A stretch of 64,000 nucleotides of DNA from Styela clava. Its lineage: Eukaryota. The notes beneath the pieces are model-generated. The model ran no database searches, was not told the origin of the DNA, and saw only the letters and a program-made list of their open reading frames with translations. The position numbers and the translations under genes were made by a program. Position 1 is the first letter of the stretch; each line of letters starts with the position of its first letter. The stretch is from contig NC_135251.1 of the NCBI RefSeq assembly GCF_964204865.1, positions 18,848,001 to 18,912,000 on the forward strand, in the 5' to 3' direction. Below are positions 1 through 64,000 of the stretch, piece by piece.

Positions 1-878
1 AACTAACCCATCTACAAGACAATACACAACCTTTTATCGAAGTTTGTAACATTTACGTATCCATCAATTATAGTTTGAAGGCCATAAGTCATACTAATTT
101 GGTCCTTTTATTGGACCCGACCGTGAGCGTCGCGCAGAGGATAAGATTTACACCCAGGTTTTGATTTAACCAAAAAAACATACACGCAACCTACAGCGTT
201 CACTCGTAAACTTTTGAAACAAAAAACGCACGGTTCATCATGATGACTAGCTATATATTAGTTTACTTTTCTAGTGATAATACGACTGTTATAGCAATAT
301 TCGTGCGTATTCATCTGTTGATTGTGTACCAACATGCCTCGGCCTCCAGGCAATTTGCCGCAAAAATGTATCGGGGACCCTAGAGAAAATTTGAAATCGT
401 GTGTCAGCACATGTCGGTTTTTCGAAGTCATGTCGATCCCACATGTGTCATGTATCACACATCTGAATATCAGCTTTTATCTGAATCATCTCCTGAACTC
501 CTGATTTTTTTGACGAGGCCTGAATCGCTAACATCGCTCTCACAAACAAATGCCAAGTTAAAACTCCCTGAAGGACAGGCCATTCAAATAAACAATGGTT
601 TTATAGAGAATATTTGGAATCATATACACTAAAATTGAGCAAAAATGTACACAGATTGGCATTCGAAATAGTTCATTGAAAGCAAAGAAGATATTTTATC
701 ATTGGAAAAAACTTAAAAATATAATATTTCTTCCAGGAAGATATAAAAATATCAGCAGCATATATGGCAAAGACAGTACAAGTTGCTAATAGAACCAATA
801 ACTGAAAATATTGGTTTGTTAGGGAGAGATATTATGATAATTATATTGAATATCTAGAGATCCATGAATACTTTTTAG

Positions 879-987
879 GGCACTCCAGAAGTATGTGCAT
901 CAAATGGCGCACAACCTGAACCCTAAGCTGATACACATACTGTGTTCAGGTTGTGTGCCATCTTGGTGCACATACTTCTGGAGCTCC
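879..987. mobile_element. Short internally deleted copy of the Merlin-like MITE
   Basis: GGCACTCCAGAAGTATGTGCA ... TGCACATACTTCTGGAGCTCC hairpin. Confidence 0.7.
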
Positions 988-1129
988 TTATATAGACGTA
1001 GATCCAGTTTTAATACCAGGGTGGAGTTCAAATTGCACATCTTAATTTTTTTATCAGTATATGTCAGTAAAAAAGAAACTTGGAATAACCAACATTTATC
1101 TTCCAAATACTTCATTCAAATTGTTTACG

Positions 1130-1135
1130 TTTATT
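1130..1135 (-). terminator. Candidate polyadenylation signal (AATAAA) of MED1
   Basis: TTTATT on the + strand about 50 nt past the MED1 stop codon. Confidence 0.45.
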
Positions 1136-1182
1136 GTAATGAACATATGCGGACACATTTCATCTCTCTAATGCCTCAAGAT

Positions 1183-4100
1183 TTATGTCACAGCTTGATT
1201 CATCAACTCATCATCTGGTATATATGGACTGGATAAAGCTGGACTCAGCGATGGAGACAAAGTAATATTTCGAGGAGTTGGAGCTCTCTTTGATCCTTGC
1301 AGAATACTAGAACTTTTCTGCATTGCAGGGGTTGGTGAAAGAGGGGTTGGCATTGCAGCACGTTCGGGAGATTGTCTCTCATTCAAACTTCTTCCCTGAG
1401 TAATTTGAAACAATAAATTAATGAGGCTAAGGGAATTTGAATAATCAACATAGGTTTTTAAGTTACATTTTACAAACTTTATGCACACGTCCAAAATATG
1501 CTGGTTGGGTTTCGAAAATATCATCCTTAAAAAGCAGAAGAAACTCAAATCCCTTTTGCAAAATCATAGTTAGCATTTGGCAATCACATTTTTGATGCTC
1601 TAAATCAGGGCTCTTCAAACTGGGCATCCCGACATACCGGTGAGTCACGAAAGGGCTCAATTGGGGTCGCGGTAAAATCTTTCTCGACACCAACTTATGT
1701 TAAAACAAAATAGTAATCAAATGTGAACACTTTTCAACCAATAATGTAATCCAGATCACAGAAATAGAGCCAAGATGCTAGTGGACTCATTAAAGGTATT
1801 GTCAACTTTATTATTTTTTTTAAATATTTCTGTACTGTTAAATTTTAGTTTATTGTTATTTGAAAATTTGGCCGTGGGAAGTGTGTAGTGATGAAAAATT
1901 GTTTCTTTTTCCTTCTCAAACTTTTTTTATGTCACAAATAGTTTTAACCGTTTTGAGCATATGTAAGTTGTGCTTTCGCTTCAAAGATTAATCTTAGGAT
2001 TTTTTAACCAAATACTGCATGTACTCGGCATCCGGCACTCTAGTTGGGATTAATGTCTTAGATTGAGTCATGTCAGAGATTGAGGTTTGGGCCAGTGATT
2101 GAGGCCTTGTTCAGAGAAAAGCTGAAAAAGATTTCAGTAGTTTTTCTAAATAAAAAACAGATGAAAAAAATATAAACCAATACCGATATGAAGACAGGTG
2201 TCTGTTCATCTCTGATTTGAGTCAACGTTGAGCTACCTTGAGTAGAAGATGCAGCATCATCGATTATCATCAACCTATCATCAGGTGACTGAGGACTTCC
2301 AGAGGGAATGGGAGTAGAAATGCGAGAGTGGGTAGGGCTTGGCCGGTGCGGACTACGGCCCGATATAATAGCTGGTAAAATGAGCAAAGGTTACAGCTTC
2401 CGTGAAAAAATTGGGTTTTGTGAGATTAAGTTTCATTATTTAATGGAGAAATCACCTATTAAATTGCAGAGAACTATGTATGTAATGGTCAACAATCATT
2501 AATTTACCTTTTCCAACTTTATCATCGATGCGAGTAAGTGGCGACGTTGTTCGTTGAATCTGAGGTGATGATGTTCGTTTCGAATTAGGTGAAATAGAAG
2601 GTGCTACAAAATGTTGATCTGATCCAGGTGCGGATTTTCTGGCAAAACCGATAGCAACAGGAGTCGGTGAAGTTGAAAGAGATTTTGAGAAACTTGAAGA
2701 CGGAGGATCTATTGATGATGCAGAACTCGGTCTTGCGGGAAGACCTGAAAAATTTGTAAAAAGGAAATGAATATTGAAATTTTCACATTAAAATCCATGA
2801 CTTCCATTTTTCGTTGCAGTGTTTTTATTTTCATTCTGAACAAGGGTTACGAAAAGCAACGATTGACAAATAAGATTGTCATATTCTCTTTTCATGGAAT
2901 AGCGAGTATACTGTGAGCTTTCGCAGATCATAGTCTAACACAAGGGTGGGCGAAGTTGTTTCTAAGGGCGGCATTCAGAAAATCTTTTTGTTAAGGGCTG
3001 CATTGAGAAATTGACTGCGATGTACAGTTACTATGCTTATTTGTTATAGTGTCATATTTCATGGTGGCTGACATTGTTTGAACCAGAGATGAAAAAAACA
3101 TTAGTGATTGATATTATAACAATTCTTAGTTTAGAAAATTTAAATGGATTTTGTATTATTACTCAAATACTATCTCGTTCACGCATCTTTGTGGCAATGG
3201 CTACATACTAATTTGAAGTAGAAAATAGACAAGGAGAAATAACTTGCGCACATTGATACATAAGTAACTGTGTTTTTTAAAGACTCACAACTTTCAATGC
3301 AGTTAACCCGCTAAAAACCATTGTGCCTACATTGCAGGAAACAAAAACTTACGGTAGATAATACTACATAAATTCAGGCTGTAGCAAGTAAAATATAGAT
3401 GTCCCTCATGAAATGAAATTCAAAAAACCTGAAAAATGACTTTCTAACAAAATCTTCGATTGTAACAGGACTTGATGAACACCATTGATATCTAACACAG
3501 ACTAATTCAGACAGCAGAGCTTTAAAACAATTCTTGCATCCAACTCATTTTCTGGTCAATATCAGTAGAAAAAGTGCAAACTTCTCACCCCCTATAGAAG
3601 GATTTCTCAGAGGTGACTTTTTAACAGGTGGCGGAGTTCCTGCAGAGTTGGATCCAGAAAGTTTGGCAGATAACTGTCGTGCAGCTAAATCAGATGAGAG
3701 AGTTTTGGTCAGCATTTGCGAAGGTGATTTTCTTTGAATTGGGCTACTGCCCACAGGAACAGACGTTGGTGTGATGCTTCTGACTTTGGCTGGTGGCGGA
3801 TTCCGTGGAACTTTAGCTAGTGTGAGTAAGAATAGTTAGTAAACATAATTCAATATTCAGGAATGAAAAACATCCAGTATGCTATATGATAGTAATATTT
3901 GAAGATATTTTGAATTCCTATCTGGTAAAACCATGTTTGTCTCTAGGAAATTGAACACAGAAATGTTGGAAAAAGAAGAAACCTTCCCGGCATTAACAAA
4001 CAACGTCACCCTGAATTTTATTAACCATTATTTAGTCAAGCCCCAGGTATCAGATTTCTTTATGTAAAGTGTTTTCACTTTTCTTACTACTTGTAATATT

Positions 4101-7100
4101 GCCTTCACTTGATCGTTGAATATATTGTAAGTATGATGATTTATGTAAGTCTAAAAGTAACAAATATCAGCTCTCGAGGGTTGTTTTTAATGAGATATTT
4201 CCCACTCCATACACGAGAGCTGCTATTTTCCAAAGCGCCAAATATTTTTGTTTCAGCATTGCCAACCCATATTACTATTACTCTCTGGGTAAAATGTTTG
4301 AAATGGGGTTTGAACCCAGATCCTAGGCTTTCAATTTTCACATAAAAAAACATTGAAGACACTCACGAGCCCCAACTTTGTTCAATGGTGCAGGTGCATG
4401 CATTGTTGGACCTTTCGCCGCCGTTGCAGCAGCAGCTTGATTAACAAATTTCAAAACTTTTTCCATATCAGATTCTCCTTGTGTCTTCATCCCTGATGGA
4501 AGTTCCGTAACTTGGGGACGTCCTGTTTTGGCAGTAAAGCCTCCTTTAAGCATAGTGTTGAGATTAGGATTTATTTTGCTAATTAGGCTCTTTGCATGAC
4601 CTAATGGCTTGGGAATTGTTCCACTTTTTATGTTTTTTTCTTCTGTGCTTCCCTGTGGAAGTTTACTCATGATGCTTCCTGGTGGTTTCTGATATGGAGA
4701 ATTTGAAAGCAATGACTTTGATTTTGTCAGTAAATTACTGTTTGCGTCTTTTTCGAATGATTGTTTGCCTGAATCTGTGAAAAGTAAAAAATAAATAAAG
4801 TAACATTTCTTTTAAAGTGTTGGGAAAATGGTTGCAGACTACCTTGCCCTCGCAATGCACATCAGATATGCTAAAGAGCATGCAACATTTATTAAAAAAG
4901 TCAAATCTGAACATTGAGATATATTCGTAATGAACTGTACGAATACCATCAGAAAAAATGCCATTTTTATACGCCCGCCGAGCTTACGTGAAATATTGTT
5001 CAACAGATTTTATTTCTACCTTTTTGCGATCTAGATAGCGCTAATTTAGGTCATTATCAGAGTTCAAGCACGTGTTTATCGTAACAATTCAATTCTACCA
5101 GTATATATATCAATTATAGGTACCGGTGTTAGGATTACATTGGGCAGTAATTTAAGTTATCAGCCATATAGGAAAGCTTAAAGATGACAGAGATCAAACG
5201 AAAACTAGATTCAGAAAACTAACGTTTCTTGGATAAATGGCAGTGTTCGTATTTCTCCATTGAAAAGTATCAAACTTCAGAGATTTGTCTTCTTTGCCAA
5301 CGAAGTATTCCAATTTTGAAGGAATACAACATTAAGCGCCATTATGAGTCAAACAAACATGTTTCAAAAAAATGGCAAAATGAAAGTGAATCCACTTTTG
5401 GGCGCTACATTCTTCCGGCCCGCGAACATCTTTCCGATTCTGAATTTGGCCCGCGGCCAATAAAGTTTGGGAACCCCTGGTCTAATGCTTTAACCATTAG
5501 GCCACTGCGCATCAAAATATTGAATAGTTCACAGAAAAAAATATCGTTCATTACGTATTTGGTTAGGATACCCAAAACCAGTCAAATATTTTAATATATA
5601 TTGCGAATTATCCATGTTTAATACAGTAAACTCATAGTTTGAGAAATGGTGCAAAATAATTTTTTTGAGAAGAATTATATTTTTTGGCAACTGATATTCA
5701 ATGGACAGACAAATATCACTGATTATATGCTTGCTATGATATTTACCTTGAATTGATGGAGATGACACACCTGGAATGTTAGTTGACATTTTGTCTGATG
5801 CCAATTTTGTGACAATATCTTCGATTGAGTTTTTTCGAGCACGTTTTTGAGCCATCACTCCAGCACCTCCATTCCGAGGTGAAACTGAGCCAGGATGCTG
5901 AAATATTTGAGCTTGAAGTTAGTACAGTGAAAAAAGGTTTTATGATAATGAACTTATTTATTTGATGCTTTTCATGACTTTTACTCCGAAAAAAACTCCT
6001 GTACAAAAACTCAGCAATATATATTTCTGGGGAATTTCATAAGAAAATGAAAATTCAAAATAATGCATGCAAATTGAAATTTTATAAAATTGCATGAAAA
6101 ATAACTTAACCCCTGAAAATTACAGTTTCAACTTACTTTACCAAGTTGATAACCTTGTTGATTCTTATCTGCAGATGTAATACTACTGGAAGATGATTGA
6201 GGACCAAATGATTGTTTACTCTGGAATGGCGTTTTTCCTATAACTGAATAGAAAGCAAAAGCTCAATATTTATGGATGTGTGTTTATGGAAGTGTTGTTC
6301 GTCCTGAAAACCGTCCTAAAGGTTGAAGTTTTAGACATGACATCGCAGGTTAAAATGTTTTGTTTAATCCCATGCCCATGACCTTAACCAGAGGTGAGCA
6401 ATGTCAAACAGAAAAGATTCCAGTCCTTTCCGAACTTGAGTAGCCCCATATCTAGCAGTAACTGCTCCTGAAGAGCTTTGTTTGAGATGGAAGGCATGAA
6501 AATTTGTCATATAACAAAAAAACATTGTGTGCGAAGGCTTATTACTTTGGATAAAGTTCACAGGTTCAACTCCCAAGCTCAACAACTAATGCAAGTTGTA
6601 ATGAATTTGGAAGGCAATGTCGAACTGGAAAGGTTCCATCTAGTCTTTCCAAAAACTGGAACTCTATAAGACTTTAGGTGCTGCTCCTAAAAAGCCTTGT
6701 TCGGAGTCAAAAACTCCTATAAAAAATCAAAAAGTCGTACGACAGTCATACAACACAAAGCAGAAAATAACACATTTTTTCCCCATATATCTAACAAATG
6801 AGAAAAAATTCGAGTACACAATTAAAAAGTAAAACTACCTTTCTTTTTCTTTCTACTCTGTAGTTCTTCTTGTGATTTGAGATATTTTTCAATATCACTA
6901 AGAATTGACATTGGTGTTCCAGATAACCCGGTACTGCTAGTTGTGGTTGGTGCATTAGTTGTGTTGTTGTTGCTTGTCCCAATACTTGTAATCGACGTAG
7001 CGGGAACAGGTATGGGATTGATGCCAGTCTGATTCTCTGTTGAAAAAATAACATGTTTTATATCTTAATCATCACATTAATACTATCTTGTTCAAGCATA

Positions 7101-10100
7101 CTTAAGGCATCGAAATCCAATTTAGGGAGTATACATCGAGAAAGAACCTTAGGTACTCCTGTAGTGTGTGTATCAGGTTCAGGTTAAGCCATAATTTTAT
7201 TCCGATTTTCCTTATTTCTAGTTCTAATACGAGTTCAGGGACTGTTTGTGTTAGTCAAGTGAATATACCCCCTGCCCACAGGTTTGAGTCCCTTTACACA
7301 ACTTGACATAAAGTAGGCAAACAAAATTAGTTCCCACCATATTGGTACACACACTTCTGGAGCGCAGAACCTTAAGTTCAAAACAAAATATCCTAGTAAT
7401 TTTTAAATATATATCGCTGATTTATATTCTTTGTCTGTAAATGGCAGTGATGAGTAGCCATATGTGTTATTAAAATGGAGTAATATTGATCTGCGAAAAA
7501 CACACTGATTCCTATTAATACACAGATCTAAAATTAATATATGTAGTCCTATATTGTGACTCACTCTGCGGTAGTGCTGATCCAAGCAATGGTTTAGTTT
7601 TGGTTGTTGATGATATAGGAGCCCCAGTTGATGACAGTTGTATGTTTAACATGATTGGTGGATTTGCATTTGGGTCATCACTTTGTGGTCCGCCTCCTTC
7701 ACCCTTCTTTTTCTTACCTTCAAATAAATATTGATATGAATACCAGCGTACTCAGTGGAAGCCTTTGCTCTTATTCTCCAGAGATCCACTCCTCTTGAAT
7801 AAAAATTGACATCAGTTTTTAATCAATAGTTCCGAAATAGGCAAAGCGAGGAGAGGAATTTATCGAAAAAGGTTGGAATCTATAATAATAATCTTGAATC
7901 TGAAATTTTTATTCCTAATTCCCATTATTTTTTCACCATGCTATATCTGGCGGATCATAGCGAGTTTTTTAGTTAAAATTTTTTACATATAAAATCCCCA
8001 AAACAAAACATGCAATAATTAATAAAAGTAAAGAAAAATAATTGCAAATTCATGAATAACCACTGAAATATCTAGAGCAGGGGTGGCCAACCTGCTTTCG
8101 AGCATGATTGACCAAATATTCAAAATAGCTCGCAATCTGACTGATCGATTATAAGGTCATACACAAAAACGATGAGTACTGAATATGCAGCAAACTGCAT
8201 GCACGCATACATATCGACGTGTTGGCCATACCTGATCTAGAGCTACTAAAACAATACAGTATTATGATAGTGCATTACAAGATGTGAATAATGGTTGGGA
8301 GTTCTAAATAATGATTTCCCAAATCTTAACTGATTATGTAAGATATTATAATCTTGTTTTCGAACATAGTTTCTTGCATATAATAACATACAACTACCAT
8401 ATGACATTCTTTCCATGATATCTGAGTGCATGTCTGAACAACATATACTAACTTTTTTTACTTTCTTTCATTTTCTGCCTCAACTTCGCTGGTAAATTTG
8501 CCATCTTCATAAAAAAATAACATACGTCACAAATAGCATATAACTCATAAATAAGTCCTGTTGCAAATAAAGATAAATGTATTTCTGTAACCTTCTGTCT
8601 GACAGAGGAAAGATAGGGAGTTAAGTTGGTCTTGAGTAAACTCCTAGTTACATCACAAATTGGATGCCAAAAAATTTAAGATATGAATATTGATCATTCG
8701 ATATGAATGGTTTAAGGAGTGAAATAGATTTGTTAGATATGGTAATACGAAATTGAGACTAACCAAAAGCAGAATTCTGCAATACTAAGTTATTCAGTTA
8801 CAGACAGTCCTAACAACCAAACTTCCCTTAAAATTAAATCAAAGAAGGTACTCAAAGCCTATTACGGTTCTGAAATGTGAACTGAGTAAAATTTCTACTC
8901 AAATCTCTATAAAAAGACTTTGAATTTGTAAACATGACCTCTATCTATTTTATATATGTAACCTGGTTATTATTCTGGCTCAACAAATCAATAAGACATG
9001 AATGAAGAATTGCCTAAACAATGAAAACTAAAGCTACAACTCCATACAAGTTCTGTAACAGTTAATACATGAAGCATTAAATATACATTCATCCTATGCT
9101 GAAATATCAAAATGCTTAAAGCTGTTCAATTCAAAAGACATTGTAATTTCATGCTCATACGACGCTACAAACAAGGTCCTGTACAAGCATACACTAATAG
9201 GCGAAGAGCTTTTTTATTTGGAGATACGAGAATCTTTCTGGCTACATAATTTGCTACATGGGTGAGTTGGTTTCATTGTTTTGAAATTTCCTATACCAGG
9301 TTATCCTGTACCTCCATGATCTTTGACAGAAGGTGGACGTCCTCGCTTTTTAGCCGGCGCTTTTCCTTCATCATTTTTACTCGAATTTCTTCTTCTCACT
9401 GCCTTTTCATTCTTGGTATCTCCTGATCTTCCCTGGGAGATAAATTGAAATACTAGATTGAAATAACAGGGAATACAATCATATAAAACAAAATGATTTC
9501 GCACACGTGATAGGCCAGCAGGAGTGTCAAAATGACTTAAACATCCAAATCAAATTCTAAAATACCTATATTTAAAGAAGTTTCATAGAATAAAAAAGCC
9601 TTCATTTGCTTTCTGACAACTGTAAAACATCTCACTCAGCTCAGAAATTAGGGATATTAATGTTTGAGTGAAGTGACAGGCAACCACTGGTCAGTCTGGC
9701 AATTGCACAGTTTGGACAGTTTACCATGTGTTCATAAATATATATTACAATTAAAAATATTACTAAATAACTAAAAAGTATCAATAAAACGACCCCAATT
9801 ATTAAGTAAAATATTCGCCCTGGGGAGGAATTCCCCACACGGTTGGGGAAACGTGGTTGTCACGAAAATTAAGCGCAAAATCGTGCATTAGCAAATTTCG
9901 ATTGCTGTGAAACCTTGAGGCAGTTCATGTCAAAACGACCAGAATAACAGGTAAATAGTGAATTCAACATAACAGAATTTCAACATATTTGAATTGATGG
10001 ATTGTTCAGTTCTGGCATATCTAAAGACTTGACAAATGTCTTGGCTATATCAGTATTCCAGGTAAGACGGATATTAAAAAATGGATCAAACCGCACTAGA

Positions 10101-13100
10101 TAGATATCCATCATAATATACAAGCTCAAATTGTCTCAGTGACTACTGTACAAAGCCTTGTTAATGAAGAAGATAAAAAAAAATTAGCCATCTTGAGGAA
10201 TCATCACGGTTTTTCACTGTTTTTGCAAATAAAACTAGAACTCACAGGTGTGGTGCTTCCTGGTTTATCGACGGCGTTTTGTCGTACTAGTCCTTTGTCT
10301 GGCATTGTTGTTATTGATGTAGAAGTCATTAGTTTGTTTGGCAAATCAAACAAAGAATGATTTGAAGTCGAGGATTGCACTAAAGACGTCAAGTTTGGCA
10401 TCAAACCTTTGTGAATATGACAATAAACAGATTAATTATCGAGACAAACATATGTTAATTTTGCAATATTCTGTCAATGGCAATGGAGTCTAAAGTCAGA
10501 GTTAAAGTTTGGCATGTTTTTATTGATAATCGAGTCAGAGCCACACTTGTGTATTTAAATGTATGCTAAGTATGGGTGGCACGATAGCGGTTAAACTCAA
10601 CTGTGGTGGCTTTACAGTTCCGTTCCTCTGGTACAAATCCTATACTCTCATACAGTCACTGGGTGTAACAAATTGGGTAGAATCTCTAATTAGAAAGATT
10701 ACGGCCTTCCGAATAATAGTAGCTCATGTATCATTATGTAATATATCATGTATGTAAGTATTCAAGTATGTTCGTATTTAAGTCAACTAGAAAATCCTCA
10801 TTTCTGTGGGAAGTTACAATTTTGAATCACTTGAAATGGAATTTCAGATTTTTAATGGTGATAAAAGTAGCCTATTTTTCAGCAGAAATTCAAAAATCAT
10901 GAAGTTGACAAAGCATCCTCATACAATTAAACATAACCAGCATACGCAAAAGTCATTGGAATCAACATTTGGCCTCTTTGTTTACATGTCACTTATTCCC
11001 CCTTACGTTCTAAACAAGGGGCTACGGAAGCAACTACTGAAATCTAGTGATGTGTAAGCTACTATTTTTCGAAGGGCTGCAAATTTATTGGTTCGGCATT
11101 CGTTGCCCAATTTATTACAACTGGGGTGAGGTGGTGGGCGTGGGATTTGAACCCGAGATGTGTAACCTGGGATGCAAACAACCATGATCTACATACCTTG
11201 GGCAGAGCTTCCAGTTGGACGTTGAGTTTCTGGTTTGAAAGATAGATCTTCTGTAAGTGCCCGTAGTAATACTGGTTTACTTTTGGCCAACTCTTTCATT
11301 GCTTCATCTTTGTTAAAAAATTCAAATAAACTTTTTGTTAATGGGTATTTTCAAAGTAAAATTTGTTATATATACATATATAATAGATAGATAATTTATC
11401 CATTAAGAAGTACAAAGTGACCAAAAAAAATAGAACTCATGCCATTTTGAACATATTGAAGGGTCAAATAAATTTTCTTTATCTTTGTAAATAATTGATA
11501 AATTTTATTGATTTGTTTATAATTGATAAATTTTATTGATTTGTTTATAATTGATAAATTTAAGGATTCTTTTTTTAGCATTCTGGTACAAGTACAGCTG
11601 TGCTATTTGTAAATATAGAATCTCAACTAATTGAATACCAATAACACTATCATTGTCCTAGTATGCCAATGATAAACTCCTATTAACATGAATCAAATAT
11701 GATGCATTTATATAATTCCAGAAAATAAGAATTGCACTAAAATAAAAAATTGATTACGAAAAATAGTATTTAATTAGTTATTGAGTTTGTTGAAAAAATG
11801 CAGGAACTGTTCCAATGACAGCAATGTGGATAACTTCAAGTTTGTTTTTATCAGAAATAATTCTAGATATTTATTATACATAAGCGGATATATTATTTGT
11901 GTTGTTTATATTATCCGTCGCAACAAAGAATAACCAGTTAGTAACTTGTTGGTGTCATTCTAATCCATCACGCTTAAAAAGCACTTTAATAAAATATAAC
12001 GTTCATTTTAGAATATCTCGCTCGTTAAAGTTTACATTATTACCAATGATTAGAAATCATTGTTTACTCACCTGTTGAGGTACTGTGATATAGAGGTGGT
12101 TTGTTACTACGTTGTGTAGATCCAGCGCCGACCGTAGTTTCTGTCATACTGATTTTTGAAGGGTTTCTGAATGATGTTAAGAAAAAAGTGTATAAGTGTA
12201 TATACCATATAAAAGATCGCTGGCATAAATTTCCAAATATACCAGAATTTTCTTTGCGACTCAACTATCAGATGATTCTTTCAAGCAATATATCAGTACA
12301 CTTAACAAAAACTACATATACTTACTTGTTGTCATCAAATGTAAATGGATCAGCCTCAGGATCTTGCATTGATCCAGCACTGAGTGGAAAATTCATCGAT
12401 AATCCCCCAGGTGACATAGATGGTAACGGCGACCGAAATAACTCACTCTGATGGCTATCGAATGATTTGACCCTCGAACCCTAAAGGAAAAATGTAAACA
12501 AAAAAATTCTAAGTACAATATAATACAGGGTGGGGGAGTAGATATCGGAGAGCGGGTGGACTTCGGCTCTGGAGAGTTTAATAATACGATGCTGAAATCC
12601 CACTCCATAAAATTTATTTAAATATAATCACATGAAATAGCAAAGTACCTAATCGTCTACTTCTATCTACTATGTGTATGAAATTATATTAATAAGGTTT
12701 CACTATTTTAAAGTTAGTTATAAACTAAATAGTATACACTCACCCTCTGATTATTACCAGAAGCATCAAACATTGGTGGAGATCCCAGAGTCATCTGTAA
12801 TAGAAATTACAATGAATCCCAAAAAGTATTACAGATTCTAAGTTGAAAAAGGAATAGTAAGTCGAATAGCATTTTAAAATAATATATTTGAATGCATAGG
12901 GAATATTGAATATATTCTAAATATGTTTAATAGACAAATTGGTACTCCTGTAGTATGTGAACAAAGATGGCGGACACCGAATCGTAGTATGTGTACCAGA
13001 TTAGGGTTAGGCCATAATTTCAGGTACAAATACTACGGGAGTCACTTGGCTAGTCCCTGAACTCGTAATAGAACGAAAATAGGGAAAATTGGAATAAAAT

Positions 13101-16100
13101 TATGGCCTAACCCTAACCTGGTACACATACTATGTTCAGGTGTCTGCCATTTTGGTTCACATACTATGGGAAAGCCGACAAATTTGCAAAAATCATTGTG
13201 AATTGACAAAAATTGAATTGGGCAATGCAGAATAGTTTGATAAACAATGTTTTGATTGACCTAAAGGCTAATAACAAAAACTTTTCAGTAGGAAATATAC
13301 TCTTGTGAAAAAATTCCTCTTGAAAATATATATTTCCAATATCGAATCGAAAATTTGATTCGCTCTGTATGACCTGGATTTGAGTCAACACTCAAATAAA
13401 AGGGGGAAGAAATATCAATAAATTATCTGCAAAAAATACAATCCAATACATTGTTAATCCTCACCATGCCTTCAGGAGTTCTTAAACCTCGAGGTCCAGG
13501 AGACATCATTGACCTTCCACCTTTTCCACTGCTGGCTGATGAGCTTCTACAAATAAATTTTTATACGTTCTTGTGCCTTTACTCAGAACACGGCTCTGCA
13601 CAAGCAGTCACTAATGAATAGAGAGTACTATTTTTCAAAGTCTTTCCAGTTTGAAATATTCTACCTGATATATTACACCTTGGGTGAAATGGTGGGCAAA
13701 GAGTTTGAACTAAATATTTTCAATCTGTGATTACAACATAGTTATATCTAACGCTCTTTGAAAAATATATTCATAAAACATTGATAAAATTTTATTCAAT
13801 ATAATTTAAATTTTAAGCTGACAAGCACAACAAAAAATACTTTATCTAACAAAAAATAAACTATGGCTCGGCGGTGCGTCACATCGTGCTAAGCGTTAGG
13901 GATACCTCTGATTACCCTGCATGGGGTCTCAGTTTTTGAATCCTGTGGGGGATAAATATGTGCGAAAGGATTGCTCGAATCTTTTGCCACCATAAGTTGG
14001 TTCATGTAGTCACTGGTCGGTTCCTCCACCATCAAGTCCATGCATCTGAGACAAATAACTGGCCAACTAATCCCATATCCGACATGGTCTGGTAACCAGA
14101 CGAGAGGCTGTGGTTCGCCATATGGTTAAGCCGTGTTATTGGCTTCTTTCCGCCCGGGATAAATATATGAATCCTAATTGAATTTTATTAATCATTACAC
14201 CAACCTTGTAAGTAAATTGTTGTTCCCCATATTCTCTGAAATCGATTTGAGAGATGAAGAATGCTGCAGTGGCATGTGTGATCCTAGGCTTACACCAGGG
14301 GACATAGAGTCTGTTCTTCTTAAAGTTGTCATTCCTGTGTGAACCAATAAATCAATTGATAAATTGTATAGCCTGATTCTAACCAGACCATTTGAAAAAA
14401 TTTTGGTACTTTTGGGACAAAAAAAATATGTCTTTAATATTGCTACTCAAAAAGAGACAAAAATACATTTTAGAATTTCGCTTTGGATTTATCTTAATTT
14501 AACAAAACGAAACCTCCATAATAATTCAAACTCATTTTTTATAATTACGTATATAATATATTATAGAATAATTTTTGTCAGATCATCAAATCACAATTGC
14601 CTAAAATGACAAATTACAGATAAAATTTTTTTAGTTATTCTTAAAATAAAGAATAAAGAAATAAAGAATAGGCTGTATCGAATTATAGCTACTCTGAATG
14701 TATTCATTATTCAATTCATTTGATTTGTGTAATTGAAGTTTTGTGAGAATTTTACCTTGTCTGTGCTGCATTGCAAGTAACTCATTGAGAGCATCAGTTT
14801 CGATATTCATTTGCTGTTAAAATTAAATGTCTAATTATCTTTCGACTTTTCAACAATAAAAAAAATTATGAGTTCAAGCATACCGCCTGAAAGGAATCTT
14901 GCGAAGTCTCAAACACAGGAAAATCTGAATTTTCAATCGGATAAGATTTCTGGCGGCTTGCTCTTCTACCTGAAAAATCAATTGAATAAAATTTATTTTA
15001 TTTATAAATAAATTTAAGTCAAGCGCCCCCAATTTTTACAAGGTGCTAAAGTTATTCACTTCGTACCAATCACGATGACTATATAAATTCTGAAATGTCT
15101 GTGATTTGTCGAATTCTTTGGCAGTGATGCATTCATTTTTTTTGCTTCAGTTCTTCCCTTTTTTAATATTAATTGCATAATAACTGATAGAAATGCGTTG
15201 AAAGAAAAACTAGGTATTTTAATTGACGAGCAAAGGGCCACCTGTATTCAACAGCGAAAACACTTATCACAGTATATGGGAAAAACTAACAAGCAAAATT
15301 ATTGGCATAAGTTTCTGTCTCAAACTATCGACTGATATTTAAATACAATACCTCTCCCTTGTTGAGGTAATCCTGGTGAAGATAGTCCAGGTGACATCAT
15401 TCCAAATGATAGAGTTGGAGTAACTGGTCCTGTCATCTCATCTACTTCACTCAGTCGCTGAAAAGAGCAAGAAGAGTGGCGAGTGGTAAATATGAGAAAA
15501 GACGCAAAATTGAAATAGACACGTTCGTCATATTATATAATTAGATCATAGAATTGAACCTATGTTATATTTCCAGATATCGTATAAGGTGATAATATTT
15601 TAATTTGAAGAAAACAAGGTGTCATATCTTGAGAAGGCCTAATCAGCTAGAAAAGATAAAAATCATTTTAATACTAGAAACTTCTTAAGCCGTTTCTCTC
15701 AAATCCCTCGATTTGTATGAAATTTACCTGAAACTGCTGCATTCCTGCTGCAGGAGAATGTTGTACAGGAGACATGTTTGGTAGTTGTCCTATTTGATTT
15801 TGTGAATGGGATGAAGGGTAACTCGGAGGGGGCATAGTGTGTGACCCACTCATTGGAATGGGAGGTTCCATGCCACCATATGTTGAACTAGGTGACATGA
15901 ATCCAGATGCCGGATTGAATTGTCCGCTACCACCACTTAACATGGTAGTCAATTGATTAGACTGATATCCTCCTTGTGGAGTGGGGATTTTCCCACCTCG
16001 CTGGGTGTTTGTTTGGGCTTGATCTTGCTCCAAATCGTCTTTTAGAAGACCCATTAGCATTGGGTGACTCTAGAATATAAAAGCTTATGATGAGATGACG

Positions 16101-19100
16101 AAACTGAATAACTTTAGGAATGTGGACTTTCATAAATGGAACCATATTCACGGAATGAATTCGTTCCGGAAGCCACTTCATAAGCAGAAAATTTTGTTAG
16201 TAGGAACGCATTTTACCCTATAAATGCACTAACCTGTGCTGGCCCCCACAAAACCTGGACATACTATTTTCGCTAGAAACTGAGTGAGACGCATTGTATG
16301 TACCCGCGGAACAGAAATGGGCCAATGAGATGACATATAGTTGCTGGGCGTCAGCCAATGGCAGAGCAGCTCAGACGCACCACTTTTGAACCAAGCTGTC
16401 AATCCGCCTAAACGGTCAGAAATGCGCTTTTTCCATTTTCAGCCTTCTCTATTTAAATTTCGTAATCTCTTTTAGTTGGGTTTTCTACTATAATTTGTTA
16501 AAAAGGCTTGGTCAAATTATGATTTTTCAGTTTTCTATAAGGAATTACAAAGTCTGAAATGCAAACTCCCAGCAACTATTTATTTGGGCTCAGATGCCTA
16601 GCTGTAGGGAATTCAGACTTTAATTTCAAGAAAACATTTGAAACTGCGCAGGCACCTCTAAATTTGTCAATAAAGAAGACCACAATTTTTGTGGTAAACA
16701 CTGTCGATAAGCAAACCTTCATAGGAGCTGCTGGTTCCATCATTTCTTGATTATTTGGTATCAGAAGTTGAGTCAACATAGGATTTTTCTGGACTTTTTC
16801 TTTTTTCGGTGTAGCAGGTTTATGGTGATCTGAAAAATAAATAATTCGAGGGCTGGTCATATGGTGAATTTAATGCTCGAAATCAGGCAAAAAATACATC
16901 TTCACACTTTCAAAATGTTATGTTGATAGCACCGTCTGATTGAATTTCAGTATTGATATTCCTATTGCCTAACACAATGTACCAAGAACTAAGTTACGAT
17001 AAGTGAACGCTACCATGAAATATCAGCCCAAATACGGTTAGGAGCCACTAAAATTCCTGATAGCCTTTTCCTCATATATTATTCTAATCTTGGCTCCAGC
17101 GTCAACTCCAAAAAATGTCACAGGTAGATGGTTCCCGGGCATGAACAAACTTGCATTTCGTGGAATAATATTCAGTTGGCCTATCATGAGATTTAAACCT
17201 AAAATGTGTAATCTGCGATGGCAACACAGTAGAGTCTAACACTTTAACTGCTTGGCCTGTTTGTTACAAAGAAAAGAATTCCACATGCCTGGAAGATCAG
17301 TAGAAAAGTCACATACAATTAAATATTTTATCATTCGAGATTCAATTCGAAAAAAAGTAATAGATTCGAATTCCAGCCCTACTACTTACCAACTGGATGA
17401 GGTAATGGGAATTGTGTAGGGGTAGTAGTCATGCTGCCACTGCTTGGAAACACTGTGGGTGTTGGGGTCGACGAACTACTGGAGCGGGACTGTTGATTAA
17501 TCGGAGGTTTCTTCACCACTGTAAGTAATGTAGGTGGGGGTTGGTGGGTAGAGGGAGCAAATAACGGACGAGCCCGATTCACTTCAGCTTCCTTCTTCGG
17601 GTTCTTGATGCTTTGTTCAATGAGTTTTCTGAAATTATGATATATCCGTCTCAATACTTTTTTATACAACGAAGTTATATGCCCTTTTGCTATGAACAAG
17701 GCTCTACACAATCACCCACTACTAAGTAAGGGGCTACTATTGTTTGGAAAGACCGTAATTTTTCCAGTTGGACATTGCATACCAAATTTAATATACACTA
17801 TTATTATACCAAGATTTCAACACGCTTCAACCAATATGTCACCATGCCCACTGAGGACATAACTTGGGTGCTTTTTATTTCCATACAAACTATTTTTTCA
17901 GATTGTATTAGAATAATAAATAATCTGATTTTGTTTATCCCTGATTGGGCTATTTTAACAATTTCCTTCATCTTCCATTCATCTAACTCAGAAACTTGAC
18001 AAAACTATCGCTGCATTTTATTTATCATCTTATATTACTATTAAATTGTTATCACAAATTCATGTCATCAAGGAAACTACCAAAAGGTGTGGGAATGTGA
18101 AAGAAACCAAGGCAGCAGAAAAAAGCATTACAAAAAAAAAAAAAAAGAAGTGACTGGAAGCATCTAGCGCCCAACAGCCTAAATGTAAAGAAATACTGCT
18201 TAAAACAATGATCAGATATCAGCTTAAACAACATCTATTTGTATTTCTTTGTAACATTTCCAAATTTTTCACAATTGGAAAATCTATCCTTTTGTCTTGA
18301 AAACTCCGAAATATACATTACAATCAAAAATTGAAAGAACAATTCTTCACAAATCTGTTACTTTCGCAAATAAACCCTTTAATCTAGTAAGTATTAGATC
18401 AGCATTATCAGATCGATTATTTACCTCATTGTGATTGGAAGTGAGGAACATTTGCTTAAAACTTTTGCAACAAATTCATCAGTACATAGAGGTGGATCAC
18501 CTCGCCCAGTAAATATTGTACAACTCTGAAAACCTGACTTGTCAAGTTTGATTTCCACTGTAAAAAAGAACGAAGCATACACAATAAGAATGTTAGAAAA
18601 ATGATTTCAAAACACAATAAAGAATTTTCAGCAAAGGTTTGCAATTCGCATATTTCGCAATGTTCAGCTGGAAACTGATCAAAAAAATCATTAAAAAATC
18701 ATTTTTTAATAATATCACATAAAAGAATTTGGCATATAACATGCTTTCTTAGCACAGCCCTAGCATAAAAAACAGCCATTGCTTGATGATTAACATACAG
18801 GGTGATCTAAAAAAACGGAACCAATAAATTTCATATTCATTTATAAAATAATGAAGAAAATTTATTTGACTTTGTTTACATTCGAACTTCTGTTTATGTA
18901 AGATTGCATCCAAAAATTTATCTAGGACGCTTTGCACAAAAGTGATGTTCTCTGCACAATTTGTTCCTACTGACTTTCTCATCATTGGAGATAGAATCTG
19001 GTCATTTGGAACATATTCTAGAGCAATGGTTGTCAACCTCTTATACACCTTTAGCAACGCTTTAATTCATGGGTTTATTTATGGGTTTTGATTTTAGGTC

Positions 19101-22100
19101 ACACTTTGAATTAAGGGAATACTCAACTGTCATTTCTCAGAGATAATCCATTAATAATATACAAATGAACAAATTCTAATTTGAAAAACAGAAGAGCTAA
19201 CAAACACTATTTAATTAATATCCAATAATAAGTTTCCCTTCAACAAAAAGGAGAGTAGTAAAAGAATAAATAATACTAAAACACTTACAAGATGCTGTGC
19301 TTTTTGTTGAAGGATGTTCCATTATTACACAAACTTTGTCAATATTTCTGCTACATGATACTTCAAAATACCACTGCTTGTACTTTTTAATCTCTAAAAT
19401 TAATTATATAACATGGATTTACCAATATGTCACAAAACTTTATATACCAGTTGCCTATACACACCACTAAACACCACTCCGTTACGCCATACGTACTTGT
19501 CATCTAAAACATACTGCTATAGATTTATAAAGATCACTGCTGTGATAAATCATAGATAGAGTTCAAACTACTGGTATGAAAAAAGGTCAGATGTTGTCCT
19601 TGCGAGTACCATTCTATACGATAGATGGAAAGGACAACAGGATAGTATCATGAGAGTCTTAAGTTCATAACTTGATCAGAATATATTGAAGCTTATTGAA
19701 AAATGTATCAATATATCTTTCAGAAAAACGTGACATAAGAAAAGTGGATATAAATTAAAATATAAAAAGAGTAAGCATTTTTATCAAATGAGATGCCAAA
19801 GTTATAAATCAAGATATATTCCAAATAATAGATTTGCCAATTTTGAATAATTTCATAAATCTTCTATGGCTTTTCATTCAACTATATAATTTAGTATAAA
19901 TAATATTAGCCTACAAAACTGACATAAGAGCATAGAAGAAAGATAAGTAGTTAGTCCCACAGAAACCCAATCGATAGCGCTATGACTGTACCTCAGGAAA
20001 TATTTAAAATAAAGAAAATGTGAACAAAAGTAGCAGACATCGAAGTTAAATGAGTGAAAACAAATAAATTGCAACACTGAAAATAAATTTGGTTCATAAA
20101 TTCATGTTACAATCTAAATTTTGTTACGAAATCAGTTCTCAATATATCTTAACCAAGTTTGTTTTGTTTCAATCTGTGTTTTACCTAGTTCAATACAGGA
20201 TTCAAACACTTTGTATTATTTATAGCTTCCCTATTATAAAATTTTTCAATTGCATGTTAATAAACCTTATATCTACTTGTTAAGATTCTACAGCACACAG
20301 AATAATAAATTAACTAACATGAAAAACATCTTACCTAATTTTGTATCTCTTATGCAACTTGAAATAAGTGTGTTTAAGTGAGACTGCTTTCTCAGACAAC
20401 ATAATATAGCAGGAACATGGCCAGGATGTGTAAAATAAACTTTATTTACTAAACTTCCCTTCAATTCCGATATATCAAGATGATAAACATGAATCTCATC
20501 ACCAAGAGGTATCTATAAGAAAACAAGACAGCATATACATATATATAGACATAAAAGTAAAATGACTGATATAGCCATTCGGTGAACTTGTCTTAGAAGA
20601 CTTTTGTCTCACTGTATTGACTCATGCTCAGCACATCATAACTGTAATAAGGTGAGTGAGAGGTAAAACAAATGTGGCAAAGTTCATAGGGAAGTGTTCC
20701 TGCCGCAGTGAATACAAACAAAATCAAATCAGTCACACAAACTACATTAAATAGACAGTATATATTCTGCATTACTAAATTAAATTTACATATATGATTT
20801 TTTCCAATTTCTCTGTAGAATATGAAAACATATGGCAACAGTTCCCAAAAGAGGCGATTTGTTAATTACGCCTGGAACATTAACATGATTTGTGTTAAAC
20901 TTAACTAATATATCATTAAATATTTTACATATTGTATTTATTATGAAAGTTTTATTGTTTCCTATTTTAAATGCTGTGTATACAAGTTAATAAATTCATT
21001 CCACCTTTATATGCCATTTACTTTCTGTATCGTTGTTAGTGCCTCTATTGTTACATAACAATAGAGATAGGAACTATTTTCTACAATTTTGCAAACTGCA
21101 GTTTATTTTTTTGCTGAACAGAGTTTAGCAAATCTGAGTAATTCTTCAGCATTTCAAGGGCAAATGACGTATTTGATGTTTTTTTCTATATAACATATAT
21201 AGTTCGAATCTTCGTTATTATTATTATCTGTTAGTTAGACTATTTCAAGGGTGCTGCTACTCGATAACCTATATTGGTTTTTCGCAGTTTTCCTCGCCCT
21301 GAAACACATTTTTCATATTTATTGTAATTTTTTTGTATATCTAATGCGTTTTTAGTATGGCGAAAAATAAATTACTGATTACACATTAACGATCAAAAAA
21401 TTGAATTTTATTTCAAGGCAACAATTTCTTTTTCCTGTTTAAGAGCGCAGTGAGTTTTTCCTAGATAATTTGTCGCCGCACAAACGAAAATTTTGGGAAC
21501 TGCTGATATGTAGAATATATTATTATATTCGAAAATATTATTTCATCCTAATTTGGGTATCACGGACCTAGTAAAAATATCAAAATCAACATACCATAGA
21601 AATCAGTTACAAGGTTATTGAATATTTACATTTTCTACTCCACCAATGTCATATATAATGAATAACTAATTTGTGTAACATTATTGAATAGATTCCAAGG
21701 AGAGAATGTCATAAAATATTCAGAAGGTTTAACATATAAAACCAATCATAGATTAGTCAACTAATCTTCAAAAATCAATAAAAATGTCTGTAAGTCATAA
21801 GATTATTACATGCACAAAATCATTAAAAATGCATATTCAAAATCCATGTAGTATACAATCTATATCCAGCAGCAATATAAACATGACTATACCTTAAAAG
21901 TTTTCTTATTAGCATTCAGTAATTCAAGATATGGCTTGGTTGTGTGATCATCTTCAGAACTGATTCCAAGATCTTAAAGTAAAATGATCTTGCGGAATTT
22001 AAAACTGAAATGGTGGACAAGCGAAGCCAAATAACGAGCTATGAACATCGAAAAAAATCCACAAAAATTATATGCAATACATGATTATTCAAAACAAATA

Positions 22101-25100
22101 AAAGATTTGAAAAAATTAAAATCTTAGACATTTTCACATTTTTTTCAAATCACTTCCGAATATATTATGTCTGAAAATTTATCATTTGGATAGAATAGCT
22201 AATCCGAATATTAATATACTTAATATCAATATACTTATATATACTTAATAATAATATTAATATACTTATTAAATACAACAATGAAATTTGCCCTATAATC
22301 AAACGACCATACAGTAGTATTTACTTGTAATTTTTGCGATGTCTTCAACAACTTTAGAAAGCACTGGAACTGGTGGTTTAAGATGAAGTACAAAACATGC
22401 TTGTAGCATCATAGAATTGTGATGACTAATATCTAGAAACCTTGGCATGCTGTCAAAAGTATATGTCATAAATAACAGAGATGAAGAAATTGACAGTTTT
22501 GCAATATAAATAACTATTGAAAGTAAGTCCATAATTGTCTACGCTATTGAAAGAATGATATAATCAAAATAGTCAGGAGTAAGGTCCAACACTCTTACCC
22601 ACGGTTGGGCAAACTGTGGCCAGCCAATGCATTTTGTGCAGCACTGACAATGAGTTATTTTGATTTGTCATATATAACTGATATTTAATTTTTGAATATG
22701 TTTAAATGCTCACCCAGACGCATCAATAGGATGTTTGTTCGTGATCAACGGTGTAATAGGAAGATTACAGGCAGTAGATCTCTGTTCGATACTCACTTCA
22801 GCGTGAAGTCCGATGTGTTTTGGCACTGCAATTTATACATAGATTCAAATATAGAGATTGAGAAATATTTTAAAAAACTTGGAATGCGTCTAAATCTAGC
22901 CTGACATTTAATTCATGGAATACACTGGTACAATATGCTCCATCCTGGCTAATAATATATATTTAAATACAATCCAGTTTTCATACATATTCTAAAATTT
23001 GACATTAATTTTTAATTAACTGTGACATATTGTACTTATTGTACTAAAAACACTAAAAATAATCTCTAAATATATGAAATATAAATGGAAAAATAACTTT
23101 ACAGGTATATCTATTGTCAATTTCTTATTTTTGTTCAAATTAAAATTCTGGAAATCCATAGCCATGATCATAAATAGGCCAGGAATACAAGAAACTTAAT
23201 GTTTCAGTTAGTGACATAATAATATTGTTATTTTCATCAAATTGCCTTATATAAAAATGTATTTGTGTTACTAATAAAGGTGTAGTAACTGATCTCTTTT
23301 TCATGCTTGCCCTAAACATGCAGCCATAGTTTTTTTGAAAGATAAGAAGCTTTTCAGTCCGGAATTGACTACCCAATTTATCACACCCTAGAATGGAACA
23401 TGGGTGAAGGATTTGAAATCGAGATTTTTGGCATGCGATGCCAATGTAGTACTAACCACTATGCCATAGAATTTTACATCACAAAGCAAAACATAACTGC
23501 ATTTTAGGACTATATTATAGCCAACTTACCAACATCATTGAGTGATATTTTCTGTTTGGCAGATGTGTCAATCAAATCATATGGTGAAACAAAGAAAGCA
23601 AAATGTGATCTATCACCAGCCAGTCTAGGAGTCAATACACCAACTGTACCGTTCATTACAATATCCAAAGCAGAAGCATCTTTGTGTGTGTCCCTTCATA
23701 TAGAAATTTGTTGCTATTAACTTAATAGTCCAGAAAGTAATAAGGATTAATCAAAGCAATAATAGCTCGTTAATGTTGAGCAAATCAAAACCATGAAGAA
23801 TTGAAAGAAACTTAATTTCAATTTTCAATTAAGGTCATTCTATTTGTACACACACGTATACACACAAGTATTAAATAAGAGAGCAATGCCTAAATATAAC
23901 AACCATTCCCCAATTAAATATTATAGCAATATCCATCAGTGCCATGAAGACTTTAGATGAGCCCCGGGTTTTCGTAGCGGATCAGCAGAATAGCCTGGTT
24001 GAATGCCAAGTGGGGGCACAATATACACAAAACCAGCAAAATTTGAGTGAAATATCAAAAATTGTATAAAATATGAAAGTAATAATTCACTGGTTAATTC
24101 TGCCGTCATTAGGTACAAAAAATTTAAAATCAATTGTTCGATAGGTTGTGCGGAAAAGCATTTTTTCCACAACAATGAGAATAATTTTGCAAACGATCTA
24201 TAATTACAGTCCATGTCAACCAATACAAAAAATAGATATCTCACTTGTATATTTGACTCATCTTAACCAGGTCAGTTTCAAGAGATTGCAATGACATATA
24301 AACTTTAGTTCTACTTGGTCTACTCCCAGAAGTCAAATACATTTCCGTTAATCCTTGGAGATGGGAGGATAGTTCCAAAAATTTTCCAGCTCTGAAAATA
24401 AAATCTCCAACCTTTAGTGACTAAAGAGCAGTGCTCAAATATATGCACACAATGTCAAAAAGGTTAGCCTACATAAAAAATTTCCATGAACTGCAATAAA
24501 ACAACAAAATTTGGGGTAAATTATCGAGTCCTGCACAACTCGGAGAGAAATTTAAAAAAAATGTAATAGTCTTTTAGTGACTTTGAGTAACAAAAGATTG
24601 AAGTCAATTAGTCTATTAGTTGCGGAGAAAACAATTTTTTCTAACAAATTCCCCTACAACAGGGGTGTGCAAACTGCGGCCCGTGGGCCAAATGCGGCCC
24701 TCTAGGAAAAATTGTGTGACCCGCGGAGAAGTGCCAATTTTGAATAATGTGCGGCCCGGAATACGAGTTTTTAATTGCCTATGACTTTACAATGCTTTAA
24801 CGGCTAGCTTGTGCAAACAACGCATGTCACAAGGTCAACAACCAAACTTTTTGTGCCTGCAACTACTAGATAGCCTATGTTAAGGTGCGGCCCGCGGTTT
24901 CACCCAGTTATTTTAATCTGGCCCTCCTGTATTAAAGGTTGCACAAAACAATCAATCCGCTTTATGAGCAATAATATAAAAATAAAAAAATGACATCTAT
25001 CAATAAGTAATATCCAGACGAAACAAAAATTTCTAACACGCCGGCAGTGAATCTATTACCTTATTATATTAATAAGATGTGGAGAAGTTCTATATTCATC

Positions 25101-26868
25101 ACTGTGTTGTATGCTGACGTCAATAACTGTAGGACTATGGTCAGGTGTATTTGACGTTCCGAGTATTATTTTGACACTAAACATATCTGACACAAGACGA
25201 CATCTTGTTTCTGGACTTGAAGAAGCAGGAAGTTCAAAGCGAAAACTGAACAAAAATAATTGACAATATTACAAAATAAGAAAACACAATTGGCAATATG
25301 GACATAAAGACATCTGGATTGTTTTTAGTAAAACTAAGCAAACAGCATGAAACAGAGGCAAACAGTATGTGTAAAACTTACGGGTTGATTTCATTTACTA
25401 CCATGTATTTTGTTTACCAACTTGATATCAAAAATATTCAAAAAACCTTTGCTTATACAGTTAAAACATTCTGTGACACAAACAGCAATAGTTCATATTT
25501 TATAGGACAGGATCCACATATTTATCCCGGTGGCGAGAACAGACAAATTAATCATATGGCGAACCGTGACCTATTACCCGTCCATGTCGGGTATGGAATT
25601 AGTTGCCAGTAATTTGTTTTCCCATAAATGGATTTAACTTATATGCAACAAAATTGTAATAAAATCTTACCCGTTAGTTCTTGATACAGATCTTAATCTT
25701 TCAATAATATCTCGTAATGTACGAATATTACTCATATTCATTAAAACTTTGTCTACGCAAGAACGCAATACATTGCATGATCTCTGCTCAGTCGATATCT
25801 AAATGAATGAAATAGTGTAATGTTATATGATAAATAATGTTGATAATTGATAATATTCTCTGAGGACGAATGAGAAGCCTAGAGACCCACAAAATGTATA
25901 TCCTCAGTCTGATGGTGAAAGATGATATAAAATAATCTGCATACAGTGTGATGCAGAACCCAAAGTCCTAATTATTTAATTTATTATTTGTAAATGAAGA
26001 AAATTTATTTAATAAGACTTGACTTCTGTTTGTGTATGATTGTAGCCAAAAGTTCCAGGAATCTTAAAACATTGCACAATATTTATGTTAGAACATGTTC
26101 CATATGACCTGGTTTCTGTATTCTGGAGTTCACCCTGTACAAATAACAAGGCACATAACGACTTATCATGCAGTTTCCCCTGTGAATGAATGATATGATA
26201 TATATTTTAGAATTCCTCTTGTTATTTCACTTATCCATAATTTCATAATCAGTAGGGCACAATTCTCTGATTTCAAGAACAGTCCCCGGATTAAAAGACA
26301 TCAATCATAAAACCGAGTGCAAACCCCTTCTTTATGAGACAGTCTATGCCTCCAAATTGAATCAGAATGAAAAACTAGCATTGCACAGTAAACTAAAAGA
26401 AAGTGCGATCTAAAAACATTAACAATGGATTCCTCAAAAACAAATCTAATTTATCAAAGTTAAAAACTTTTACCGAAACACTCCACAGAGTTTTTAGCAA
26501 AGAACTGAAATTTTGATCATATGATATCCGACACATGTTACGATTGATTCAAATTAATACCGAGACAAGTTTGGTACGATCTGCCGCCATGCCAGACGCA
26601 CTCGTTTCAAAGACAAATTAAGTGTTTGTTACATGTCGGACATCTTGGAATCGGATAAGTGTGCCTGACTGATAGTGCAGTAAAGTAACAGAATCATCAT
26701 AAATATCAACTATGGTAAAACACAGAAGAAAACAACCTTAGATCTTACCACATGCAATAAGTTGACAACTTCACCAATGCTTTTTACACGAGGAGGATTT
26801 CTCCTCAAATACTCCATTAGTGCTTCACTATCTTGTTTTTTTTTATTATTCTGTGTAACTGCTTCCAT
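1183..26868 (-). CDS. MED1: Mediator of RNA polymerase II transcription subunit 1 (34 coding exons, about 1760 aa)
   Basis: Exons (minus): 26868-26749, 25798-25671, 25245-25060, 24391-24245, 23693-23530, 22825-22714, 22449-22325, 21972-21893, 20512-20335, 19393-19289, 18557-18425, 17703-17390, 16829-16717, 16069-15728, 15457-15352, 14969-14884, 14813-14756, 14334-14205, 13546-13465, 12794-12744, 12480-12326, 12166-12072, 11307-11197, 10406-10246, 9432-9312, 7717-7565, 7036-6839, 6243-6154, 5911-5747, 4774-4367, 3816-3589, 2744-2508, 2371-2184, 1395-1183. All introns are GT-AG with matching phases; total 5283 nt. Med1-domain peptides match vertebrate MED1 as I recall it: VSDMFSV, TKVYMSLQSLETDL, GVLTPRLAG, ACFVLHLKPPVPV, KGSLVNKVYFTHPGHVPAIL, LCTDEFVAKVLSKCSSLPITMR. 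Also present are NR boxes NPMLTQLL and HPMLMGLLKD, RKNSIEDIVTKL and the C-terminal DDELMNQAV. Confidence 0.95.
5185..5479 (+). mobile_element. Internally deleted hAT-Charlie/SPIN-type transposon with transposase N-terminal fragment
   Basis: FLDKWQCSYF...ICLLCQRSIPILKEYNIKRHYESNKH resembles the zinc-finger N-terminus of GTF2IRD2/SPIN-type transposases. It is followed by GGCCCGCG motifs and the terminus TTTGGGAACCCCTG. Confidence 0.8.
7152..7366. mobile_element. Merlin-like MITE (same family as 12941-13176)
   Basis: GGTACTCCTGTAGT start, CACTTCTGGAGCGCA end, 8-bp TSD GAACCTTA. Confidence 0.8.
8078..8234. mobile_element. hAT (Charlie/Buster-like) MITE, 157 bp
   Basis: TIRs CAGGGGTGGCCAAC / GTTGGCCATACCTG; 8-bp TSD ATCTAGAG at 8070-8077 and 8235-8242. 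Confidence 0.85.
11491..11561. repeat. 28-bp minisatellite, about 2.5 copies
   Basis: ATAATTGATAAATTTTATTGATTTGTTT repeated. Confidence 0.85.
12941..13176. mobile_element. Palindromic Merlin-like MITE, full length
   Basis: Long imperfect TIRs starting GGTAC and containing AAGATGGCGG and TTAGGGTTAGG; perfect 8-bp TSD GACAAATT. Confidence 0.85.
13865..14178 (+). mobile_element. SINE family A copy
   Basis: Aligns by eye with 31767-32114 along its length. Confidence 0.8.
24660..24945. mobile_element. hAT MITE with degenerate right end
   Basis: CAGGGGTGTGCAAAC start, repeated GCGGCCC motifs, GTTGCACA right-end remnant. Confidence 0.7.
25503..25622 (-). mobile_element. SINE family A 3' fragment
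   Basis: Reverse complement of CCCATACCCGACATGG...GGTTCGCCATATG...CGGGATAAATATG. Confidence 0.7.
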
Positions 26869-27672
26869 ATTAGGTTTTTATCTGTCGTATCTGCTGGATA
26901 ATCAATGCTACTACATAACAAATAGAGGAATACTCTATACTGCTATATTGAATTTTTGGAAAAATATTTCAAAACACCATTTTAACTTTTTTTTAGTATC
27001 TACCGTACATTTCTATATCTAATTTGAGATTCCCTGATAAAAACAGAAATGAAATGTTACCGTATGACATGTATATTAAAATTTAAGGAATACTGAAATA
27101 TGGCATACCTAGCTAATTATGGCGATGTATTCCAAAACTATTCAACCCATAAATGTAATACATTTTGACATTTGCCACAAACAGACATTCCCAAACAGAA
27201 ACTATTTAAAAGTTGCAGCCAGCCACAATGTATTTTTGTTAGAAATGTTGATAAAGATAGGCTACCGGTATTCGATTAATTTTTTTTGGATTTGGCCTAG
27301 ATATTTTTTTGCCTATATTAACATTACCGTATTGCATTACGGTACCGGTACTGTACATGCCAAGAGGCTAATGTCTGCTAACCTAACCAAAATAGTTTGA
27401 AGTCCAATGTCAAGCGCTACGGCAGCTATGAGTATTCAATTAACAAACTGTTACGGTACCGGTGCGGTACATTGCACCAGGATAAAAAATGGCAACAAGG
27501 ACTGCGCAATGCGCTGGCTGCCGTATCGGTCGTCTTCTACGCCATTATCGTAAATACTCGGAAAAGCAGGGATACGAGTATGGTACCGCTAAGAATGATT
27601 TAGGCTTCATATACAGTATATTACTAGGCAAATCGCGCATGTCGATATCGCGGGTTTCGACCATTTCCTTAC

Positions 27673-27912
27673 CTCTGCAGTTCGTTTCAGCACCGTCAAA
27701 TTATAAAATAAACAATTAATGTTGAAATATATAATGTATGTATTTGTGGTTGTAAACATTGCCTATTTTTGGTAGTTTTGCGTGGCGTGTTATTTGTCAG
27801 TTTTTAGTTGTGTTTTCAGAAAGTGTCTTCCGAGGACAAGATTAGTCGCAATGATCAAAAATTGATACCGCAAACGCTGCAATAGACTAGCCCAAAAATA
27901 GTGTCAGTACCT
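27673..27912. promoter_or_regulatory. Candidate bidirectional promoter with non-coding first exons of MED1 (-) and a plus-strand transcript
   Basis: Minus-strand donor GAG|GTAAGG at 27673/27672 and plus-strand donor CCT|GTAAGC near 27912 face away from each other. The region is locally CpG-rich compared with the gene bodies. Confidence 0.45.
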
Positions 27913-29098
27913 GTAAGCGGTACATGATTTATTGTTTTTAAATAAAAATGATAGTTTTGAACATGTGAGCTAGTTTATAAGTGCCAACTCTTTTCAAAAC
28001 ACTCTTAAAATCAGCGTTGGAAATTTTGCAATGATAAAGTATAGGGAGAATCTTCCAGGGGCGAGGGTAGAGGCAAAGTCCATTTGTTTATGCAGCCCAT
28101 GCAACTGAAAATTACCTGGCTAACTATTCCAAATACCTTCAACGGTCGAATAGAAAAGAAGACGCGGCTCGTCATATGGTCTAACTGTTTTATCATCTTT
28201 CATCTTCCCCGGGATATATGGGAAAATACCAGGATTTAGACTACGTATTCAATAAACTCACCAAAACAAATTTTGACCGTAACAAGGCTATGAGATGCCA
28301 TAGCAGTGCTCGTAGGTCCCTTCTCTAAATACGTCCAGTTCCTTAAAAAGTCATTGCCATTCCTCTTCAAATACTTGTTTTAATATAAGTATGTAAATGA
28401 GATTACGTTTTATCTTTGCACACTTGTAACGCATGCAAAGCCTTTCGATATACATATTTAATTCGATACATATTGGACGATATCGTCATTTAACTTATTT
28501 TTCATAAATATTTTTTTGTTCTTCTAAACTTCCTATTTTGTTCTTCCAAAAGAGTGCTTTGAGCGCCAGCTCTTATCAATATCTTGTACGATAATAGATA
28601 TTTCCACTTGTCAAAGTAGTTTTTAAACAGATAGATTTACATACAATAAAAAGCCATGTCTATTTTTTTGGTACAGACTGGAAGAAGCGATACGACCCTG
28701 CTTTTATTCTAGGAGCACTTGCAAAAATTCAGCCGTAGTACGGTAATATCGGGTGATGGAGATTGCACCAATCGAACATCTTAACATCATACATGTTGCT
28801 AGTTAGCAGCGGAGATGGACAATCTATTTTTGAATGCTCTGCTCTGTAGGAGGGTATTAGGCTGCCACACGGACAGGGAGTTTCATTTTTGAGGCAACTA
28901 GACAAGTGTACTGCCAGCCAAGTGCATATGCTTTATGTGGAGACTTGCTTTGGCTACCCTGTATAAGAAATGCTGGTTATTAGATTTAGAGTATAAGGTT
29001 TTGATAACAAAGTATGCCTCATAAAGTAGATATCAAATCTTTTCTGCTTGATCCGAACTATAAGCTGTGCTGATACTACTTTTCACAACCGATTAGAG

Positions 29099-30011
29099 CA
29101 GGGTGGTCCAAGGTTGTCGACCCTCGCGGGCCACACTATTATTTTTGTATTGTTCGTGTTTTTGTATAGCGCCAAAAATATGTAAACAGTGCAATACAAA
29201 ACTAACAAACACTTTTATTGTCAAATACATTGATCATTGTTTGAAATTTCTTTAGGCTAAAGCATGCAAAAATCACAAAAAAAAACTCACTAAAACGTGC
29301 AAAAATCTTACAATATCTACATCTAGTGTAAGATTTCAAATTTTTCATAACGGAGAAAATGCCGTATTAGATTGTCACCGACACAACTTGCGGGCATATC
29401 AAGCAAGCATTGTGGTATTTTCCCTCCCACACCCGGTTAAAAATATGTTTGAATTGGTGAGCTTTATTTTTAAACTCATGTTTACAAAATAACTTACACG
29501 TAACTGCAGATTGATTGATTGACTAATTTTACCAAATTTAAGATGCAGGAGGGTAATTACTGAATTTTCTGACATATAGGTAGCATTTTTTGTAATACTG
29601 TTTGGGCTGGTTACAAAAAGCCACCCGGTGGGAATTGTATTGTTCGGCAATAACATTAATATTTAGTAATCAGGCATAGCCAACCTAGGCTAATAGATTC
29701 CACATTCGATATTCAGTTTTCTATGAAGCTTATTTTGTTAGCATATATTCCCGACCAAAAAGATGAAAAGTCAGATAAAAATTTAGACTGCCAAGCACAT
29801 CATTCAACTTTGCTAGTTGCCTCAGCTAGCCAAAACACTAGTCAACTCAGTGAAATTAGTGATGTAACAATATGTCAAAAGATTTTTCTGGTTATTTTTA
29901 TGACGAAACAACACCAAATGCGATTTTTTGTTTACCTTCGCGCAAATGCGACGCGGGCGACAGATAATGAAGCGGCGGGCCAGATGTGGCCCGCGGGCCT
30001 GGACCACCCTG
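29099..30011. mobile_element. hAT (Charlie/Buster-like) non-autonomous element, 913 bp
   Basis: TIRs CAGGGTGGTCCA / TGGACCACCCTG; GCGGGCC subterminal motifs; perfect 8-bp TSD GATTAGAG; an extra hAT-like end CAGGCATAGCCAAC lies inside near 29670. Confidence 0.9.
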
Positions 30012-30699
30012 GATTAGAGAATGTAGTAGCCTATCCCGTCGTGTTTTCTCACTATTCCATAATACAAGATGAGATTGGCCTTGTCTTCCTTTTATGTCTA
30101 ATGTTTTAAACTTCATTTAATATTTTAAAAACTTTCCTGGGTTTCCGTCCCGTATTTTAACACGCTTTATCTTGAACTACTCCGAAAGCTGCCGCTGTGG
30201 TACGATTCTTAAATAGGGCCGAATATTAGAAACAAATCTCTAGTGTTGGGAATCATTTTTCTGAATATGGTTTTCGAAAACAGTATTCAATTTCATTCTT
30301 AGTAATACCGGTATCTACTGATAAAATATGTTCACACAAAGTACAGTACATACGTCGTGACATATCGTGCAACATTGTGACTTTGCACCTGCATCGTGCT
30401 GTTTAGCGATACTAAATTCGATTTTGCGTTCCAGCTTGATGCTTCTGTGTTTCCCCGAGAACAAGACCGGTAGGTAATCTGCATAAGTCACACAAACATA
30501 GATGGCTACAAAATGTGGATATGAAGTGTTTTCTGATTAGTGATATAAACATATGCCTGACTAATGGGATTCCTTTGTCATTTATGTGCTAATATCGGTG
30601 ATGACTGCAAAAAGTGAAAGGTGTTTTATGGGCCATTTTTGCATATCGTACATTATCAGCCCTTATCAATCAATGTCCCAGGGTGTTTTTCTCTTGGCA

Positions 30700-31200
30700 A
30701 ATTTGCTTATCGCTGAGTAGGGATGGCTGGCTGTCGTCGAGATAAAGCTATTTTTTCCTTTCGTCGTCGCAGACCATTTTGCGTGCGCAGCATATATTGT
30801 GAATCTGATTGGCTAAATGAATCCCGACACGCTTGAATGTTCTCTCGTTTCGTCTGTGTTTTCACTTTTGGCGGACCCCACTATCCTGTCCGATAAGATT
30901 TGCTCATCCAATTATCGCTTTTAAGTTACAAGCGATATCGGAAAAGAAACTGCAGTGTGGTGAATCAGGAAGACTGATAAAAAGGGGCCGGATTATCCAG
31001 GTCGCAGTGTCACGCAGGAGCCGTTGGCTGCCCTCACAGGTTAGTAGAAACTTCGCCACATGCGTAAGAGACAGACTTGCAGAGTAGCAGAGCGAGTCGA
31101 CCTGTCGGTCATCGCTCGGTGCCTCTTGTTTTGTTTGTTTCTGACCATATCTTAACAATTTGTGAATGGGCCTGATTGCCGGCAATGTACCGGTAACGTG
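30700..31200 (+). promoter_or_regulatory. CpG-rich candidate promoter / 5' UTR exon of the zinc-finger gene
   Basis: Raised GC and CpG, inverted CCAAT box (CTGATTGGCT, about 30805-30814), donor CCG|GTAACG near 31191, acceptor TTTCAG| at 32216 just before the ATG. Confidence 0.4.
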
Positions 31201-31766
31201 TTTTACAGCAAACAAAAAACTAATGACAAGCTTTTATTTTGTATTTCGCATATTCCAGAATTCAGGAATTGAGTGTCTCGCCATTGAACTGCCCTCGTTT
31301 GTTCAAAAAAAATTGAAATGCGCGATCAAATCCATTAAATAACAAATTTCGTCCTACTTTAGTACGGTACCGGTACTTCTGTATTTGTGGTGTCACAATG
31401 TACAGATGTACCGTACGATACTGAGGTAGGTATCCCTTATCTGCAAGTTATTACACTGCAATGGCATCTGAACATGCAGACGTGAGCCTATGGCAGTACT
31501 GCAGTATGGTGATGTGTGGAGATGGGTTGGTAGGGTAGACTACGGTAGCATGAAAATTACATTATGGGTAACAAATTACGGAATTTGGCCTGGAAAAATT
31601 AAGGTACGGTATGCTGACAAGTCTGCAAGTGTTTGTAAATCTCTATGTCTGTATGTTGGTACAATAAAGGTTAACGTTAAGCCAGTTAGACCTATACTGA
31701 TATATGTAACGTTAGATATAACTTTACTGGATATAGGAGTTATAAGTTATTGTTGTAGCCTACTTA

Positions 31767-32114
31767 GGCGAGGCGGTGTGGCTCATCGTGCTAAGCATTA
31801 GGAATCTGGGAACACGCTCGCCATCGCACCTATGATTACTCAGCACTGGTTCGCAAGTTCGACTCCCATGCAGGGATGGCAGGATGGTTATGTGCGAGGG
31901 GGTTGCTTGACTCCTTGCCGCTGTAGGGTGGTTCAAGTAACCGCTGGTCAGTTACGGCTACCTCCATCAATTCCATGCTTCTGAAAACGAATAACTAACG
32001 AATCCCATACCCGACATGGAATGGTAACCGGACGAGACGCAGTGGTTCGCCATATGGTTAAGCCGTCTTATCGCCTTTCCTCTCCCCCGGGATAAATATG
32101 TAAATCCTATCCTA
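31767..32114 (+). mobile_element. tRNA-derived SINE, family A (near full length)
   Basis: A-box-like TGGCTCATCGTGC, B-box-like AGTTCGACTCC, shared body (GGTTCGCCATATGGTTAAGCCG) and ATCCT tail. Confidence 0.85.
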
Positions 32115-32221
32115 CATGAATAAACTGGCACAATGGAATTTATAGTAAAGAGCTGTAAGAGACTGAAAATGATATATATATATATAACTGACATCTGTAC
32201 TGTGAATATTTTTCAGGCATC

Positions 32222-35200
32222 ATGAAGTGCGATTCTTGCTCGCTAGTTCTTCCAACTGCTATAAAGTTGTTTGAACACATACAGCAATCATGTTTACTTT
32301 TCTACAAAAGTCATCCAGCCAGTTGGGCAAAAATTTTGTCATCACTTGATTCTGATGAAAGCACTAGCACTGAATCCAAAGCAGTTGCAGGTAAGCAGAG
32401 TTCAATTTATGTCTTGCAATATCAGTAGGTAGTAGTAGTAGTTCTTCGATAACAAGATCTCCTTACTGATTCAATGAAATAAACACAATTCGACACAAAA
32501 AATGTGTGCATCTGGCGGCCGGCACATGACCAAACTTCTCTCCCATCCCCATTCTTTGCTAAAGACTCATTAAATGCTACGGAGAAAATTTTTTCCTTCG
32601 ATAAATCGAATTATATTTCTCAAAGGAATCCAATGGTCACGTTTTTTCTAATGACTTATTACAAAGTATCTATGGCCAATGGCATATTTAAAAAGCAGCT
32701 GGTCCATTTTAAACCATCCTTGAAGCCTTCCCTGACCTTGAAAGCTTTCAATTCCTTCTTCGCATTTCCATAGCCCAGATGAACTTCTAAAGGCGTTTGT
32801 CGTAGAGCATTGTATGCACACAAATTGTTTATTATTTGATTGTAAAGTCGGGAATGCCTATTGGCTTACTAGATTGCACTTTTTTTAGAATGTTATCTCT
32901 TGGCCAAAATTTCTGTTTAATTATAGTTCCTCATCGTCTATTGGCTTACTAGATTGCACTTTTTCAGAATGTTACCTCTTGGCTAAAATTTCTGTTTAAT
33001 TATAGTTCCTCATCCTCCACAAATGGATGCCACATCAACTACTAAATCCAGCTCACCATCACCTTCAAGTTCATCGACAAATAGTACTGGAACTCCCAAT
33101 TCTATTCAGAAAAAAACTAAATGTAAGTTTCTTGTTACAGCTACATATCAATATTTAATTTAAAAATTCAACATATTTAGTTTGCACACAATTGCCATAT
33201 ATATTTCATTTATTATTCATTTCTCATATTTATGAAATCTTTAGTACCTCAAACTCACAGCAGTAAGATGGTGATGTTGCATGCTCCAAAAACTGTGAAC
33301 ACCATTGATATACCATACATTTGTAAGTGTGAAACTTCATTCAAATCGCTGGAACAATTTCGCGAGCATTTGAAAGGTAGGTTATGATTGCTGAAATTAA
33401 GGTAGTGATATTACACTTCATATTTAGTATCTGAATTCTGTTTTTTTTTTTAGTATGTACACTTGGAAAAGAACCTCCGTTCTGTATAATGTTTAAGGGG
33501 CAAGATAATGAAATGCTAAGGCCACTGAAAAATGTGCACATGACAGTTTCCGATTACTTCTATGGCATTGTGGATGAAAAAACGTAAGTTAAATGAACTT
33601 TGAAATGTCAAATCATTGAATCAACACAAATGGTATCACTGTCTAGTTTCCTATTTTACTTACTTTTACACTTGCATTCAAATCTTATCAAGGTTATTTG
33701 ATCCACAGGGTGAAACTTAAAACAGTTAATCGTCGATGCAATTGCTATAGCTGTGGAAAGACATTGCGTAACAACATCAGGTATATACTTTTCTGTTTTA
33801 TATTCCAAAATTTAAACAAAAGTATTGGCGTTTCATGATCGTTAATAAAAATTCATTCAATTTCACTGGTCGCTTTGCTTAGTATTTTTCAGTCATGTTT
33901 AAACTTTATTTATGTCAAAACGGGAGCTTGAAAATCCGCCTACATTCTTTTTATTCATCCTGTTTTCGCAGCATTGGATTAAATTTTTTATATAACTTGA
34001 ACACATTGTTATGAAAGCTATGAAAAATTTAGTCATTAGTAATTGTACCATAATTCACGTCAACTTCCATTCATTGAAATGGATAAAGCCGACACCAGAT
34101 GTCATCAGTTAAACAAGATATTACCAATTTTCACTTATTTACTTAATGCTTTTTTACTAATTATTCAAATTACTTGAAATTACTTTAGATTTATGAGCCA
34201 TCTTCGACATAAAATTATCAATGAATGGGAAAAGAAATCTCCGGCATCTGATATAGTTGTTTGTCAGCATTGTTACAGGCATTACGACTCACCTTTTCAA
34301 TTGCAATGTCATGTTGAAAATGTTCATGGATCTCTTCCAGCTGCATGTTAGTTTTTTTCCATCTTGGTTGCTATGGTTGGTACTGGCCTCGTAAATATTA
34401 TGTGAAGGTAATTCAAGCTGGCCAATGTTGTCTCAGTAAATTGTCTACAGACTCTTAGCAATCTGGATATATGGCTGCCATTCCAGCTTGTAAAATTGAT
34501 GATCTATGCTCACTCATTTGAGTAAAATATATTTAAATTAGGAATGCAATATTTTGTGTCTCAAATGTGCACCTTATTGAGTACATACAATGTACTACTT
34601 GCACCACATGCTCCATTTTTCCCACTTGTACCTAAAACATTTGCCCTACTTACACCATTATCATCATTTGCACTACTTGAAACATACTGTACCATAGACC
34701 CTGTACTGTTTCATCACTTGCTCAATATAGCACTCGCACCACATACAGATAAACCGTGTGTTGTAAGTTGTACAGGGACACGATTACAGAGTAGTGCAAG
34801 CGTGGCGAGTGGTGAGTGTTTCGAGATGTATAAATGGTGCAATCGCATTGCAAATGGGAAAACTGACCCTAGTGGTGCAATGGATGCAGATGCTAAGCTG
34901 GAGGTGGTGAATTTGGTACAAATGGTGCTGTTTACTAGCACTTGAGTCACACTGATAAACTATATAATTTATTTCTTATCTCTTTATCAGATGTTTATTT
35001 CGAATCTGCACTATACCATACTGTGACATAGATCGGCCTTCAGAGTTTCTTCTAATGTTTAACGAACGTCTACACATAATACTCAATCAAACATGTATCT
35101 TTTTATAGGTTCATGCAGAATCTGTGAACTTCACTTTGTATCAGAAAGGACATTCCTTTTTCATATGAAAGATAAACATGTTCACAACGAATTGCCATAT

Positions 35201-38200
35201 GTTTGTAAAGTCTGTATGTATCGATCTTCTCACTACAGTGATGTGATTAAACATTTCAGGTATGCTATGTTGTTGATAAAACAATGGATATTTGGATAAA
35301 TTTGTGTTGATATAAAATTATAAAATCAAAACTCATTTAGCTTTTCAACAAGTTAATTATTATGTTGACATCTATTGTCACTGAATCTATACTGCTGGTA
35401 ATGTATTGGTTTTCATGTGGAACATAAATAGTAATGGCAATTAAACAATTACTTTTACATAGATAAGACAAGATCAATTTGCTGCTTTAGGTTTATTGAT
35501 AATTTTATATCAACAACTTTATTATTATTTTATCATCTTTTTGGTTCATTCAGTGTGTATTACCCATTTTCTGCTTTTTTATGCTTATTGAAAATTTTAT
35601 ACCAAAATATTTATTTATTTTTTTGTCATCCTGGCTCTTTCATTGTATATTTCCTATTGGGGAGTGGATGAGGAGTATGATGAGAATAATTTTTAAAGTA
35701 AAGGTTTGCAACCTGTGATTCCAGTATCTTTATGCCCATTTTTCTAACCACTCGTAATAGCAATAATACTTTCATCTTTAATTATGATCTACTATATCAG
35801 TTTAAACATAACAAAACAATTTTCATTTGCAGGGATGCTCACACAGATACTACAGCCCTGATGTGTCCGTTCTGTTTGACTGTCTCCTACAATGCCAATT
35901 ACTTCCTGAAGCATGTTATTCAGCATATCGTAAGTCATTGTTTCTGTAAATTACATAGAAAAATAACATAGAATGTCAGTTCACTGATGACTGGTTCGTT
36001 TTCAGAAATCCTCAGCTGATTGTTACCGGTGTCGCCTTAAGTTTGTCAATATCAAGGATCGATCTTTTCATATACAGACTGATCACCAGTCACAGACTAT
36101 AAAAGAAAAGGCAAAGAAATTTAAGAATCTAAACAAGTGCCAGGTTCGTTAAATATTGCTCAGCTTGGATGGCCACCGCATCTCTGCTTACCCTGCGTAG
36201 GTTCGCAGGTTCGAATCCCATGCGGGGATGGTTATGTGCGAGAGGATTGCTGTACTCCTTGCCGCAAAAAAGTGGTTCATGTGACCACTGGTCAGTTACG
36301 GCTTCCTCCACCATCAAGTTGATGCTTCCGAAAACAAATAACTGGCGGACTAATCCCATACCCGACCTGGACTGGTAACCGGACGGGACGCCGTGGTTCG
36401 CCATATGATTGAGCAGTCTTATCCTATCCTAATGTGCTTTTTATTATTAGTGATTTTTGAATTTATTTACACGATTTCATTTCGAATATTTTTTAGGTTT
36501 ACGTCAGAGTTTCTCCATTACAACTCGCACATCGACAAAATTTATTGAATAAAACAAAAATGTTGAAAGATCAGATTGAATCTAATTCAAGTGGGGATTC
36601 TAGTCAAAGTGGGTATTAATTAAGATTTGTAAAATCCTATTTTCCTATCCTTTCTGAAGTTTGATAACCGGAAATGTTATATTACAATGATATATATTAT
36701 CTGCAGCAGCATAACAACATCATACTTCATTATTATTAATGAAAGTGGGATTGAAATTAACTTCATTAGGTTTGCGAAACAAATCTTATATAATGCTCAT
36801 TTCTTGATAATTTTTAGTGGTGTTTTTCTTTGTACAAACAATGCTCGCATCTGCAGAGTTTTGAGTCTATCTATTGTACGACTCTCACAACTACCAGCAC
36901 CTTGAGTTATGTTGCGATCCGCTCCATATTTTTCCTACACATGTAATAAAGTTTACAGTATTTTACAAGGGAGTTGTGTGCTACTGATAGTCGCCCCTGC
37001 AAAACGAAATTCTGCAGTTAAGTTTGATTTGTTTATTGTAATTTATCTTATACAGAACCGATATTCTCGATCTCATTGCTACCCAAAAAGCAAAATATTG
37101 AAGTAGCAGGTGCTTTGACTGGATCATCAGTTGAAACAGGATCACCAGTTGCAAAGAAGACGTCTTCCATTCCAAATGTTCAATTGCCTGCTTATCTCAG
37201 CCCTCTGAAACGGCCGACAAGAATAAAAAAACTCAGGTAAATTGTTTAATACTATCAAATTGCTAAGCTATCTTTTCTTACCAATATCAAACAATTTTGG
37301 CAATGTATTGGATAAAACTCCAGCCAACATGATTTCTGTACATCCCCAATGATTTAAATTTTTTCATGTGCAATAGAAAATATGTGAAAAAACAGTTGAT
37401 TTGGTGTTGGACAAATGTTGAGATGAATATTGACGCAATCATTTTTCAATTTTCCTTGATTACTTGAAATCAACTAAACCTTGTTTTCTGTGTGACTGAC
37501 GGATGGCAAATTCTAAAAATGATGGATTTTAAATAATTTCTAAAATCATTTACTTACTGTAATTTCCGGCCATAAGTCGATTTTCTGGACCCAATTGTTT
37601 GGTTAAATTTTCTGAGCTCTGCTTATTGGGTAACCTTTTATCAATTTTGGACTGGAAAAGGGTGACGATAATGTGCCCTTTTTGTCAGTTTCATGGATTG
37701 GCTTTCTCACACTGTGAATCTGAAATATCTCCGCTGTGCCTATTTGAACTGACAAAAATGACTAACAGGGAAAAAAGTTTCACAATTTTCGAACTTGCCT
37801 ATTGGGAGTTAAAATATGGAAAAGCCATCATTTTTAGTGCTAAAAATTCACTTTTCACTTATCCGCTGAGTCAGATGACTCATTAGCCAGGAAATAGGGT
37901 ACTTTATTGAACATAACATTTTTCACATAGTTGAATATTGGATTTATATTTGAACATATAAAAATTTATATTTTTACGTTCATTTTACATTTCTGCCTGT
38001 ATTTTTATTCAACAGAATGACACCGAGGGAATTTTCTGTTATCAGATGTCATGAATGCCAAGATTCTATTACAATCGAAACTGATCTTCTAAAACATTTC
38101 AGTCATTATCATGAGTGCAGATGGTGTGTTTATGTAACTGCATGTGAAAAAGCCTCACATAATCATGTTCTCAAGTAAGTTAAGTTTTCGTTTGGTTTGC

Positions 38201-41200
38201 CTGATTTTTAATTTCTTAATTATAGTTATATCGGTTTTTATTGTAGTATTTTGACTGTTTTGGTATGATATTGATAATCACTCTTCTCAAATATATATAA
38301 TGTAACCTAATATGTTGATACAAAAGTTTCCTTGAATGACAGCCAAGTGCTTAGCGGCGCCAAATTATCACAGAAAAAACTCACGGCGCACTTGCACGGA
38401 AAAAATGAAGCTTTTCAAATAAAACTCAATTTTGGTATTGCTAATGTGTACTTTACGCATTATAAAGTTTTTAAACACAGAGGCATAAGGAATAAAGGCA
38501 AATTGTCAACTCTTCTTCCTCATCTCTGCTTGATTTTCATTTGAAATGCTAGAAAAATCACCCACATTTGCTAAACTCGGTTCAGTAGATATATGAACTG
38601 CAGCTCGCAAAATTGCACCAAGTAGACACTACGTAACAGGAAGTAAACGACATAGAAAAGATAAATAAATTTATTGATTTATATACACAGCATTTAAAAT
38701 AAGAAACAAAAAAACATTCATAATAAATACAATATCTAAAATATTCTGTTAATAATTGCGGCGCACCTATCAACTCGTCACGGCGCACTAACGCGACATG
38801 ACGTATCCTTTAGGAACCGCTGGCTTAGTAGATTCTATACAATGTGTCAAATGGCTTTAAAGTTGATCGCTATTTGCAGGTTTGAATGTCTTTTTTCATA
38901 TCCATTTGATTTCACCTATTGGAAATGGTAATATAAATCCCATGGAATGATTAGTAATTTTTTATGCTTTTATCAGAGAACATGCTGATGCTGAAATGCG
39001 AGAAGAACTCACTGGAAGAGTTGAAAAACCCGAGTCTCCAATACTTTCATCTGCTATGGTAGATGAAGAAGAGCAGCCTACACCGCAGGTTAAGAAGGAG
39101 CCCACCATTGAGGTGACCATCAAATATAGTAGTCAATTATGACTTTTTTCACGCTTTTCGCGCGAAACCTTTTCCTTCAAAAAGTCCGGGAGTCTTTTCA
39201 GTTCGAATTAGTCTTACACGCTCGGTGAGCTGACTGAGGGGGCATGGGATTTGGACCAAAGATGTCTAATCTGCGATTTTACTGCCAAACAATCGCGCCA
39301 TGCAAAGCTCTGAGTTCATATTGTTTTGGTGACTATCATCTGATTTCTATATTTTCATTTTAACAAGGTTCCCGATAAGCAATTGCTACCACCAACAGCA
39401 GAAGCTACAGAGGAAGAAACAACTAAATCAACGCTTGTTAATAAGAGGTAAGATGCATCTTCTTTGTAGTGTAGTTGAAAGCCTTTAGCATATATTCCTG
39501 ATAGTCGTTCCACTCAAAGCAGGCATTTTGTCAGCAGGCTGGTTTTTTGTGGTTTTAACATCAAATCCATCAAGTCAAGTTTATTATATCTTGATTCTTG
39601 AGTCAGTACAGCGGTTGAATTCATAACATTGTGCTGCCAACAGCAACAACATAGGTCAGTGCTTTTTACCTTGGGATCCGCAGAAGTTCTTCCAGTCCAG
39701 TCCAGAGGTTTCGCAAGTTTCCATTCAAATCTGAGAGTCAATTTTCACATACGTGCACTTGAAGAGCATAAGAGTTTGTTTATATATATATATATTGATA
39801 GTTCACACAATTCTCACAAATAAATATTGTGAAGGGAAGGGGTTTTTCAAGCTTCTGAAGGTTCCGCTCCAATCAAAGCGGTTGAAAACCTCTGTAATAG
39901 GTCAAAGTGTAAAATTACATCAGCACATAGTGTTGGAGATTACTTTTGTGTAAGAAGTATTTCATATATATAGTATTCAATATATCCACTAATCAAATAT
40001 TTATAAGAAAACAATCCCAGGTAAAGCTGGAATTTTAGTAGTTTCATTTGCCAATTTGTTCAAGGTCTAGTAAATGGTAGCCACTAGGTGTAGCTGTAAC
40101 TTCATAGATTTCATGTACTTTCCTAGTCAAGAAATAATCAAATCTTTCAATGCAGTTTTCACAAATTATATTTTTGGGAGTCTATTTGTAAAACCACAAA
40201 CCTTTTGAAAAAGGATGGTTTGGTTTTGTATTGTGTTGTTGTGTATACCGATTAATTTCCAATGCCATAGTTGTTAGTAAATTTGCCTATTCAACTAGTC
40301 ATTGCATATTATAGATCAGGGATGTCCAACCCGCGGCCCACAGGAAAAATTCGGGCGGCCCACTGGAAGAATTCGGGCGGCCCACTTGAAGTTTTTTTCA
40401 TAAATACGGACATATAAACATAATTAACATAAAAATTCCCTGGTATGATAACAAATCTTACTAGAATTTAGGCTCTAATTTCACGCGACTCCGCCATCAG
40501 AAAAGCGTTGTTTAGCGCCACAGAACATGATTTTACAGCGGGCTCAAGCGTGCAACATCTGTGTCGACACAATGAGTTTTCTACCCATTGTGAAGTCATT
40601 AAGGTTGAAGTCACATACCGGTACTGTGTTCTATCGATGTTGTATCACGAAGACAAATCCACCAGTATGTCTGGAAAATAGATGGAGCTTAAGGATGCAA
40701 ATCGGAAATATCAAAAGGATTGGGAAGAGTTGTAAGCAACGATGGATACCTAATGTGCCATAAATCTGTTTCGAGCTTGAAGTCGTATAATTTGAAAATT
40801 ATGAAGTTGAAGCATAGGAGTATTCGGAGGAACGAAAATTTGACAAGCCGGTTAGTTACATTGTGTGGTATCAAAACTATCCGTTGATATTAAACAGTTG
40901 AGCAATGACAATCAAAAGCAAGTTTCGAACTAGTTGAAGAGAAAGATTGCTAATTTTATTTTTTTTTACACCAATGTATGTGCATTTTGCATAAAATTTG
41001 AGTTGAATATCATGGTCTTTGTGTGCATCTTGTGTTCAGAAATCCGCAAGTATGTTGTTGTTGTGCAATATTGGCGTTTGATTTAGCGACGCTCAAATTC
41101 TAACGTAAATCGGAATTGGGTTGCTATTTAAGTTTGGTAAAAACGTTTGCGGCCTGCAATGAATTTCCCCATGTGAAAGTGGCCTGCGACACTAAAACAG

Positions 41201-44200
41201 TTGGACATGCCTGTTATAGATTCTCTTCAATCTCAGTTGGGCCACCTTATCTATGTCAACCACTTGGCTAAGGGTGCAATGAATTAGTAATACAGAATTA
41301 TAATGGTTATAGAATCTTACAAAATCATATATCTTCTTACTGGCTTATCTTGAGCCTGGTTCAGAGCTCTAGAGGTAAGGTATAAAACATATTGTAAAAT
41401 GTGCAATCTACATTATCAGTTTTTCATACTGTTGTCCTAATCCATTCCTTCAATTACAACAATCTCATGTAAAGGTAGCCTATTTTCTGCGCTAAGTCTG
41501 GAGTATAATTCTCTGTTGAATGTCATGTGCAACAGTGCAAGCATCTAATGCTATTCAACGCAATGTATTTTTTCTTTTGAAAGCATTGTTTCTTTTGTGC
41601 AAAATCATTTTCCAGAATCAATATATTTATTTTAAAATACTTTTAATGATTACTTTCACAGTTTACACTGTACAACTAGGAATAATGTACCCATCGTCTC
41701 TCCACATTTATTTAAGTTTACAATTTTTTTTATACATTTTTACTCCTAATGAGGCACTGTTATATATTATGCTCATATTTTTGGTTGAACTGAAATCTTT
41801 CTGATTGCCATTGCCTATCAAAGTTGTTACTCACTGGGTAAAGTGATGAGCATGGAGCTTGGACCAGAGATATCTGAACCTACGATGTCAATACAGCTGA
41901 AGTCCAACCTCTCTAACCAATTGGCCATCATTTTCTTCCCATTTTCTCAACATTCTCAGGTTTTGTAATCAGATACCATTTTTGTAAATATCCGTTTTAT
42001 TTTTGAAATTATGCAAAAATCTTGAAGCAGCACAATCATGCTATGATAGAAATATTTACGCGAAAATATGTATAAAAACATACGCTATCCATGTAATTAT
42101 GGAGTGTCAAAAAAAAAAAATCGTTTTTGATAATTCGTTATTAATAATAGCCTATACATGATAACATATCTTGTTCATGCAATTTGCTTGCTTGAATGAT
42201 GACAAGAGGATGAATGTTCCCTCTCACATCGAGTCCTTAAATAAAGCATAAACGATTCCGAAAGCACTGGATAAGCTGGGCTAAAGTTAGCTAGCTACCA
42301 GTACTTTTAGGACAGCTGCACTTTGAAAATAATTTAAAGTTGTTCTGTTGAAGATGAACATCCATTTACGTGTTCTTTCCAAAGTATTCATCAAAGGCTT
42401 TGCATTGTTAGGGCATAAAGAGAGAGGAATTGTTAAGGGGTCAAGGGTTGGGAAAAACATTCATTGTCATGATTTCTCATAGTATTCAAGTCAGTTATCC
42501 TGTTTGTCAGATATATTATTATACAATATACAAACAAAGTTTTTCACAACTTTGGTGTTGTGAAGTTGTGTCGCTGTTAGTCCAGCTCTTTATCCTTGCA
42601 GTTTGACGGTTTTCATTTGATGTTTGTTGCAACTTTAAAATGTTTGAATCCAGCTGTCAGGTAGAGTGGTGGAAGTATAATCGGTGCTCCATAATATCGA
42701 GTACTTTCGAATGGTAGTTGCTCAATCTTTTTTGGCTTAAAGAAAAAAAAATTCAATTAAAGACATAATTTTCAACTTATTGGAAAAAAATTGCTTTTCT
42801 TAAAAAACTAATAGAACAATCATTTTGTAATTTTCAGTACTCTGAATATGATTTAGTCGTTAGAAAGCAATTCTTCATTTTTTTTATATTTTCTCCATGA
42901 GATTCAATATACCATTCAAAATTTCCGGTGTTCCTATAAATATTGCATCAGCGCCCATTCTTATGTCAAACAAATTCCACATTTTTCATACAAAATCGTT
43001 GTGCTCTGCGGTCTGACCGGTACCTATTTGTGATTGCACAATGGTATTTGTGATTGAGTGATATTGTTCACTTTGCCATAAATGATGAAAATATTGTAAT
43101 TGCAATTTAAATTAAATTAGGTCATGTTCCCTATTTTTACAATCGACTTCTGGTTCATTGGTTGTCCTATATTACTAAATGTAAAGATATGCTAATTGCA
43201 TGTCCTTCCTTCCACGGTGTGTCCTTGTTGAATATGCTTAGTAAGTAAAAAGTGTATACCAATAAAAAAAAAACCTAAACGCATTTTGCATACTACAAGT
43301 TTTACAGAACTTTCACTAGATCATAGTCTAGCTTCGTCAGATATAAATTCTAGTGTGAGTTAGTAATACTGTTTATCTTACCTCTGCAAGCTGCTTCAGT
43401 GGCATTTCTTCTCCATACAGATGTGTCTCAATTGTGTCAAACTTCTGTACTCTCAAATCTGTCTGGTTTGTTGCTGCCTTTAACATTGTTGATCCTGAAT
43501 ATTAGTTACATGTAAATTATAATTTTGTTACACCAAATAACATACATCATGTCTAAACACATTACAACACCCTAAGTTACTGTTTAATAGAAGAAAAATA
43601 CTTTACACACCTGTATTTTTCTTTTTTGTTGTGTAATGTAGGATTTCTTTTTCTTTTTTGGTAATCAAATGGTAATCTTACTTGATAGTAGATAAAAACT
43701 CAGTTCAAATATTTAATGTGTTATCAAGTTGATATACAAGGCAGCTTTATTTACTTAATCTGTAAATTCAATTTAGTATGATTTAAAAGATTGAAATTAT
43801 GTAATATACATACATCTTCTATAAATATCACAAGATAAAAGCTTAAAAGGTAAAAAAGTATTTTATACACAAATCTTATTTTATGTAGCAACATTAAATA
43901 ATTACTTGAATGATAGAATTTAGAAAAAGTTGGTTTAACATCGGCTGGATTATGATAAATAGGCAAGTATCACGTATATATCTTAATTTTGATGTCTCAA
44001 ATTTCTTCAAAATATTTTCGTTGCCTGATTCTGTAAATCAAACATAACATGAAACAGAATTCAAAATTATCATCTATATTTTATATATTGATCATGTATT
44101 CATTTTAATTTTAACTTCTAAAGTTTCTCCAAAATATTATTTGTATTTGTATTTATTTTTCTCATCTCATAAACTCTTTTTAGATAAAGTTAACTTTAAA

Positions 44201-47200
44201 TTTTGAAGATCGAAGAATTTTGCAATGTTGCCTTTTTTAATAGAATATATATATAATGTCAGGCACTAGTACAAGTCATGAAACTTAAATAGTATGTGAA
44301 CAAGTGCATGAAATAAAAACAAAGCTTTATTCGATGAATATCAATGTCTTGATATAACATCAAACTGAAACTGTATTTTAAAATGAACTACACTCTTCCA
44401 ATATTGAAATTTAGAAGTCTAATATTAAAATTTGGAATGCTTCATAAAGACATGCTACCCTGCAAGGCATTTCTCAAATAATACTAAATATTGCATGAAT
44501 TTTCTCTCTTATCATCCACTTTGTATCCACAATGAATGGCAATTTTATTCCCAGATCTGTTTATATACATATGCTCGTCCATCTTCATAAAGTCATATCA
44601 AGTTATTAGAAATTTGCGTAAGATGACATCGTTGTCAACATTTATCCAAAATTCAGTAAACATGTTTCTATCTACCGTGAGATAAAATTTATGTTTCGCT
44701 CACACATACACATATTGACGTCCTTTTGTCACTATAATCCAGGTGTTTATCATGTCACAATAGCATTTATTATCGAGTCACCATCACACTATCCACCTTC
44801 TTATATTTCTCCAACTCATATTGAACAAACAATGCCCTCCCCTTTGTAATAATGACAAGTTATGTCACCGACTTTATTACCCTTGCCACAGAGTTCTTAA
44901 TTAAGCTCCTGAATATGTAAACATTACCAGGCCAATAAGCTTTGTAACCACAACTCATAAATCACAATTTATTGAGAAACACATGTTACATGCTATGGAA
45001 TGTGTTTGATCACAATTTACAATGACAGATATTGAGACTCGTGAACATGTCATTGTTTTATAACAGCAAATAAGTTTTAAATAATTTGTTATTTTATTAT
45101 TTGAGGGGGGGGGGGGAGAATATGTTCTAAATTTGGCCCCACTCAACATAGGACAAGATATGTTCATTGAGAATTGGTAAAGTTCTCATACTTATTTTTA
45201 AATTATTCCGGACATTGAATATAAATAATTTAAAATTGATTTAAATCAGTTTTGAACAACCCTGATATTTTGCTTTCCAACCTTTTGATTTTATAAATAC
45301 CAAAATAATATTATGTTACTTGCAAATAATACTAAAATCCTGCATTTCGATCACATTTTGCAATACTAAAAAAAGAAGCAATGGTGCTCACTTTCCATTG
45401 GCTATAGATTTGTAGTTTTACAATGACATTATTTTCAAATGTTATCCCAAGATGACAATTTTGAACATTGCTATAGATTGCATTTGAATGATGCACTTAT
45501 TTTAGGGTTCATATTCATGGATATACAATTATAACAGTTTGTAAAGTTTACAGAATTTGGTGAGGCAAGACTCTCTCTACATTACAGCTTAGTATTTTCA
45601 ACAGTATCAATTTCATGTGTAAAGTTATGTTTGACGTTTCTCAGACACCAGATCTTTGTTTTAAAAACAAACTAAATACTGCTTTCCGCTTCTATATTAC
45701 AATAAATAGTCAAGTAGGTTTATTCATAATTTCTTAACAATCTTAAAATGATATTTTTGATTACGTATTAGCATTGTTCAATGTAATTTGATACTGTTGA
45801 AATGGTGTTGTCTGTATTAGCGATGATGTCCTGAATTTTTATATTTGGTTGTTTCTCCTGTGTTTTCCATTCAATTTCCTGTGACTGTTCAGATTATTGT
45901 ACGTCAGAGCTTGTTTAATACTTTTCAAATGAATAATTCCTATTTGAAAAATGCTGTAAAATCACTGTCATTTTTGGTGAATTAAATTTTGTTGACAAGT
46001 CTATGAAGAATCATCAGCTAATATTATGAATATCAAGTTACTTACGGTATTTCTCCTGTGTTTCCCATTCGATTTCTATCAGTTGTTTAGATTATATATT
46101 ACATCAGAACTTGATTTATAGTTTCCAAATGAATAAATCATAATAAAAAATGCTGTAAATCACTGTCTCATTTTTAGTTATTTAATCTTAGTCACAAGTC
46201 AATGAATCTTCCAATATTACTGATATTAATAATACACATACTGTTGATCTAGCTTCCTATTTAATAACAAAGTTCTTCAATGACCCCAACGTTGACAGTT
46301 AGTGTAAATATGCTGTAACATCATGTCTGGTAATTTGATAAATAGTTCAAATATTTGTTATGATCTGTTTCCCAGAATCTTCATGTATTACGTTATAAAG
46401 TTGTGTTTAACATAAATTGGTTATGGCAGTGGTGTCTATCTAAGTATAGGTATAGCTTATGCTTGATATAATTGTATTAGTTAGGAGTGCTCAAATATAT
46501 TGTAACATCTTTAAACTTTATGATATTGTATAAACTGATCACACAGATGAACCATTGTTGGGCAACATGTTTGCTTATCAATAAAATGAATTATTCCAAT
46601 AATGATCATGTTTGTTATATAAAGCTACCCGGGACAAAATGGTTATTATTGCAAGCTTCGAACTCTGACATAATTTCAGGTTTATATTCATTTGATAAAA
46701 ATAAGTCACAGTATTTCTGTAGCTGGTTTGATAACCATAAACATTCTTAAAGCCTTTCCAACCCATGATAATAAAAATAATTCATTTCTTTGTCTCAAAC
46801 AATTATTGAACACAGTGATCTTTTATTTGGAATAGTCTAATTCAACATTTCCCAATTTCCTAACCTGGAGGTATGTTGTTGTTCTTAGGGAAGAATTTGC
46901 TATGTATTTGCTGTGGTATTACTAATATTCTCTTATTATTTATCATTACTAAATTCCTGTTTACGCACACATTATGCAAACATTATGAACTACTTGAACT
47001 CGAGAAAGGGGGAGTGCGCAATTTGCGCAAAACACTAGCTAAGGTTCTATGAAAGATTGGACAAATAATTGGACAAACTTGATCTATAGAATATATTTCA
47101 CCTCGCAACCTTCATTTTTCAGTGCTGATACTTCAAAAGCCCGCCGCAAGCAATCAAACCCAATGAAAATTAAGAATAGTGGTAAGACCATCTATGTCTT

Positions 47201-50200
47201 TACTTAGAGTAAAAAAGATTTTTTTCTCATATGCCTAAAATGGAGCCAAGTAACCAAATGATCGCTTCAGACTAGTTGTTTATATAATAGCGGGTGTGGT
47301 CTATCTTTTCAAATTTTTGATTTTATATTAGGATATGTAGAGCTTGAAATTTTATTTCAATTTAGTTTGTGTTTTTTTTATACTTTCCTTTAGATTTTCC
47401 AAATTCTCCTTCGCCGAAAAGAGTCAGAAAAGACAGAAAAGTTCAAACAAAAACCTTTGAAAAACAAAGAGGAAGTCAGACCTTCGAAAGTGATTTTGCT
47501 GGTGCTGATGCAGAAGAAAATTCAAACTCTACCTCAGTGCAAAAAGGACGCAGGTTGTTTAATTTTCAATATGAAGGGTGTTCAGTTTTGATTCCAGGGA
47601 TACAAAATATTTTTACATTTTGATTGTTTTGAAGCACTGAGATGGCACACAACCTGAACATAGTATGTGTACCAGGTTAGGGTTCAGACTGTACGTTATC
47701 TTGGTGCACATACTTCGGGAGCGCCTAATCTGCTTTCAACGCTTTAACCACTAGGCCATCAAGCCAAACTGACCAACTTGAGCCCCAAATCTTGCCCCAA
47801 TCAGCATTTTCTGGAGGATAATGTATTTCCATATCTATATAGTTTCGGTAGTCCATGGTATTACACTGGTTGCCTCAGTCTCTTTTGCTTCTGAATGTGT
47901 GTAACGTTGCTTTAAGTAAGAAGGATGTGCAAGCGCTCAGACGTCTCTCAAACTTTGCATTTATGAAACAATACTTTTTTTGTTTTCAGTACTCCTGCCC
48001 GCAGTATTCTGAGTGAGGATGGGGTTAAAATAGGAAAACGAACAAGTACTTTCACTCCTGCTGTAAGAAAAAGAAAAATCTTAGCACCTGAAGGTTTTTT
48101 CCCGGACATAGAAGATGATGCTGGTAGGTAGAGCAAATTTGTAAAATATCGCCCACAATGCAAAAGGACCAAAACTCAATATTTCACTGCTCTGAATATA
48201 CTGTGAAATATTGTTTACAAAAATAGAATATTGAATGTATTCTGAGATGGTAATTGGTAATCATTGGACACAAACTAAATGTGACCCATGATGGCATAGC
48301 AGGTTAAAATCTCTGGCTCATATCCCATGCTCACGACCTCACTCACCCAGGCTGTAATAAACTAGGTAGGCAACGCCGAATCAAAAAGATTTTGGTCATT
48401 CCAAACTAGAGTGTCTCCTTATCTAGTAATAGGAGCTTCTGTCTTGTTCAGAGTATAAATAAGTTGATAGAAAAATATTACAAATTATGTTTGCTAATGC
48501 GTAATGTTTGAGATAGACATTGTTTTGATCAATATTCCATTTTTTAAAATGTAAGCAATAAAAGTAAGTTTATTTTTTGTCTGGCCCTCATATGTCAAAT
48601 GCTCGGCATGGCAAATTTTCAAATGAAAAATTTTATTGATTGTGAATATACGATATCGAATATGATCAATTTCGAAAGTACTTGAGTATTGAATTTTGTT
48701 TCAGACATACCTAGCTTTGTAAAAACTATCTTAAAGGTAAAAGATCATAAATAAAACGATGATAAAATGGGTTATGATATATATGTAGTAGTTGTAATCT
48801 TGGTTATGATATCGCTAATGGTCAATCCTATTCTACTAATACTACAAACTTATTTTTTCAATACAAATTTTCTCAAAACAAGGCCCCGGTCTAGTTTGAA
48901 AAAATTTCTTTAATATTGCAAGTTACCTTGTTACACTTAATTAGCAATTCACAATATTCTCTCTGTTTAGGTTGGGCCAAATACTTTAAAGAATGCGAGG
49001 ATAAAACTCAATCGGATAGTTCTTTCAATATAAAAGTTACAGTACCAATGTCCGCACTTCCTACAATGGTGCCTATTCAAACAACTGTTAACACACAACT
49101 GAAGTCTTCCAATTCTTCTATCCTGACATTTCGTAAGTAAATGTGTTTTAGTTAACACTTCTGATTTGAAACCAGTGGTTTTATCAGGAAGCCATGTGGC
49201 TGCAAAATAGTTTATTTGTCTTTTATTGCCTGAATTGTATTAAATATGAATATATAAATATAAAACCAAACCTATTACTGGCATAATGAAGTGTTCGGTA
49301 ATGTGTATCAATTTTAATAAAACTGGCAAGCCTATGGCTATTTTATTTGAATAAAACAATATAACGTACATTGATATGCACTCTTGAATTTGAATTGAAA
49401 CTTTCGAACTCCAGTTGGAAACTACTAATTTAAATGCTTGCATACAAATGAACCATCAGTATCGCTACCGTTCACTTACATTTCGTGTATTTTATTTTTC
49501 ATTGTTATTTCAAAGATTGTGGTCTGTGCTTCAGGATTAATTTTTGGGGTTTGTACCAGTAATTAGATAAAAATGTCCACGATCCATTGTCCAAGAAACA
49601 TGTTTAACAGAACTTCTACCAAATTAAACTTCCAATAAGCTGTGTCACCAAAACTTACCCTATACGAAACGTTTTTCAGTCATCAGAGCGAGAGGTTTTT
49701 CCATGAATTTGAGTTATGTAGAATTTGGCACCTCATTTCTCTTTTCATGATGGTATTGACTTGAAATGATTATTCTATTATTCACTATCATATATATATA
49801 TTTTTTTCTGAGCGAGTGTGCATGACCTTGCCACAAGGACATTCTCTCAAAATATCTCAATATCATCTTTTTGTCAATTCAGAGAAAAAGCTTCCAACTA
49901 CAATTGCTACCCCGGGACTGAAAAATGTGGCATCTGATGAACAAGGTGCTAGTCCAATCGCTGGTCTTTCTACAGTTGTCCGAAAAGTTAATTCTGATAC
50001 GGCTGCAATTTCTCCTGGCAATGTTGTTATAAGTAAAACCAAGCTTGCGACAAATTCTAATAACAAACCAGTCTATCAATTTCATATTGTACCTAAAAGT
50101 CAAAAGAATAAGCCAACACCGAGTAAGTTTATATACAATAAGTACCTTATGTATTCACATTTTACGGCTAATAAGCCAAGGTAACTTTTTAGCACCGAAA

Positions 50201-53200
50201 TAAGGGTTTTTCTATATTACCATCCAGTGAGCCGACTGCCGAGGCAGAAAATTTGTGATACGGTTTTCTCTGATTGTCAGTTAAGCACCAATTCTTGGTC
50301 TATCTTTATCAGTTCTATTTTCCTTGGTGAAGCGTCAATGAGCTTCTCCGTCTTTGACGTGTTTACAGTACACGTGCCAAGCGCATTTTTTTCATGGGTT
50401 GCACACTTGACGATATTGTTAATTGCTTTTGCTCATGATGCACGCACAAATACGGCAACATCAAATATAGTAGCAGCAGAGATATTCCAGATTCACACTA
50501 TGAAAATGCCAATTCATGAAACAAACTGAAAAGGCAAATTGTTGTCCCCCTTTTTTATTATATTCTGGTTCAAAGCTAATAAATAGTAACCCCAGAAAAA
50601 TCAAATAAGCTTACCCACTAAATCCGGCCAAAAATCGGGGGTTCAAAAATTGACCTATTAGCCTGAAAATACAGTATATATATATGTTGTTTTGTCCTTC
50701 GTACAAACAGTTTTGCATAGTTCATCCTTACCCCTCTTTTTCTACCCAACATCTGGAAAGCACTTTGCCTACCTATCTATCTAAGTGAATGTACCTCTTG
50801 TTTTATCCTTTTGTTCCTTTACTTTACCCGTTATCCTTTTTATCCTTAAGTTTTGTCCAACATTTAAATAAGGGGGCGCATGCCCCATATTTGTGTGTTA
50901 GGCCATCATGGACTTGTGAAAATTTAAATTAAATTTAACTATTTAATGTTCTTATTTTGGGTTATTTGTATGTATTTTTGTAACAATTTTTAATACATCT
51001 AATTTTTTTTTTATAATTTCTATTTCAGTTGCTCCAAAGCACAATCCATCTTCCACCCAGCCACTGTTTGGTTTAATAAATAAAGTTCAAAGCATGTTAT
51101 CTCAAGGTAACTTATATACATGTTACCTATGTTTGTGTCACAGAATTGAGAGGTTCAAGGAAATAAAGCACAAGATTACCTTTTTCTTAAGTGATTGTCA
51201 TCGGTGCACCTAGCTGGCTAATTTCCTTTTGTTTCTTTATAATGATAAGATGATTTTTTTTTGCCGAAGTATACTTGTGAGCTTTCTTTAGAATACAGTT
51301 TTATGTCCCAAGATTATTAGAGGTTCAAGGTGATAACTAAAGAAAGGTCAAATGAAATCTTTCAAATATACTTGCTATTTTATTGAAAGAGATTATGTTA
51401 TTCTTGTATAATATCTCATTCAAGTATCTTTGTAGCAATTGCTACAAACACATTTGAAATGGAAAGTAAAAACAAGAAGAGAGCAGTTTATTAATTAATA
51501 CACAATATACTAGTATTATCTACCCCCCCCCCCCCCCCCTAAAAATAAATAAATAAAGAATTGGCGGTGCTCTACCATACACTTGTATGTAGTGGTAAAT
51601 GGGTTATTGGGTTATCAAAAAAAAAAGCGTGCCAAAGTTTCATCAAACAAATGACAACTTAATTATTTGGATAAAATGCATTCATTCATAGCAGCAAAAT
51701 GTTGTCTTACTCTATAGCAGCCTATATTTTCGGTAATATACATTTTGCTATTGCTTTGGTATTTTGCTATTTATATTATGCATATATTCGGCTGGAAAGC
51801 ACTGTTCTAATACTTTCATATCTTTATTTCTAGTACCACGAACACCAGTAGATCTAAGATGTCTAGAAGTGACTCACTCTACTTTACTAGTACAGTGGGA
51901 TGCTCCGATAAACTGTGTTGTAACTCATTACAAAGTTGTTTTCCAAGGTAAGATTTCAATTTCTGTTTTTGAAAGGATAGATATTTATATTTTAAGTTTT
52001 TATATTATGGGTTATTACCAAATACATTCTTTTTAGGTGCCGGGGCCCCAACAGTTCAACTTCTGCCACCCGAGCAAACTCTTGTCAGACTTGTTGGATT
52101 GAAGTCAGATACTATGTATGTCGTTCGTGTCTACACACTTTACAACCAATCTGTCAGCCAATATGCTTTCTTGTATCAAAAAACAAGTAAGTTTTGGATT
52201 TTGGATTGATATATTGCGACTTGAAGTGCGAATAACTAAAATTCTGTCATGAATTTTTATTGAGTTAAATAATATATGGTAACAAATTTTATGGAGATTT
52301 CTCTCAAAGAAAATTCACACACACTCACTTCAAAGAAAATAAGGCTTATCTCTGAACATATTATATACGACCAGCCGACCACTGAAAGGCTACTTAAAAC
52401 TAGTTCCAATTATGGTGGTGGATTATGCGCTAGCAAATCCAAATTGACATAATACTTGGAGCAGTTGATATCAATACGATCAGAAAAACAATCATAATGA
52501 GGTGAACTAAACTATTGGGTCTGGATACAAATCTGACTAATCAGCCTGCTGGTATATCTGAACAACATGACTACTCAAGTTAAGTGCATTCAGAGTTCTT
52601 CATGCCATATGACTAGGGCTGTCCAAAATCGAATATTTTTTTGATTCGAATCGAACCGAATATTTTTCTCACATCGAACCGAATAATCGAATATTATTGC
52701 GCAATCCTCCTAACTTTGTCTCTAATGTACAATAAAAACTTCCTCTCCAATATTGTGATAACTAATGTGCAGTTATATCTAAATTATTGCAAATATTTTG
52801 CATAACTATGTTTTCAGAGTTATAAAAGGAGATCACAAGCTTCCTTGAACTGGTCAAAAAATTAGTTTTGAAAACTATCAAGTGTTAAGAGTTGGAAATT
52901 GCACAGACTCTTTGAATGCCCTTAGTTTGATGACATTATTAGTTGATGACCATATTGTTGCTGTACAACAGCCATCAACTCACAAGAGTGCAATTATTTG
53001 CCATTATTAGTAGTAAATGAATGATACAAAGTGTTGCCATTGGAAGAAATTACACATTCTTTTGAAAAAAGGGTATTGGACCTCCAAAACGTGTTTCAGT
53101 CTTGTACCATGTTCCTATGATTACTAACTCAGCTTCTACAACTCCCTGTTCCTGCGTCAGTAACTGTGGCGTCAGTAACTGTGGCGCCATCAGAATTTGG

Positions 53201-55909
53201 TGGCGATTCTATTTATAGAACTGGCATTTTTGCTGATACTAAATTTGCCTTTTTCTTCTTGCGTTCTCTCAAAAAACGTCATCTTTAAATCATTGTTACT
53301 GTTATTCATTGTAAACTTTTTTCATTTATGACCATGCATGAAATGGATAATTACATGTCACCGGGCAATAGGAGAAACTTTTTTACAGCAAAGAAAGCGA
53401 TAGAAACATGTTTTTGCTTGTCCCGTGTAAAACGTGGTGCAAAGGTGGTCGTGAGGCGCATTATGCACCAAATTTTAGCGATTCATAAATTGGCCGAAAA
53501 ACGCTTTTAATAATTTGCGATTCGATTTCCAATATTCGGTTGGCTTGGACAGCCCTCCATATGACTAATTTTGTCACCAGAATTACTTAACATCACTATA
53601 ATATTTGAATGTAATATAGAACACAGGCTGTGTAAAACATTGTGTAAAATTATTCATTGCTTTCTCCATTTTTAGATAAGCTTCGTGATAGCACAACTAA
53701 ACCAGTAGATGATGTTGTTCTTGTGCTTGATGACAATGAACCATTAAATACACTACATGGTACGATGCCTACATCTAAAAAAGAAACGGCAACAACTAAA
53801 AATAACAATGGTGCTGCTAAGACCACAACAACTGTAGAGAAATCTTTTGTACCAGCGACAACATCAGTCTCTTCGCTGACATCTACCAGCCATAATTCGA
53901 TAACCACTGATCAACAACAGGCTTTGAAAAAACAGCTGCAAGACGAATCTGAGAAAAAAAAGGTTATTAATGAATTGCTCGCCGGTTTCAAGAAAAATAA
54001 ATATCAAAAAAATAAAACGGTAAAATCGAATATAGGCTTGAGCGCTGCCACTGAGACTGCTGGGAAGGAAACATGTATCGGGAAAGACAATCGACCATTT
54101 GAGCAGGCTGATGCCAAAGCAGTGACTGATGAATTGAAAGCAGATGTTGATAACGAGGTGCTCTCAAATGCACCTGCCTCTCCTGAAGTAACCATAGTGG
54201 CAACATCGACAATAGGATGTGTCACTGGCAATAGCAAACTAATGAACAAAACGGAGGACCAGATCAATATTGTTAAAGTTATTCCAGCAAGTAACCTAGC
54301 AAGCACTGACAAAAGAGAAGAGATGCATGTGTTAATTGATTCACTAAACAATGGTTCGATCATATCAACTAAGGAAAATAATGCTGAGAAATCAATGAAA
54401 AGTCCTGATGAAATTAAAGACTCTACTGCAGTATCTGAAGATGAGAACAATATTGTTAAAATTATTCCAGCACGTAACCAAGCATGCACTGACAAAAGAG
54501 AAGAGGTGCATGTGTTAACTGATCCACTAAACAATGGTTCGATCACATCAACAGTGGAAAATAATGCTGAGAATAAAACGGAATCTCTCGATGAAATTAA
54601 AGATGTTGTGGTAGTTGGTGAACTACCACATACTTTATTATCTGATGATCAGATCAATATTGTTAAAATTATTCCAGCAAGTAATCAAGCACCGACTGTT
54701 GGAAGAAAAGAGGTGCATGTGATAACTGATTCGCCAAACGTTGTATCGACCATGCCAGCAGCGGAGAAAGAAACTGGAACTCTTGATGAAATTAAAGATG
54801 TTGATGAACTACCGTATACTGCAGTATCTGATGATCAGATCAATATCGTTAAAATTTTTCCAGCGAATAACCAAGCATTTACTGTCGAAACTGAAGAGGT
54901 GCAGGTGATATCCGATACACAAAACGATGGCTCAATCATTTCAACAGTGGAAAATAATGCAGGCAATAAAATGGAAACCCCTAATGAAAATAAAGATATG
55001 AATGAACAACCACATACTGCAATATCTGATAATGCCATTACCTTAACTTTGCATCCAAACAGCAATGTCTCGAAAAATGCGATAGAAATTTGCGATGAAG
55101 CCGATCCAGAGTCAATTGAGACATCTGATCTTCCTACAAATCCAGTTTCTTGTGAGACCCCTAATTCTGATGAAACTGAAGAAATTAGCAGTAACAATGT
55201 CAAAGATGACAAAGAAAACATGCAGCCACAGACTGACGATTGCGACTTGGGATTTAATATTGTAAATATTGTTAGCTTGAGTAATCAGTCGAAAGTCGAA
55301 ACTAACACAACAAACTATGGTGGTGATGAATTAGTGGCAACTGAAAGGAGTGATACAGGATCTGTGAATATTTCGCAAGAGGATATTTTACCCAAAACAT
55401 CATCATTACTTTCCACAAATTTGGAAGCGTCAAACAATGAAAAGGTAAATAATCAGGATAAAAAAGCAGGAGGCTTGAATGCTAATGATATGATGGAACT
55501 TGATGACTGTTCGACAAATTCTGAACTGAAAGACGAGAACATAAGTTCAAAGTCCCCTACATTTTCATTGCCAATTTCACCAGTACCACCAAGCCTAAAG
55601 GTGCCTTCTACATCGACTTCTGATGAAGACACCACTGAAACAGAAAGAGCTGATGAAGTTGCTGATTGTGAAGACATCATATTGAATCTGGACGACTCCC
55701 CTATTCTACAAACAGAAAATGACAGCACGGATTCGGATAATGAAAATAATCCCGGACCTGATGAAAGGGAGTTGATGATAGAAAAAAATAATGAGAAAGA
55801 TGTGGATGAGGTGCAGTCAATTGTAAATCAACAAACTTCAATTTGTGATTCAACTCCTACACTCGATGACATCAAAGATATCATAAATGAAGATCTGTCA
55901 TGGTTGTAA
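32222..55909 (+). CDS. POGZ/ZNF280-family C2H2 zinc-finger protein with NuRD-binding motif, FN3 domain and acidic repeat tail (about 1720 aa); no pogo transposase domain
   Basis: Exons: 32222-32390, 33006-33122, 33245-33376, 33454-33583, 33709-33780, 34189-34346, 35109-35259, 35833-35929, 36006-36143, 36497-36608, 37056-37236, 38016-38174, 38977-39112, 39368-39447, 47123-47181, 47394-47553, 47990-48123, 48971-49132, 49883-50122, 51029-51106, 51834-51947, 52037-52186, 53676-55909. Total 5163 nt, open frame. POGZ/ZNF280 signature peptides: [115 protein letters not shown]...[17 protein letters not shown]. The join across the 7.7-kb intron is inferred from matching phase 2. Confidence 0.85.
32858..33014 (+). 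repeat. 79-80 bp tandem duplication spanning a splice acceptor
   Basis: CTATTGGCTTACTAGATTGCACTTTT...TTTAATTATAG|TTCCTCATC occurs twice, giving acceptors before 32927 and before 33006. Confidence 0.9.
34565..34935. repeat. Degenerate foldback-like element built from short repeats in inverted arms
   Basis: The left arm is rich in (CTT)GCAC(CA/TA) and the right arm in TGGTGCAA/AGTGCAA, with a sharp C/T to G/A strand-skew switch near 34750. Confidence 0.55.
36169..36431 (+). mobile_element. SINE family A copy, 5' truncated
   Basis: GGTTCGAATCC B box, shared body and ATCCTATCCT tail. Confidence 0.8.
37557..37899. mobile_element. Tc1/mariner-pogo-like MITE
   Basis: TA|CTGTAATTTCCGGCCATAAG ... 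TTAGCCAGGAAATAGGG|TA; a related inverted copy lies at 50154-50674. Confidence 0.55.
38338..38822. mobile_element. Degenerate hAT-like MITE
   Basis: CGGCGCA(C) subterminal motifs clustered at both ends; right terminus TTAGGAACCGCTG. Confidence 0.5.
40317..41213. mobile_element. hAT (Charlie/Buster-like) non-autonomous element, 897 bp
   Basis: TIRs CAGGGATGTCCAAC / GTTGGACATGCCTG; 8-bp TSD TTATAGAT; duplicated GGCGGCCCACT subterminal motif. Confidence 0.9.
42613..43486 (-). CDS. Putative nested antisense small gene (2 coding exons, 75 aa, unknown function)
   Basis: Exon 43494-43382 (TTCAG| ... GAG|GTAAG, ATG at 43486) joins in phase 0 to exon 42735-42613 (strong T-tract TAAG| acceptor, TGA stop). 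Possible UTR exon at 43759-43682. Confidence 0.35.
45852..46230. repeat. Diverged tandem duplication, period about 198 bp
   Basis: Blocks TTTCTCCTGTGTTT.CCATTC, CAAATGAATAA, AAAATGCTGTAAA(A)TCACTGTC and ACAAGTC.ATGAA are each present twice. Confidence 0.75.
47630..47726. mobile_element. Partial copy of the Merlin-like MITE
   Basis: GATGGCACACAACCTGAACATAGTATGTGTACCAGGTTAGGG ... GCACATACTTCGGGAGCGCC. Confidence 0.65.
48288..48430 (+). mobile_element. SINE-like family B copy (others at about 4240-4330, 6335-6400, 11070-11185, 23370-23466, 39215-39300, 41803-41930)
   Basis: Shared GCAGGTTAAA..TCT..G.TC(A/C)AATCCCATGC.CA...CCTCAC.CA..TGTAATAAA...GGCAA...CCGAA.CA motif in either orientation. Confidence 0.55.
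50154..50674. mobile_element. Tc1/mariner-pogo-like MITE
   Basis: Ends ATTTTACGGCTAATAAG ... CTATTAGCCTGAAAATACAG|TA; shares TTTTAG(C/T)(A/G)C and TCCA(G)TGAG blocks with 37557-37899. Confidence 0.55.
51834..52186 (+). other. Fibronectin type III domain (two exons) within the zinc-finger gene
   Basis: [38 protein letters not shown]|[42 protein letters not shown] carries the FN3 consensus P..L, conserved W, Y.V and L.GL.P/S.T.Y.V.V. Flanking and internal introns are all phase 1. Confidence 0.85.
52614..53557. mobile_element. hAT (Ac-like, TAGGG ends) non-autonomous element, 944 bp
   Basis: TAGGGCTGTCCAA ... TTGGACAGCCCTC; 8-bp TSD CATATGAC; TCGAAT/TCGAACCGAAT subterminal repeats. Confidence 0.88.
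54257..55030 (+). repeat. Four in-frame coding tandem repeats (periods 183, 207 and 186 nt) in the terminal exon
   Basis: Units begin at about 54257, 54440, 54647 and 54833 with D(Q/E)(I/N)NIVK(V/I)(I/F)PA.N.A....EE(V/M)(H/Q)V(L/I).D; clear nucleotide-level similarity between units. Confidence 0.9.
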
Positions 55910-56271
55910 CGTTTATGGTATTTTGATACCTATATTTTCAGAATCATGTACAAGAGCTGATGCTTTTTATTTTGTAAGTAGTTGTTGCTCTGCCGAAAGC
56001 TTTTTTCGACATTGTTCAACATTATGTAACAGAAGCTGTACTGTATGCCTTTTACACATAATAATTAGAAGGCCTCTAATTTCTGATCGTTGGTTCATTC
56101 ACTTTCTTGTTTTTATTTGTGTTTGGAGTTTGCTAGAGCTACAGTTGTAAATAGGATTATGTGAATTCCGCCTTCAGTTTACTTTGGTAACCTATTATTG
56201 GGGTTAGGTATTTGTACCGCTAGATATCACACTAACGTTTGTATCTACTCATTAAACTGCCACTTCTTTTG

Positions 56272-56277
56272 AATAAA
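56272..56277 (+). terminator. Candidate polyadenylation signal of the zinc-finger gene
   Basis: AATAAA about 360 nt after the TAA stop at 55909. Confidence 0.45.
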
Positions 56278-57139
56278 TTCTTAATGTATTATTGTAAAGA
56301 AAATTTTGTCTCTCCTGGATAATTATTTTTAGCGGTATTAGTTAAAAGCCAATGGGATTAAACAATCCATACAATGACCGTGTCGACTTATGAGAGGAAT
56401 CTTGAGTTTTCAAAATTATTTTACATGTTCCAGCCACTGTCATATCCTGGAGATAATTTTAATGCAGAATCACAGATATTGAAGGGGTGCTCAAAAGGGC
56501 TGCTTTACATTTTTCTTGGGCCATTGTAGGCCATAGAATTGCTGGGAATGTTTTGCTAGGGGAATCTACCTTTCGGGCACCGCACTATCCTACAAAATAA
56601 CCATCCTGAATCTTGATGCAAAGGTAGTGCAAGCTGTCCCCCTCAGCAGAGTAACAAAACCTGAGCCTTCATCGATTCGGCCTTCACTCAGACAGACCAT
56701 TTTAGAATGTTATTGACCTCTCCATCAAACAGATCTGAACTGTGGTCCCTATTGATTTTCTAAACATAACTTAAATGGTGTTCGTGATATAAGTTCTGCG
56801 AAGTGAGCCCAATGTGACGACTGAAAGCCCAAACGATTCATATCTTGTCCATCACCAGTTTAATATTTATGGCCTTCCTGGAGTTTCGTAGAAGTCGTTT
56901 TTTTAAATAGTTTGGGAAAATAATGTAGACCTCCCAGGACTCGACAATCTAGCAGTGCAGTAGTAATGCCACTACACATGTTGGTCATAGAAACAATATC
57001 CCAACCATAAGGTCGCAATGTTCTTTTTTCACACTGTGCCATGTATAATGCCAAAAGGTATCAATTTATTCAGTAGAACATAGGCGAAATTACGAGTAAA
57101 TATATAAGTAATGATGAATGAAAAATTAAGCATTGTAAA

Positions 57140-58068
57140 TCAATAAATAACTTTATCACATAGTTCATTTGTTAAATCATAAGTAACTCCTTTCCAAACA
57201 AATTTACTAGGTAACTCAACAGTCTGTCCATCACTCAGTGATGTGATTTTCACTGAATCGTCGAATACGAACCCAGAACTAATATCAATAGCAAGTGAAG
57301 ACTTGATCAAACCTATTCCACCATACCTATCATGACAAATATGGTAAACTCGACCAGTGTGGGGCAGCATGCACAAAGTTGTAGGCTCAAAAGGCAAAGT
57401 TAGTTTATCTCCAGCACCACCATAAGAAAGTAGGTATTGTACTCCCCCAGAATCCAGTTCAGTCTTCTCTATAATATGGGTATAAACAATTGGGTAGTCA
57501 TCACATCTGAAATGAAAATAAAAGTATGACAACACACCTAAAAAGAGGAAAGACCTGGTGATATTGATGAAAACAAATTCTCACACCGGTGTCAACTGTA
57601 TTATAGTAAGACATCAATAGCATCTCACTGACCAACTTGGTGAGCTTATCGTAAAATGATAAGTCATTTTTGTAAAAGTAAGAAGAGGTAACAAATAGGT
57701 AATTCAATACTGTTTATGTACCTTATAAAATTTCTCTCTCTCCCACACAGTGATAAATAAGGAAATGAGTCCTGGTATCGACCAGTCACATTCCCTTTTA
57801 TTCGCCTGAAGAAAAATTCCAAAAAAGGTTTGTCTTTGAAACATGTGATAAAATTTTTCACTTTAGTATCATCAAGAAATAATTGACCTTGATGATCAAT
57901 ATAATAAAAGTATTCTCTTATATTTTTTTCTGCATATTGTCCTTGTGTGTACGCTTTGTTTGCTGCAGCATTTGACGAGTAATTGCATCTTATAGCTCCG
58001 ATTACTGTCAGCTTTCTTATCAAATTTTTGAAACACTGACTAGAATAATTTGTAAGACAAGAAACCAT
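57140..58068 (-). CDS. C8orf82: UPF0598 protein C8orf82 homologue (DUF4505), 2 coding exons 58068-57722 and 57506-57140
   Basis: Conserved YTQGQ....REYFYYIDHQGQLFLDDTKVKNFITCFKD.PFLEFFF and FPYLSLCGRERNFIR|CDDYPIVYTH, plus GRVYH and GIGLIKSSLA. Phase-2 GT-AG intron. The basic N-terminus resembles a mitochondrial presequence. Confidence 0.93.
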
Positions 58069-58231
58069 TTTAAAGTTCACATCACTTTATGCTATCAGAG
58101 AAATATATTATGAATAAAAAATACATTTACTAACAACGAAAGTGAAAAATTGCTTTGAAGAATAATGCACCAATGTGAAATTTGATAAATCTCAAGATAA
58201 ATGTTATTCTCGGTAAGTATGAGGGAACATA

Positions 58232-58447
58232 ACGTAAATCCTCACCTCGCACATAAGCTGAGTTTAAAACTCAAAAAAATAGCCAAACTGAGAAGTCGGC
58301 TCAAATGCGCATAAATGCGATGATCACACTAATTCTCTTCAACCATTTGCTGTGATAGGTGCATATGATGTTACGTTTCGTAGGGTCGATAGGCAATTTT
58401 TATAAATTCACCGTTTTCAGGGGGTCGGCCTATATGCGAGGATATAA
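58232..58447. mobile_element. Degenerate Tc1/mariner-like MITE
   Basis: CTCGCACATAAGCTGAG ... GTCGGCCTATATGCGAGGATATA imperfect inverted ends. Confidence 0.45.
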
Positions 58448-60130
58448 GTACACACATTCCTTGGTAATGATTGTTATTGGTGCTAATTTGGGGCCAAAAA
58501 GATTCTAACTCTATGTCATCTTATATTAAAACCATGTGGTTGTAGCAATAACAAATTCAGGAAAACAAGTTATGTGATAAAATTCTCACAATAAAAATAT
58601 GCAGTTTTGAAAGTAAACTAAAATTGCAAAGTCATTACGAAACATATTTTTGATATGTAGTTGGGACTCTTGTCTAAATATGAAACAGTTTCGAGCAGGC
58701 CAGTTATGCAATAATGCATATTTTTACATACATATTCGTGATAAAAAATAATAAGTGCAAGAAAATAATATTATTACTTTATTATAATAAATAAACGAAA
58801 ACATGAAACGAAACTTACTATAGCAGCCAGGAAATAATCAATGTCAAACACAGCTTGCCAAGAATAGCAATGCACGAAGCAAAATTATCATATGAATTTG
58901 GATACATGACATTCGAATGCTTTTTAATTAAAAATCATATTATTTTTACCATGTGACACCAGATATGTGAAAAATGAATGGATTTAATTATGGAATTATG
59001 GCCCATTCAAAACTATGGCAGAATTCAAACTCTGCAAAGTGTAAAAAATAAAATTCTATTTTAGACAACCAGTTTCGAAAGGGAATAAGCCCCATTTTTT
59101 CCATTAAGAATTCAACCATAATAACCCAACTGAGATGTGTTTACTGCACAAAAATTTGGTATCAAAGAAAGTTCAAATTTCATATCAGAATGTCAGAAAT
59201 GATAATTATATTATGGTGATAAATCACATTTTCACCAAAACGTCTGAATCGTGATTTAGTTGCTTATTTAAACAGACAGATATTGATCAGAAGATTCCAA
59301 TTAAACAATCAATGATCATATTCAACCATGTTTGGGGACATGATGGCAATACTGATGATATGTTATTTAATATGGTTCATATTTGACCAATAATATGAAA
59401 TTAAAATATAAATAGCCAATTTACTGACTGTATATAACTATTTATGGATGTTCTGAATCCCAATCCCAGCTGTCTCCATGAAAGGATATAAATATTAGAA
59501 TTCTAGAATTGAAGATTATTTAAAATTACAATGAATATGGTTCACAATTAGATGATTTCTACCAAATCAATCTATAATGAGAACAACTTGACGTATTAAC
59601 TTGACTCAATTTGTTATAACTTATAAACAAAGGTGGCGGGAGGTTCATTTTCCCTGAAACATTTTTTACTGTTTACCACAACACAAAAAATTGATCTTTG
59701 CCAGTTATTGAAAAATTGTAGATATCTTCCACACTCAAAAGTAACAGATTAAATTGTTTAGTTTTTGTATATCCTGCAGAATTCACAAATGAGTAACGAG
59801 CCAAATGATCATGTTCAAAATTATACTCTTCCAATAAACAAAATCTACATTAAAAACTGAATTTTCAGTTTTTCCACAATTTGTCTGAATCATTTGCGTT
59901 CAACTCAATCTCTAACTAAGTATTTGAATGGCTATCATGTGTACTGTGTAGTCCAGTCACCATAAAAAATTGCACAAACAACAATCAGAACATTCTGTCT
60001 AACCTCGTCAAATCCCCATCCTTAGCCATTGATTGGCCAACTGCTACCAGACTTGTCATTATTAACAATATGATAAGAATTTCAACATCGAATGGTAACA
60101 GTTAAAAATTTTAATGCACCCCTGTATTAT

Positions 60131-61132
60131 TCACTGTGAAGCAAGTATGTGTTGAATCTTATCTTCTTGCGCTTTTCTGGTCGCAGCAATAGTTTTAGAT
60201 TTGACAAATTCTTTTGTAAAGTCATTTACATCCATATCTCCATCTAAAAAATTTTCTACCATCTTTTCTGCTTTTTCTTCTTGTTCAGCAGTTGAGACTT
60301 GAATTCTGAGTGAAATATTATTTAAAGACATCCATTCTGAAGCTTCCATAAATTTTTTGACATTGCCATCATATTCTTCTTTCATTTTTTGACATTTATC
60401 AAAACTTTTAACTAAATTTTCTCTACATTTCTCAAGGTCTGCAGACCTAGATAAATTGTCCTTTGCAATTTTTTCAATTCGTTTTGAGATTTCTTCTCTT
60501 TCATCATGAATCGCTTTCGACATTTCAGTGCTGTGAAACACACCTAGGAGTTGGATTTCATCTTCATCGAGGTCTTTTAGTTCCTCAAGTGACAGATTAT
60601 CCAGTTCAGGTATGACATCGGGCAACTTTGGACCATTGTAAACTGATGTTGATTTTGTGCTATCATTCGAATTACTATTCATCTGAGTAACTTCGGATAA
60701 TTGTGCAATGTAATCTTCTGACATTTCATTATCTATTTGATATCCTTGGACTAGCAACGGAATTGGACGATTTTTTTCAAATTCATTTATCAGTCGTTTC
60801 ACAACGGAAGACAAATCTGGTTTGCTCTTGAAGTTGTCTAATGGTGGAAAACTAACTACAACTTGCGCTGCATCTAGATATTTGTGTGAGCATGGAGGAT
60901 GAACGAACAACATGGGTGCCTCTGATGGAAATGCAGGTGGCAAATCAATAATAATAGTATAAGCATATTGCTCATTCTCATGCTTTAATATAAAATCAAC
61001 CTGATATTGAACATCCCTCTGTATCATGGTTACATTTAGTTTTAATTGTTTCAGTTTTTCAATTTGTTTTCTCCTGATTTTTTGTGTTTGAGCAATCTGA
61101 CTGGCAACATTTGAAGAAGTTGTCTTCGGCAT
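60131..61132 (-). CDS. VPS37A: ESCRT-I subunit vacuolar protein sorting 37A (N-terminal UEV-like domain, C-terminal Mod(r) domain), single coding exon
   Basis: 333-aa ORF with IDLPPAFPSEAPMLFVHPPCSH (UEV-like), PELDNLSLEELKDL, a coiled coil, and EEKAEKMVENFLDGDMDVNDFTKEFVKSKTIAATRKAQEDK (Mod_r). Acceptor TTTCAG| near 61185 lies in the 5' UTR. Confidence 0.88.
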   Translation of the reverse strand: MPKTTSSNVASQIAQTQKIRRKQIEKLKQLKLNVTMIQRDVQYQVDFILKHENEQYAYTIIIDLPPAFPSEAPMLFVHPPCSHKYLDAAQVVVSFPPLDNFKSKPDLSSVVKRLINEFEKNRPIPLLVQGYQIDNEMSEDYIAQLSEVTQMNSNSNDSTKSTSVYNGPKLPDVIPELDNLSLEELKDLDEDEIQLLGVFHSTEMSKAIHDEREEISKRIEKIAKDNLSRSADLEKCRENLVKSFDKCQKMKEEYDGNVKKFMEASEWMSLNNISLRIQVSTAEQEEKAEKMVENFLDGDMDVNDFTKEFVKSKTIAATRKAQEDKIQHILASQ

Positions 61133-62170
61133 CTCGAGATTTTATAATTGAATAACAATTATAAAGCAATATTATTTATATCCACTGAAATATAACATTC
61201 TATTAAAAGTTAGGCTCTCATACAGTCATATCCATATACAAATAAATGAAATAATGAACCTGCAGTGACCAAATTTCTACTTTTCCCAGACAAAAGCAAT
61301 ACAAAATGCAACCAAAACAAACCGCACACTTTATATATAAGTAAGCAGTACAAGCTATTTATAAAAAGCTAAATGAAATGGTTATTCGATTATTATAGCT
61401 TTCGTAACAACTTTTCAATAATTCTGTGATCTTTTTTTTGAATTAGAAGAAAAGGCAATAGTGTGTATACGAAAATCTACCCTAAAAATTACTTCACCGT
61501 GAACCAGTTGTGAACCATATTTTAATGATAAAAAAATTTAGAAACAAATAGGCAGGATAAAAGTTATTGAATTGATTGTTAGAACTAAAATATTTCTGTA
61601 TTTCCTATCAACTGGAGGTATGCCATATAATTATCAGAATAATATTATAACAATAGACTATTATGAAATATTATTCTGTGATAAAAAAACACGAGCTAAC
61701 AAAACAATGTCAATATATATCAGCTGTGATTGATCTCATATGCAGAATTTGTATCCAAAACTCAGAGCTGGAATTTGAGGAAGTTCTTAAAGTAGAAAAC
61801 CTAAATACCGGTACTATTTCACATCACAAACATATTTTTTCATGTTAATTGTAGTTTGGTTCATGGCGATCAGCTCGTCGTCATGCTATGCTGAGATCAG
61901 ACCCTATGCAGACGTTTTTACTGCAAATGCTGTAGTAACTTTTGTAGGACGTGCTAGGTGTTGAAAAAGTTATGTTGGCTGCTAGGTTTTACAATTTAGT
62001 TGGCAGGACTGAGAATACCTAACTGGTTTATCGTCATTATGTGAATAAAGGATTACATATTATTTTTACCGTTGACTGTTATCCATAGCAATGCTTTTTT
62101 CCAATAGAAGTTCTAACAGAATTATTTTGCGCTTGAATTTATCACTTCAATCTTGAATTCATAACATAAC

Positions 62171-62943
62171 TAGGGCTTGAATTTTAGAGAAAACACTGTT
62201 AACCGGTCAAAATTACCTGCAGCATGACGTTTAATAAGCTATTATTTACATCCTGGCGCTTCTTCTCTTTCAGTCTTTTAGTAAAACCAATCCCAATATA
62301 AATGCCATTTATGTGACTAAACTTTCAGTGTCAAGTGTCAAACTTCTACTTTGAGATATTATAAAGAAAGACAGCATCAACTGCGATTACAGGATTAGGA
62401 GCTACCGTACCGTAGGTACCGTACTGCCTCTGTCAAATATGCACGACTTGATACGAGTGTACCGGTATATTCTGACATTCAACACGACATGGGATCTTGC
62501 TTATTCAAGCGTTCGTCACTATTTTCCAAAAATGTCCATATGCTAATATCTGAATATATTGCTGTGACGGAATGCATATTTTTAAAGGGCATTGGATAAA
62601 CGATATTGCAATATAATCGTGAGCAATATATTCCGACCGTAAACTAATTCTAATTCTGAACTTATCATTATCATCATGAATTTCCATAATCAGCAATATA
62701 TACTAGTAAGCTTACTTCAATAATTTTCACATTTTCTGGTGCTCACCAATACAGTTAATGATATTCTTCAAAATTAAACGCTGCGGGAGATAAATTTGCG
62801 ATTAACTAACCATTTTTGAAGAAATTGCACTGCATAAAGCAAAAGGTGAATTTTATCTGAGATGTAAGTTAACGGTAAAAAAAACGTACCGGTATCTGTT
62901 AACCATCTAAAATCGGTTAACCGAGTAACCATTCCCAGCTCTA
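62171..62943. mobile_element. Degenerate hAT-Ac-like element whose right end lies in the tandem duplication
   Basis: TAGGGCTTGAAT left end versus ATTCCCAGCTCTA right end; GGTTAACCG subterminal motifs; TSD only partly matching. Confidence 0.5.
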
Positions 62944-64000
62944 AACACGGTACCACTGATTGGCTTACAACAAGAAAATGCAACTAAATACCACATACCA
63001 TGGTCGCTACAGCCAAACCTATGGCGACCATTACATTACCTCAATGATGGCGACTGAGTTTTTAGCTGCCACAATCCAATGACAGGCTGTTGTTACCGAG
63101 GCAGCAAATTGAAAACCAATGGCAGGTAAATTTTGCTTTTTTTATTGCCTCTTATAAAATAATACTATATTGCAATATAATTGCAATAAACAGTATCAAT
63201 CTATAAATAAAACATCACAGTATTACATAACAATATCATGGCAAATCATTTAGATTTTGATAAATTATTGCAGTAAACAATATTAATAAATAAATTTTCA
63301 TCTTATCTATAATTAAACAGGAGGGCTATGCTCAAATATATGGACACGTGGGGCCACGTAATTTTGATGACGTCATAGCGAAAAAAAAGTAATAGCCTTC
63401 TGGAGAGAAATTTTATCTTTTTGAAAACGAAGAACAAAACAAGATGTAAGTTAACGGTAAAAAAAACGTACCGGTATCTGTTAACCATCTAAAATCGGTT
63501 AACCGAGTAACCATTCCCAGCTCTAAACACGGTACCACTGATTGGCTTACAACAAGAAAATGCAACTAAATACCACATACCATGGTCGCTACAGCCAAAC
63601 CTATGGCGACCATTACATTACCTCAATGATGGCGACTGAGTTTTTAGCTGCCACAATCCAATGACAGGCTGTTGTTACCGAGGCAGCAAATTGAAAACCA
63701 ATGGCAGGTAAATTTTGCTTTTTTTATTGCCTCTTATAAAATAATACTATATTGCAATATAATTGCAATAAACAGTATCAATCTATAAATAAAACATCAC
63801 AGTATTACATAACAATATCATGGCAAATCATTTAGATTTTGATAAATTATTGCAGTAAACAATATTAATAAATAAATTTTCATCTTATCTATAATTAAAC
63901 AGGAGGGCTATGCTCAAATATATGGACACGTGGGGCCACGTAATTTTGATGACGTCATAGCGAAAAAAAAGTAATAGCCTTCTGGAGAGAAATTTTATCT
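62860..64000. repeat. Apparently exact 582-bp tandem duplication running off the window end
   Basis: 62860-63441 is repeated from 63442 to the window end; I saw no mismatch by eye. Confidence 0.92.

Follow-up and report, generated by a model that had tools for sequence, protein, structure and literature searches.

A POGZ/ZNF280-family zinc-finger gene of ascidians with a predicted NuRD-docking motif and an FN3 domain

Gene model and transcript evidence

The window analyzed here is a 64,000-nucleotide stretch of the Styela clava genome. A single gene of 23 exons has its coding span at positions 32222–55909 on the forward strand (Table 1). The gene product matches, residue for residue, the 1720-aa 'uncharacterized protein' of RefSeq LOC120335338; the gene is thus already annotated in RefSeq, but uncharacterised. 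From the N-terminus the protein comprises nine fingers, a disordered linker carrying an RRKQxxPxK motif, an FN3 domain, a VxxLDD motif, and a 744-aa acidic tail. An Rfam scan of the window gave no match.

Placing the RefSeq protein P0002 (XP_039258766.2, 1720 aa) on the window assigned 1715 residues in frame and 5 to split codons, with one GT..AG solution reproducing the protein at each of the 22 junctions (22/22). The start (32222) and stop (55907–55909) codons proposed in the initial annotation were both correct, as were its junctions 39447->47123 and 52186->53676, each the only GT..AG solution that yields P0002. The former spans what had been described as a phase-matched 7.7-kb intron (7675 nt, phase 2, GT..AG) and the latter a phase-1 intron. 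The earlier exon list was incomplete, lacking 33454–33583, 33709–33780, 36497–36608, 37056–37236, and 51029–51106. An acceptor (32217) precedes the ATG by 5 nt, which places a 5'UTR exon further upstream.

Table 1 Coding exons and other features of the Styela clava gene (window coordinates).
Feature	Position	Strand	Description
Exon 1	32217..32390	+	Acceptor 32217, ATG 32222; aa 1-56
Exon 2	33006..33122	+	Ser/Thr/Pro-rich linker
Exon 3, alternative	33245..33376	+	Family finger 1; missing in RefSeq isoform X2
Exon 4	33454..33583	+	Conserved PFCI...YFYG box ahead of finger 2
Exon 5	33709..33780	+	Finger 2, first half
Exon 6	34189..34346	+	Rest of finger 2; finger 3
Exon 7	35109..35259	+	Fingers 4 and 5
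Exon 8	35833..35929	+	Finger 6
Exon 9	36006..36143	+	Finger 7
Exon 10	36497..36608	+	Linker from finger 7 to double finger
Exon 11	37056..37236	+	Linker
Exon 12	38016..38174	+	Double finger of Pfam zf-POGZ (fingers 8 and 9)
Exon 13	38977..39112	+	Acidic/proline linker; no tenth finger after it
Exon 14	39368..39447	+	Final exon ahead of long intron
Intron 14	39448..47122	+	7675 nt, phase 2, GT..AG
Exon 15	47123..47181	+	59 nt; RRKQSNPMK at 47142-47168
Exon 16	47394..47553	+	Basic linker, KRVRK cluster
Exon 17	47990..48123	+	Linker, RKRK cluster
Exon 18	48971..49132	+	Linker
Exon 19	49883..50122	+	Linker
Exon 20	51029..51106	+	Short pre-FN3 segment; low-confidence predicted helix
Exon 21	51834..51947	+	FN3 first half; phase-1 introns on either side
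Exon 22	52037..52186	+	FN3 second half, then phase-1 intron
Exon 23	53676..55909	+	744-aa acidic tail and stop codon (55907-55909)
VVLVLDD	53714..53734	+	Hydrophobic-acidic, SIM-like motif
Tandem units, four	54241..54997	+	~183 nt (~61 aa) each

The locus is one real, expressed gene. Contigs from three RNA-like runs (X1, X5, and X8) contain all seven splice junctions within 47050–53049 (7/7), and six of the seven were found in every one of these runs. The other, 47550>47987, is a joint in X5, and in X8 a loose end of 13 letters maps uniquely to 47538–47550. The DNA-like run X10 contained none of the seven.

A misprediction that fused two neighboring genes, one encoding the fingers and the other the FN3 domain and acidic tail, would account for an intron of 7.7 kb, by far the longest of the gene, and the RNA-contig comparison covered 47050–53049, so that the finger half and the 39447->47123 junction lie outside its span. 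However, three RefSeq models join the two halves, Ciona and Clavelina have the same order of parts within a single protein, and exon 15 begins at an acceptor with no in-frame ATG of its own ahead of the motif. The length of one RNA contig also points to a single transcript. In X5 contig 14 (3989 nt), 1866 nt lie 5' of exon 15, where the coding sequence from the ATG to 39447 amounts to 1832 nt by summed exon lengths, and the contig extends 1021 nt beyond 52191, about 1 kb into the tail. Its left alignment passes the exon 15 acceptor by two letters, which fit the final AG of exon 14. The 39447->47123 joining is thus supported by the RefSeq models, two orthologues of the same layout, and, indirectly, the length of this contig, in agreement with the proposal that both halves belong to one gene. 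The two-gene alternative is already nearly refuted, and we consider it extremely improbable.

Zinc-finger array and family membership

Searches with the finger array place the gene in the POGZ/ZNF280 zinc-finger family, as first proposed, and it is the sole ascidian member. All 27 non-tunicate matches (27/27) were POGZ, ZNF280, or lamprey relatives, with E-values of 1e-41 to 1e-59 over 59–96% of the array. Fingers 1–9 correspond one-to-one to family fingers with their order kept, so that nine of the family's ten are present. Finger 1 in exon 3 aligns with the N-terminal finger of the Ciona and Clavelina proteins; exon 1 encodes an additional C2HC-type finger (aa 3–24) that these two lack. The zf-POGZ family (Pfam PF25429, cut-off 27) scored 32.1 bits against the exon at 38016–38174 alone and matched this locus only in a whole-genome search (32 bits). 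Whole-protein scans gave scores under the cut-off (24.6 bits for Styela P0001, 17 for Ciona, and 19.9 for Clavelina). The name 'zinc finger protein 36' probably goes back to a catalogue of zinc-finger expression in Ciona.

Three absences had been claimed for the protein, and all were borne out. The tenth, Z280C/D-type finger (PF25414) was not listed in Pfam scans of P0001, P0004, or P0010 and had no whole-genome match at E<=1, and no finger pattern was found 3' of the double finger. The initial annotation equates this finger with the HP1-binding (HPZ) region of POGZ. The transposase families HTH_Tnp_Tc5 (PF03221) and DDE_1 (PF03184) were not listed for P0001 at E<=0.1, while the same kind of scan does list both in POGZ P0028. 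No F.GF motif occurs in the protein.

The closest non-tunicate proteins are ZNF280C, ZNF280D, and the lamprey relatives (E 7e-59 to 1e-56, 34–35% identity, 90–96% of the array). These share the colinear fingers 1–9, including the zf-POGZ double finger, and have no transposase. Vertebrate ZNF280C/D differ in having a long N-terminal extension and the tenth finger, and lack RRKQxxPxK, FN3, and a long acidic tail. Vertebrate POGZ shares the array (E ~1e-53 to 1e-56) but adds HTH_Tnp_Tc5 and DDE_1, both derived from a Passer-type pogo transposase whose domestication is described as a vertebrate one, as well as the tenth finger, none of which the ascidian protein has. Drosophila ROW (relative of woc), which is described as a POGZ orthologue, is a chromatin protein with several fingers whose back half is lineage-specific. 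It is reported to have AT-hooks and a Q-rich C-terminus, and to work together with HP1b/c at active promoters. By that description alone it differs from the three ascidian proteins, which have no AT-hook-like motif.

Motifs and domains of the back half

The motif RRKQSNPMK, reported initially as RRKQSNP, lies in the back half and fits both published consensuses for NuRD interaction, RRKQxxP for N-terminal motifs and RKxxxPxK/R for internal ones (10.1101/2023.07.31.551264). The pattern RRKQ..P occurred in 6/6 tunicate sequences and in none of 31 vertebrate relatives, and RK...P.[KR] in 6/6 and 1/31, respectively. Within the 347-aa linker, six of 18 invariant columns fall inside the nine-residue motif. 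Loci of RBBP4/7 type are present in the Styela genome. Like FOG-1, SALL1/4, BCL11A, and ZNF827, which carry the N-terminal form, and ZNF512B and PHF6, which carry the internal one, the ascidian protein bears its motif in a zinc-finger context, fits both forms, and has no homology to these proteins beyond the motif. It differs from FOG1-type proteins in that its motif, predicted from sequence, is internal and yet of the full 'N-terminal' RRKQ form.

An FN3 domain was also claimed for the back half, and its presence was confirmed. Pfam fn3 (PF00041, cut-off 25) scored 38 bits in Styela P0001, 38.8 in Ciona, and 40.6 in Clavelina, and the two Styela half-exons scored 19.6 and 17.1 bits singly. 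An AF2 model has a seven-strand core, with block-mean pLDDT of 86–91 over approximately residues 31–110. Foldseek (E 5e-08) and PDB sequence matches were FN3 domains of fibronectin, titin, and tenascin. ATF7IP/MCAF1 is a nuclear co-repressor with one FN3 domain. There the domain ends the protein, whereas the ascidian FN3 is followed by the 744-aa tail and is closest, among the matches listed, to fibronectin, titin, and tenascin rather than to ATF7IP. The Pfam listing for P0001 comprised fn3, zf-POGZ, and a sub-threshold DNA_Packaging match in the low-complexity linker (20.2 bits, cut-off 25), which we reject as spurious. The 'QT motifs' noted earlier could not be recognized.

The tail is disordered and as acidic as described (744 aa against the estimated 740 or so, net charge −75). 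Its tandem units are found in Styela only, being absent from Ciona and Clavelina, and number five in older RefSeq proteins versus four in the window. The V..LDD motif, which follows the FN3 domain, is invariant in 4/4 aligned ascidian sequences and is the only SIM-like motif that is conserved.

Possible roles of the back half

Since the motif fits both published consensuses, NuRD docking through RRKQSNPMK is plausible as a prediction from nine residues. The same residues might be only a nuclear-localisation or other basic signal, and the protein a chromatin factor that acts architecturally or as an activator, as fly ROW does, and recruits no NuRD. Other K/R clusters occur in the same basic linker, the known RRKQxxP motifs are mostly N-terminal according to 10.1101/2023.07.31.551264, and ROW is reported at active promoters and TAD borders. 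ROW's action with HP1b/c at active promoters means that repression is not a given for this family. Against this, the invariant residues correspond exactly to both consensuses, including the proline and the position-8 basic residue of RKxxxPxK/R, neither of which would be required of a simple basic signal. Internal motifs of the same form are also known, the source reporting RBBP4 binding by that of ZNF512B and listing PHF6 with another (10.1101/2023.07.31.551264). We therefore regard a mere basic signal as possible but unlikely, and NuRD docking as the preferred reading.

The initial annotation added SUMO docking through many tail repeats and docking to ATF7IP or HP1, in the manner of a co-repressor mimic. 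The invariant hydrophobic-acidic motif after FN3 and the I-N-I-V core of the Styela tail repeats would suit SUMO binding. However, the repeats are missing in Ciona and Clavelina, and the SIM-like counts of the tails do not exceed those of shuffled sequences, which reached them in 82 (P0002), 52 (P0010), 472 (P0004), and 175 (P0009) of 500 shuffles; on this control we regard many SIMs in the tail as improbable, which leaves SUMO docking with the single conserved motif. No ATF7IP-type family was among the Pfam listings for P0001, and no ATF7IP chain was among the 49 Foldseek and 60 PDB sequence matches listed. A PxVxL motif was shared by no pair of the species compared, and HP1 docking by that route is rejected for this reason. 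Neither the SUMO nor the ATF7IP/HP1 proposal thus gained support, and this version of the protein's role appears very doubtful.

Distribution and origin of the back half

The same layout occurs in three ascidian genera, Styela, Ciona, and Clavelina, the latter two supplying zinc-finger plus FN3 orthologues. The combination of a FOG1-like motif with FN3 was found in none of the 31 vertebrate relatives fetched. The architecture had been called lineage-specific; it is not private to Styela, and the term has to be widened to the three genera. Searches of the CC-licensed PMC and bioRxiv literature listed no description of an ascidian POGZ/ZNF280-type finger protein with FN3, and the main text of the Styela transcription-factor catalogue (PMC8122590) does not mention POGZ, ZNF280, fibronectin, or fn3.

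In the initial annotation the C-terminus was seen as rebuilt where the pogo transposase would otherwise be. PMC7386202 describes POGZ as arising in vertebrates, when a Passer transposase was fused to a ZNF part, and probably nothing was therefore rebuilt 'in place of' the transposase. A quick tree (midpoint root, long tunicate branches) sets the tunicate clade outside both the POGZ and ZNF280 clades. Taken together with the vertebrate date of the fusion, this indicates that the tunicate gene probably never had a transposase.

A donor for the FN3 domain was sought in three ways, none of which gave one. A protein atlas returned only generic FN3 clusters at 0.79–0.80, values that shuffled proteins reach one-third of the time, and a profile search of the Styela genome recovered no close FN3 elsewhere (26 bits for the next best, against 89.7 and 66.1 at the gene itself). 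With the last exon as query, a representative search returned a single protein and hence no distant relatives. Word-based searches, which are insensitive, found no non-chordate family member. One such search with the Ciona FN3 region recovered only two Ciona proteins among 128 candidates and is uninformative, since the Styela and Clavelina relatives already known escaped it.

The back half (motif, FN3, and acidic tail) could instead be ancestral to the whole family and have been lost in vertebrates, where the last finger took its place, joined in POGZ by the transposase; the conservative lineage would then be that of the tunicates. The layout is old enough to be common to all three ascidian genera, the FN3 is strongly diverged by the genome scores given above, the searches recovered no outgroup, and the lamprey relatives have ~680 aa after the fingers in which no Pfam family is found. 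On the other side, the tunicate FN3 profile found nothing in the 31 vertebrate relatives (best E 0.41), and the fly relative is described, in the excerpts available, with AT-hooks and a Q-rich C-terminus, FN3 not being named there. We consider an ancestral back half possible but less likely. Most likely, it was gained or retained on the tunicate branch, independently of the pogo-type transposase that vertebrates captured.

Interpretation and significance

Tunicates form the vertebrate sister group, and the array targets and key effectors of POGZ, a human neurodevelopmental-disorder gene that has been studied in depth, are debated. We consider it reasonably probable that the single ascidian POGZ/ZNF280 member, expressed as one 23-exon mRNA, combines targeting by its fingers with a NuRD-docking back half of the tunicate branch. 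The finger array would bring the protein to chromatin, where RRKQxxPxK may dock RBBP4/7 and so recruit NuRD. As a repressor, the protein would have a direct route to its effector, independent of the family's last finger, and the FN3 domain with the adjacent hydrophobic-acidic motif may offer further protein-docking surfaces. We propose more tentatively, and with considerable doubt, that in the sole ascidian gene of the family a motif for direct NuRD docking, together with an FN3 module, came to replace the last finger as the route to effectors.

With nine fingers and a different conserved effector half, the ascidian member separates the family core, the array, from its lineage-specific parts, and it corrects the picture of a transposase having been 'replaced'. 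It also provides an internal instance of the full RRKQxxP motif, and it joins C2H2 fingers to a classical FN3 domain, a rare combination, in a protein presumed to be nuclear. In evolutionary terms the finding is a modest one, the layout being unusual rather than a new kind of system. If this more tentative reading is correct, the finger array would be a targeting device with interchangeable effector ends: POGZ would carry a transposase and the last finger, the fly protein a Q-rich end, and the sea-squirt protein a NuRD-interaction motif with FN3. Ciona, with its single gene, would then be a simple system in which to ask what the POGZ finger array recognises.

Gene model and expression

Many short open stretches on the forward strand between 32217 and 55909 translate into finger-like and FN3-like sequence, and the interval closes with an open stretch of 753 codons. 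All queries derived from the window were single exons or single open stretches. The last exon alone (743 aa), searched against 1.84 billion representatives, returned one protein, P0001 (1738 aa, 98% identical), whose cluster consists of three RefSeq entries for LOC120335338 of Styela clava, each named 'uncharacterized protein'. When a second member, P0002 (XP_039258766.2, 1720 aa), was mapped onto the window, 1715 residues fell in frame and the other 5 were split codons. A single GT..AG solution reproduced the protein at each of 22/22 junctions, giving a model of 23 coding exons. The initial annotation had placed the CDS start, the stop and both junctions that it named correctly, but missed five exons. 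Exon 33245-33376, the exon for family finger 1, is left out of RefSeq isoform X2. The ATG lies 5 nt past an acceptor, and therefore a 5'UTR exon must exist upstream.

Thirteen sequencing runs contain the stretch, nine of which hold about half its words, the amount expected from exons alone. Contigs from three RNA-like runs of three studies (X1, X5 and X8) and one DNA-like run (X10) were compared over 47050-53049. X10 covered 30/30 bins and contained none of the gene's splice joints in this interval; X1, X5 and X8 covered 22, 19 and 21 of the 30, with several intronic bins at depth 0. Six GT..AG joints (47180>47393, 48122>48970, 49132>49883, 50122>51029, 51104>51832 and 51945>52035) were common to X1, X5 and X8 and agree with the model within their cut ambiguity. 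A seventh, 47550>47987, was found in X5, and a 13-letter loose end before 47987 in X8 matches uniquely to 47538-47550. Contig 14 of X5 (3989 nt; 47393 at letter 1925, 52191 at letter 2968) carries 1866 nt 5' of exon 15, compared with 1832 nt of summed exon length from the ATG to 39447, and extends 1021 nt past the FN3 exons, where its end would fall among the tandem repeats in the final exon. This extent fits a single mRNA, and the junction 39447->47123, spanning a 7675-nt intron, is indirectly supported. LOC120335338 is a real, single, expressed gene, annotated already, yet uncharacterised, and the original observation that fingers and an FN3-containing back half share one gene holds.

Low-depth X1 contigs across 50159-50939 in intron 19 are probably unspliced precursor RNA. 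At exonic positions 47135, 51046, 51057, 51075 and 51913, contigs of all four runs differ in letter from the window; DNA-like and RNA-like runs alike carry the differing letter. This is ordinary polymorphism between individuals rather than editing.

Finger array and family placement

Among single open stretches, Pfam matched zf-POGZ (PF25429) at 37954-38175 (32.1 bits, cut-off 27) and generic C2H2 families weakly on four more; the other scanned stretches gave no match above noise. Since PF25429 matches one genome locus only, LOC120335338 is single-copy. The Styela protein retrieved a Ciona protein first, followed by vertebrate POGZ and ZNF280C. Searching 762 candidates with the Ciona array (residues 40-420; E<=0.001) yielded 31 proteins. 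Four are ascidian (Ciona x2, Clavelina, Styela) and 27 vertebrate (E 1e-41 to 1e-59), the latter including shark ZNF280D, two lamprey proteins and POGZ from birds, reptiles, a mammal and a fish. In the precomputed domain column, PF00041 is present in 4/4 ascidian and 0/27 vertebrate matches.

Fingers 1-9 correspond one to one in pattern between ascidian and vertebrate relatives and, with the array matches, uphold the POGZ/ZNF280 assignment. The tenth finger (PF25414, cut-off 22) scores 32.9-67.2 bits in the scanned jawed-vertebrate proteins but just 17.4 and 17.6 bits in two lamprey proteins; Pfam scans did not find it in the Styela, Ciona or Clavelina proteins, nor was it found anywhere in the Styela genome at E<=1. 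In Styela alone, exon 1 encodes, at 32222-32293, a second C2HC-type finger of the same type as that of exon 3, with no counterpart in Ciona and Clavelina.

A conserved FN3 domain and a candidate NuRD motif

Single stretches gave two fn3 halves (Pfam 19.6 bits, 51737-52033; 17.1 bits, 51973-52206). A model of the region built from four sequences has seven strands at about residues 31-110, with block-mean pLDDT 86-91. The PDB structures that Foldseek ranked highest for it are a consensus fibronectin design and domains of sidekick-2, NCAM2, fibronectin and tenascin; the best 60 of 239 matches in a PDB-sequence profile search include titin, fibronectin, tenascin and receptor phosphatases.

In an alignment of Styela, Clavelina and two Ciona proteins, only three islands outside the fingers are invariant: the RRKQxxPxK residues (R618 R619 K620 Q621 P624 K626), the FN3 domain, and V991 L994 D995 D996 directly after it. 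RRKQ..P occurs in 6/6 tunicate versus 0/31 vertebrate sequences, and RK...P.[KR] in 6/6 versus 1/31, a single bird protein. The available text of 10.1101/2023.07.31.551264 describes RRKQxxP as the NuRD-interaction motif at the N-terminus of FOG-1, SALL1/4, BCL11A and ZNF827, and reports that the internal form RKxxxPxK/R, which requires the basic residue at position 8, binds RBBP4 in ZNF512B (crystal structure and alanine scan). The ascidian motif matches both the N-terminal and the internal consensus. It lies in a linker with 70% disorder-promoting residues, and RBBP4/7-type loci are present in the Styela genome. From sequence, NuRD docking by the ascidian protein is a reasonable inference. 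The initial annotation also proposed SUMO docking and possibly ATF7IP/HP1 docking; multi-SUMO, ATF7IP and HP1 docking found no support in, respectively, analysis of tail motifs, the Pfam scan with the Foldseek and PDB-sequence matches listed, and motif comparison.

The tail is acidic in three species (net charge -75, -53, -39), among which its sequence is not conserved. Four 61-aa repeats (54241-54997) are Styela-only; the window and P0002 have four copies, the older RefSeq proteins P0001 and P0003 five, reflecting either an assembly or haplotype copy-number difference or collapse in one assembly.

Neighbouring features

Of the two copies of the ~190-nt repeat, one precedes exon 1 by ~150 nt and one is in intron 9; translated stretches resembling it occur elsewhere in the window. 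The DUF4505 gene adjoins LOC120335338 downstream. By sequence, the Mod(r) stretch resembles a VPS37-type ESCRT-I subunit encoded by a single long exon. The Pro/Ser/Gln-rich series looks like exons of a large low-complexity gene; three scanned pieces matched no Pfam family.

Features of the window outside the coding exons of LOC120335338
Feature	Position	Strand	Evidence
High-copy dispersed repeats, intronic	about 47450-47850 and 52450-53049		Contig depth, all four runs; summed depths thousands to 186,000, many loose ends, odd short joints
Dispersed repeat, ~190 nt, two copies	31882-32072 and 36226-36423		84-89% identity
DUF4505 (PF14956) gene, two exons	57143-58086	-	Pfam 142 and 104 bits
Mod(r) domain, 336-codon open stretch	60134-61141	-	Pfam 95 bits; weak UEV-like part
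Pro/Ser/Gln-rich open stretches, series	1186-17711	-	
Spin-doc-type zinc-finger-like open stretch	5223-5591	+	26.4 bits, slightly below its cut-off

Origin of the back half

The back half had been read as rebuilt in place of the pogo transposase. This is not right: according to the available text of PMC7386202, POGZ arose in the vertebrates as a chimera of a Passer transposase and a ZNF part, and the vertebrate proteins that best match the ascidian array are of ZNF280D type and lack a transposase. The back half may have been gained in ascidians or lost in vertebrates. A quick tree gave support of 100 for a tunicate clade, 99 for POGZ and 91 for ZNF280 plus lamprey. This tree, which is only midpoint-rooted, contains no outgroup and has long branches for the tunicates, is compatible with a sister relationship of the ascidian gene to the two vertebrate lineages. 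Searches, which were insensitive, recovered no non-chordate relatives. Phase-1 introns flank and separate the two FN3 exons, compatible with an origin by exon shuffling, with the caveat that the four introns just 5' of them (17/18 to 20/21) are likewise phase 1.

Fly ROW, called a POGZ orthologue in the available text of 10.1101/2021.03.08.434270, is described there with AT-hooks and a Q-rich end, so across the family a conserved finger array seems to be combined with changing ends. The ascidian gene represents a new domain architecture in this known family, common to three ascidian genera, and RRKQxxPxK, with its putative link to NuRD, provides one well-founded mechanistic lead.

Follow-up and report, generated by a model that had tools for sequence, protein, structure and literature searches.

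We find that a POGZ/ZNF280-family gene of the ascidian Styela clava (LOC120335338) carries a short internal coding exon which is real, constitutively spliced in and frame-shifting, and that the RKQxxPxK motif encoded by it, going by analogy with ZNF512B, probably binds RBBP4/NuRD (a reading to which we assign a probability of roughly 0.78). Internal RBBP4 motifs are already known as such, and the POGZ-family carrier is a real and conserved new example of them. The gene lies in the window, i.e. the whole 64-kb stretch of DNA analysed here, and its features were placed through exon joints, two of which (32390|33006 and 47553|47990) come from contig pieces and a loose end rather than from the joints listed.

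32222..55909, plus strand: coding sequence of the POGZ/ZNF280-family gene LOC120335338 (23 coding exons, 1720 aa, model identical to database protein P0002)
30919..31039, plus strand: non-coding first exon (joint 31039|32217; its 5' limit is the end of one contig only)
33709..36143, plus strand: exons of the POGZ-type C2H2 zinc-finger array (about aa 183-388)
38016..38174, plus strand: zf-POGZ double-finger exon (aa 496-537; PF25429 at 24.6 bits, below the cut-off of 27; no HPZ-type finger after it)
39368..39447, plus strand: upstream neighbour exon 15, set by its joints
39448..47122, plus strand: intron before the motif exon (7675 nt), containing a spliced minus-strand transcript
47123..47181, plus strand: motif exon, coding exon 16 (59 nt, phase 2 in and phase 1 out, aa 611-630)
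47136..47171, plus strand: putative internal NuRD-type motif K616-A-R618-R-K-Q-S-N-P624-M-K626-I627 (register from ZNF512B K419-F430, as given in passages of PMC11602157)
47394..47553, plus strand: downstream neighbour exon 17, set by its joints
51834-51947 and 52037-52186, plus strand: fibronectin type III (FN3) domain (aa 889-976; two symmetric phase-1 exons; PF00041, E 2e-9)
53676..55909, plus strand: last exon, of large size (encodes an acidic, internally repetitive tail of low complexity)

A homology search with the Styela protein returned 741 proteins at E<=0.001, and among the best 120 of these every protein with a name, Styela itself aside, is a POGZ or ZNF280 of a vertebrate (E about 1e-53, 30-36% identity), in line with the POGZ-family assignment made in a first-pass annotation of the DNA. 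With vertebrate POGZ and ZNF280C/D the ascidian protein shares the C2H2 zinc-finger array and the zf-POGZ double finger by which the family is recognised (in Styela the latter scores 24.6 bits, short of the PF25429 cut-off of 27, which the relatives P0126, P0205 and P0206 exceed). It differs from them in lacking both the HPZ-type ninth finger and a Pfam CENP-B/DDE transposase part (no Pfam match to CENP-B HTH or pogo DDE in P0002 or its orthologues P0123-P0126, and no transposase tag on any of these) and in adding an FN3 domain, an acidic tail and the NuRD-type motif. The resulting order is zinc-finger array, zf-POGZ double finger, 355-aa linker (with the motif at 618), FN3 (matched over aa 893-966) and acidic tail. 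The Ciona intestinalis 'zinc finger protein 36' (XP_018668256.1) is an orthologue of the same layout and with the same motif, of which its database name makes no mention.

As for the FN3 domain, its best PDB match is fibronectin, and an ATF7IP-type assignment was rejected because the PDB matches (best 60 of 65) are fibronectin and monobodies. A fibronectin-like FN3 domain within a zinc-finger protein is kept across tunicate-type orthologues, and exons 19-23 are all of symmetric phase 1, as exon shuffling would give. Directly after FN3 (53676-53730) comes a hydrophobic-then-acidic stretch (VVLVLDD in Styela) that is similar in four orthologues and that we take to resemble a SUMO-interacting motif. 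Elsewhere in the gene, isoform X2 is without the 132-nt exon 4 (33245-33376), and the internal repeats of the last exon (53676-55909) vary in length among database entries (1720 versus 1782 aa). The intron at 39448-47122 houses a nested antisense spliced transcript (42109-43700, minus strand; GT-AG introns 42736-43381 and 43495-43610; 75-aa ORF) with a contig depth of 3 in run X1 and 857 in X6, for the two pieces of which no Pfam match was obtained. High-copy intron repeats, thousands-fold in contig depth, occur at 47634-47760, 31790-32114 and 36150-36420, the last two being copies of one SINE-like element, and two ORFs of a convergent neighbouring gene (57140-58086, minus strand) presumably resemble C8orf82/UPF0598.

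The motif exon is the shortest among the 23 coding exons of LOC120335338, flanked 5' by a pyrimidine tract ending in AG and 3' by GTAAGA. In spliced contigs of public runs, its two joints (39447|47123 and 47181|47394) are seen in 6/6 different RNA-like runs from three studies (X1, X2, X5 and X6 in one set; X3, X5 and X8 in another) and both are absent from the DNA-like run X10 (0/1), which bears out the earlier claim that the exon is spliced in. These seven runs were examined among 13 listed; the label 'RNA?' was given by guess, none of them being on record as RNA, and their RNA status follows from joints that remove GT-AG introns which X10 keeps. Omission of the exon shifts the frame and leads to a stop at codon 633. 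No exon-skipping joint is found among the joints listed; contigs drop rare forms, and a minor form that skips the exon is possible. The model built from the joints equals P0002 at 1720/1720 residues, in agreement with the reading frame that the first-pass annotation had set from both neighbours, and the motif is present in all three database isoforms of the gene. We rejected the possibility that the motif marks the start of a gene or isoform of its own, given that no ATG precedes the motif in the exon, that single contigs span the zinc-finger exons through to the motif and that the fused layout is conserved. The 3' contigs of the gene are ~1.3-1.6-fold deeper, a depth which, being taken from contigs, offers no basis for interpretation.

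RRKQxxP occurs once in the six-frame translation of the 64-kb window. Genome-wide, the back-translated pattern (which also admits Ser codons) gives 395 matches versus 375 for a control, i.e. ~one per Mb, and since the DNA pattern alone is not enriched, the case for the motif rests on its conservation. Against 50%-identity representatives, an orthologue search gave 904 matches, and among the best 150 of these the four best after Styela come from Clavelina, Phallusia, Ciona and one ENA record (P0126). All four orthologues (P0123-P0126) have zf-POGZ and FN3 and, always between these two, a linker motif (KQRRKQLKPQKL, KQPRKQLLPKKF, NPRRKQLLPQKV, KKRRKQDNPAKK) at positions within 490-707, compared with residue 618 in Styela; including the latter, the motif-bearing set spans three ascidian orders. 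While RKQxxPxK is found in 5/5 long orthologues (Styela, Clavelina, Phallusia, Ciona, P0126), RRKQxxP is confined to 4/5 with PRKQ in Phallusia, so that conservation of RRKQxxP, a check named in the first-pass annotation, holds for its core and fails at the first Arg. The alignment of the 355-residue linker has eight invariant columns, five of which are R619, K620, Q621, P624 and K626, and the motif is thus far better conserved than its flanks, a check on which the first-pass annotation had made its proposal depend. Alignment-free enumeration agrees, with RKQ..P.K as the sole gapped pattern of five residues that the five linkers have in common, and with all five shared four-residue patterns being subsets of it. 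None of 60 locally shuffled linker sets shared any four-residue pattern (0/60), figures that measure conservation rather than independent recurrence because the five orthologues have common ancestry.

Outside the tunicates, 259 relatives contain RKQxxPxK once (sardine POGZ, at a different position) and RRKQxxP not at all. Likewise, among the 119 other relatives in the best 120 of 741 matches to the Styela protein, vertebrate POGZ and ZNF280D are without the motif (RRKQxxP 0/119; loose RKxxxPx[KR] 1/119). Hence the idea that a POGZ-family protein has gained the motif stands with respect to vertebrate relatives, but the motif is ancient, spread over three ascidian orders and no novelty of Styela. 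An amphioxus candidate, RRKKGLPPPR, was dismissed as it misfits RK(x)xxPx[KR] and is located before the fingers. Within the FN3-bearing proteins the motif is present in 5/8 and missing in three shorter ones on long branches, P0196, P0205 and P0206 (FN3 is clear in P0205 and P0206, weak in P0196). A quick tree of 141 rows (13/154 candidates had been dropped for short zinc-finger cover) contains long branches, and a careful 20-row zinc-finger tree neither supports nor rejects a clade made up of the five proteins that carry the motif (p-AU 0.34). The flanks of the motif are of low complexity and consist to 77-84% of disorder-promoting residues, and the AlphaFold2 model of P0126 has the motif in a segment of pLDDT<50; as expected of an internal NuRD motif, it appears to sit in a disordered region, by composition in five proteins and by AlphaFold2 for P0126 only. 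The 21-aa exon peptide had 0 matches in the PDB. A second short linker motif, ~PSMxNPYxF, was noticed in P0123, P0124, P0125, P0126 and P0205 (four, plus a looser form in Ciona) and was not found in Styela.

To which class of NuRD motif, then, does this one belong? PMC11602157, in the passages available, distinguishes an N-terminal consensus, RRKQxxP, from an internal one, RK(x)xxPxK/R, and cautions that a match to the motif may in many cases not mean NuRD binding. Styela RKQSNPMK (619-626) agrees with the internal consensus, whereas its location at residue 618, in an exon with no ATG ahead, is not that of N-terminal FOG motifs (residues 3-9). According to the same passages, mutagenesis of ZNF512B shows R422, K423, P427 and K429 to be essential, R421 to be dispensable and Q424 to be needed in part; K419 occupies a shelf used by FOG1 R3. 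In ascidians the residues matching the four essentials are invariant and the first Arg varies (Pro in Phallusia), with a K419-equivalent Lys in 4/5 orthologues and a hydrophobic F430-equivalent, too, in 4/5. ZNF512B (PDB 8TX8; PMC11602157) and the Styela protein are alike in that both are nuclear proteins with multiple zinc fingers and have an internal RRKQxxPxK within a disordered linker; all four essential positions agree, as do, for 4/5 orthologues, the Lys ahead of the motif and the hydrophobic residue behind it. The two belong to unrelated zinc-finger families, and binding has been measured for ZNF512B (Ki 19 nM) while that of the ascidian protein is inferred. As to the N-terminal RRKQxxP of FOG1, SALL, BCL11 and Ush-B (PDB 2XU7), the FOG-1(1-15) sequence relied on in the first-pass annotation agrees with a passage of 10.1101/303537, and RRKQSNP and IK of Styela do match it. 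Yet this SN..IK likeness is confined to Styela, Phallusia is without the first Arg and the conserved core is RKQxxPxK, which leaves the asserted FOG1 resemblance valid for one species; nor does a usual N-terminal placement of NuRD motifs set this exon apart, internal ones being a described class (PMC11602157, same passages). So judged by its residues, the motif fits the internal class (ZNF512B/PHF6 type) better than the FOG1 N-terminus. That the peptide mechanism reaches invertebrates is suggested by Drosophila Ush-B, which, as an excerpt of PMC7891773 has it, binds dNuRD via its N-terminal motif.

How the exon came to be there is a separate question. It might be the captured first exon of a FOG/SALL/BCL11-type gene, an origin that is compatible with NuRD docking and that we hold to be unlikely. 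Five M[SP]RRKQxxP loci (L041, L042, L052, L060, L061) resemble first exons of genes with an N-terminal NuRD motif (the remaining matches are mostly one repeated element), and 4/5 carry a phase-1 donor-like site (nt 40, 43, 52 and 40), as does the motif exon, which is also preceded by a long intron. Against capture, the extra FOG1-like residues are unconserved and a DNA search of the Styela genome revealed no related exon. A metagenome scan produced four intron-containing loci with near-identical matches that end about 1.3-1.7 kb past the zinc fingers and are without the motif. As phase 1 is the commonest phase in LOC120335338 and the metagenome loci stop short of the motif, the case for capture is weak.

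In the mechanism we favour, i.e. binding to RBBP4/NuRD, RKQxxPxK would dock in the acidic top pocket of RBBP4, as that of ZNF512B does, and bring NuRD to chromatin bound by the ascidian POGZ-family zinc-finger protein. By analogy with the ZNF512B crystal structure, R619 would enter the E231/N277 pocket and K620 the E126/N128/E179 pocket, Q621 and P624 would pack in an uncharged groove, K626 would contact E41/D74/E75 and K616 may stand in for FOG1 R3. On the receptor side, the Styela genome holds two RBBP4-like genes, both of which keep 10/10 pocket residues (from the list in passages of PMC11602157):

L033:481-1785 and L034:637-1761 on contig C3, minus strand: RBBP4-like genes, one an intronless 434-aa ORF, one open over 374 codons

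Both NuRD subunit domains searched for, MTA_R1 and CHDCT2, were found in the genome as well (MTA, CHD3/4/5), so the pocket and these two partner subunits are present for an internal NuRD motif to use. The CHD3/4/5 C-terminal domain (G000:C3:12210474-12210911) falls within an 1848-aa open frame, which suggests the CHD gene there to be nearly intronless.

RBBP4 binding need not mean NuRD, however, because the same pocket also binds histone H3. RBBP4 also sits in CAF-1, MuvB/DREAM and Sin3, and the motif could engage it in one of these complexes, or block the pocket as an H3 mimic, and recruit no NuRD. In favour of this, passages of the literature describe one pocket common to FOG-1, PHF6 and H3 and RBBP4 as part of both NuRD and PRC2. 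We nevertheless consider it improbable, somewhat more so than exon capture, since the internal motif of ZNF512B pulled down NuRD and not PRC2, where the pocket is blocked (PMC11602157, in part), and the conserved Pro and final Lys fit the NuRD-motif consensus rather than the H3 tail. A shade less probable again is a basic patch serving in nuclear localisation or nucleic-acid binding with an incidental likeness to NuRD motifs: the linkers do contain 10-20% K+R and [KR][KR]x[KR] occurs seven times in the Styela protein, but Q and P are invariant and their spacing is fixed, Phallusia has Pro in place of the first Arg, and the four-residue patterns conserved among the linkers include no other basic patch. 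Least probable, and very much so, is a mimic of histone H3 residues 14-23 (KAPRKQL) on which a modifying enzyme or a different reader would act, where RKQL in Clavelina, Phallusia and Ciona (KxPRKQL in Phallusia) is countered by the missing Leu in Styela and P0126 and an invariant Pro that has no counterpart in that part of H3(1-21). All three fit the invariant spacing of Q, P and K less well than docking on RBBP4/NuRD.

If the motif does recruit NuRD, it may substitute as a repression module for an HP1-binding ninth finger lost in the tunicate lineage. Human POGZ, as excerpts of the respective papers put it, binds HP1 via this finger (HPZ; PMC8775410), which comprises residues 801-848 (10.1101/2021.06.28.447216), and an H840A mutant loses reporter repression (PMC7673123). 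In wallaby POGZ a ninth C2H2 match (826-849) comes directly after the zf-POGZ double finger, and a Cys/His finger at this place is found in 96/98 scorable non-tunicate representatives, among them those of amphioxus, a hemichordate and a horseshoe crab, as against 0/7 tunicate-type proteins, whose linkers show no finger-like pattern up to FN3. Scoring covered the best 150 of 904 matches (the other 45/150 were without the anchor pattern or ended too soon), and because a vertebrate-seeded profile missed most invertebrate fingers, their equivalence rests on position and pattern. With the finger so widely distributed, loss in tunicates is the simplest reading; it would have been kept in vertebrates, amphioxus, hemichordates and protostomes, HP1 binding of the invertebrate form being putative. 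A PxVxL HP1 motif as compensation for the lost finger was discarded for being unconserved.

Whether tunicate POGZ/ZNF280 has been rewired as a whole, such that it lost the HP1-binding finger, acquired an exon-shuffled FN3 as well as an internal motif for NuRD docking and now silences via NuRD instead of HP1, is to our minds evenly balanced. P0205 and P0206 have neither an HPZ-type finger nor the motif, so finger loss is not always paired with the motif. On the vertebrate side, CHD4 was not recovered with mouse POGZ from ES cells (PMC9161502, excerpt), and the available text of a cortex interactome preprint (10.64898/2026.07.02.736104) does not mention NuRD or RBBP4; this text and passages of other papers connect POGZ to CHD4 through ChAHP.

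Our literature search (subscription journals and supplements lay outside it) found neither a POGZ-family protein with an internal RBBP4 motif nor the ascidian layout without HPZ and with FN3, nor POGZ work in Ciona. With the ascidian protein, the few internal RBBP4 motifs on record are joined by a deeply conserved invertebrate case, and the RKQxxPxK consensus thereby gains support from evolution, independent of human mutagenesis. POGZ is a recurrent autism and intellectual-disability gene. If true, the swap from HP1 to NuRD would be a natural change of co-repressor in the sister group of vertebrates, and a clean and testable case of a chromatin protein that changes its co-repressor by exchanging a short (nine-residue) module. 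Ciona embryos could then show whether POGZ function needs HP1 itself or any repressor.
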